From: Deinococcales bacterium
GTDB taxonomy: Bacteria; Deinococcota; Deinococci; Deinococcales; JAAFIG01
Direction: 5' to 3'
Length of the DNA stretch: 24,440 nt
Assembly (NCBI GenBank): GCA_043778225.1
Contig: JAYWGM010000050.1
Span: 1-24,440, forward strand
How positions within the stretch are numbered: position 1 is the first letter of the stretch; each line of letters opens with the position of its first letter. The position numbers and the translations under genes are program-made. Below are positions 1 through 24,440 of the stretch, one piece after another. The notes below the pieces were generated by a model, which ran no database searches, was not told where the DNA came from, and was given only the letters and a program-made list of their open reading frames with translations.

Positions 1-464
1 AGGGTTTTTAAGGCATGTAAAAAACCAGCTTGGGGTTTTACAAAACCAGTTGTGTCTGGTGCAAGGGATGCTCCAAAAACCAGCCCGTACTGCTCGAGAA
101 CAAAGTTTTGGTACTTGGCTAAACCATTTGTACCAAGCGTTAAAAGCCAGCCCTTGGCATCGAGTTTTTCCAGCGCTCGCTGTGTATCGGGGTAGAGCAG
201 GGCTTCATCCCAATGCGCCTCAGTTGCCACCTCGAGAACCCGAGGCAGGCGCGGTGCGTTGTGGGCGGCACAAATTTGGTCATGAATGTCATCCCAGTCA
301 AACGCCGAGACGGGATTATCCGAAGCAAAACGCTTTTGGTACTCGAGCCTAAAGCCCTCGGACAGTTCAAGGCTTGAAAAATCCTCGCGCAGCCGCTTAA
401 AAACAGTCTTACCCATCGGCGAATCTAAAAGCGTCCCATCCAAATCAAAAGAAATCCAAGCCAT
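1..464 (-). CDS. HAD-superfamily hydrolase (3' end runs off the window; not in the ORF track)
   Basis: Manual translation from ATG 464 is open to the window edge: MAWISFDLDGTLLDS (motif I DxD), ...LYPDTQRALEKL...LTLGTNG (motif II), ...GFVKPQAGF (motif III K-P). TATGCT lies 6 nt before the ATG. Confidence 0.9.
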   Translation of the reverse strand, partial: MAWISFDLDGTLLDSPMGKTVFKRLREDFSSLELSEGFRLEYQKRFASDNPVSAFDWDDIHDQICAAHNAPRLPRVLEVATEAHWDEALLYPDTQRALEKLDAKGWLLTLGTNGLAKYQNFVLEQYGLVFGASLAPDTTGFVKPQAGFLHALKT

Positions 465-534
465 GGCAAGAGCATAAGAGGAAAAGGAGGAAAGAGAAAG
501 GAAGAAAACCCCAATCTGTCTCTTTCCTCTGTAT

Positions 535-1452
535 TTAATCCTCTGCCACACCAAGCGCCAAGCGCCACTGGAGTGCCAAACTCGAGAAAGCCGTGCTGGG
601 GGTGGCATAGCGCTCCAAAGCATGAAGCGTGGTCTCGAGGGCGGTGTCTGCCTTGACGCGAACAGCAGGAGGCAAGGCTCGCAGTGCAAAGCGCAAGGTG
701 TCTGGGGTCAGCAAACGGTCAAAGTTTTTCTCGAGTTGGTCGGCGGCGGTTAGGGCTTCAAGTACGCCCAATTGCAATTTCTCGAGAAAAGTTTTGGCAG
801 AGGCAAGAGCAGTTTTGGTTTTTTCGGATTCGAGAATCAACCCCGGGCGACCCGCTGCAAATGCCAAGAGTTCTGGGTCTATGACCTTCATGTGTTGCTC
901 GAGAATCGCATCTGGCACAGGCGGCACACGGTAACGCTGCGAACGTGAAACAATGGTTGGAATCATCCCCGAGGCATCCTCGGTGATAAAGACAAAACGG
1001 GCTTGGTGCGGCGGTTCTTCGACACTTTTTAAGAGTGCATTGGCGGCTGATTCGTTCAGGAATTGTGCGCCGTCAAAAATAATCACTTTATGGCGGTAAC
1101 GCGGCGAAAGTTCGATAAATTCAATCACATGGGTTTCAAAATCTTTGCCTGTGTCGTGCGAAGCACTGATTGCCCCAATTGGAATCAGGCTGACTCGGGC
1201 GCGTTTACCGGTGCTGGTTTCTTCACGTGGCGAAACCAATAAAACATCTGAATGCGAACCTGATAAGAAATTTTGACACGAAGCACAAACCCCACACGGC
1301 TCGAGACCCGTTGGTGCTTTGCAGTTCAGGCGCATGGCATACCAGTTGGCTAAACCACGCCGTCCGACTCGGGCTGCCCCTTCAAGAATAATGCTGTTGG
1401 CATTTGTTTGCTCGAGTAAAGGCTTAATCGCTTCGTGACCAATCAGTTTCAT
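535..1452 (-). CDS. holB: DNA polymerase III subunit delta'
   Basis: Degenerate Walker A (GAARVGR), zinc module LNC...EPCGVCASC, AANALLKSVEEPP and IPTIVSRS motifs of the clamp-loader delta' subunit. Confidence 0.88.
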   Translation of the reverse strand: MKLIGHEAIKPLLEQTNANSIILEGAARVGRRGLANWYAMRLNCKAPTGLEPCGVCASCQNFLSGSHSDVLLVSPREETSTGKRARVSLIPIGAISASHDTGKDFETHVIEFIELSPRYRHKVIIFDGAQFLNESAANALLKSVEEPPHQARFVFITEDASGMIPTIVSRSQRYRVPPVPDAILEQHMKVIDPELLAFAAGRPGLILESEKTKTALASAKTFLEKLQLGVLEALTAADQLEKNFDRLLTPDTLRFALRALPPAVRVKADTALETTLHALERYATPSTAFSSLALQWRLALGVAED

Positions 1453-2207
1453 CTGCCTAAATCCAAGCGCGAAGCCAAGGCTTCGGGCAGCCCAGCAGCT
1501 CGAATTTTCTTTTGGGCAGCAGCAATATCGTAAGCCACACGGTAAATCTCGAGCAATTTAGCGTTGGTGTCAAAAATCCCATAACTGGCTTTGGGGTTGC
1601 CATCTCGAGGTTGCCCAACACTGCCCGGATTGACAATCCAACGCCCTTTGGGTGGCATTGGCAAACGGTTTTCGTCTTCGGTACAGGCATGAAAAATCGT
1701 CAGGGCGGTGTTGTTATCTAAACAGGCAAAAACGCCAGCCAAATGCGAATGTCCAACAAATGCCAGCTTTCCAGCCCAATTCTTAAAAATGACTCGAGCC
1801 ACATTGACATTATCCACATATTCTTTGGGGTCTCGAGGCGAACCATGAATAAAAGTTACGGCTGCACCATCCAAGCGCACACTGGCTTGTTCGACCCATG
1901 TTTGCATCCAACCAAGCTGACTGGGCAGGAGTTGCGACATATTTAAGCGCAGACTTTGACCAACAGGAGTATCGGTTTTGATGTTTTTGCCCTGTGCCAT
2001 TTCTAAAAGCATGATGTCGTGGTTGCCCAGAATCGAGCGTGGTTTAAGCAGTTCGAGCCGTTTAACAACCGCTCCGGCATCTGCGCCATAACCAACCGCA
2101 TCGCCCAAGAAAATCGTTTGCTCAAAATTGTGTTTGCTGGCATCGGCTAAGACGGCATCTAAAGCATCTGAATTACTATGAATATCGGCAAGCAGCAAAT
2201 AACGCAT
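1449..2207 (-). CDS. Calcineurin-like metallophosphoesterase
   Basis: Motifs DIHSN, LGDAVGYG, GNHD, HGSP, GHSH, NPGSVGQPRDG. Start moved to ATG 2207 (MRYLLLADIH) with GGAG upstream. Stop overlaps the holB start (ATGA). Confidence 0.92.
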   Translation of the reverse strand: MRYLLLADIHSNSDALDAVLADASKHNFEQTIFLGDAVGYGADAGAVVKRLELLKPRSILGNHDIMLLEMAQGKNIKTDTPVGQSLRLNMSQLLPSQLGWMQTWVEQASVRLDGAAVTFIHGSPRDPKEYVDNVNVARVIFKNWAGKLAFVGHSHLAGVFACLDNNTALTIFHACTEDENRLPMPPKGRWIVNPGSVGQPRDGNPKASYGIFDTNAKLLEIYRVAYDIAAAQKKIRAAGLPEALASRLDLGR

Positions 2208-2302
2208 TATAAATCTCCAAACGCCAAAAACGGGCAAAAGTATACCAAGATAAACCAAGTATACATCTTGCAGCAAAAATACCAAAAAAATGTTTGGGCA
2301 AC

Positions 2303-2443
2303 TCAAATCTGTACAAGTTCAGCTACCAATCAAAACGTCAGCGGTTCAGCTACCAATCAAAACGTCAGCGGTTCGGCTACCAATCAAAACTCGAGCGGTT
2401 CAGCCTTTTATAACAGCCATTCAAATCTGCACAGGTTCAGCTA
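2303..2443. repeat. Array of five 23-bp units (mostly 27-bp period) related to the 3' end of degV
   Basis: Units at 2303, 2330, 2357, 2384 and 2421 (TCAAA-n9-GTTC(A/G)GC). The first four are separated by CCAA; the last is the true degV 3' end. Confidence 0.9.
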
Positions 2444-3263
2444 AGACCCCATATGTACCCGGTCCAACGTGTGCCGAAATGACCGCGCCACACTCGACCA
2501 CCGCAAATTCTTGAACCCCAAGTTTTTTACCTTCTTCTCGAGCCGCCATCACATCTTCGGGTTTATCGGTGTAGACATAAACCGCTCGAACCTGCCCATG
2601 CTTGGCGGTGTACTCGCGCAAATTTTTGACCACATTCTCGAGTGCCGCCCGTGCGCCGCGCTCACGCCCAGCAGCTTCGATTTTACCGTCCACCAAATGC
2701 AGAATCGGTTTGAAACCAAGTAAACCACCCAAAAGCGCCTGAGCGCCACCAATCCGACCATTTTTCTTTAAGAAATCTAGACTCGCCACCGAAAAGCGTA
2801 AATTGGTCTGGGCAATCAGCTTCTCGAGCGTGGCTTGAATGCTTTGGATGTTTTCGCCAGCCGCCGCCAAACGCCCTGCGCGTTCAAGCATCATCGTCAA
2901 CGAGCCACTGGCGGCTTTGGAATCCACGACCGTGATTTTACCAGCAAAATCTCGAGCCGATAATTCGGCTGAATTGTACGTGCCACTGAGCTTACTCGAG
3001 ATGTGCAGACTCAGCACATGGTCGTGGTTTTGCAGTAAGCGCTCGTACTCTCGAGCAAAATCTACGGGGGTGGGCTGACTGGTGCTGGGCATGGCAGCCC
3101 CAGCTTTAACCCCATCAAAAATATCGTGGGTGCTAATCTCGATGCCATCTTTATGGACTCCGCCCTTAAAATTAACGTACAACGGCACAACTGTTACACC
3201 CATTTGGGCAGCTTGGGCGGGTTTTATATCCGAAGTCGAATCGGTCACTAGGGCAATTTTCAT
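2421..3263 (-). CDS. DegV/FakB family fatty-acid-binding protein
   Basis: MKIALVTDSTSD, PSTSQP, HISSKLSGT, FLKKNGRIG, FKPILHL, ISAHVGPG. Start set at ATG 3263. Confidence 0.93.
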   Translation of the reverse strand: MKIALVTDSTSDIKPAQAAQMGVTVVPLYVNFKGGVHKDGIEISTHDIFDGVKAGAAMPSTSQPTPVDFAREYERLLQNHDHVLSLHISSKLSGTYNSAELSARDFAGKITVVDSKAASGSLTMMLERAGRLAAAGENIQSIQATLEKLIAQTNLRFSVASLDFLKKNGRIGGAQALLGGLLGFKPILHLVDGKIEAAGRERGARAALENVVKNLREYTAKHGQVRAVYVYTDKPEDVMAAREEGKKLGVQEFAVVECGAVISAHVGPGTYGVLAEPVQI

Positions 3264-3293
3264 GATGTCCAAAAGACTAGCACTCTTGGGGCG

Positions 3294-3345
3294 GTCAAAT
3301 GAAGACCCACATCACTTATCGTCAAATGAAGACCTACATCACTTA
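3294..3345. repeat. Tandem duplication with 27-bp period upstream of degV
   Basis: GTCAAATGAAGACC(C/T)ACATCACTTA occurs at 3294 and at 3321. Confidence 0.9.
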
Positions 3346-3395
3346 GGAATTGTCCGTTAATAACTTCCCGATTTGGAAATGAATCATCATTAACT

Positions 3396-3505
3396 GTAAG
3401 GGCGAGGCATCTTGACCATATACACGCACCTACGGGCATGGTCGCAAGCCCCGCCCCTACGACAAAAACTGTTTTCAGCCGTAGGGGTTGGGCTTGCCTA
3501 ACCCC
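3396..3505. repeat. GTAG-class REP/REPIN-like inverted repeat element
   Basis: GCAAGCCCCGCCCCTACG (3444-3461) is inverted against CGTAGGGGTTGGGCTTGC (3480-3497). The right copy is GTAG followed by the hairpin GGGGTTGGGC-TT-GCCTAACCCC. A degenerate GTAAGGGCGAGGCAT...CGCACCTAC precedes them. Confidence 0.65.
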
Positions 3506-3537
3506 ACCATTTACGGATTTTATTCTTGGACAAATCC

Positions 3538-3969
3538 TTATCGGATTTTGCTGCTTTCGGTGTTGGCATGAAACTCGAGGTATTTGAGCCACGCCTTGGC
3601 GCTTAGGTCGCCCATCATGTTGTGCGCCACTTTGCCTTTGGCAGCCTCGAGCAATGGTGTTAATGCCACCAATTCACGGCGGGTTTCCTTAAAGTCGGCT
3701 AATAAGCTGTTCCAAGCACTGTCTTTTGGTGGATAATAGGCTTGGCTCGAGTCCATGACCAATGGTTTTTCGTTCAATAGCACCCGCAACCGATTTAAGC
3801 CCCAGCGTTCGATGGCGACAATATGCGCCAAGGTCTTTCTCGAGGCTGGGCTTTCGCCAGCTTTTTCACAACGCTGGACTATTTTTGCGCCACTGCCCTC
3901 GAGTTTCTGCACATAAACGCCAGTAGACACTTGATTCTCGAGAAAAAGTCCAGCCAAAAACTTGAGCAT
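3538..3969 (-). CDS. DinB-like superfamily protein (putative)
   Basis: LAHIVAIERW and a C-terminal H-x4-DLSAKAWLKYLEFH pattern resemble the DinB/YfiT four-helix family. Start set at ATG 3969. Confidence 0.55.
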   Translation of the reverse strand: MLKFLAGLFLENQVSTGVYVQKLEGSGAKIVQRCEKAGESPASRKTLAHIVAIERWGLNRLRVLLNEKPLVMDSSQAYYPPKDSAWNSLLADFKETRRELVALTPLLEAAKGKVAHNMMGDLSAKAWLKYLEFHANTESSKIR

Positions 3970-4019
3970 AAAAGACTGTAACCTAAAGCTGCCAAGTTTT
4001 TTGTGGCAATTCACCATTT

Positions 4020-4033
4020 TGTAAGCGCTATCG
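4020..4033. promoter_or_regulatory. Candidate LacI-family (cre-like) operator
   Basis: TGTAAGCGCTATCG resembles the TGWAARCGYTWNCW consensus and lies about 40 bp upstream of the SBP start. Confidence 0.4.
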
Positions 4034-4072
4034 GTTAAGCTGACAATTGCATTACAATTTTAAGGAGGATTT

Positions 4073-5827
4073 ATGAAACGACGTTTAATCGCGCTGTCCA
4101 TGCTCTTATCGGTCTCGACCGCTCTTGCAGCCGACAGCAAAGGCGCACCGCAAATGACCGCCATGCCAAAGCTGGGCATTCAGGAAGGTAAATACGGCGG
4201 CAGTTATACCTTAATGATTCCAGCCGCCCCCGGTAGCTTTAATTATTATGGCATTACCGACAACAACGCCTATACCGTACTTGGCAATGCTTTTGAAGGT
4301 TTGGTCGAGTACAACCTCGAGACCTACAAAATGGAACCCAGCTTAGCCCAGTCTTGGACAACCTCTGAGGATGGTAAGGTCTATACTTTTAAGCTGCGAC
4401 GCGGAGTTAAATGGCACGATGGTCAGGATTTTAATGCCGATGATGTGGTTTTTACCTTTAACAACATGATTCTAAACCCACAAGCTCGAGGCAACAGTGC
4501 GGCAGGCTTTCCGGCTGGCACAAAATTTGAAAAAGTAGACGAGTTCACGATGCGAATGACCATGCCTTCACCGTCTGGGGCAATTTTGCAGCAATTACGA
4601 ACTTTTATCATGCCCAAGCACAAGCTCTTAAAATTTAGCATCGAAGGTGGGGCTGCACCCGCCGAAATCAACACACCTTGGGGAACAAACAGCAACTTGG
4701 CTGATATTGTCGGCACAGGACCGTTTAAGTTTAGCAGCTACACCGCCGACCAAAAAATTGTCATGGCAAAAAATGCCAATTACTGGAAAGCCGATGCTTT
4801 TGGCAACAAATTGCCGTACATAGATAGACTCGAGTACCTGATTATCAAAGACAGCAACGCCCAAATTGCCCAGATGAAATCGGGTGGTATTGATGCGCTG
4901 AACATCACGGGTGCGCTTTTTCCAGAACTCAAAGCCGCCGAAGTGGCTGGAGCAGCTTTTAAGGTGGTTCGTGCCGCCGCGCTTTTTGGCAGTCCACCAC
5001 ACTTGGCTTTTAATTTTGATGCCAAAGACCCAGAATTGGCACGGCTTTTTAGCAACGATAAATTCCGTCAAGCCATTCAGCCAGCCGTCAATCGCAAACG
5101 GATTATTGATGATATTTTTAATGGACTTGCTGAATTGCCCGGCACACCAGTTGCTCCAGTCTCGAGTTGGTATTTTGACACCCGTAGCTACTTAGGCAAT
5201 TACGATTTGCGTGCCGCCAATGCTGCGCTTGATGCTTTAGGCTTAAAAGACACCGATGGCAACGGAACTCGAGATTTTGCTGGTGGCAAAGAAATCGAAT
5301 TTAGCCTGATTGCTCCAAACGATAACCCATTTTTCCCCGGTCATCTGATTGCACCCGTTATTCAAGCCGACTTAAAAAGCATTGGCATTAAAGCCAATTT
5401 GCAAATTCTGACCACCAGTGCGACTTTTTCCAAAGCCAATGCTGGAGACTTTGAAGCCGCTATTTATGGATTTGGCAATCAACCCGACCCACAACTCCGC
5501 AAAGCCATTTGGCAACCGGGTGGCGATTTGTACTACTGGCACTCGAGCTTACGTCCAAAGCCCGGGCAGCCAATCAGCAAAGCCAACATGAAAAGCTGGG
5601 AAAAGCGCTTATTTGATATTTTTGAAGAAGCCTCGAGAATCACCGACCAAGGCAAACGCGGCGCACTGTACGACGAATGGCAGCTTTTGAATGCCAAGTA
5701 CCTGCCGGTCATCATGATTGCCAAGCCTGCCAACATTGCAGTCGTCAGCAATAAAATTGGTAATTTTGTCTATAACCTCGGTCCGATTCCTTCGTATGTG
5801 ACCAACCAGATTGTCTACAATAAGTAA
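4073..5827 (+). CDS. ABC transporter substrate-binding protein, family 5 (OppA/AppA-like)
   Basis: AAGGAGG RBS, Sec signal peptide (STALA-A), EGLVEY...PSLAQSW...YTFKLRRGVKWHDG...ADDVVFT and VGTGPF motifs. Confidence 0.93.
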   Translation: MKRRLIALSMLLSVSTALAADSKGAPQMTAMPKLGIQEGKYGGSYTLMIPAAPGSFNYYGITDNNAYTVLGNAFEGLVEYNLETYKMEPSLAQSWTTSEDGKVYTFKLRRGVKWHDGQDFNADDVVFTFNNMILNPQARGNSAAGFPAGTKFEKVDEFTMRMTMPSPSGAILQQLRTFIMPKHKLLKFSIEGGAAPAEINTPWGTNSNLADIVGTGPFKFSSYTADQKIVMAKNANYWKADAFGNKLPYIDRLEYLIIKDSNAQIAQMKSGGIDALNITGALFPELKAAEVAGAAFKVVRAAALFGSPPHLAFNFDAKDPELARLFSNDKFRQAIQPAVNRKRIIDDIFNGLAELPGTPVAPVSSWYFDTRSYLGNYDLRAANAALDALGLKDTDGNGTRDFAGGKEIEFSLIAPNDNPFFPGHLIAPVIQADLKSIGIKANLQILTTSATFSKANAGDFEAAIYGFGNQPDPQLRKAIWQPGGDLYYWHSSLRPKPGQPISKANMKSWEKRLFDIFEEASRITDQGKRGALYDEWQLLNAKYLPVIMIAKPANIAVVSNKIGNFVYNLGPIPSYVTNQIVYNK

Positions 5828-5838
5828 TCCTTTTTGAT

Positions 5839-5868
5839 AGCGCTCACCTTTGGGGTGAGCGCTTTTTT
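5839..5868 (+). terminator. Rho-independent terminator
   Basis: AGCGCTCACC-TTTGG-GGTGAGCGCT hairpin followed by a T tract right after the SBP stop. Confidence 0.9.
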
Positions 5869-5891
5869 ATTTTCTGCTACAATAGTTTTCT

Positions 5892-6563
5892 ATGACTTTC
5901 CCGAGAATCCTTTTGGCGTTTGTGCTGCTCCTTTCCTTTGCCCGTGCTGGTGATGCGGCTAACCTCGAGTTTCTAGGTTTTTCAAAAGATGGGCGCTATT
6001 TGGCGTTTGAAGAATTTGGCATGACCGATGGGATTGGTTTTCCGTATGCCAAAGTGCAAGTCGTGGATGTGGTCAAAAATACCGTCCTAGCACAAAGCGA
6101 AAAAATGCTCGAGACTGAAAACAGCACCATCGCCCAAGTTCGAGCCGCGTTAAAAGTAGCCAAAGATTCCCTACTGAACCGCTACAAAATTGCTCGAGCC
6201 AACCAAGGACAATTTATTGGTATTGCGCCCCTCGCACCCAACATCGGTGGACAGCGCAGCGAATTTATTTATGCTGGCAGAACCCATAACCTCGAGTTAA
6301 ACAGCATCTTTGCAAAACAAGCCGCCCAAACCTGCCCCGACGAAATTGCTTCACGGCTCGAGTTGACCCTGACGGTGGCTGGTAAAACCCGTATCCTGCA
6401 AAAAGACGGCTTAACCTTGCCAAAGTCACGGGCTTGTGCGCTGTCCTATGAAATGCGAAGCGCTCATCTGTACGGCAATAAACTGGCGGTTTTTGTGGCG
6501 GTTTCGCTGCCCGGCTTTGAGGGCGCAGATATTCGCTGGATGGTCATTACGACGCAGTTATGA
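5892..6563 (+). CDS. DUF2259-like secreted protein
   Basis: Signal peptide followed by GDAA..LGFSKDGRYLAFEEFG..DG.GFPYA, the DUF2259 N-terminal pattern as I recall it. Extended -10 TGcTACAAT lies 8 nt before the ATG. Confidence 0.75.
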   Translation: MTFPRILLAFVLLLSFARAGDAANLEFLGFSKDGRYLAFEEFGMTDGIGFPYAKVQVVDVVKNTVLAQSEKMLETENSTIAQVRAALKVAKDSLLNRYKIARANQGQFIGIAPLAPNIGGQRSEFIYAGRTHNLELNSIFAKQAAQTCPDEIASRLELTLTVAGKTRILQKDGLTLPKSRACALSYEMRSAHLYGNKLAVFVAVSLPGFEGADIRWMVITTQL

Positions 6564-6925
6564 GCCTCGAGGTACAAATTTTTGGTCTTCAAAAATCGTC
6601 AGAAACTCGAGCCGCCGAGCGTTTTTTTAAGGAACGCAAAATTAAAATCCATTTGGTGGATTTACTCGAGCGCCCGATTGCCAATGGCGAACTCAAACGC
6701 TTTTTGGATAAATTTGGTTGGGATAACCTGCTAGACCGTGCTGGCAAAACCTATCAAACGGCTGGTCTGGAGTACCTCAAACTTTCCGAAGAAGCATGGG
6801 TGGCTCGAGTCCAGGACGAACCACGTTTGTTGTCTTTGCCACTGGTGCGGATTGGTAAGCACCTCGCCATTGGGCGTAACGAAAACGCTTGGAAAGCGAT
6901 GCTCGAGACCGAAGTCAAAAAATAG
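6560..6925 (+). CDS. ArsC/Spx/MgsR family protein (no cysteine)
   Basis: VQIFG..KS.ETRAAERFFKE and PRLLSLPLVRIG pattern. ATGA overlap with the upstream gene. Confidence 0.8.
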   Translation: MSLEVQIFGLQKSSETRAAERFFKERKIKIHLVDLLERPIANGELKRFLDKFGWDNLLDRAGKTYQTAGLEYLKLSEEAWVARVQDEPRLLSLPLVRIGKHLAIGRNENAWKAMLETEVKK

Positions 6926-6952
6926 AAGATTAAGAACAGGGCGACCACAAAC

Positions 6953-8086
6953 TTACTTTGAGCGACCTAAAGCCTTTTTGAACGCACCCACCGCAAACTC
7001 GAGGTCGGCTTGGGTGGTGCTGCGCCCTAGTGAGAACCGAACACTGGCTCGAGCCTCGTCCTTTGTTTTGCCAATTGCCAGCAGCACATGGCTTGGCTCG
7101 AGTGTCCCCGAACTGCAAGCACTGCCCGAACTGGCTGCCACACCCTCCAAGTCTAGGTTCATTAAAAGCGCCTCGCCATCCGCCCCTGCTGCCGTCACAT
7201 TGACGTGTCTTGGGCTGCGCTGGGTTGGGTGTCCGTTGAGGCTGACCCCCTCAAAGCTGGTCAGTTGGGCTGCAAACCAATCGCGCATTGGCTCGAGCCG
7301 TGCAGCTTGCGAGGCTTGCAAATCGGCGGCTTTTTGGGCTGCAAAACTCATGCCAACAATCGCGGGAACATCCTGAGTCCCACCACGAAAGCCACGTTCT
7401 TGCTGACCGCCATACAAAAGAGGCGACAGCACAAAACCGCGTTTCTCGAGTTCCCGCGAAACCCACAACGCCCCGATTCCCTTGGGTCCATAAAACTTGT
7501 GGGCTGCCAAAGAAAGTAAATCACAACCCAAGTCGCGCACACTCAAAGGCACATGACCAAGGCTTTGCACCGCATCCACATGAAAAGGAATCCTGTGTTC
7601 CTTTGCCACGACAGCAATCTCCGAAATCGGCTGAATCGTACCCAGTTCGTTATTGACGTGCTGCACCGAAATCAGCTTGGTCTGGGGGGTAATGGCTGCC
7701 TTGACTTGAGCAGCACTGACCATACCAAATTGGTCTGGGGTAAGAATTGTGGCACAAACCTGACCCAATTTCTCGAGCGCCCGCAACGGCGCTAGAATTG
7801 CGCTGTGTTCAACGGCAGTGGTAATAACATGACCACCCGACAGCAACACCGAAAAAAGGGCTTGATTATTGGCTTCTGTACCCCCAGAGGTAAAAACCAA
7901 TTCTTGGCTCAGCACCCCCAAAACTCGAGCCAGCCGTTCCCTTGCCTCCTCAAGTGCTTCTTTGGCTGCCGAACCCTCGCGGTGCAGACTCGAGGCATTG
8001 CCCAATAAAAATTGGTATGGGCGCATCTGCACTTCGACTTCGGGGTCAAGTGGTGTGGTGGCGGCAAAATCTAAATAAACACGCAT
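6953..8086 (-). CDS. iscS: Cysteine desulfurase, IscS/NifS group I
   Basis: YLDFAATTP, FTSGGTEANN, HVDAVQ, AAHKFYGPKG (PLP Lys), SSGSACSSG (catalytic Cys). Start set at ATG 8086. Confidence 0.93.
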   Translation of the reverse strand: MRVYLDFAATTPLDPEVEVQMRPYQFLLGNASSLHREGSAAKEALEEARERLARVLGVLSQELVFTSGGTEANNQALFSVLLSGGHVITTAVEHSAILAPLRALEKLGQVCATILTPDQFGMVSAAQVKAAITPQTKLISVQHVNNELGTIQPISEIAVVAKEHRIPFHVDAVQSLGHVPLSVRDLGCDLLSLAAHKFYGPKGIGALWVSRELEKRGFVLSPLLYGGQQERGFRGGTQDVPAIVGMSFAAQKAADLQASQAARLEPMRDWFAAQLTSFEGVSLNGHPTQRSPRHVNVTAAGADGEALLMNLDLEGVAASSGSACSSGTLEPSHVLLAIGKTKDEARASVRFSLGRSTTQADLEFAVGAFKKALGRSK

Positions 8087-8174
8087 AAGGTCTAAAGGCA
8101 AGGTGAAAAGGTTAAAGGGTTAAAAGGTTAAAAGAGAAAAACTTTTCACCTTTTTTACTTTTTCCCTTTTAACC

Positions 8175-8660
8175 CTAGTCATTCGCCATCGGCAGGGGCA
8201 TTCCGCTTTGGGTGGCGGGGTTAGCGAGTAATCTGGCTTTGGTGGCAGCATCGGCAAACTGTGCCTCGAGCAGTAAATCCTTGAGAGTGGCATTGCCCAA
8301 GACATCGCGGATAGCAGAGTCCACCCGCCGCCAGAGGCTTTCTGTACCGCACGAAGACACATGGGTGCAACTGCTCGAGTCCTCGATACACGAAACTGGA
8401 GCGATGCTGCCTTCCATCACCTCGACGACCTCGAGTGCCGAAATAAGTTCGGGCGCACGGGCGAGTTTATAACCGCCAAATGCCCCACGGACACTGCGGA
8501 TAAAGCCAGCCCGTCGCAAGTTAGAAGCAATTTGCTCGAGGTAATGCTGCGAAATACTCTGGCGTTCTGCCACATATTTAAGCGCCACCGATTCGCCGTT
8601 GGCGTTAGCGATTTCGACAAGGGCGCGAAGTCCGTACTGAGCTTTGGTTGAAATCCACAT
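8175..8660 (-). CDS. Rrf2 family transcriptional regulator (IscR/CymR-like)
   Basis: STKAQYGLRAL, YLEQI, SVRGAFGGYKLAR and three Cys (C-x6-C-x5-C). Directly upstream of iscS. Confidence 0.92.
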   Translation of the reverse strand: MWISTKAQYGLRALVEIANANGESVALKYVAERQSISQHYLEQIASNLRRAGFIRSVRGAFGGYKLARAPELISALEVVEVMEGSIAPVSCIEDSSSCTHVSSCGTESLWRRVDSAIRDVLGNATLKDLLLEAQFADAATKARLLANPATQSGMPLPMAND

Positions 8661-8706
8661 AAAGTTACTCCTAGCGAACTGAGAATGATTCCTAGTTTAA
8701 CACATA

Positions 8707-8731
8707 AATTCCGTACTGTTCATAAGGAATT
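8707..8731. promoter_or_regulatory. Candidate Rrf2 autoregulatory operator
   Basis: 25-bp interrupted palindrome AATTCC-n13-GGAATT about 50-70 bp upstream of the Rrf2 start. Confidence 0.5.
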
Positions 8732-8744
8732 AAGACTCATGTTG

Positions 8745-10721
8745 CTAATCGAGTGTCAGTTCCTCGGCTCGGGTCAAATGGGCTTGGCTGTCCTCGAGCG
8801 CCATAAGCCTTGAGGCTTCGGCGGCAGCTTGCAGGCTGTACTCTCGGGCTGCTTGGATTTGATTTGCACCCAGCGCATGCAGTACCAAAATGGCGGCTGG
8901 CGCACCAATAACCTCGAGCGCCCGCAGGGCTTGCAGATGCAGTGTACTTTGCAACATTTCCGAAGTCCCTTCGAGAATTGCCTCGAGAATCAAGTCGTGG
9001 GTAAAACGTGTCCCCACCATAATTTTAGCTTTCTCGAGAATTTCGATGTTGCTGGCTACTCGTTGCCAAGTCCATTCTAGTGCTACTTGGGCTAAACGGC
9101 TGCTAAACTGCTCTCCTGTGATGGCTGCAAAACGAGCCAAAAGCAAAGCCTGATTTGGTAATTTTTCTAGGCGTAATTGGGTTATTTCGTAAGCTCGAGG
9201 AATGCTTGAAAGTTGTATTTGCCGAATCTGTAGACCCCTTTCTAATAAAGCATGAGCGGTTTCGAGAACCAAAAGTGGATTGCCGCCCGTAAAACGCATA
9301 ACTTGGCTCATTAAAGGCTCAAGTCGTGGGTCAATACTTTTAAGGTATTGCTGAACGGCTTTTCTTGGCAATGGCTGTATATCAATCCATTCAGCCAAAC
9401 CAAGCTGTACCCAATCGCGTAAACTTGCTTCGATTTCGGGTTTTAAGCTATCGTTACGAAAAATAAAAACCGAACGTGGAAAACCCGGTTTATACGGCAA
9501 GAATTTAGAATGTAAATAGATGCCGGCTTTAGAAGAAGAAGGGTCAACAAATTGTACATCATCAAATAACAAGGTTGCCCACTTGCTCTCGAGCGAAGCC
9601 AAGCAATACATTTGGGCTTGGGCTTCAAAAAAACGCAAGCGGTCTTGTTCGTTATTAATGGGTGCAGGAGCAACCCCGTAAGCTGGTACAATTCGTGCCA
9701 TTTCTGAGCGCACCCAATCTGGAAGCTGTAAATCAGGATGATCCAAACGCATTTGTTCATAACAACGAGCGTGCGTGGTGTAAGGTACAAAAGAATCACC
9801 CGGTCTGCCCCAAACGTGCCAAAAAGTGCCTTTGCTACGCACAAAATCAAGTGCTAATCGGCTTTTGCCGATACCCGATTCACCCGAAATCAGAATGGTT
9901 TTACCAGCTTGCCAAGCGGCTTCCATCCGTGCCCATTCTTGCTCACGACCCAACAAAGGCAAAGCTGTCACGGGTACAACAGGTTTAGAACCCTTAAAAA
10001 CTTCAAGATTCAACAAGGCTAAACACCCTGAAGTATCACCAGATAAGGCTAACTCGAGGGCGGCTTGGGTTATTTCGACAGGCGAAACCCCATAAGCCTC
10101 GTGTAAAACTGCCATAAACGTATCAGCAGCTTTTTTACAAAGCGCACTTTCGCCTAAAGCCCCCAAAGTCAGCAACCACCAACGAGCAGCTTCTTCGCTT
10201 GGTTCAAAGCGGTCTGTCGCCGCCGCCTCGAGCCACGGCAAGGCTTGGCGCAATGCCCCGCGCTCCAAAGTTTGTCGAGCCAGTTCAAATGCCAAACGGC
10301 AACGCTCTGAAGCAAAACGCCGACGCTGGCTCTCGAGCCACTCCTCGAATTCGCCACCTAAGCCCATATGCCAATCGCGGAAACGCAAACCTTGCAAAAA
10401 CTCTTTTTCGCACAGATGAAAACGTTTGAGCGGGTCTTGACTGGACTCGAGAATATCGGATTGCACCTTGCCAAGCGCCAACGAAGAACTGTCTGCGCTA
10501 AAAATACCCGAGCCAAGCGCTGCCACAATTTCGCCACGCACCACCGAAAGGTTATTCAGGGCATCGTGAGTACCAGACCAAAACAGGGCGGCTAATTGCC
10601 GCCGCGAAGTCCGACCCTCGAGCGCTAAGTATGCAAGTAGGGCAAAGGCTTTATTGGAGAGTTTGGCAGGGTCAGACTCGAGCAACGCCCGTGGAAAACC
10701 AAAAAAATGAAGATGAATCAA
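8745..10721 (-). CDS. SARP/BTAD transcriptional regulator with STAND-type AAA ATPase
   Basis: N-terminal wHTH (KAFALLAYLALEG..SRRQLAALFW), BTAD (EFEEWLESQR, EEAARWWL), Walker A GESGIGKS, Walker B LLFDDVQ, TGGNPL and FTHDL. The likely start is TTG 10721, preceded by GGAGGG. Confidence 0.88.
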   Translation of the reverse strand: MIHLHFFGFPRALLESDPAKLSNKAFALLAYLALEGRTSRRQLAALFWSGTHDALNNLSVVRGEIVAALGSGIFSADSSSLALGKVQSDILESSQDPLKRFHLCEKEFLQGLRFRDWHMGLGGEFEEWLESQRRRFASERCRLAFELARQTLERGALRQALPWLEAAATDRFEPSEEAARWWLLTLGALGESALCKKAADTFMAVLHEAYGVSPVEITQAALELALSGDTSGCLALLNLEVFKGSKPVVPVTALPLLGREQEWARMEAAWQAGKTILISGESGIGKSRLALDFVRSKGTFWHVWGRPGDSFVPYTTHARCYEQMRLDHPDLQLPDWVRSEMARIVPAYGVAPAPINNEQDRLRFFEAQAQMYCLASLESKWATLLFDDVQFVDPSSSKAGIYLHSKFLPYKPGFPRSVFIFRNDSLKPEIEASLRDWVQLGLAEWIDIQPLPRKAVQQYLKSIDPRLEPLMSQVMRFTGGNPLLVLETAHALLERGLQIRQIQLSSIPRAYEITQLRLEKLPNQALLLARFAAITGEQFSSRLAQVALEWTWQRVASNIEILEKAKIMVGTRFTHDLILEAILEGTSEMLQSTLHLQALRALEVIGAPAAILVLHALGANQIQAAREYSLQAAAEASRLMALEDSQAHLTRAEELTLD

Positions 10722-10994
10722 GAAAACCCTCCGAATTAGATAAAAAATACCAGTGCCAATGCAATTTTTCAGTTGGGATAGATGCAAAGCATTCAAGCGG
10801 GATGACGAAAAACAAACACCAAAAAGTCCTACAAGACCATCTCAACAATCTTTACTCAGACAGCCATTGATAAGACTATCAGAAAATCAGGTTTATCCAA
10901 AGAAAGTCAGCAAAAAAGCTGTCAAGAATTCATTGATATACTTTTCTACACTCAAAAAATCGCACATCAGAAAAAGCTCATTTAGACTTTAGAT

Positions 10995-11025
10995 TAACTC
11001 AGACCTAACTCAGAGTGGATCTGAG
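10995..11025. promoter_or_regulatory. Candidate operator: TAACTCAGA direct repeat (11-bp period) plus an inverted CTCAGA/TCTGAG pair
   Basis: TAACTCAGA at 10995 and 11006; TCTGAG at 11020. Located between the divergent regulator and the peptide-lipoprotein unit. Confidence 0.45.
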
Positions 11026-11398
11026 CATCGCACCATAGACAAAAAACATGATGGACGGTACAAAATCAAGACTCCGCTAAGTCAGACTTTTTTAAGGGTA
11101 GAAACGTCAAAATTGTATTCTTAGGAATTCTTTATAAACCTAAGTTGTTAAGCAGTATCGCAGTTGCTTTGTAGGAAAAATAAAGCCTCATCAGATTTTT
11201 CAGACTAAGGGAATAAGCCATTGAAATAGCAGTATGAAAAACTTCACACTAAGTCTGAATGAGTCCGACACTCGAGAATAGGAATAAGGAGGTACACAAT
11301 TTTGCGGAAATAAGCAAACCAGAAAAAAAGCGCGAATTGGTGAGATAGCGATAAATCAAAAGCACAAAGAAACCTAAGCAGAAGTGAAAGGAAAGCAA

Positions 11399-11539
11399 AT
11401 GAAAAACAAAGCAATTTATGAAGCACCAAAACTCGAGGAACATGGAAAGTACACTGTGATAACTGGCGGTAGCGAAGAGATATTCAGTCCAGATTTTTTT
11501 GAAGTGTCTAATCTTCCAACTTTCGAGGATCTAAAATAG
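11399..11539 (+). CDS. 46-aa lasso-peptide-precursor-like small protein (below the ORF track cutoff)
   Basis: MKNKAIYEAPKLEEHGKYTVITG-GSEEIFSPDFFEVSNLPTFEDLK. AAGGA RBS 6 nt upstream, YxxPxL-xxx-G-xxxxx-T leader motif, predicted core Gly1 with Asp9. Confidence 0.78.
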   Translation: MKNKAIYEAPKLEEHGKYTVITGGSEEIFSPDFFEVSNLPTFEDLK

Positions 11540-11588
11540 AAACTCAAGTCTTTAGTTTCTAGGCACTCGTGAATAATTGAGGTCAAAT

Positions 11589-14500
11589 ATGAAAATCAAT
11601 AAAAGTCAAGTCGTCGGAGTCATAGGGGCTTTGGTGCTTGCGAGTTGCACAAGCCAAAATCTTGTACAGCCACCAAATGTTGAATCTGAACGCAGAGTCG
11701 TTGGAATTGTCAATGTTGAGTTTCTGATGTCAGAAAATAACAATTTAGTCATGGCAAATGCCAAATTTCAACCCAATTCAAAACTCTCAACCCAAACATC
11801 TCCATTGACAGATAATTCGATCACGTTGGAAAGAGTATTCGGAACACGAGTAGACTACTTTCCAACACGCCAACGCTTTGTTGCTTCAACATTAAGACTT
11901 ACGAATAATACAAATTTGGCGTTCAAAAACTTAACAATTTATGGTATCAATCGGGTAAGTAGTATCAATGGTACTGCTTTTACGAACCTGCTAAGGGAAA
12001 ATAGTACACCAATTGCAGACCCAGCAGGCACCGCAATACGAATTAAACCAAACCATGGTATGCAAATCAATGCGACAACCCTGTCACTTGCAGTAGACCC
12101 TAACAAAGCCGATTTACAGGTTATTACTCCTGCGGAAGCCGATGCTATTGAATTATTGCCTGCAATGCTAGGTCCGACAGGACTTATTGCAACCAAACAG
12201 ATTCAGCAAGTTCTCGAGTATGGATTTGTGGCACGCAACTTCGCAACTTCAGGAAATAAGCGTACAATAGCCGCTAGTGGTGGAACAGGACAGGTAAGTA
12301 TCGCCCTAAATTTACCACTTGAAACAGATTCTTTTGAAAGCCCTGCCCGTTTGTTTTGGTCATTTCTAGTTGTGGATGAACCTGTTACTCGTGTGACCCG
12401 CAGTGTCGAAGAAGGAAACGACATTCTAAATGTTGCCAATCGTGCCGATGATACTGGTGTTATTGCGCCAGATGTTCGTGAAGTCTTGATGATGGGACGC
12501 GATGTTGCCAATATTCCAACCACAACGACTTCAACAGGTGGTCAAGAGTACAAAATTGCTCCATTATCCCCAGCACTCAATTTGGTTCAAGTGCCTTACA
12601 ATCAAGTTCGTGTTGGTACAGTAGCCCCAACATTTATCAGCGACTTTGGCGAAATCTTTGTCCAAGCCAATGCTTCTCCGGGTGGTAATGGGTCTTCGGG
12701 TTTACCATTCAAAACCATTCAAGAAGGCGTAGATGTTGCTGTATTAGGCGCTAACGATATTGTTCGTGTTCGCAGTGGTACATATCCTGGCAATGTTAAT
12801 GTCAATAAAGATGTACGCATTTTCGGACCTGCGTCAGGTACAGATGGTCGTGATGTTACCCGTTGCGTAACTGGTGTTGGACCAAGCTGCGCCAGCGATG
12901 CTGTAATAAAAGGTGCAGTAACCATCTCTTCAAGTGCGGCAGCTACATTCTCGGGTTTCCGTTTCTTGGATAATAGTCCTCAGGGTGTTGCACCAGATGT
13001 TTTCTTACTCGATATTACAACTGTGCAGAACCACTTGATTGAAAATAACGTTTTCTACCGTGATGGTGTTGTTGCAGAAACCTCTCCAAATAGTGGTGTG
13101 TACGCTTTTGTGGGTGGAGGCAATACAAATAAGCAAGTTGGTGCAATTCGCACGGCTGTCGAAAATTCACCTTCAACCAACAAAATTGTTATTCAAAAGA
13201 ATCGCATTAGTGGTAATCCTGTTAATGCCTCTGGTATCTATGCTAATAAGAGTTGGGGTGCTTCCCGTGCGCCAGCAGTTAGTATCGGTGGTGGCACAAG
13301 TGGAAAACTTGACTTCAAAGACAATGATATTGATTCTGCTCGAGGTGCTTTGTACATTGATAAACCGAATGCAGACCATGTAGTCACTGGCAATACCTTC
13401 AAAGACAATGGCACAGCCTTTGGTCTGACGAATGTCACTCTTTCCAGTTTCTCAATTACTGGTAATACATTTAGTACAACAAGTGACGCAATACCACCAT
13501 TGCCAGCCAACCGTTTACTGGACCGTAAAGAAGTCACTTACTTTAACTTGCGTAACGCCGTACCAAATACGTTCACTTTAACGGCTTCCAATAACACCTA
13601 CGATGGTAAATTGCCATCTGCCATGACCAAGCCAGAATTGTTTGATCTCGAGGATCAGACCGATCACCGCATTGATGCTGCTGCTTGGGGCTTGGTGCGT
13701 TTTAAGCCAACTGAGTTGTACGTCACGATTTTCTCTTGTGCAGCCGATCCTTTGTGTAACGCCGGTGATGCCAATCCACAACGTGCCATTGATGCAGCTA
13801 CCGCAGGTGATACAGTCAACATCGAAGCTGGAACATATACCAATCAACTAAGCATCGCCAAGAATCTGAACATTGTTGGTGATGGTGCGACCACAATTAT
13901 TCAAGCTCCAGCAGGGGCAGCTTTGGTTGTGAATGGTGGTACAAACAACAATGCCAACTTAATTGATATGACTGCGGGTACGGTCAGCATGACGATGCTT
14001 AAAATTAAAGGACCGCATACTAAATCTGGTAGTCCTTGTAACAGCACCATGAAATTGAATCGTGGCATTTCTATCTCGGGTGGGGCATTAACCATGACCG
14101 ATTCGTTTATAGATTCAATTCGTGATACAGCTATATTTAATTGCGCCAATCAGGGTGTTGGTATTTATGTGGGTTCGGGTAGCCTGAATATCTCTGGTTC
14201 AGAAATTACCAATTTCCAATCTGGTGGTATTCTTGTGACTGGTGCAAGCAGCAGTGCAATCATCGATGATAATTTGATCCAAGGCAACACAGCCAACCCT
14301 GTGACTTCCAGAGGAATCGAAGTTGCCAGTGGTGGCGTGGCAACCATCACCAATAACGGTATCAAAGATGTACAATGCCCAACTTGTGTCGCCAACGAAG
14401 ATGTTGGAATTGGTATTTTGGTTCGTACCACTGGTCTTGTTACGATTACAGGTAATAACACCATCGAAAATAACGAATTGGGTATTAACGCTCGTGGTGC

Positions 14501-14963
14501 AGGGCTGAACTTGGTCATTAATACCAATACATTCACGGGTAATCTGGATGCTGGTGTGCGCTTCTTTGCCAATGAAGGTCTTTCTACACCTGCTTCGGGT
14601 AATGTTACTTTTAACACCAATACTCTGGTTGGTCCAGTCGTTCCTGGTGCATCGGTTTGCTTTGATGCAGAAACTAACTTGCTTGCCTCTGCCAGCTTGA
14701 CTGTAACAGGGACTGGTAATAAGCTCAGCAAGTGCAATTATGCAATTGAACTCAATGATTCTGCTATTATCGCCAATAAAATCAATCTGAGTTTGCAAAG
14801 CGGTAACATTGATGGTGTGACCCGTGATATGTTCAACACTGGTTCGCCTGCACCTAGTCTTCTTGACAACTGGTGGGTAACAACTGTTGGTCCATTCCCA
14901 CTCAATCTTCCAAGCATTGTAGGCGCGGCAAACACTGCACCAGTGGCAGTTGCTCCTTACTAA
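11589..14963 (+). CDS. Large surface lipoprotein with two right-handed beta-helix (pectin-lyase-fold/DUF1565-like) modules
   Basis: ATG 11589 with GAGGT RBS; lipobox LVLASC (Cys20). Beta-helix caps PFKTIQEGVD..VRVRSGTY and PQRAIDAATAGDTVNIEAGTY are followed by Asn/Gly/Ile-rich repeats (ITGNTF, IDDNLI, ITNNGI). Confidence 0.85.
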   Translation: MKINKSQVVGVIGALVLASCTSQNLVQPPNVESERRVVGIVNVEFLMSENNNLVMANAKFQPNSKLSTQTSPLTDNSITLERVFGTRVDYFPTRQRFVASTLRLTNNTNLAFKNLTIYGINRVSSINGTAFTNLLRENSTPIADPAGTAIRIKPNHGMQINATTLSLAVDPNKADLQVITPAEADAIELLPAMLGPTGLIATKQIQQVLEYGFVARNFATSGNKRTIAASGGTGQVSIALNLPLETDSFESPARLFWSFLVVDEPVTRVTRSVEEGNDILNVANRADDTGVIAPDVREVLMMGRDVANIPTTTTSTGGQEYKIAPLSPALNLVQVPYNQVRVGTVAPTFISDFGEIFVQANASPGGNGSSGLPFKTIQEGVDVAVLGANDIVRVRSGTYPGNVNVNKDVRIFGPASGTDGRDVTRCVTGVGPSCASDAVIKGAVTISSSAAATFSGFRFLDNSPQGVAPDVFLLDITTVQNHLIENNVFYRDGVVAETSPNSGVYAFVGGGNTNKQVGAIRTAVENSPSTNKIVIQKNRISGNPVNASGIYANKSWGASRAPAVSIGGGTSGKLDFKDNDIDSARGALYIDKPNADHVVTGNTFKDNGTAFGLTNVTLSSFSITGNTFSTTSDAIPPLPANRLLDRKEVTYFNLRNAVPNTFTLTASNNTYDGKLPSAMTKPELFDLEDQTDHRIDAAAWGLVRFKPTELYVTIFSCAADPLCNAGDANPQRAIDAATAGDTVNIEAGTYTNQLSIAKNLNIVGDGATTIIQAPAGAALVVNGGTNNNANLIDMTAGTVSMTMLKIKGPHTKSGSPCNSTMKLNRGISISGGALTMTDSFIDSIRDTAIFNCANQGVGIYVGSGSLNISGSEITNFQSGGILVTGASSSAIIDDNLIQGNTANPVTSRGIEVASGGVATITNNGIKDVQCPTCVANEDVGIGILVRTTGLVTITGNNTIENNELGINARGAGLNLVINTNTFTGNLDAGVRFFANEGLSTPASGNVTFNTNTLVGPVVPGASVCFDAETNLLASASLTVTGTGNKLSKCNYAIELNDSAIIANKINLSLQSGNIDGVTRDMFNTGSPAPSLLDNWWVTTVGPFPLNLPSIVGAANTAPVAVAPY

Positions 14964-14975
14964 ACAATCTCAAGT

Positions 14976-15009
14976 AAAAGAACCCCTCTTCGTGAGGGGT
15001 TTTTCTTTT
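14976..15009. terminator. Bidirectional intrinsic terminator
   Basis: AAAAG-AACCCCTC-TTCGT-GAGGGGTT-TTTCTTTT between convergent genes. Confidence 0.88.
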
Positions 15010-15021
15010 GTCCTATTGAAA

Positions 15022-15816
15022 TTAACGTTTTAAGAATCTCTTGGCTCGAGCCAAAAGCCTTTGCCAAATACTGCTTTTATGAGTTGCACGAATCCCGTGC
15101 ATTGTAATTTCATAACCCATTTTCTCGTAGAAGCGAATGTTCTCTGGATGTACCCCTAGAAAAACATGGGTATTACCAACGGCGGCAGCATCCGAATGTA
15201 TTCTTTGCATAATGGCAGTTGCTAAACCCTGCTTTCGGGCTTTGAGTTGCGTATTTACATCGCTGACCCAACTCGAGCCATCCGCGCCCTGAGAATTCCT
15301 TGCCCATGACAGCATTTTTTTATTCTCGAGAATGGCGTACAAATAACTGCCCATTTTCTGAGTTGGTAACTCAAAAAACTGAGAATTTGAGGCTACTGCT
15401 GCTTGGGCATCAAAATGCTTTCTTAAAATGCTGTGGCTGGTGCTTTGGTTCAAGTCCGAGTGAAGCGTTTTTCGCATTAAGAAAAACTTCTTAAAAGCGA
15501 CCGAACGATTTCTCGAGTAAACCAAACTCATTTGTTCTATGGCTATTTCGGATTGGCAGAAATGATACGCTGTGAAATGACTTATTTGTTCAGTTTGAAT
15601 AAATTCTAATATTGCTTTGGGATTTTGTTCAGCACTGATAATAAAAATCTCTTGCTCGCCTTGGTTTTTAATGTGCCAAATACCTGCCTTATAATGAAGT
15701 TGTGCGGCTTTGTATAAACCGCGCATGACCAGCAAATGAGCAACTACAGATTCAAGTTCGCTAGGTTTAGCGTCTGGTAGGGCAGAGTCTGGCATAATCG
15801 TAATCATACACAGCAT
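15022..15816 (-). CDS. GNAT family N-acetyltransferase
   Basis: C-terminal VSDVNT...ARKQGLATAIM (motif A) and NIRFYEKMGY. The exact start is uncertain. Confidence 0.8.
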   Translation of the reverse strand: MLCMITIMPDSALPDAKPSELESVVAHLLVMRGLYKAAQLHYKAGIWHIKNQGEQEIFIISAEQNPKAILEFIQTEQISHFTAYHFCQSEIAIEQMSLVYSRNRSVAFKKFFLMRKTLHSDLNQSTSHSILRKHFDAQAAVASNSQFFELPTQKMGSYLYAILENKKMLSWARNSQGADGSSWVSDVNTQLKARKQGLATAIMQRIHSDAAAVGNTHVFLGVHPENIRFYEKMGYEITMHGIRATHKSSIWQRLLARAKRFLKR

Positions 15817-15860
15817 CTATGGGTTTAGCGTCAACAAACGATCCTAACCAAGTAAGTCGC

Positions 15861-16454
15861 CTAGCCCAGCACTGGCTCTTCAACATCATTGGCAGCATCG
15901 GCTTCGGCAGGGGTGGTCGCACCGCGCTCACGCAGGGGCATAAAGCCGCCGTCTATGTCCGGCAAATGCGTAAATTTATCCACCATGTCAATCAGTTTTT
16001 GGGCGGTGGTTTCCTTAAAAGCAATCACTTCGACCCGTTTACCGCGTTCCATCAAGACTTCGGCAATGTCGGTAAAGTCGCCGTCGCCACTGCCCAGCAC
16101 AATCACATCCAAATGCTCTGCCAAGCGCACCATGTCGGCACAGATGCCCATGTCCCAGTTGCCTTCCCAAATAATTTTACCAGCATCGGTGGTGTGATGC
16201 ACCTGTAAGGTCATGCGCCTGACTTTATAGCCGAGGGTCGAAAGTTTATAGATAAAGGGCCAAGCACTGGTGTCGGATTCGCGTTCGACCACATACGAAA
16301 TAGCCCGAAATAACTCGCGGTTTTCGCCCGTTCCATATTTGAGGATGCTCTCGAAATTGACGGTTCGCTGGTAGTAGTCTCGAGCCGAGTGATAGAGGTT
16401 TTGGGTATCGATAAAAATACCGACTTGCGGACGAATTTTCATTGAATGCGACAT
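15861..16454 (-). CDS. NYN domain (LabA/DUF88, PIN-like) protein
   Basis: GIFIDTQNL, GNWDMGICADM, LGSGDGDF, GKRVEV; AAGGAG RBS. Confidence 0.9.
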   Translation of the reverse strand: MSHSMKIRPQVGIFIDTQNLYHSARDYYQRTVNFESILKYGTGENRELFRAISYVVERESDTSAWPFIYKLSTLGYKVRRMTLQVHHTTDAGKIIWEGNWDMGICADMVRLAEHLDVIVLGSGDGDFTDIAEVLMERGKRVEVIAFKETTAQKLIDMVDKFTHLPDIDGGFMPLRERGATTPAEADAANDVEEPVLG

Positions 16455-16521
16455 TGTAACTCCTTATTTTGTAGGGCAAAAAATAACTCGAGTCAAAAAA
16501 TAATCGAGCTTGGACTTATTT

Positions 16522-16995
16522 TCAAAAAGCGGTGCTTTTACCGCGCAATGCCATTGCGCCAAGGGCAGCAAAAGCGGCAAATAAACCAGCCACAAATAAA
16601 AATGGGGTGCGGTTGCTGGTGCGTGGAGCTTCGAGTGTAAAAGCGGCACTGCTCGAGGTGGCAGCCAGCACTTGGGTCGCCGCATAACGGGCATTGGGCT
16701 GACTGACTTTGACCGTCAGGCTTGGTGCGGCATTGAGGCTGGTCAGGTCTATTTCGCCGCCAAGGCTCGAGTCGCCAAGTTTACCGAGCGTAATTTCTTG
16801 AACCGCTTGGCTGTTACCGGGGTCCACGACCAAAACCAGAGGCGTGCCGTTATAAGAAGCATCGGCTTGGACTTGGGCGCTAATTTGGTTTTTGCCAACT
16901 TTAAGCCCGCCGGGAATCTCGAGTGCCACCTGAATTGGGGCAGCTATGGCAAGACCAGACAAGAAAACAAAAAATAGAATAAAAAATAGTTTCAT
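16522..16995 (-). CDS. Hypothetical exported protein with C-terminal membrane anchor
   Basis: Signal peptide (LAIA-A), beta-rich body, C-terminal hydrophobic helix followed by RGK; GAGGT RBS. Confidence 0.7.
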   Translation of the reverse strand: MKLFFILFFVFLSGLAIAAPIQVALEIPGGLKVGKNQISAQVQADASYNGTPLVLVVDPGNSQAVQEITLGKLGDSSLGGEIDLTSLNAAPSLTVKVSQPNARYAATQVLAATSSSAAFTLEAPRTSNRTPFLFVAGLFAAFAALGAMALRGKSTAF

Positions 16996-17117
16996 AAAGA
17001 CCTCAGTAGTTTAACACGAATCATACCGAATTAACTTACTCACTCTCATTTGACCTAAAAAGCGGTCAAACTGTCGTTCATGCGTAAATTCGGTATTTTT
17101 GGTACTCCTTTTAGTCG

Positions 17118-17148
17118 GTCAAGCAGTCAAAATACACGACTGCTTGAC
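17118..17148 (-). terminator. Stem-loop downstream of the crotonase gene (possible terminator)
   Basis: GTCAAGCAGTC-n9-GACTGCTTGAC perfect 11-bp inverted repeat, without a clear U tract. Confidence 0.45.
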
Positions 17149-17159
17149 ACAATTTGGTG

Positions 17160-17951
17160 TCATTCGCCGCTAAATTCGGGCTTGCGTTTCTCGAGAAATG
17201 CGGCTACCCCCTCTTTCATGTCTTGGCTGCTGCTGATTAAACCAAATAAGTCGGCTTCGAGTTCCAAACCATCGTTGAGTGTACCGGTCAAACCACGCCG
17301 CACCGCTTCTTTGGCAAGCCCAATGGCGACGGGTGCATTTTTGATGATGCTGCGTGCCAAGGCTTCGGCTTCGGCTAGGGCATTGTCCGCCACACGATTG
17401 ACCAAGCCCATACTCAGGGCTTCTTCGGCTGGCACATGGCGAGCAGTTAAAATTAAATCCAAGGCTCGAGCCTCGCCAATTAAACGCGGCAAGCGTTGTG
17501 TGCCACCGTAACCGGGTATTAAGCCCAGTCCAACTTCGGGCAGTCCAAGTTTGGCATTTTTACTGGCAACCCGCAGGTCGCACGCCAAGGCAAGCTCGAG
17601 TCCACCACCCAGCGCAAAGCCGTTGATGGCGGCAATCGTGGGAATTGGCATGGCAGAAATACTCGACATCGCATCCTGACCACCAAGTGCCATTTCGCGT
17701 CCTTCAAAGGCGGTTTCTAAACCCTGAAATTCGCTAATGTCCGCCCCAGCCACAAAGGATTTTTCGCCAGCCCCAGTGATAATCAGGGCTTGGGTTTCGG
17801 GTGGCTCGAGACACGCCTCAAGGGCTGCCCCGAGTTCTTGGAGCGTTTCGGAATTGAGGGCATTAAGGGCTTTGGGGCGGTTCATGGTGATGATTGCAAT
17901 TGCGCCATCTTCGCTAAACTCGAGGGTTAAGTTCTTAAAATCGGTTTCCAT
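17160..17951 (-). CDS. Enoyl-CoA hydratase/isomerase (crotonase family)
   Basis: NRPKALNAL, FVAGADI, AINGFALGGGLELALACD, PEVGLGLIPGYGGTQRL, AFLEKRKP. Confidence 0.95.
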   Translation of the reverse strand: METDFKNLTLEFSEDGAIAIITMNRPKALNALNSETLQELGAALEACLEPPETQALIITGAGEKSFVAGADISEFQGLETAFEGREMALGGQDAMSSISAMPIPTIAAINGFALGGGLELALACDLRVASKNAKLGLPEVGLGLIPGYGGTQRLPRLIGEARALDLILTARHVPAEEALSMGLVNRVADNALAEAEALARSIIKNAPVAIGLAKEAVRRGLTGTLNDGLELEADLFGLISSSQDMKEGVAAFLEKRKPEFSGE

Positions 17952-17979
17952 AAACCGCAGTCTACAGCAACCAAGTGAC

Positions 17980-18906
17980 TCAAGTCATTTCCGCCAGCCT
18001 TGGGGGGTTGCAACCTGCTCTTGTGCAGTTGATCGCGGCGGCTTTAGCAGCAAAGTCAATCACTTCAAGCAACACTTGGTCACTGGCATTCTCGAGCGCA
18101 GAACGATGCTCGAGGTGTCGGCTTAAAAGTTGCTGAATGGTTGCACCGCTAAAGGTGTCGCCAGCCCCAACCGTATCTATCACTTGCACTTGCGGCGTTT
18201 TGACCTCGAGTACCGACTGGTTTTTACGGTAGAGCCTTGCGCCATCGCTGCCATCAGTGACGACCAAGACGGCTGTATGCTCGAGAACCGAAGCTGCAAA
18301 ATCGGTTTCGGAAGCCTTAGGATACAAAAATTCAAAGTCTTCGCGGGAGCATTTGACCCAATCGGCAAACTTGAGCCATTGCCCTAAGGTAGCAGCATAT
18401 TTTCCGCCATTGGCTTGTATGGCTGGGCGAGCGTTGATGTCGTAATGCTTTAAGCCCGTAAAACCAGCAATCATCGAAAAAGTACGTGCCGCCAATTCTG
18501 GGAACAACACAAAAATGCTGCCAATGTGCAGCGCTCGTAAGTGGGTTGGCAAGGCTTGGCTGGCTTGGTACTCGAGAAAACTTGTGCCAGCAAAACGAAA
18601 ACTATAACTTGGGTGTCCGTTTTCGACCCGCACAAATGCCAGAGTGCTGGGTTCAGTGCCACGCTCGAGAAAATCGGTGCTGACTTTATTTTGCTCGAGC
18701 AGTCGCATGATTTCTTGTCCAAAAAAATCGGTCGAAATTCGGGTTGCAAGACCGCTTTGTAAACCTAGTCGGGCAGCAGCCAGCGCAACATTGAATGGCG
18801 AACCGCCAACAAAGCCCTCGAATTCAAGCGGCGCACTGTCGGACTCGAGCGACGATTTGGCTTTAAGGTCTATCAAGGCTTCACCAAAAACAAGTAAGTC
18901 GGGCAT
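17980..18906 (-). CDS. PfkB family carbohydrate kinase (fructokinase-like)
   Basis: FGEALID, GGSPFNVA, YDINARP, DTVGAGDTF. Start set at ATG 18906, with TATACT 7 nt upstream. Confidence 0.92.
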   Translation of the reverse strand: MPDLLVFGEALIDLKAKSSLESDSAPLEFEGFVGGSPFNVALAAARLGLQSGLATRISTDFFGQEIMRLLEQNKVSTDFLERGTEPSTLAFVRVENGHPSYSFRFAGTSFLEYQASQALPTHLRALHIGSIFVLFPELAARTFSMIAGFTGLKHYDINARPAIQANGGKYAATLGQWLKFADWVKCSREDFEFLYPKASETDFAASVLEHTAVLVVTDGSDGARLYRKNQSVLEVKTPQVQVIDTVGAGDTFSGATIQQLLSRHLEHRSALENASDQVLLEVIDFAAKAAAINCTRAGCNPPRLAEMT

Positions 18907-18961
18907 CTTGGGCAGTATAACCAATGCTGGATGCTTGTGCAGTGTCAGGCATAAAATGATT

Positions 18962-19375
18962 TTAACGAATCAGATGGACTTGGCAGCGTAGGTTTGGCAG
19001 TTTTGCCCAGTTCTGCTCGGCGGTCAAGACCTCGAGTTGCTGCATTTCGGCAGTTGCCAGACAGATACAATCGCCAAGCGATAATTGATAGGGGTGTCGC
19101 CTTGCATAAAAATAAGCAGCAGGCTGTACCAAGGTTTCGAGCAGTGGCACGACCCGTAAATCAAGAGTTTTGATGTCCTGTTCGACTTCATTGACTGGGG
19201 CTTTACCACTCGAAACGAGTTTGCCAATCACTTCGATTAAATTGCTACTGCTGATGGCGGTGCTGGTCTGTAATTGTTGTTCAACCATTTCCCAACCTGT
19301 TTCTTGGGCGAACCAAGCGATTAAAGCACTGGCATCCAGCAACCGTTCCTTGCTGATCCATTTTTTAGTTTTCAT
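18962..19375 (-). CDS. vapC: VapC-type PIN-domain toxin
   Basis: LLDASALIA, NLIEV, LSLGDCICLATA and LTAE supply the PIN acidic residues. ATGA overlap with the upstream partner gene. Confidence 0.88.
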   Translation of the reverse strand: MKTKKWISKERLLDASALIAWFAQETGWEMVEQQLQTSTAISSSNLIEVIGKLVSSGKAPVNEVEQDIKTLDLRVVPLLETLVQPAAYFYARRHPYQLSLGDCICLATAEMQQLEVLTAEQNWAKLPNLRCQVHLIR

Positions 19376-19689
19376 GTTCTTTCGCGGCGGCGCTGCTCGA
19401 GTAATTCAGTCGTTAAATCACGCCCTTGGGTTTGGTATTTACCGCGTAAAGCCGATAAAACTTCGTGGCGCGATATTTGGGGACGATATAATTCCGCCAA
19501 CTGGGCAATTGGTTTTCCCAAGGCTTTCTCAAGTCTAAAAAGCGTCTCTAAACTTGGTGTTGAAGTAGGTTTTTTGACCAAGTTAAAAATTGTGGCTCGC
19601 CCAATTTCGGCATAAGCCGCAAATTCCTCGAGTTTTGTAAGCTCTAAATCTTGCATTCTGGAGCGAATCAGTTGATCTAAATTCTGCAT
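19372..19689 (-). CDS. Putative antitoxin with XRE-type HTH
   Basis: LEEFAAYAEIGRATIFNL...PSLETLFRLEKALG (XRE HTH) and a charged C-terminal tail. Translationally coupled to vapC. Confidence 0.75.
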   Translation of the reverse strand: MQNLDQLIRSRMQDLELTKLEEFAAYAEIGRATIFNLVKKPTSTPSLETLFRLEKALGKPIAQLAELYRPQISRHEVLSALRGKYQTQGRDLTTELLEQRRRERT

Positions 19690-19726
19690 TTATCTAACAT
19701 ACAAGATTTTAGTCTTTTTTTCAAGA

Positions 19727-21181
19727 CTAGCGGTTTCTGACCAGTGCTTCTAAATAAACCTCGAGATTGGTGTACCCAGCCACGCCCAGCTTTGGCTGCG
19801 AAAGCTGCAAGCCATTGTGGTCTGCCACTCGAGGATTCAAACCATTGGCATTTTCCCATCTGTCGGGCATTCCGTCGTTGTCTGAATCTTGTGGAGCAAC
19901 AGTTGCAGCCCTGGTTTTAAGCGCATCTCGAGCCACGTTCAGACTGCGCGGGGTGGCATCAAAAGTGCTGCTCGAGACAAATTTCATGACTCGAGTGTCA
20001 AAAGCATCCCATGGACGCATTCCGATTTTTGGCGTGTACTCGAGTAGTTTTTGGCTTGGAGTGTAGGTCATGCTTGGAAACTTCAGTCGCTCGAGCGCCG
20101 CCCAAGTGGGTAAACGGTTGGCAAAGAGCATGGTCTGGTCGCGCAGTGCCTCCTTAAAATCGTTGCAGCAATAGACCAGTTGCCAATCGGTGGCAGTCCC
20201 TAGGTTACTGCGGTTGTCCTGCATAAAAAGACGGGTTGGAGTCGAGTCGGGCAAATAATCTGGCGAATTTGTGCCTTCGAGGGTGAGTAAACCAACACTG
20301 GTGCTGTTTTTTGGGTTTTGCAAGGAGTAATTTCCCACCAGATTGGCGCGGTAGTAAATCGGAGCGCTGTTGTAGCCATCTTGTGGTGCATTGACCAAAG
20401 CTGTATTGCCCAACCAGATTGGAAAAGTATGGTCATGAAAAATATTATTTGAAATTTCAAGCTCCATCGTGCTGTTGGTGGCACTTGGGTTTTCTCGAGA
20501 TACCTCGGGAATCCGCCCACCAATCCGTGTCCAAACATTGTGGTGCAAAGAAATTCGGGTCAATGGAAAATTGCGCTTTGGGTCGGTGTAATTCAAAAGC
20601 ATTCCACCAAGGTCGTTGTGTTCGCCAGTGGTTTCTGCCAGTAAACTGTTCTGCACCGTCACATCACTCGAGAAAGAAATCTGGACAGCTTCATCGGTGG
20701 CATTGCCGATCGAAAAATGGTCAATTATAATTCGTTTGGCACGGTGTAAACGTAAGCCATCACCATCCAAAGAAGCTCGAGAACGCAAATAGCGCACAAT
20801 CAGATTGCTTGGTGCAACCCGTGGCAATGGGCAATTATCGGCTTCACAGACCGAATCGCCTTGAATCAACAAACCACGCACCGTGATTCCACTTGGGCTG
20901 GTTTGTCCAGCGATGGTCAGGTTGCCACTCGAGACCATCGGTGTTCCCTCAATCACCCCAGAGACCCGAAAAACAATGGTACGCGCCCCAGTTTGGTCAA
21001 GCGCATTTTGCAAAGACCCAACGCCACTCGAGCGCAGATTAGTAACAGCAATCACTCGTCCGCCACGCCCACCGGTGGCAGTTGCCCCAAAACCCTCTGC
21101 GCCAATAAAAGCTGGCAAAGCTGTTTGAGACGCTAACCCAAGGAAAACTGCCCCAAACAGCCAGACCAAGAAGATTCGCAT
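19727..21181 (-). CDS. Secreted pectate-lyase-like protein (PL1-related beta-helix)
   Basis: Signal peptide, PAFIGAEGFGATATGGRGGRVIAVTNL, TIAGQTSP, IIDHFS, C-terminal DSDNDGMPDRWE...GYTNLEVYL. Start set at ATG 21181. Confidence 0.85.
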   Translation of the reverse strand: MRIFLVWLFGAVFLGLASQTALPAFIGAEGFGATATGGRGGRVIAVTNLRSSGVGSLQNALDQTGARTIVFRVSGVIEGTPMVSSGNLTIAGQTSPSGITVRGLLIQGDSVCEADNCPLPRVAPSNLIVRYLRSRASLDGDGLRLHRAKRIIIDHFSIGNATDEAVQISFSSDVTVQNSLLAETTGEHNDLGGMLLNYTDPKRNFPLTRISLHHNVWTRIGGRIPEVSRENPSATNSTMELEISNNIFHDHTFPIWLGNTALVNAPQDGYNSAPIYYRANLVGNYSLQNPKNSTSVGLLTLEGTNSPDYLPDSTPTRLFMQDNRSNLGTATDWQLVYCCNDFKEALRDQTMLFANRLPTWAALERLKFPSMTYTPSQKLLEYTPKIGMRPWDAFDTRVMKFVSSSTFDATPRSLNVARDALKTRAATVAPQDSDNDGMPDRWENANGLNPRVADHNGLQLSQPKLGVAGYTNLEVYLEALVRNR

Positions 21182-21188
21182 AGAACCC

Positions 21189-21196
21189 AATATACT
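21189..21196. promoter_or_regulatory. Overlapping back-to-back -10 boxes for two leaderless genes
   Basis: Plus strand TATACT-7nt-ATG(21204); minus strand TATATT-7nt-ATG(21181). Confidence 0.6.
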
Positions 21197-21203
21197 CTGC
21201 CTT

Positions 21204-21611
21204 ATGGAAATTACCCTCGGTACGCCGGCACTCCTTTTCCCAGCGATTTCGCTTTTAATGCTGGCGTATACCAACCGCTTTCTGGCACTGGCGGCGCTGA
21301 TTCGGCGCTTGTCCGAAGATTACCAACAAGACCATCAACACGGTATTTTGGAACAAATTAAAGCCTTGCGTTACCGAATTCGGCTGATTCTTTGGATGCA
21401 ATCGGGCGGCATTGCCAGCCTTGCCTTGTGCGTTGCAGCCATGCTTGGGGTGTTGTTTAAGCAAGAAACCATGGCGGTGGTGCTGTTTGCCTCGAGCTTA
21501 ATGCTGATGCTGCTTTCTTTGGTTTTATCGTTGCTCGAGATTCGGGTCTCGACCAATGCCTTAACGGTTGTGCTGCGCGATCTCGAACTTCATAAACATG
21601 GGAATCCATGA
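21204..21611 (+). CDS. DUF2721-like membrane protein
   Basis: TPALLFPAISLLMLAYTNRF and EIRVSTNAL pattern, three hydrophobic segments. Confidence 0.8.
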   Translation: MEITLGTPALLFPAISLLMLAYTNRFLALAALIRRLSEDYQQDHQHGILEQIKALRYRIRLILWMQSGGIASLALCVAAMLGVLFKQETMAVVLFASSLMLMLLSLVLSLLEIRVSTNALTVVLRDLELHKHGNP

Positions 21612-21649
21612 CCTTGTGTTGAATGGACTTTCGGGTCATGATTTTGCCG

Positions 21650-21991
21650 ATGTCGCAGCCCTATTTTTTCAAAACCCAAGCCCATATCCTGATTTGTACC
21701 GATGAACGCTGTGCTGTCACTGGCTCAAAAATACTTTTCCAAGCGGTTTGGGCTGGTTTTGAAACCGAAAAACTAGCCTATTACAAGACTGGTGGCAATT
21801 TGCGCTTAACCGAATCGGGTTGTCTTGGGGCGTGTCAGTTCGGTCCAGCCGTGGCTTGTTACTTGAAGCGCGGCTCGAGTCTCGAGCAGGCATGGTATCA
21901 GCGCATGACCTACCCAAAGACAATGCAGTTAGCCAAGGCGCTGCATGGTGGTCTCGAGTTACCAAGCCAAGGGCGTTTTGACACCGATTAA
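21650..21991 (+). CDS. Thioredoxin-like [2Fe-2S] ferredoxin
   Basis: ILICTDERC ... ESGCLGACQFGP ... WY. Start set at ATG 21650; 21623 and 21638 are alternatives. Confidence 0.82.
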   Translation: MSQPYFFKTQAHILICTDERCAVTGSKILFQAVWAGFETEKLAYYKTGGNLRLTESGCLGACQFGPAVACYLKRGSSLEQAWYQRMTYPKTMQLAKALHGGLELPSQGRFDTD

Positions 21992-22476
21992 GGCAGCACC
22001 AAATCTGCGCCAAGACCTTCTGGCAGTGGATACCCAAGTAAACGTCCTAGCAACAGCAATTGCCCTTGATGATGAAATTCGTGGGTCATCGGACGCACAA
22101 TCAACCAGCGTTTTGTGACCATAAATTGGTCGCGCCCAGGTCGCACCACCTCAAAGGGCGCGTCTACATCATCAAAAGTTGCAAATGCCTGCTCGAGAAT
22201 TGTGTCCACCTCGAGGAATTTAGCTCGCATGGCGGCTGGCGTGTTGATGGCTTTCATCTCGAGTTCTTGTTCAAAAGCGGGTAATCCAAGTCCGTAACGC
22301 CCAACCCACCATAGATAAGCGTAGGCAATATGGGCGTGAAGATCGCGGATACTGCCGTAAGGTACGTCTTGATGCTGCTGCAAGTACACTTCGGGCGGAA
22401 GACTTTCGGTGTATCTCTGTACGTCTTCTCGAGTGCGTTTAACCCAGTTGTATATCAGTGGCAAAGAAGTGTCCAT
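21988..22476 (-). CDS. DinB/YfiT family protein
   Basis: GSIRDLHAHIA and THEFHHQGQL provide the three-His metal site. TAATG coupling to the ABC gene. Confidence 0.88.
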   Translation of the reverse strand: MDTSLPLIYNWVKRTREDVQRYTESLPPEVYLQQHQDVPYGSIRDLHAHIAYAYLWWVGRYGLGLPAFEQELEMKAINTPAAMRAKFLEVDTILEQAFATFDDVDAPFEVVRPGRDQFMVTKRWLIVRPMTHEFHHQGQLLLLGRLLGYPLPEGLGADLVLP

Positions 22477-24239
22477 TAAGCCATCACCAGCTTTTTGCGC
22501 TCACCGATTTGTTGTCGCCACATCGCGTAGTACAAGCCCTTCTCGAGCAGCAGGGCTTCGTGCGAACCAGTTTCGACAATTTCGCCGCGCTCGAGAACAT
22601 AAATTCGGTCAGCGTGCATGATCGTACTTAACCTGTGGGCTATTAAAACCGTGATTTGCTGTCCCGAACTCGAGATTTCGCGGATGGTGTTGGTGATGTC
22701 TTCTTCGGTTAAAGAATCGAGCGCACTGGTGGCTTCATCAAAAATCAGGATATTTGGCTGGCGCAACAAGGCTCGAGCGATCGAAATGCGCTGTTTTTCG
22801 CCGCCAGACAGCTTTAAGCCACCTTCGCCGATGGTTGTGTCCATACCTTTTTCGGCTTTTGCCAACAGCCCATTGCACGAGGCTCGAGACAGGGTTTGGC
22901 GCAGCAATTCATCCGAGGCATTTGGCGCAACAAACAGCAGATTTTCTTTGATTGTGCCGCTAAATAGCTGGGTGTCTTGAGTCACAAAACCAATCTGAGC
23001 GCGGAGTTCTTCAAAGTTAATGCTTGTTTCCGAGACTCCATTATAAAAAACGCTGCCCGTATCTGGACGGTATAAGCCAACCAAGAGTTTCATCAGGGTG
23101 CTTTTACCAGAACCACTCGGTCCAACAAATGCAATCGTTTCGCCTCGAGTGACCTTAAAATCAATTTTTTCAATCGCATTGTGAGTCGCGCTTTGGTGCT
23201 TAAAACTGACGCTCGAAAAATGTAAATCCTGGACTGCACCAAGATTTTTTGGCTCGAGTGGCTGGGCTTCGGGGGCTTTTTGCATCAGTTTCTCAAAATT
23301 ATTTAAGGAGGCTTCGGCTTCGCGGTACGAAAGCAACACATTGCCAATTTCTTGCATTGGACCAAAGACAAAAAAAGCAAAAAACTGCATTGTAATCAGT
23401 TGTTCAGCCGAAATGGTCTTGCCGAAAATTAAAAACATCAAAATAAATAAAATCACTTGGCGCAGTGTGTTGACCATCGTGCCTTGGACAAAACCAATGC
23501 CTCGAACGTTTTTGACTTTCTCGAGTTCAAGTCCAAGGATTTTCTGGGTGTTTTTGTTGAGGCGCGTAATTTCTTGCCCTGTTAAACCAAGGCTTTTGAC
23601 CAATTCGATGTTGCGTAGGCTTTCGGTGGTTGAACCCGCTAAAGCTGTGGTTTTGGCAACAATCGTTTTTTGAATAATTTTTAAGCGCTGACTGAGTGCA
23701 TTGGTGGCAAAAACCATCAAGACAGCCCCGAGCGCGTAGGCTATCGGTAAGCTCCAATGGACAAAAAGTGCGGCGTAGACAAACACAAAAATAACCGCAA
23801 TAATCACACCAAACAGCACATTGATCGCATAATTTAAGAATTTTTCAACATCGGCACGCACCTTGGTCAGAATAGATAAAGTTTCGCCACTGCGCTGGTC
23901 TTCAAAATCTTGATAGGGCAGTTTCATGGCGTGCTGCAAACCATCGCTAAAAACCTGAGCGCCAAATTTTTGCACAATCACATTCAAATAGTAATCCTGA
24001 AAATTTTTGGCAATGCGGCTGACCATCGCCACCCCAACACTGGCAGCCAGTAAAGTCAGCACGGTCGGCAAAAAATCGTTCCAATCGAGCGGCTTGGTTT
24101 CTTGACTAAACGCCAGTTTAACCAGTTGCCCCGTAATAATCGGGTCGAGCAAAGAAAAACCCGTGTTGATGGCAGCCAAGATAAGGGTGATGATCACCAA
24201 GTTGCGATGCGGTTTTAAGTATAAGAGTAGTATTTTCAT
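22476..24239 (-). CDS. ABC exporter, fused TMD-NBD half transporter
   Basis: N-terminal TM helices, GPSGSGKS, VTQD, LSGGEKQR, IFDEATSALD, IAHRLST. Start set at ATG 24239. Confidence 0.94.
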   Translation of the reverse strand: MKILLLYLKPHRNLVIITLILAAINTGFSLLDPIITGQLVKLAFSQETKPLDWNDFLPTVLTLLAASVGVAMVSRIAKNFQDYYLNVIVQKFGAQVFSDGLQHAMKLPYQDFEDQRSGETLSILTKVRADVEKFLNYAINVLFGVIIAVIFVFVYAALFVHWSLPIAYALGAVLMVFATNALSQRLKIIQKTIVAKTTALAGSTTESLRNIELVKSLGLTGQEITRLNKNTQKILGLELEKVKNVRGIGFVQGTMVNTLRQVILFILMFLIFGKTISAEQLITMQFFAFFVFGPMQEIGNVLLSYREAEASLNNFEKLMQKAPEAQPLEPKNLGAVQDLHFSSVSFKHQSATHNAIEKIDFKVTRGETIAFVGPSGSGKSTLMKLLVGLYRPDTGSVFYNGVSETSINFEELRAQIGFVTQDTQLFSGTIKENLLFVAPNASDELLRQTLSRASCNGLLAKAEKGMDTTIGEGGLKLSGGEKQRISIARALLRQPNILIFDEATSALDSLTEEDITNTIREISSSGQQITVLIAHRLSTIMHADRIYVLERGEIVETGSHEALLLEKGLYYAMWRQQIGERKKLVMA

Positions 24240-24261
24240 TTTTATCCTAATATGGAGCAGC

Positions 24262-24290
24262 AAAAAAGCAGGCAACCCTTGCCTGCTTTT
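24262..24290 (-). terminator. Intrinsic terminator upstream of the ABC gene
   Basis: AAAAAAGCAGGCAA-CCC-TTGCCTGCTTTT hairpin with T tracts on both strands. Confidence 0.8.
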
Positions 24291-24343
24291 GGTATTCTAA
24301 CAAATTATTCAGGTATTTTCTGTTCGTAACACAACACGACTTA

Positions 24344-24408
24344 GTGCAGCGTCGGATAAGTCTTTCGATTCTTCGTTCCTTGAAACTACAGACTCTCCGA
24401 CGCTGCAC
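24344..24408. repeat. Long imperfect inverted repeat (MITE- or ncRNA-like)
   Basis: GTGCAGCGTCGGA(TA)AGTCT ... AGACT(C)TCCGACGCTGCAC: 13-bp perfect arms plus 5 further bp. Confidence 0.7.
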
Positions 24409-24440
24409 CTATCGGTACTCGCATAGCTCGCCAAGTCTAC

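Follow-up and report, generated by a model that had tools for sequence, protein, structure and literature searches.

The hexamer CTCGAG is a highly iterated palindrome throughout an uncultured family of the Deinococcus-Thermus order

What makes the palindrome CTCGAG so frequent in this contig of a Deinococcales bacterium, and how far beyond the contig does its abundance extend? The window analysed here is the entire contig C50, 24,440 bases long. The first-pass annotation had tallied 125-130 copies of the word, an enrichment of about 20-fold, lying mostly inside genes and in all three reading frames. Our count of 127 agrees with that tally, and the quoted enrichment was conservative: the excess is 21-fold relative to a frequency of 1/4096 and 41-fold relative to 100 dinucleotide-preserving shuffles, which gave a mean of 3.09 copies (sd 1.76, maximum 9) and in no case reached 127. 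The described placement was also borne out, with the 121 sites in called ORFs (Table 1) divided into 72 read as CTC GAG, 30 as xCT CGA Gxx and 19 as xxC TCG AGx. The window's sole sparse stretch is the beta-helix ORF.

Confinement of the enrichment to the window, which the same annotation had named as a result that would speak against its reading, was not observed. The genome (89% complete) holds 24,877 copies in 4,029,277 bases, that is 6,174 per Mb or one per ~160 bases (162), which is 26.7 times the zero-order expectation and about three times the frequency of any other hexamer. All 98 contigs longer than 5 kb carry the word at densities between 4.0 and 10.6 per kb. Coding DNA (6.17 per kb) and intergenic DNA (6.20 per kb) are equally dense, where genes are ORF calls rather than the output of a trained gene finder and "intergenic" DNA may hold small genes. 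Its reversal, GAGCTC, is found just 24 times. We regard the hyper-abundance of CTCGAG as a real phenomenon with near certainty.

Amino-acid usage had been judged insufficient to account for the sites, and this judgement held. When synonymous codons were shuffled with protein sequences and the codon usage of every gene left intact (10 shuffles), 2,376 ± 36 sites (maximum 2,451) remained in the ORFs of the genome versus 22,188 observed, and shuffling of codon order left 1,027 ± 33. The excess thus did not vanish under a codon-preserving null model; its disappearance there was what the annotation had considered fatal to its interpretation. The word has also left its imprint on the proteins. Leu-Glu has the highest observed/expected ratio of all dipeptides (2.33, versus 0.97 for Glu-Leu), and CTCGAG spells 13,039 of the 18,854 Leu-Glu pairs, a share that codon usage predicts at 6.8%. 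The Leu-Glu content of the proteome is more than doubled by CTCGAG, which amounts to a measurable cost.

A comparison with relatives, proposed at the outset as a check, revealed a sharp boundary. All 13 family genomes in which the word was counted contain 4.3-6.8 copies per kb, whereas the 48 other genomes of the order all have at most 2.9. A two-site proxy for the enrichment was positive in every one of 18 family genomes, and the GC content of loci fetched from the family ranged from ~37% to 66%. The enrichment characterises an entire uncultured family within the Deinococcus-Thermus order. The placement in this order rests in part on the window's cysteine desulfurase, for which only distant relatives were returned, the best from Thermus (54%) and a Deinococcota MAG (53%), with no family member among them. 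An origin of the enrichment as a side effect of codon, dipeptide or base composition, or as an artefact of assembly or library, is refuted by the density, shuffle and family comparisons and deserves practically no credence: the Leu-Glu frame does hold 59% of coding sites, and high-GC relatives do reach 1.7-2.9 per kb, plausibly via codon use, but 89% of coding sites are lost under the synonymous shuffle, intergenic and coding densities are equal, family genomes are enriched across that GC range, and the reversed word is rare.

CTCGAG is a genuine highly iterated palindrome (HIP), not a codon or amino-acid product. HIP1 (GCGATCGC) has puzzled researchers for three decades, and cyanobacteria were its sole known bearers; CTCGAG is a second, denser case from another phylum. 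Both are short GC-rich palindromes that contain no stop codon in any frame, although HIP1 has eight letters and CTCGAG six. As far as the accessible text of the two main sources goes, HIP1 is likewise over-represented tens of times, in genes and between them (PMC4390886, PMC5861425), shows more conservation between genomes than codon usage predicts and seldom occurs in imported DNA. The available part of Xu et al. gives 15- to 300-fold over-representation for HIPs (PMC5861425), and that of Elhai 2015 gives 500-2,500 copies per Mb (PMC4390886), fewer than the 6,174 per Mb found here. Gross over-representation, presence in coding and non-coding DNA and conservation between genomes, which characterize HIPs, were all found for CTCGAG, the last against one congener. 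In contrast, the methylase specific for the word wherever it is abundant, which the accessible text of Elhai 2015 also lists for HIPs, was not found for CTCGAG among enzymes of predicted specificity. Another six-base palindrome, GGCGCC, is the outstanding over-represented hexamer of Calothrix PCC 7103 in the same accessible text (PMC4390886). It is reported there from this genome and a 19-kb sample of Calothrix D253, whereas CTCGAG is enriched in 13 of 13 family genomes, and it is linked to the GrCGyC methylase of PCC 7103, while no such enzyme was found for CTCGAG.

Retention of the word was assessed against one congener, G003, in a comparison that drew on 399 kb; its 187 gene pairs had 201 kb aligned and a third-position identity of 58%. 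In the three frames, 523 of 817, 123 of 242 and 173 of 271 CTCGAG sites were common to both genomes (51-64%), versus 29% for all hexamers. Where the amino acid was conserved, codons inside CTCGAG were kept more often than the same codons outside it: CTC in 74.5% versus 32.9%, GAG in 81.8% versus 45.6%, TCG in 81.6% versus 51.1% and CGA in 65.7% versus 40.2%. Retention is moderate, with third-position divergence within the word at 0.49-0.64 of baseline, and frame-1 sites showed almost none save at one position. Sites also come and go: 38% of the conserved Leu-Glu pairs that are no site here are sites in G003. CTCGAG is thus kept at synonymous positions between species and yet turns over.

Both behaviours can be seen in the SBP_bac_5 solute-binding-protein gene of the window (Table 1), aligned between this genome and G001, G003, G007, G006 and G002 at 77-85% nucleotide identity. 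At column 1234, the five congeners have TTCGCA, TCCGTA, TTCGTA or TACGCG instead of CTCGAG. Such multi-base differences at lost sites were considered as evidence of patch conversion, and we rejected this reading because relaxation after a first hit looks the same once synonymous divergence is saturated. In two biofilm sequencing runs the window was present solely as identical contigs, probably its own source, with no population variants, and the ~40 short copies of dispersed repeats, tried as polarised markers, contained no CTCGAG.

Table 1. Positions in the window of the features discussed in the text
Feature	Position	Strand	Remarks
CTCGAG copies (127)	1..24440	.	121 in called ORFs, 6 outside
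SBP_bac_5 solute-binding-protein gene, 7 sites	4073..5827	+	Pfam; codon alignment of six congeners
SBP_bac_5 site in 4/6 congeners	4316..4321	.	column 282
SBP_bac_5 site in 4/6 congeners	4485..4490	.	column 451
SBP_bac_5 site kept in 6/6 congeners	4829..4834	.	column 795
SBP_bac_5 site kept in 6/6 congeners	5161..5166	.	column 1127
SBP_bac_5 site private to this genome	5268..5273	.	column 1234
SBP_bac_5 site kept in 6/6 congeners	5542..5547	.	column 1508
SBP_bac_5 site private to this genome	5632..5637	.	column 1598
Beta-helix ORF, 1128 aa, motif-poor	11577..14963	+	3 sites in 3.4 kb (0.9 per kb), GC 0.44

The arrangement of the sites along the genome bears on the idea that a protein of the nucleoid or of chromosome architecture binds CTCGAG and that selection acts on how densely the word lines the chromosome. 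A palindrome would suit a dimeric DNA-binding protein. For HIP1, the accessible text of Xu et al. argues for a role of this type from conservation and a 10-90 kb periodicity (PMC5861425). Here, the spacing between sites is Poisson beyond 40 bases (CV 0.998), the only period at distances up to 1.2 kb is 3 bases, and there are no clusters beyond Poisson, the densest 300-base windows holding 8-10 sites, within expectation. The sites behave autonomously, and small virus genomes bear the word as well, which makes a nucleoid site highly unlikely. Gaps of at least 1.5 kb occur 19 times and are mostly islands of 31-39% GC, so that CTCGAG is missing only from compositionally foreign, low-GC islands. 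The same word has a part outside restriction in Nocardia, where an orphan CTCGAG methyltransferase is conserved and the motif clusters between dnaA and dnaN, according to the available text of Blow et al. 2016 (PMC4752239). In our case, by contrast, the enrichment is genome-wide, and neither clusters beyond Poisson nor a shared methylase were found.

Methylation offers an explanation of the kind proposed by Elhai, in which CTCGAG is methylated by an orphan enzyme and near-misses are turned into sites through methyl-directed or very-short-patch repair; the first-pass annotation had given a version of it among its examples. HIPs provide a precedent (accessible text of PMC4390886), and CTCGAG methylation is known elsewhere, from the Nocardia orphan enzyme (PMC4752239) and as m5C in Halorubrum (PMC8112702), again as far as the available text of these papers goes. 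A hot-spring preprint describes methylated CTCGAG and TCGA as common to hosts and phages of one group. This genome is certainly rich in methylases, with 5 full C5 enzymes, 3 of the N4/N6 beta class, several of the gamma class and 3 of the D12 class. The suggested search for an orphan enzyme even returned a candidate, L013, the sole TaqI/BseCI-type adenine methylase here, which has a TaqI-like specificity domain and M.BseCI among its PDB matches. However, L013 was found in just 3 of 13 family genomes, with a stop codon in one copy. The C5 methylase L001 is conserved within the genus alone (6 of 7 genomes), the C5 family had no match in G010, and the N4/N6 family had none in the single-contig genome G013. 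Across genera, D12 enzymes share no more than 28% identity with the ones encoded here, and for the seven methylases of G013 the best match in this genome does not exceed 33.5% identity, versus 58-77% for true cross-genus restriction-modification orthologues. We found no methylase shared by the whole family, with the reservation that specificities are predicted and that an unrecognised enzyme family may exist. The XhoI endonuclease family had no match, in a search whose control likewise matched nowhere.

The repair half of the methylation model fits no better. Very-short-patch repair, known from Dcm and Vsr acting on CCWGG in E. coli, raises the word of the methylase and lowers its T-bearing neighbours. 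No PF03852 match, the mark of Vsr, was found in this 89%-complete genome. Depletion of words one mismatch away had been suggested as a test, and none was seen among the six transition neighbours of CTCGAG: they occur at 1.14-1.42 times the zero-order expectation, with the T-bearing neighbours CTTGAG and CTCAAG enriched 1.40 and 1.42 times, and the effect on CTCGAG itself is far larger than that of Dcm/Vsr. The model further needs an extension by G before and C after the word, whereas the flanking preference is weak (G at position -1 in 31%). Methylation-coupled maintenance is therefore unlikely. From the original interpretation, a genome-wide process of retention, an origin beyond amino-acid usage and a HIP1-like anatomy have stood, while its methylation-coupled version has not. 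The lack of a shared methylase in the family separates the phenomenon from the enzymes that dominate current models.

Is the process restricted to the chromosome? The 43 CRISPR spacers, all from one array, contain 10 CTCGAG in 1,184 positions, where 7.3 are expected at host density and 0.27 at random. Offsets of the word within the spacers vary, and those spacers match nothing else in this genome. One spacer matches a 6.4-kb virus contig of congener G001 with 94% identity over 34 bases. Three virus contigs from family genomes, each a short fragment that had been placed in a host bin, contain 85 CTCGAG in 23.3 kb (3.65 per kb), and their ORFs hold 66 sites versus 5.8 ± 2.2 after synonymous shuffling. 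Related viruses from three other families (18 loci) have 20 in 60.4 kb (0.33 per kb). Furthermore, 31 palindromes that the host avoids are also avoided by the spacers and lineage viruses, with 8 occurrences versus 67 expected. CTCGAG is thus a mark of this lineage's viruses and of the invaders sampled by its CRISPR spacers, and not of related viruses in other families. It follows that the maintaining process acts on every replicon in these cells, although the family virus contigs may be proviruses that sit in the chromosome and simply follow its fate. The CRISPR repeat was found in none of the other 18 family genomes, no protospacers were found in GenBank phages, a prophage search of this genome yielded no phrog_2 terminase, and a search of viral contigs with the virus capsid-like gene gave one weak match only.

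The explanation that fits these observations best, which we favour tentatively, is a fixation bias at the DNA level that operates inside these cells on any replicon. It would most likely take the form of mismatch correction or gene conversion among copies of the genome, biased in a sequence-specific way so that CTCGAG-bearing alleles would be favoured. Changes that make a site would then be fixed more often, and changes that break one less often, than neutral ones. The driver would be a putative CTCGAG-recognising factor and not a family-wide methyltransferase. We infer this mechanism from the pattern of sites, since no reader or repair protein for CTCGAG was identified in this analysis. Biased conversion and natural selection leave identical signatures in these tests.

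Selection enters with a second reading, possible but doubtful, in which CTCGAG is a self-mark: a conserved protein that serves DNA uptake, recombination or defence would read the word and prefer or spare DNA bearing it, and viruses of the lineage would have acquired it to pass as self. The family-wide trait with its sharp boundary, the word's lack in foreign low-GC islands, the proteins altered to fit it, and the spacers and lineage viruses that carry it and share the host's avoided palindromes all agree with such a mark. For HIP1, a self-mark is now proposed; the accessible text of a 2026 paper correlates HIP1 with pilus and competence genes and refers to experiments where HIP1 increases transformation, an effect that depends on methylation (PMC13756078). 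This family offers no shared methylase for a mark of that kind, and the search brought up no receptor or nuclease candidate. Precedents exist in the uptake sequences of Neisseria (DUS) and of Haemophilus and other Pasteurellaceae (USS), which are asymmetric, 9-12 bases long and present about once per kb. They are family-wide, occur in genes and spacers, change which peptides the proteins contain and probably spread through a drive that resembles selection. CTCGAG resembles them in its family-wide range, its presence in genes and spacers and its effect on peptides, but differs as a 6-base palindrome occurring once per 162 bases, with weak flanks, a Poisson spacing no more even than random, and presence in viruses. 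Uptake drive alone does not predict the enrichment in viruses unless they are integrated, because viruses do not enter by transformation. More doubtful still is the specific version in which the mark is methylase-free, a conserved protein reading the bare sequence for recombination, uptake or defence, with viruses having copied the mark and shed the avoided palindromes. If true, CTCGAG would be the first highly iterated palindrome with sequence alone as the mark.

Whether fixation bias or self-mark, the family provides an independent system for testing the ideas of repair drive, uptake or self-marking and nucleoid sites. Together with the 31 avoided palindromes, CTCGAG could serve as a signature for assigning viruses to hosts and as a flag for imported genes. 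When viral contigs were screened for three sites in close proximity, the matches listed were mostly high-GC contigs. Among them, L224, whose terminase was not found in the 12 family genomes searched, and L183 are phage contigs that carry CTCGAG at 5.6-7.1 per kb.

The first-pass annotation had described CTCGAG as strongly enriched in the window and as occurring in all three reading frames. In the window, which makes up all of contig C50, we counted 127 sites, compared to 3.09 ± 1.76 (maximum 9) in 100 dinucleotide-preserving shuffles, which confirms the enrichment. According to ORF calls, 6 of these sites lie outside ORFs, and the 121 within them are distributed 72/30/19 across the three frames, as claimed. 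The whole genome (4.03 Mb in 107 contigs, 89% complete, 48.7% GC) contains 24,877 copies, that is, one per 162 bases or 26.7 times the zero-order expectation. The runners-up among its hexamers are overlaps of CTCGAG, and the commonest unrelated hexamer, CAAAAA, reaches 5,347 copies. CTCGA continues with G in 88.8% of cases, and there is only a slight preference for G (31%) in front of the site and for C (30%) behind it; the hexamer itself is therefore the unit. Each of the 98 contigs larger than 5 kb carries 4.0–10.6 sites per kb, so the enrichment is not limited to the window. The organism probably belongs to the Deinococcus-Thermus order: a cysteine desulfurase encoded in the window has its best matches in Thermus (54%) and in a Deinococcota MAG (53%).

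CTCGAG density was 6.17 per kb within the 3,585 ORF-called genes of the genome and 6.20 per kb outside them. A synonymous-codon shuffle within each gene, which leaves every protein and the gene's codon usage unchanged, reduced the 22,188 sites observed in ORFs to 2,376 ± 36, and a codon-order shuffle left 1,027 ± 33. This rules out amino-acid usage as the sole cause, as had been proposed, and the enrichment persists when measured against a codon-preserving shuffle. Leu-Glu is the most over-represented dipeptide of the proteins (observed/expected 2.33; Glu-Leu 0.97) and is written CTCGAG in 13,039 of 18,854 pairs, versus 6.8% predicted from the shares of CTC (18.2%) and GAG (37.6%). That is, the proteins have been reshaped by CTCGAG, and its abundance is not due to codon, peptide or composition bias; codon bias or an artefact can practically be discounted as its source.

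Beyond 40 bases, the spacing of sites is Poisson (coefficient of variation of gaps 0.998), and at distances up to 1.2 kb we detected no periodicity except the 3-base coding period. The densest 300-base windows hold 8–10 sites, which is inside Poisson expectation, and thus there is no origin-type cluster. Site pairs less than 20 bases apart show a deficit of half or more. Pairs exactly six bases apart are entirely missing, which is explained by the near-absence of the reverse word GAGCTC (0–25 copies in 11 of 13 genomes of the family, 24 in this one). Site density increases with local GC, and only 19 gaps between sites are 1.5 kb or longer, most of them being islands of 31–39% GC. That CTCGAG marks a nucleoid site appears very improbable to us.

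CTCGAG was then counted across the order, in 61 genomes. The family to which the window belongs is represented by 13 of them, from five genera, and every one carries 4.3–6.8 copies per kb, compared to at most 2.9 per kb in all 48 genomes of four other families; with a two-site proxy, all 18 family genomes examined scored positive. CTCGAG abundance is therefore a family trait with a sharp boundary. Since loci fetched from the family span about 37% to 66% GC, the trait does not track base composition. In a sister family, 12 genomes of one genus (3.5–4.8 Mb) are strongly depleted, with 128–942 copies per genome (0.03–0.27 per kb). Thus, one family avoids the very word that another accumulates. 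Of the 64 palindromic hexamers, 31 fall below 0.06 times expectation in the genome under study, of which the window is a part (GGCGCC 3 copies; GGGCCC, AGGCCT and GACGTC 1 each), and words containing GATC or GGCC are low as a class. These 31 rare palindromes beside one hyper-abundant CTCGAG are an extreme restriction-avoidance signature.

To a methylation-coupled origin, raised by the first-pass annotation, the methylase inventory lends no support. The genome is rich in methylases, with five full C5 enzymes, three each in the N4/N6 and D12 classes and several in the gamma class; no Vsr match was found in this 89%-complete assembly. Judged by its domains (N6_Mtase, Eco57I, TaqI_C) and PDB matches that include M.BseCI, a 650-residue protein, L013, is the best candidate for a CTCGAG-type methylase. 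It is present in only 3 of the 13 family genomes, and its copy in one congener, L287, has an in-frame TAA and may be decaying. Conservation of the C5 methylase L001 does not extend beyond the genus, within which 6 of 7 genomes have it. No C5 match turned up in one family genome (G010), and no N4/N6 match in another, the single-contig G013. Among the D12 enzymes, those of G013 and G011 pair up as two sets of orthologues (62% and 77% identity) and share at most 28% identity with those of the genome under study. The seven methylases found in G013 reach best identities of 24.7–33.5% in that genome, one having no match at all, whereas true cross-genus orthologues of restriction-modification proteins in the family share 58–77%. 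Among recognised methylase families, with specificities judged from sequence and the genome under study 89% complete, we found no family-wide enzyme; a methylase of an unrecognised family is possible. Depletion of one-mismatch neighbours, which the first-pass annotation had put forward as a test, was absent for those variants on which T:G repair would draw: the six transition neighbours show a slight excess (1.14–1.42 times zero-order expectation), which we read as a halo of mutants around such a frequent word, while the twelve transversion neighbours lie at 0.14–0.92. Methylation-coupled repair of the type described by Elhai for HIP1, the highly iterated palindrome of cyanobacteria (PMC4390886), is accordingly improbable.

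Sites are retained between species and yet turn over. We compared the genome with 399 kb of a congener (G003, 5.04 sites per kb), aligning 187 gene pairs over 201,216 bases at 77.8% identity (58% at third positions). Sites were common to both genomes in 523 of 817 cases in frame 0 (64%), 123 of 242 in frame 1 (51%) and 173 of 271 in frame 2 (64%), versus about 29% for all hexamers. Where the amino acid was conserved, codons were kept more often inside CTCGAG than outside: CTC in 74.5% versus 32.9%, GAG in 81.8% versus 45.6%, CGA in 65.7% versus 40.2% and TCG in 81.6% versus 51.1%. At conserved Leu-Glu pairs, 77.8% of sites are also sites in the congener, as are 37.7% of non-sites. Third-position divergence inside CTCGAG was 0.49–0.64 of baseline, and frame-1 sites are under little constraint. 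Such retention with turnover is the signature of a fixation bias, either selection or biased conversion, and not that of a pure mutational source, under which site loss would not be slowed. Xu et al. (PMC5861425) apply the same logic to HIP1.

The word is also abundant in viruses of the family. The spacers of a CRISPR array, which match nothing else in the genome, contain 10 CTCGAG at varied offsets in 1,184 positions (8.4 per kb; 7.3 expected at host density, 0.27 at random) and none of the host's avoided palindromes (9.9 expected). Allowing up to 3 mismatches, we did not recover the repeat of this array in any of the 18 other family genomes; diverged copies occur in G002:C248 and G016:C292. 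One spacer is 94% identical over 34 bases to a congener contig, G001:C690, which encodes an M23 peptidase, a small packaging ATPase and virion proteins, a gene set that we take to resemble the P23-77/IN93 group of Thermus viruses. Two further contigs, G001:C298 and G016:C309, share this module (ATPase phrog_2666, virion proteins phrog_32089 and phrog_32692, capsid-like gene phrog_36565); G001:C690 additionally has a RelE-like gene, and its capsid-like gene has matches in 20 of 101 genomes of the order. These three contigs are short and were binned with host genomes; they may be integrated proviruses. Together, their ORFs contain 66 sites, distributed over all three frames, versus 5.8 ± 2.2 after synonymous shuffling (maximum 14 in 500). 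Two virus loci of the family (9.4 kb) contain 8 occurrences of the host's 31 avoided palindromes versus 67 expected; related loci in other families show no such avoidance (658 versus 804). Therefore, the word tracks host lineage, not virus ancestry. Among the IMG/VR matches listed, two phage contigs of 67–69% GC, L224 (terminase, RusA) and L183 (tape measure, baseplate), have CTCGAG densities of 7.05 and 5.55 per kb, roughly 20 times what composition predicts; the L224 terminase was not found in the 12 family genomes searched.

A fixation bias at the DNA level fits best, because density is equal in every sequence class, sites are independent and retained with turnover, absence is confined to foreign islands, viruses carry the word and no methylase is shared. 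Such a bias would act inside the family's cells on any replicon. Its likeliest form, we tentatively suggest, is a bias in mismatch correction, or in gene conversion from one genome copy to another, that is sequence-specific and depends on a putative CTCGAG reader. The main rival, which we hold to be possible though rather unlikely, is that CTCGAG has been selected as a self-mark that the machinery of uptake, recombination or defence reads. It would explain the word in viruses as mimicry and agrees with the newest view of HIP1 (PMC13756078). In the literature searched, which largely excludes subscription journals, we found no prior report of CTCGAG hyper-abundance; one paper mentions it as a methylation motif of Halorubrum (PMC8112702).

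Features of the window and related loci, with their CTCGAG content
Feature	Location	Strand	Sites	Remarks
Gene	window 4073-5827		7	3 sites common to all six congeners, 2 in four, 2 in this genome only
1128-aa beta-helix ORF	window 11577-14963	+	3	the window's one sparse stretch
PIN-domain gene overlapping HTH (Cro/C1-type) gene	window 18962-19689	-	1 in PIN gene (2.4 per kb)	likely toxin-antitoxin pair
Short dispersed repeats	window 3400-3540, 8087-8178, about 17023-17100
Low-GC islands	G000:C40:7700-11073, C44:57436-63066, C92:61731-63236		few or none	31-38% GC
CRISPR array	G000:C80:17-2691			44 repeats of 29 bases, 43 spacers; at contig start, cut by contig end
Methylase L287	G003:C4:28861-30789			copy of L013
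Virus contig L364, family host	G001:C690		18	6.4 kb, 2.8 per kb
Virus contig L388, family host	G001:C298		39	11.3 kb, 3.46 per kb
Virus contig L389, family host	G016:C309		28	5.6 kb, 5.04 per kb
18 related virus loci	three other families		20	60.4 kb, 0.33 per kb

Restriction-modification genes are present in several of the low-GC islands; among them are a 431-aa methylase without a site and a 501-aa PglX-like methylase. The short dispersed repeats occur in many copies in the genome and its congeners; their core of about 40–55 bases, present in about 40 copies in this genome, is free of CTCGAG, and they are linked to many places in assembly graphs.

Follow-up and report, generated by a model that had tools for sequence, protein, structure and literature searches.

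A YxxPxL leader peptide paired with surface lipoproteins in Deinococcota, a probable precursor of LPP-like linear phosphopeptides

What does a gene for a very short peptide with a lasso-type leader do directly before the gene of a giant surface lipoprotein, and does the divergent regulator gene nearby belong to the same system? In the window, by which we mean the whole 24,440-nt stretch of DNA analyzed here, these three genes (Table 1) had been read in a preliminary description as one co-regulated module. We find that the peptide family is common in Deinococcus and its relatives and stands nearly always with one unnamed family of surface proteins, the regulator being an occasional companion. 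The best overall explanation, which we regard as probable, is that the peptide is the precursor of a linear phosphopeptide resembling the linear polyphosphorylated peptides (LPP) of Bacillota (lppA-K-B-S-D-N; Popov et al., 2026, PMC13381572, cited throughout from parts of the paper), processed in trans and coupled to surface lipoproteins.

Table 1. Features of the window and of the modifying kit encoded on other contigs of the source genome (C64, C44).
Feature	Coordinates	Strand	Basis or remark
SARP-STAND-type regulator (wHTH, BTAD-like region, AAA_16 ATPase), without C-terminal sensor region	8745..10721	-	optional companion
Perfect 9-nt direct repeat TAACTCAGA, 11-bp spacing	10995..11014	+	candidate operator, picked after the fact
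Peptide ORF, 46 aa	11399-11539	+	ORF call and NCBIfam match
Precursor leader, Y7-x-x-P10-x-L12 ... T22-G23	11399..11467	+	register with TfuA lasso leader and LPP leaders (Y-16, T-1; PMC13381572)
Predicted core, 23 aa	11468..11539	+	modification inferred from LPP
A/T-rich 8-bp hairpin over peptide stop, without U-tract	11537..11561	+	z -2.3 over a 71-nt stretch
Lipoprotein signal peptide and lipobox LASC (Cys20)	11589..11648	+	sequence
Unnamed conserved N-terminal beta-sandwich domain (N-domain), ~260 aa	11688..12467	+	common to 22 paralogues, no Pfam family
Variable passenger, right-handed beta-helix region	12639..14963	+	Pfam PF13229 at residues 858-1017
Intrinsic-terminator-like hairpin with U-tract	14978..15004	+	terminator scan
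RRE and kinase	C64:7670-8811		kit in source genome, other contig
NTase-B2 (nucleotidyltransferase-B2) fusion	C44:65469-66782		kit in source genome, other contig

The compact peptide-lipoprotein unit of the preliminary description stands: all three genes are real, 49 nt separate the peptide stop from the lipoprotein ATG (11589), a terminator scan between the two genes found none, and a terminator-like hairpin follows downstream. The lasso likeness of the peptide lies in its YxxPxL ... T-x leader, which the NCBIfam lasso-leader model NF033521 scores at 20.5 bits (cut-off 19). The window peptide is the sole match of this model in the source genome and the only family peptide among the five matches of a strict lasso-leader pattern; a profile was required for the rest. 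Its Ser25 (11471-11473), at Thr+3, is the family’s conserved serine and, by analogy with LPP, the predicted phospho-acceptor. The window copy is also atypical in ways that count against the best explanation, namely the 49-nt gap, the lack of x-P-I-G after the serine and a core with both Gly1 and Asp9; the failure of its promoter in the 11-bp repeat test described below counts against it too.

The source genome contains 15 precursors of the YxxPxL...T-x-x-S type, 14 of them upstream of a lipoprotein gene; in relatives 51 of 59 peptides are paired with a lipoprotein, and a profile search of two congeners gave 25 peptides in all, 23 of which immediately precede a gene with the N-domain and two of which immediately follow one. 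At one homologous pair (L126), RNA reads start 16 nt before the peptide and run on through the lipoprotein as one continuous transcript. The pairing of peptide and surface protein that had been proposed from the window is thus a repeated and conserved arrangement. Judged by codon changes (33 synonymous and 21 non-synonymous, in seven hand-picked close pairs from loci other than the window), the peptide family is protein-coding. Its leader keeps a strict register, with the threonine 15 residues after the tyrosine in 52 of 60 peptides, and a comparison of the family profile with the TfuA leader gives an E-value of 0.036. The conserved serine is in place in 47 of 51 T-L peptides (Thr+4) and in 23 of 25 T-G peptides (Thr+3), while the cores are hypervariable, some just 3-8 residues long. 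An ‘LE’ that is invariant in the source genome was left out of the motif because, although it is always coded CTCGAG there, the same codons serve 69% of the LE dipeptides that long ORFs contain, and because its glutamate is kept in just 32 of 60 peptides in other genera.

The peptide overlaps the lipoprotein start codon by 1-8 nt in 12 of 15 cases in the source genome, and a stop-start overlap is found for 42 of the 59 relatives’ peptides, the choice of start being mechanical in this count. Such overlaps would suit a cis-acting upstream ORF at which RRE- or kinase-gated translation controls re-initiation at the lipoprotein start, the product itself being unimportant; the acidic C-terminal residues that partly overlie the downstream ribosome-binding site, and the shortest cores, point the same way. 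At several loci, however, the peptide follows the N-domain gene or diverges from it (C60, L149, L152, L155, L172, L177, L196, L236, L239), the window pair is separated by its gap, and the serine and a complete catalytic kit are conserved, so that we consider control in cis quite unlikely.

The protein partner in the window is a lipoprotein of 1124 aa with a Pfam beta-helix region, one of 22 paralogues in the source genome that have the same N-domain and variable passengers. The N-domain is a large unannotated domain, with 937 clusters at 50% identity. Compared with solved structures, among them pilin, S-layer and adhesin-anchor folds, it gave nothing at E<=0.001 in Foldseek, the top VIA result had Z 6.5 (rmsd 3.4, 118 residues aligned), and its leads in Atlas are all below 0.9; the absence of a clear match does not amount to a new fold. 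For the passenger, a search of its sequence against the PDB found nothing and a single-sequence fold prediction was unusable (pLDDT 38). The coupling is not universal: N-domain lipoproteins stand without a peptide in genomes that have no B2 peptidase (see below) and at several loci of genomes that have one (5 of 20 loci selected by the N-domain, one of them cut by a contig end), which weighs against the best explanation.

The divergent regulator had been described as a SARP-STAND protein with BTAD. Its ORF (8745-10796, minus strand) probably starts at a TTG at 10721 behind GGAGG, giving 658 aa, and is indeed divergent; Pfam finds only AAA_16 (PF13191) above cut-off and no BTAD, but paralogues that do have BTAD can be aligned with the protein along its whole length (30% over residues 29-644), a homology by which it is classed as SARP-STAND-type. 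It stops ~490 residues before the end of an 1147-aa paralogue and is missing the C-terminal repeat sensor region, which weakens the earlier suggestion that the peptide is a ligand for this regulator. More than 30 SARP-STAND genes occur in the source genome, where one lies within 2.5 kb of 7 of the 22 N-domain lipoproteins against a background of 4.4% (p 3e-5). Elsewhere such neighbors are rare, with a SARP-STAND gene beside 3 of 59 peptides in relatives (by a profile search that missed at least one more) and, in other genera, an adjacent SARP gene at 2 of 20 N-domain loci and 0 of 20 NTase-B2 loci. A quick tree was built from 31 regulators with at least 600 aa, leaving out the cut C17 copy and shorter ones; the seven that adjoin lipoprotein or peptide genes are scattered on it (seven changes for seven rows), which speaks against a dedicated regulator subfamily. 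The neighborhood comparison across Deinococcota that had been proposed thus gives a divided answer, in that the upstream peptide recurs with the lipoprotein and the regulator rarely co-occurs, and the notion of a fixed three-part module is not supported. A fixed, dedicated cassette in which an unmodified peptide serves as chaperone or ligand would fit the divergent regulator-peptide-lipoprotein layout at four source-genome loci (C50, C17, C28, C92) and at three loci of one congener (L161, L162, L169), but most operons have no regulator and the peptide tracks the modifying kit rather than the regulator; largely refuted as a conserved unit, this reading is highly improbable.

SARP-type control of peptide-lipoprotein operons in the genus is nevertheless plausible. 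Of 24 congener peptides, 11 have SARP-type repeats of 11 bp upstream compared to 3.7 in shuffles, neighboring periods (8-14 bp) give no comparable signal there, and 7 of 15 peptides in the source genome pass the 11-bp heptamer-repeat test; SARP-STAND activators, recruited case by case, probably switch on many of these operons. An N-terminal SARP region with an ATPase, and heptamer repeats before many of the genus’s peptide operons, recall SARP-LAL/AfsR-type regulators as described in parts of PMC5930380, from which the Deinococcota case differs in that the targets are surface-protein operons, the window copy has no C-terminal sensor and the window promoter fails the repeat test. The enrichment of the many SARP-STAND genes beside N-domain genes and the repeats would also fit a peptide that is processed in the same way and whose product is an intracellular or diffusible signal of surface-protein expression, read by SARP-STAND sensors; a cytoplasmic ligand needs no exporter, and hypervariable cores would suit one. 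Yet kit and peptides are kept in genera where an adjacent SARP gene is rare, and the adjacent regulators are scattered on the tree and include the sensorless window copy. We judge such signaling rather unlikely.

The 602-bp intergenic region contains six TYAGAC sites, the direct repeat of Table 1 included, compared to 0.74 in shuffles, for a motif picked post hoc that shows no enrichment over the whole window (14 versus 14.1); sigma-70 promoter matches in a scan of the window are below chance. As for the claim that the module sits between housekeeping genes, iscR is confirmed (Rrf2 by Pfam), but the immediate right-hand neighbor is a GNAT gene (15022-15816), behind which stands the gene that had been called NYN. 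Because genes other than those of the window precede iscR in both congeners tested, we regard the housekeeping flanks as incidental.

By analogy with known systems, we infer that the leader is a docking signal for a modifying kit acting in trans, overlooked in the preliminary description and consisting of an RRE, an HprK-like kinase and an NTase-B2 peptidase. The peptidase is B2 by NF033537 and PF13471, both above cut-off, and is fused to the nucleotidyltransferase; PF05402 and PF14907 also score above cut-off in the kit, and the kinase is recognized by weak HprK-related NCBIfam matches in an orthologue. All 21 sequences compared keep the B2 Cys/His/Glu and the NTase GDxD without change, and all 13 kinases keep the Gly-Lys-Thr of Walker A. 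Across 201 Deinococcota genomes, 47 have both the lasso-type B2 peptidase and the N-domain, 12 and 13 have one alone and 129 have neither, and within one genus the counts for N-domain and B2 are 34/6/5/38, statistics that are overstated because the genomes are kin. At N-domain loci in 10 of 12 B2-less genomes no peptide was found. B2 occurs mostly as the NTase-B2 fusion beside the RRE and HprK-like kinase, without a cyclase. Since another set of 20 B2 loci was partly hand-picked for visible linkage, we draw linkage counts from the peptide-selected and NTase-B2-pattern sets: 20 NTase-B2-pattern stretches, some of which duplicate earlier ones, include 11 with an N-domain gene, 9 with a peptide and none with a cyclase-like or SARP gene. 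No other gene family recurs in at least 5 of 22 kit loci. Two complete kit loci (L202, L204) have no peptide or N-domain gene nearby, which counts against the best explanation. An MsbA-like gene is present in 6 of 50 kit stretches, three of those a different split kit, and the lack of a conserved exporter that would take the peptide to the surface counts against the best explanation.

These counts also bear on whether the window peptide is a true lasso precursor whose Gly1-Asp9 ring is made by the lasso cluster at C92:39625-46219. The peptide’s unique NF033521 match in the genome, the presence of a cyclase-like gene there and the window peptide’s place as one of only 2 among the 76 T-G or T-L peptides whose core combines a small first residue with Asp/Glu at 7-9 would favor it. 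That cluster, however, comes with a WxxP precursor of its own behind the cyclase, for which reason we reject the idea of an orphan cluster that might serve the YxxPxL peptides, and Bacillota RREs discriminate W- from Y-type leaders. The ring acid (Asp/Glu at core 7-9) is found in just 7 of the 76, window copy included. The system also differs from lasso systems in that no cyclase C is linked to precursor and B2 in the 20 NTase-B2 stretches, and among the 34 genomes of the same genus that have both markers, one has a cyclase-like gene at E<=1e-40. A lasso product is thus very unlikely.

Building on the established genes, motifs, catalytic residues, co-occurrence and one homologue’s co-transcript, the LPP-like reading would run as follows. 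The RRE would bind the YxxPxL leader, the HprK-like kinase would phosphorylate the serine just past it, the nucleotidyltransferase domain would probably add a nucleotide or sugar onto the serine phosphate, and the fused B2 Cys-peptidase would cut after T-G with no ring formed; binding, phosphorylation and cleavage, drawn from LPP and lasso biochemistry, seem to us likely with good confidence. A single kit per genome would serve many precursors, each co-transcribed and usually translationally coupled with a surface lipoprotein of one family, built of an unnamed N-terminal display domain and a swappable passenger. Our leading guess for the product, a tentative one that we hold at less than even confidence, is that it acts together with the lipoproteins, serving their maturation or envelope display as a partner or a tag. 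A more speculative and doubtful version has the RiPP machinery repurposed, the peptide being a carrier or adaptor and a kit-built phospho-nucleotide or phospho-sugar tag, or the tagged core, being passed to the N-domain, or bound by it, so that the polymorphic lipoproteins are matured, anchored or released.

As judged from sequence, the Deinococcota system resembles LPP but differs in peptidase, phylum, exporter and lipoprotein coupling. LPP leaders have Y-16 and T-1, with phosphorylation at S3 (PMC13381572), and the Deinococcota precursors likewise have a YxxP leader with Y-16/T-1, a serine three residues past the threonine and variable cores, together with a stand-alone RRE, a kinase like HprK, an NTP transferase not yet characterized and no cyclase. 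The LPP peptidase, in contrast, is a signal peptidase I of archaeal type, whereas the conserved one of Deinococcota is a lasso-type B2 fused to a nucleotidyltransferase; the LPP core cluster includes an MsbA-like exporter, whereas no conserved one accompanies the Deinococcota kits. In Deinococcota a genome can have as many as 16 precursors at scattered sites, every one of them next to the gene of a surface lipoprotein. Deletion of the LPP nucleotidyltransferase changed nothing detectable (PMC13381572), a result that counts against the proposed NTase step. LPP are called restricted to Bacillota in the same paper; ‘Deinococc’, ‘lipoprotein’ and ‘surface’ do not occur in the portion of its text consulted, nor do three Deinococcota names in six supplements. 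Phosphorylated or phosphoglycosylated lasso peptides (paeninodin, pseudomycoidin) are made with B1 (RRE), B2, an HPr-kinase homologue and a nucleotidyltransferase, and NTase-B2 fusions are mentioned in the same source (PMC8498205, in part); the Deinococcota kit differs in having no macrolactam cyclase, its cores mostly have no ring acid, and the conserved serine lies close to the core’s N-terminus and not at its C-terminal end. In the literature covered, most subscription papers and bioRxiv supplements aside, we found no account of the Deinococcota system or of a peptide-lipoprotein pairing.

The whole system is present on the D. radiodurans megaplasmid (NC_000958.1), where DR_RS15785-DR_RS15815 include three N-domain lipoproteins, two peptides missing from the (incomplete) gene table examined, an NTase-B2, a kinase-sized gene and PqqD. 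DR_RS15795 is presumably, by an inferred match, the DRB0067 extracellular nuclease. The nuclease, taken to be DRB0067, is stated to be attached to the hexagonal layer and set free after irradiation (PMC3554781, in part), and in the portions of the nuclease literature consulted the locus is known only as a nuclease, with no link to the kit found. Because all of it lies on this megaplasmid, the system is testable: D. radiodurans R1 is tractable, and next to the system lies a nuclease for which a simple plate assay exists, so that knock-outs can probe the system’s role. Overall, the analysis brings out a large domain without annotation and numerous small genes that annotation easily misses, and ties LPP-like chemistry, in another phylum, to a specific unnamed surface-lipoprotein family, a concrete target for a class whose biological role, like that of paeninodin-type peptides, is given as unknown (PMC13381572, discussion). 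The repurposed-RiPP reading, if true, would provide a first biological role for phosphorylated linear and lasso-type peptides and would be one instance of a wider peptide-plus-surface-protein principle.

All three genes of the module proposed in the preliminary description, a SARP-STAND regulator, a leader-bearing peptide and a surface lipoprotein, lie where it placed them; the window makes up one complete contig (C50) in a genome of 4.03 Mb. The regulator, which probably starts at 10721, matches Pfam only in its ATPase and ends approximately 490 residues before the end of a 1147-residue paralogue; by homology to its BTAD-bearing paralogues it is SARP-STAND-type. An 8-bp hairpin without a U-tract spans the peptide stop codon, and a terminator-like hairpin lies 3' of the lipoprotein gene. 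The flanks are incidental, since other genes precede iscR in both congeners examined. An MsbA-like ABC exporter 7.5 kb away shows no sign of belonging to the module, and two short intergenic stretches of the window recur in many copies in both congeners.

Features of the window and of related loci (G000, source genome; C44 and C92, its contigs; L216, a locus from another genome)
Feature	Location	Description
Peptide gene	window 11399-11539	46 aa; above NCBIfam lasso-leader cut-off
Lipoprotein gene	window 11589-14963	lipobox and beta-helix region
MsbA-like ABC exporter	window 22476-24275	
Intergenic repeat	window ~17020-17160	REP- or MITE-like
Intergenic repeat	window ~8090-8180	REP- or MITE-like
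Lasso cluster (L035)	G000:C92:39625-46219	B2-RRE-cyclase-precursor (WxxP type)
guaB-like gene	G000:C92:36938-39628	896 aa
NTase-B2 gene	C44:65469-66782	nucleotidyltransferase-B2 peptidase fusion
YxxP peptides with RRE-B2 pair	L216:9468-14810	three near-identical peptides

The peptide–lipoprotein pair is a repeated unit. The ~260-residue N-terminal domain of the lipoprotein (N-domain) is common to 22 paralogues in the source genome, the window copy included, and itself matched no Pfam family; 14 of the other 21 carry Pfam-named passengers behind it (FG-GAP, RCC1, LamG, nuclease, P-domain, DUF5122 or Ig-like). A profile search found 15 peptides of the form YxxPxLE...T-G-x-S, of which 14 lie upstream of a lipoprotein gene and the fifteenth behind an N-domain gene. 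Twelve of the 14 overlap the lipoprotein start by 1–8 nt; the remaining two are the window copy, with its 49-nt gap, and the leading member of a tandem pair. One partner lipoprotein, on contig C75, has lost the N-domain. Across 80 stretches from relatives, an N-domain gene directly follows 51 of 59 distinct peptides; when every one of the 25 profile hits in two congeners is counted, a sample free of selection bias, such a gene directly follows 23 peptides and directly precedes 2. The three-part module is thus supported in part. The proposed pairing of peptide and lipoprotein recurs, whereas the regulator is not a regular third member: a SARP-STAND gene lies within 2.5 kb of 7/22 N-domain genes in the source genome (the rate for 989 other long ORFs is 4.4%) and a SARP gene equally close to 3/59 peptides of relatives by profile, with at least one more added by Pfam. 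At 20 loci chosen by N-domain score, a peptide was present at 15 and a SARP at 2.

In a rapidly built tree of 31 regulators, the seven that adjoin a lipoprotein or peptide gene did not group together, needing 7 changes where shuffling gave a mean of 6.5. A heptamer pair with 11-bp spacing and a −10-like hexamer behind it stands upstream of 7/15 peptides in the source genome (against 12.6% of 1387 controls), where a period of 10 scored as well; the signal returns in congeners (11/24 against 3.7 in shuffles), in which other periods of 8–14 bp gave none, and in other genera (8/34 against 2.7). The classical SARP site is an 11-bp repeat (PMC5930380). The window promoter fails this combined test and has a 9-nt repeat with 11-bp spacing ~400 bp upstream. 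That the peptide product signals through SARP-STAND sensors we consider unlikely.

Expression was followed at a homologue, L126 (protein identity 99.7% to NC_000958.1), in two RNA runs of one study. RNA 5' ends fall at position 10590, 16 nt ahead of the peptide start, and depth is unbroken across the peptide and its nuclease lipoprotein; a single transcript is likely, short of proof because the reads are 51 nt long and further ends occur inside the gene. A reading of the peptide gene as a cis-acting upstream ORF is improbable, since some peptides lie downstream of or divergent from their neighbor, which favors action in trans.

The peptide profile and the lasso leader of TfuA align in the same register. 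A Thr follows the Tyr by 15 residues in 52/60 peptides, and the next conserved residue is a Ser in 23/25 peptides of the T-G class and 47/51 of the T-L class; 20 of 96 fall outside both. A ring-forming Asp or Glu occupies core positions 7–9 in only 7/76. The window peptide retains the Tyr, Pro, Leu, Thr and Ser with an atypical core. Seven close peptide pairs differ by 33 synonymous and 21 replacement changes. The last residue is aromatic (F, W or Y) in 31/51 T-L peptides, and a D/E-F-L/M motif occurs in the core of 12/25 T-G peptides. The L216 peptides have a different core, TFFGTFSPPASD, and adjoin an RRE-B2 pair in another family.

The source genome encodes a candidate modifying kit elsewhere: an RRE with a kinase-like gene on contig C64 and, on C44, a fusion of a nucleotidyltransferase with a lasso-type leader peptidase (NTase-B2). 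The closest solved-structure relatives of the RRE are TbiB1 and TfuB1. B2 Cys372/His406/Glu410 and NTase Asp108/Asp110 are invariant (21/21), as is the kinase Walker A Gly-Lys-Thr (13/13). Among 201 genomes of the phylum, 59 have the N-domain, 60 have B2 and 47 have both, and within one genus 34 genomes have both, 6 and 5 one alone and 38 neither, although p-values for this co-occurrence are too strong because kin genomes are non-independent. N-domain loci from 10 of 12 B2-less genomes had no peptide; the peptide therefore tracks the kit, and the lipoproteins can exist without either. In the recurring layout the peptide gene and RRE-kinase diverge, and NTase-B2 is either convergent or adjacent. 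Twenty stretches picked by an NTase-B2 pattern (some repeating earlier stretches, one probably a contaminant contig) contain an N-domain gene in 11, a peptide in 9, and neither a cyclase-like gene nor a SARP in any. At two complete kit loci neither peptide nor N-domain gene was found close by.

On C44 the NTase-B2 gene end abuts an opposite-strand run of nucleotide-sugar (rfb-like) genes, a context not kept in 20 relatives. Three high-GC uncultured genomes (L237, L240, L241) arrange the kit differently, with split B2 and NTase genes, 2–3 HprK-like kinases and an MsbA-like transporter. At L117, L118, L119 and L123 the interval separating N-domain lipoproteins from the NTase-B2 gene repeatedly contains up to three phage tail-collar genes; with them comes a periplasmic binding protein of Tat-like type and, frequently, a GNAT-sized gene. 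One of the L126 peptides has an identical counterpart on a 3.5-kb contig (L233) assigned to Taylorella, which is probably contamination.

As a whole the peptide family is not a lasso system; a cyclase-like gene occurs in 1/34 same-genus genomes with both markers, and the source genome has a separate lasso cluster on C92 with its own WxxP precursor. Also in that cluster are a methyltransferase-like gene fused to an RRE, a glycosyltransferase-like gene and a kinase gene of HprK-like type. W- and Y-type leaders occur side by side in this genome, a situation shared with Bacillota. The guaB-like gene on C92 contains what we take, by eye, to be an intein with a homing endonuclease.

Processing would instead resemble that of the linear polyphosphorylated peptides (LPP) of Bacillota. 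By analogy with LPP (PMC13381572) and pseudomycoidin (PMC8498205), the RRE would bind the leader and the kinase would phosphorylate the core Ser; the nucleotidyltransferase may then modify that phosphate, and B2 would release a linear core, a scheme we regard as probable. Unlike LPP, the system lies outside Bacillota and lacks the signal peptidase I and MsbA exporter features; an MsbA-like exporter occurs in 6/50 kit stretches. The literature searched contained no description of this Deinococcota peptide–kit–lipoprotein system.

The N-domain family comprises 937 clusters at 50% identity, and modelling from 86 sequences gave a confident beta-sandwich (pLDDT 82, pTM 0.83), for which solved structures offered no clear match. 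One member, presumed to be nuclease DRB0067 of D. radiodurans, is bound to the hexagonal layer and set free after irradiation according to PMC3554781; a possible display or anchoring role for the N-domain would fit this binding and release. The absence of an exporter and the existence of peptide-free lipoproteins disfavor the peptide as an obligatory surface partner. Because the peptide is co-synthesized with one lipoprotein family, our best guess, a tentative one that we rank ahead of SARP-STAND signaling and of a cis upstream-ORF role, is that the product may act in the maturation or display of N-domain lipoproteins.

Follow-up and report, generated by a model that had tools for sequence, protein, structure and literature searches.

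A small open reading frame (sORF) with the leader of a lasso-peptide precursor, lying ahead of a gene for a large lipoprotein and apart from any lasso enzyme gene, raises the question of what its product is and what it serves. Such an sORF is found in a stretch of 24,440 nucleotides (the whole of which is called the window here) from a Deinococcales bacterium, contig JAYWGM010000050.1 (C50) of GenBank assembly GCA_043778225.1, which comprises 4,029,277 bases (4.03 Mb) on 107 contigs and is 89% complete. An earlier note on this DNA had described a 46-codon ORF with an RBS, a lasso leader motif in register and no lasso enzyme genes nearby; it had called the ORF an orphan and had read it either as a trans-processed lasso peptide or as a lasso-type leader repurposed for another role, such as partnering the downstream lipoprotein.

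The description of the locus itself was confirmed. The ORF is present, and AAAGGAAAG, which is purine-rich, places its GGA 6-8 nt before the ATG on direct reading (Table 1). With the core starting at residue 24, Y7 falls at -17, P10 at -14, L12 at -12, G16 at -8 and T22 at -2, which is the register given for lasso-precursor leaders in the available portion of PMC10368454. The leader scored 20.5 bits against the NCBIfam model NF033521 (lasso_leader_L3; cut-off 19), and in a six-frame search of the whole 4,029,277-base genome this model was exceeded at the window sORF only; none of 14 control genomes gave a match above the cut-off. The predicted core begins with a small residue (G1) and has D9 in place. 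No PqqD, Transglut_core3 or Asn_synthase gene was found in the 24.4-kb window (Pfam, 24 ORFs), and six-frame searches of the genome put all matches on other contigs. A promoter scan of the window gave no more matches than were found in shuffled controls, and an Rfam scan of the window returned no RNA family. The identical protein is already listed in public collections, as a prediction without a name.

Table 1. Coordinates of features in the window (contig C50) and of enzyme genes on contigs C64 and C44 of the same genome.
Feature	Position	Strand	Basis
STAND-type regulator (AAA_16), divergent; paralogue of BTAD/NB-ARC/TPR regulators beside other module copies	8745..10796	-	Pfam AAA_16
Shine-Dalgarno-like AAAGGAAAG ahead of sORF start	11387..11395	+	Read from sequence
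sORF, 46-residue peptide	11399..11539, stop TAG included	+	Translation; NF033521 match; family HMM
YEAPKL = YxxPxL motif, leader -17 to -12, presumed RRE-binding element	11417..11434	+	Alignment A1; PMC10368454 (available portion)
Thr22-Gly23 = Thr(-2) and last leader residue; presumed B2 cleavage site after Gly23	11462..11467	+	Alignment A1
Predicted core GSEEIFSPDFFEVSNLPTFEDLK	11468..11536	+	Alignment A1; own-genome tail motifs
Ser25, aligning with conserved Ser of the sORF family	11471-11473	+	Alignment A1
DFFE, matching acidic tail motif of the sORF family	11492-11503	+	Tail motifs of own-genome copies
Lipoprotein gene, 1124 aa, 49 nt downstream of sORF stop	11589..14963	+	ORF list; Pfam Beta_helix
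Shared N-terminal domain, ~290 aa, beta-sandwich, no known family	11595..12509	+	Alignments A2, A3; profile; AlphaFold2
Right-handed beta-helix region, variable C-terminal part	14160..14639	+	Pfam PF13229, residues 858-1017; weak NosD-family match
Terminator-like hairpin closing the sORF-lipoprotein unit	14978..15004	+	Pattern scan: 11-bp stem, then T-run
PqqD-type RRE, 83 aa	C64:7670-7921		PF05402, 60 bits
HprK-like P-loop kinase, 297 aa	C64:7918-8811		GESGRGKTT P-loop; overlaps PqqD gene by ATGA
Nucleotidyltransferase-lasso B2 fusion, 437 aa	C44:65469-66782		NTP_transf_5, 98.8 bits; NF033537

The sORF proved to be no orphan. Weak six-frame matches in relatives, confined to the leader, brought a family of sORFs to light; 21 of these were aligned (alignment A1) and the family HMM was built from A1, while a regular-expression motif scan of the genome (538 matches, mostly spurious) was dropped. 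The search for paralogous YxxPxL sORFs that the earlier note had proposed located, with the A1 profile, 15 places in the source genome, i.e. 14 paralogues of the window sORF. Within the taxonomic family the profile found matches in 16 of 19 genomes (1-16 per genome) and none in the other three. The window sORF matched at E 6.5e-15, a value inflated by the window copy being one of the 21 profile sequences; six of the 15 own-genome sORFs, the window copy included, went into A1, so that their E-values are inflated by construction. The unbiased support for the window copy is therefore its position ahead of a gene whose lipoprotein product begins with the shared N-terminal domain (N-domain) described below.

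The consensus of A1 is Y-x-x-P-K-L-E-Q-H-x-x-Y-x-x-x-T-G-x-S-x-P-x-G, in which Y7, P10, L12, E13 and G23 are invariant (21/21) and Thr(-2) is found in 19 of the 21 members. Family peptides are 30-65 aa long and have three parts, namely a lasso-type leader, a conserved Ser-x-Pro-x-Gly stretch close behind the point where cleavage is predicted, and an acidic motif in the tail. The Ser is near-universal and is the second or third residue of the core (Ser25 in the window copy, the core of which lacks the Pro-x-Gly of the family motif). The tail motif, [N/G]-D-F-[L/M/F]-[E/D], is found in many copies, 9-23 residues into the core, and reads P-D-F-F-E in the window copy. AGGA or GGAG strings precede the start codon in most paralogues; the sORF on contig C60 is a degenerate remnant. 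When 42 family peptides were compared with NCBIfam, the sole models matched at E<0.09 were lasso precursor models, and NF033521 was matched by nine of the 42 at E<=1 and by two above its cut-off. Gly(-8) has been lost in most copies of the window's own taxonomic family and is kept in sORFs from outside it, which explains why the window copy alone passes NF033521 in the source genome. Seven other genomes of the genus were searched with the C-terminal part of the window lipoprotein as query (E<=1e-20) and no orthologue was found; the cassette thus appears variable, and selection was measured on other family pairs, four of which (orthologous or paralogous) gave dN/dS values of 0.24-0.47.

Lipoproteins are the constant partners of these sORFs. 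In 14 of the 15 places in the source genome a lipoprotein gene follows the sORF directly, and in 13 of these cases the lipoprotein carries the N-domain, the sORF on contig C75 preceding a lipoprotein without it. The stop codon of the sORF and the start codon of the lipoprotein gene overlap as ATGA in 10 of the 15 copies, and in two more pairs the genes have 1 and 8 nt in common; atypically, the window copy shows a 49-nt gap in place of the ATGA overlap. The window lipoprotein has a signal peptide with the lipobox LASC at residues 17-20. Past the N-domain the proteins differ in their C-terminal domains, which are a beta-helix in the window, RCC1 repeats and, in a second gene on the same contig, FG-GAP (C104), an ExeM/NucH nuclease with Big_2 (C33), a delta-60/DUF5122 propeller (C92) and a proprotein-convertase P domain (C89). 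The comparison strongly supports the earlier note's suggestion of a lasso-type leader repurposed and partnering the lipoprotein, given that the pairing and the overlap recur through the genome and, as set out below, in other families.

Seven N-domain sequences, which share 24-30% identity and include the window copy, were aligned (alignment A2); the match of the window lipoprotein to the resulting profile (E 3e-101) is inflated, the window copy being one of the seven. Among 1.84 billion proteins the profile found 729 representatives at E<=0.001, and in all of the 150 best of these 729 matches the domain is N-terminal in the protein. An AlphaFold2 model of the domain, based on a 36-sequence alignment, was of good confidence (pLDDT 82.7, pTM 0.83) and mostly beta. 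Foldseek found nothing in the PDB at E<=0.001 for this model, the best match of a wide VIA-align search was an envelope protein of white spot syndrome virus with a Z-score of 6.6, which is within the noise range of the tool, and the ESM Atlas gave unnamed clusters only, with scores below 0.9. A structure prediction for the complex of peptide and N-domain scored 0.01 (mark 0.32), a value that counts neither for nor against such a complex.

The N-domain was found in 74 of 301 genomes across the phylum (seven candidates scored per genome), and the named records that carry it are all Deinococcus plasmids (9/9). Among the scored N-domain genes of three relatives, an sORF match lay just upstream of five of seven (G003), six of seven (G006) and four of seven (G013). 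The earlier note had also proposed looking upstream of homologous lipoproteins, and of 22 N-domain loci taken from genomes outside the taxonomic family of the window, 13 contain a divergent sORF built in the same way, an example of the pattern being ..PY-x-x-P-x-[LV]-x-x-x-G-x-W-x-x-V-T-L-x-[VI]-S-[LAV]-P-[IV]-G... On plasmid P1 of Deinococcus gobiensis I-0, a 63-aa sORF, annotated as a hypothetical protein, stands directly ahead of an N-domain gene. By sequence comparison, the window sORF is a member of a multi-copy, phylum-wide family of leader peptides which nearly always precedes surface lipoprotein genes.

The genome-wide search for PqqD, Transglut_core3 and Asn_synthase genes that had been proposed led to a lasso cluster on contig C92, considered below, to a PqqD gene on C64 and to a B2 fusion gene on C44. 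The best NCBIfam model for the C64 PqqD protein was lasso_PqqD_Strm (54 bits, under the cut-off of 70). For the HprK-like protein encoded next to it the sole model match was a weak one to ScmC (21 bits, cut-off 125), and its homologue in genome G128 scored 44 bits on HprK_rel_A (cut-off 200). The B2 domain of the C44 fusion scored 47.6 bits on NF033537 (lasso_biosyn_B2; cut-off 33), its catalytic Cys and its His-Ala-Trp motif being invariant in four fusions and in the stand-alone lasso B2; the NTP_transf_5 domain carries a GDVDVLI motif, and the gene sits inside a dTDP-sugar/glycosyltransferase/flippase locus.

In other genomes these genes are found together with the sORF. The cluster in G072 consists of sORF, N-domain gene, GT2, PqqD, HprK-like and fusion genes, all on one strand; that in G215 of PqqD, HprK-like, fusion, sORF and lipoprotein genes; and that in G128 of PqqD, HprK-like, sORF and lipoprotein genes, with the fusion 4 kb further on. 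In G166 the fusion gene adjoins an N-domain gene. Neither a cyclase nor an ABC exporter was found in the G072, G215 and G128 clusters (ORF lists, and for the cyclase also phmmer with the C92 cyclase). Of the outside genomes, all 13 in which the fetched locus has an sORF also carry the fusion, compared to four of the nine in which it has none. Across the 301 genomes of the phylum, 55 had both N-domain and fusion, 19 the N-domain only, 41 the fusion only and 186 neither, these counts being uncorrected for phylogeny; the 41 include one genome flagged as unpublished (G276), on which nothing else rests. Transglut_core3 gave no match in the three genomes of the taxonomic family without an sORF, nor in three poor or incomplete family genomes with one or two sORF matches.

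On balance, we favour the reading that the window sORF encodes a lasso-derived, trans-processed linear peptide which works with its own lipoprotein and is processed by a cyclase-less set of enzymes encoded elsewhere in the genome. Among the points that tell against it are the atypical window copy (its 49-nt gap, and a core without Pro-x-Gly), the scores of the HprK-like and PqqD proteins, which are under their NCBIfam cut-offs (21 vs 125 and 54 vs 70 bits), and the 19 N-domain genomes without a fusion together with the 41 fusion genomes without an N-domain.

A different view of the same layout is that the sORF encodes an unprocessed small protein, or is a coupling uORF which determines how the lipoprotein is translated, folded or targeted, the lasso-like leader being an evolutionary relic. 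Where sORF and lipoprotein gene overlap by ATGA (10 of the 15 copies), translation of the lipoprotein is tied to that of the sORF, the lipoprotein gene is the sole universal neighbour, and in the source genome the enzyme set is on other contigs, all of which would fit such a role. A pure coupling device, however, would be expected neither to hold Y, P, L, E and G invariant nor to give dN/dS values of 0.24-0.47, and the conserved positions are exactly those which RRE proteins read in lasso leaders according to the available portion of PMC10368454. Moreover, G072, G215 and G128 have the RRE, kinase and B2 genes beside the pair, and each of the 13 outside genomes with an sORF also has the fusion. 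We therefore judge a role confined to the unprocessed peptide or to coupling to be rather unlikely.

Alternatively, the window copy could be a lasso precursor in the strict sense, which the B2, B1 and cyclase proteins of contig C92 would convert in trans to a Gly1-Asp9 macrolactam with a 14-residue tail. The C92 cluster, in the same genome, is complete: it encodes a B2 protease (85 bits on NF033537), a PqqD-type B1 protein and a cyclase, the last scoring 400 bits on NF033535, the cyanobacterial lasso cyclase model (below its cut-off of 525), and 110 bits on Asn_synthase, as well as a PqqD-TylF methyltransferase fusion, a glycosyltransferase-like gene and an HprK-like gene. The window peptide has both Gly1 and Asp9, and it alone in the genome keeps Gly(-8) and passes NF033521. 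A small ORF directly after the cyclase gene contains WVAPQL, however, so that the C92 cluster has a candidate precursor of its own. When the core is taken to start right after Thr-x, only four of the 21 A1 members have Asp or Glu at its positions 7-9. Asp9 itself, which the earlier note had matched to the Asp or Glu expected there, is the Asp of the tail motif, and since this DF-hydrophobic-E motif lies at a variable distance into the core in the paralogues (9-23 residues), it is better read as a tail residue.

The distribution of cyclase genes points in the same direction, as six relatives that carry the sORF family have no lasso cyclase candidate. In G013 (a closed genome with eight copies) and G006 (94% complete, nine copies) the sole Asn_synthase match was one of 23 bits to an ORF of ~380 aa; no Asn_synthase match was found in G128 and G166 (99% complete), both of which carry sORFs; and in G072 and G096 the matches were short and weak only. 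In G215 an asparagine-synthase-like gene of 656 aa lies 620 kb away. A match similar to that of 23 bits was also seen on contig C88 of the source genome. For the PqqD proteins encoded in the clusters elsewhere, the likeness is to the PqqD of C64 (E 7e-16) rather than to the B1 protein of C92 (E 4e-4). Judged from these sequence comparisons, the peptide is probably not turned into a lasso product, and processing of the window copy by the C92 enzymes appears distinctly improbable. Of the earlier note's proposal of a trans-processed lasso peptide, what stands is the presence of a lasso cluster in the genome; the cluster's own precursor, the four of 21 with Asp or Glu and the cyclase-less relatives leave the proposed product weakly supported.

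A further possibility is that the neighbouring STAND/TPR regulator senses the peptide as a signal, the two forming a pair that would control the lipoprotein operon. TPR domains often bind peptides, and in five of the 15 copies (C50, C92, C75, C17 and C28) a divergent regulator of the BTAD/AAA_16/NB-ARC/TPR kind lies within 14-540 bp of the sORF. The other 10 copies have no such neighbour, the window regulator (one with 26 paralogous segments in the genome by phmmer) shows AAA_16 only in Pfam and no TPR, and the clusters in other genomes lack such a regulator, all of which makes a signalling role very doubtful. The shortness of the ORF, and a single-sequence search of 5.8 billion proteins that returned only the query itself, might suggest that both the frame and its motif arose by chance. 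Comparison refutes this, as the family is conserved and stands in a fixed place ahead of lipoprotein genes, with Shine-Dalgarno-like strings, ATGA coupling and dN/dS below 0.5, and the small gene in the window is real.

For the favoured reading, a linear peptide processed in trans, the following course may be envisaged. Each sORF copy would be co-transcribed with its surface lipoprotein gene, and most copies would be translationally coupled to it. The PqqD-type RRE would bind YxxPxL and hand the peptide to kinase and protease; the HprK-like kinase would phosphorylate the conserved Ser (Ser25 in the window copy), the nucleotidyltransferase domain may add a further group, and the B2 domain would cut off the leader after Thr22-Gly23. 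As no cyclase is involved, the product would be a linear modified peptide, and our best guess is that it acts with its own lipoprotein, e.g. by binding to the N-terminal domain as a ligand or cofactor, or by helping that domain to mature. The sORF peptide has no signal peptide, whereas the downstream lipoprotein is exported, and a physical partnership would therefore need either an unexplained export step or an encounter in the cytoplasm. The chemistry has precedents: in the available portion of PMC10368454 an HprK-type kinase, assisted by an RRE, phosphorylates a lasso precursor at residues including core Ser3, and in that of PMC6993621 a PsmN-type nucleotidyltransferase puts a hexose on the phosphate. 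By analogy, a core Ser of the Ser25 type would be the obvious phosphorylation site.

The closest known systems are those of the phosphorylated lasso peptides paeninodin, pseudomycoidin and BsfA, which comprise a precursor, an HprK-type kinase, a B1 RRE, a B2 protease, a nucleotidyltransferase, a cyclase and an ABC exporter. Shared with these are the YxxPxL motif at -17 to -12, Thr at -2 and the presence in the genome of RRE, B2, putative HprK-like kinase and NTP_transf_5 genes; the conserved Ser near the core start of the sORF family likewise recalls BsfA, in which Ser3 is the kinase target as far as the available text of its source goes. Unlike in those systems, the clusters have no cyclase or exporter and several whole genomes have no cyclase, B2 is fused to the nucleotidyltransferase, most cores lack a ring-acceptor Asp or Glu, and the precursor genes, of which there are 15 in the source genome, are scattered and go with lipoprotein genes and not with the enzymes.

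Canonical class II lasso precursors (NF033521) resemble the window copy, which passes the model and has Gly1 and Asp9, but only two of 42 family peptides pass it and the family has core and tail motifs of its own. In the prochlorosin lanthipeptides one enzyme set serves many scattered precursor genes. The sORF family is similar in that divergent precursors with a common leader are dispersed in one genome with a single-copy enzyme set, and it differs in the class of enzyme and in the large lipoprotein gene paired with each precursor. Lipidated macrocyclic peptides, RiPPs which make use of the lipoprotein pathway (PMC13056109), likewise join ribosomal peptide modification with bacterial lipoproteins; there, in the portion of that source available, the precursor itself carries the lipoprotein signal, whereas the sORF peptide is without a signal peptide and the large lipoprotein is encoded by a gene of its own. 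The welding of each peptide copy to a lipoprotein gene is explained by no known system. A full-text literature search, limited to papers readable without subscription, found no description of the peptide-lipoprotein module or of the cyclase-less RRE/kinase/B2 system. The multi-copy family, the cyclase-less RRE/kinase/B2 set elsewhere in the genome and the place of Asp9 in a tail motif were not foreseen in the earlier note.

To our knowledge, lasso-type leaders and RRE/B2 enzymes are currently viewed as parts of one pathway which ends in a threaded macrolactam. The family described here would show that lasso recognition logic has been reused without the cyclase, and on a large scale, the source genome alone having 15 copies and the family extending over the phylum. 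Genome-mining tools anchored on the cyclase would miss such peptides, and the one public annotation that was checked names such a peptide as a hypothetical protein only. The family would also add a new class of substrate for HprK-type peptide kinases and PsmN-type nucleotidyltransferases. A bolder extension, which we put forward tentatively and as less than probable, is that the lasso toolkit of the Deinococcota might serve as a cyclase-less pathway to linear phospho- or glyco-phospho-peptides, one for each surface lipoprotein of a polymorphic family, the modified peptide being a cofactor, address tag or plug of the N-domain that is needed for display or activity; if this is true, it would be a RiPP which targets its own neighbouring protein and not another cell. 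The module would offer a concrete way to test how surface lipoproteins are matured or deployed in Deinococcus-type bacteria.

The small genes for lasso-leader-type peptides (family sORFs) and the genes for lipoproteins sharing the N-terminal beta-sandwich domain (N-domain) were found in several arrangements in the genome of the window's bacterium (G000), including a tandem sORF pair followed by a single lipoprotein gene, an array on contig C104 of two sORF-lipoprotein pairs plus a third lipoprotein gene, and three N-domain genes behind one sORF on contig C3. At loci L014 and L020 (genomes G008 and G018) the peptide is of a sub-type whose C-terminus, ...ICFQDCP(PSP), contains a pair of Cys residues. 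Cys pairs also occur in the peptide core of L026 and L053, which suggests that part of the family undergoes Cys-based chemistry, disulfide formation or otherwise. Five STAND-type regulators (BTAD/AAA_16/NB-ARC/TPR) of G000 adjoin family sORFs in divergent orientation; these regulators form a large paralogous family, present at 26 places in that genome.

Coordinates of the features discussed (C, contigs of G000; L, fetched loci)
Feature	Location	Details
STAND-type regulators (examples)	window 8745-10796; C92:728-4159; C104:8997-11912	
GNAT gene	window 15022-15816	just downstream of lipoprotein
NYN-domain gene	window 15861-16454	just downstream of lipoprotein
HTH_3/PIN-domain gene pair	window 18962-19689 (-)	
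515-aa protein	window 19727-21274 (-)	weak pectate-lyase PelZ and beta-helix similarity; TSP3 repeat
Tandem sORFs, single lipoprotein gene	C49:10367-10677 (L074)	
IMP-dehydrogenase-like ORF	L009 4939-7629 (C92:36938-39628)	896 aa
Lasso cluster	L009 7626-14220 (C92:39626-46220)	B2, B1, cyclase, candidate precursor; PqqD-TylF O-methyltransferase fusion, glycosyltransferase-like and HprK-like genes
Candidate precursor	L009:10344-10508	contains WVAPQL
Polysaccharide locus	L045 (C44:58000-74000)	encloses nucleotidyltransferase-B2 fusion gene; glycosyltransferases, flippase-like gene, DegT-type aminotransferase, dTDP-rhamnose pathway genes
Phage-tail-collar genes	L046 6072-7634 (G128); L070 8609-9635 (Deinococcus gobiensis plasmid P1); L068 6011-7240	

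Glycosyltransferases also flank the cyclase-less enzyme set in another relative, G072. The lasso cluster on C92 is complete, and its candidate precursor would, if spacing is canonical, have Leu at -2 and form a ring between Ile1 and Asp8. The neighbouring IMP-dehydrogenase-like ORF carries a long internal insertion resembling an intein (putative).

Within the window, the HTH_3/PIN-domain pair is typical of a toxin-antitoxin module, and the weak similarity of the 515-aa product led to the window being counted as encoding a second, putative beta-helix protein.

In several genomes phage-tail-collar ('tail fiber') genes, two or three in number, come after the N-domain lipoprotein genes, which hints at a larger surface or contractile-like assembly.
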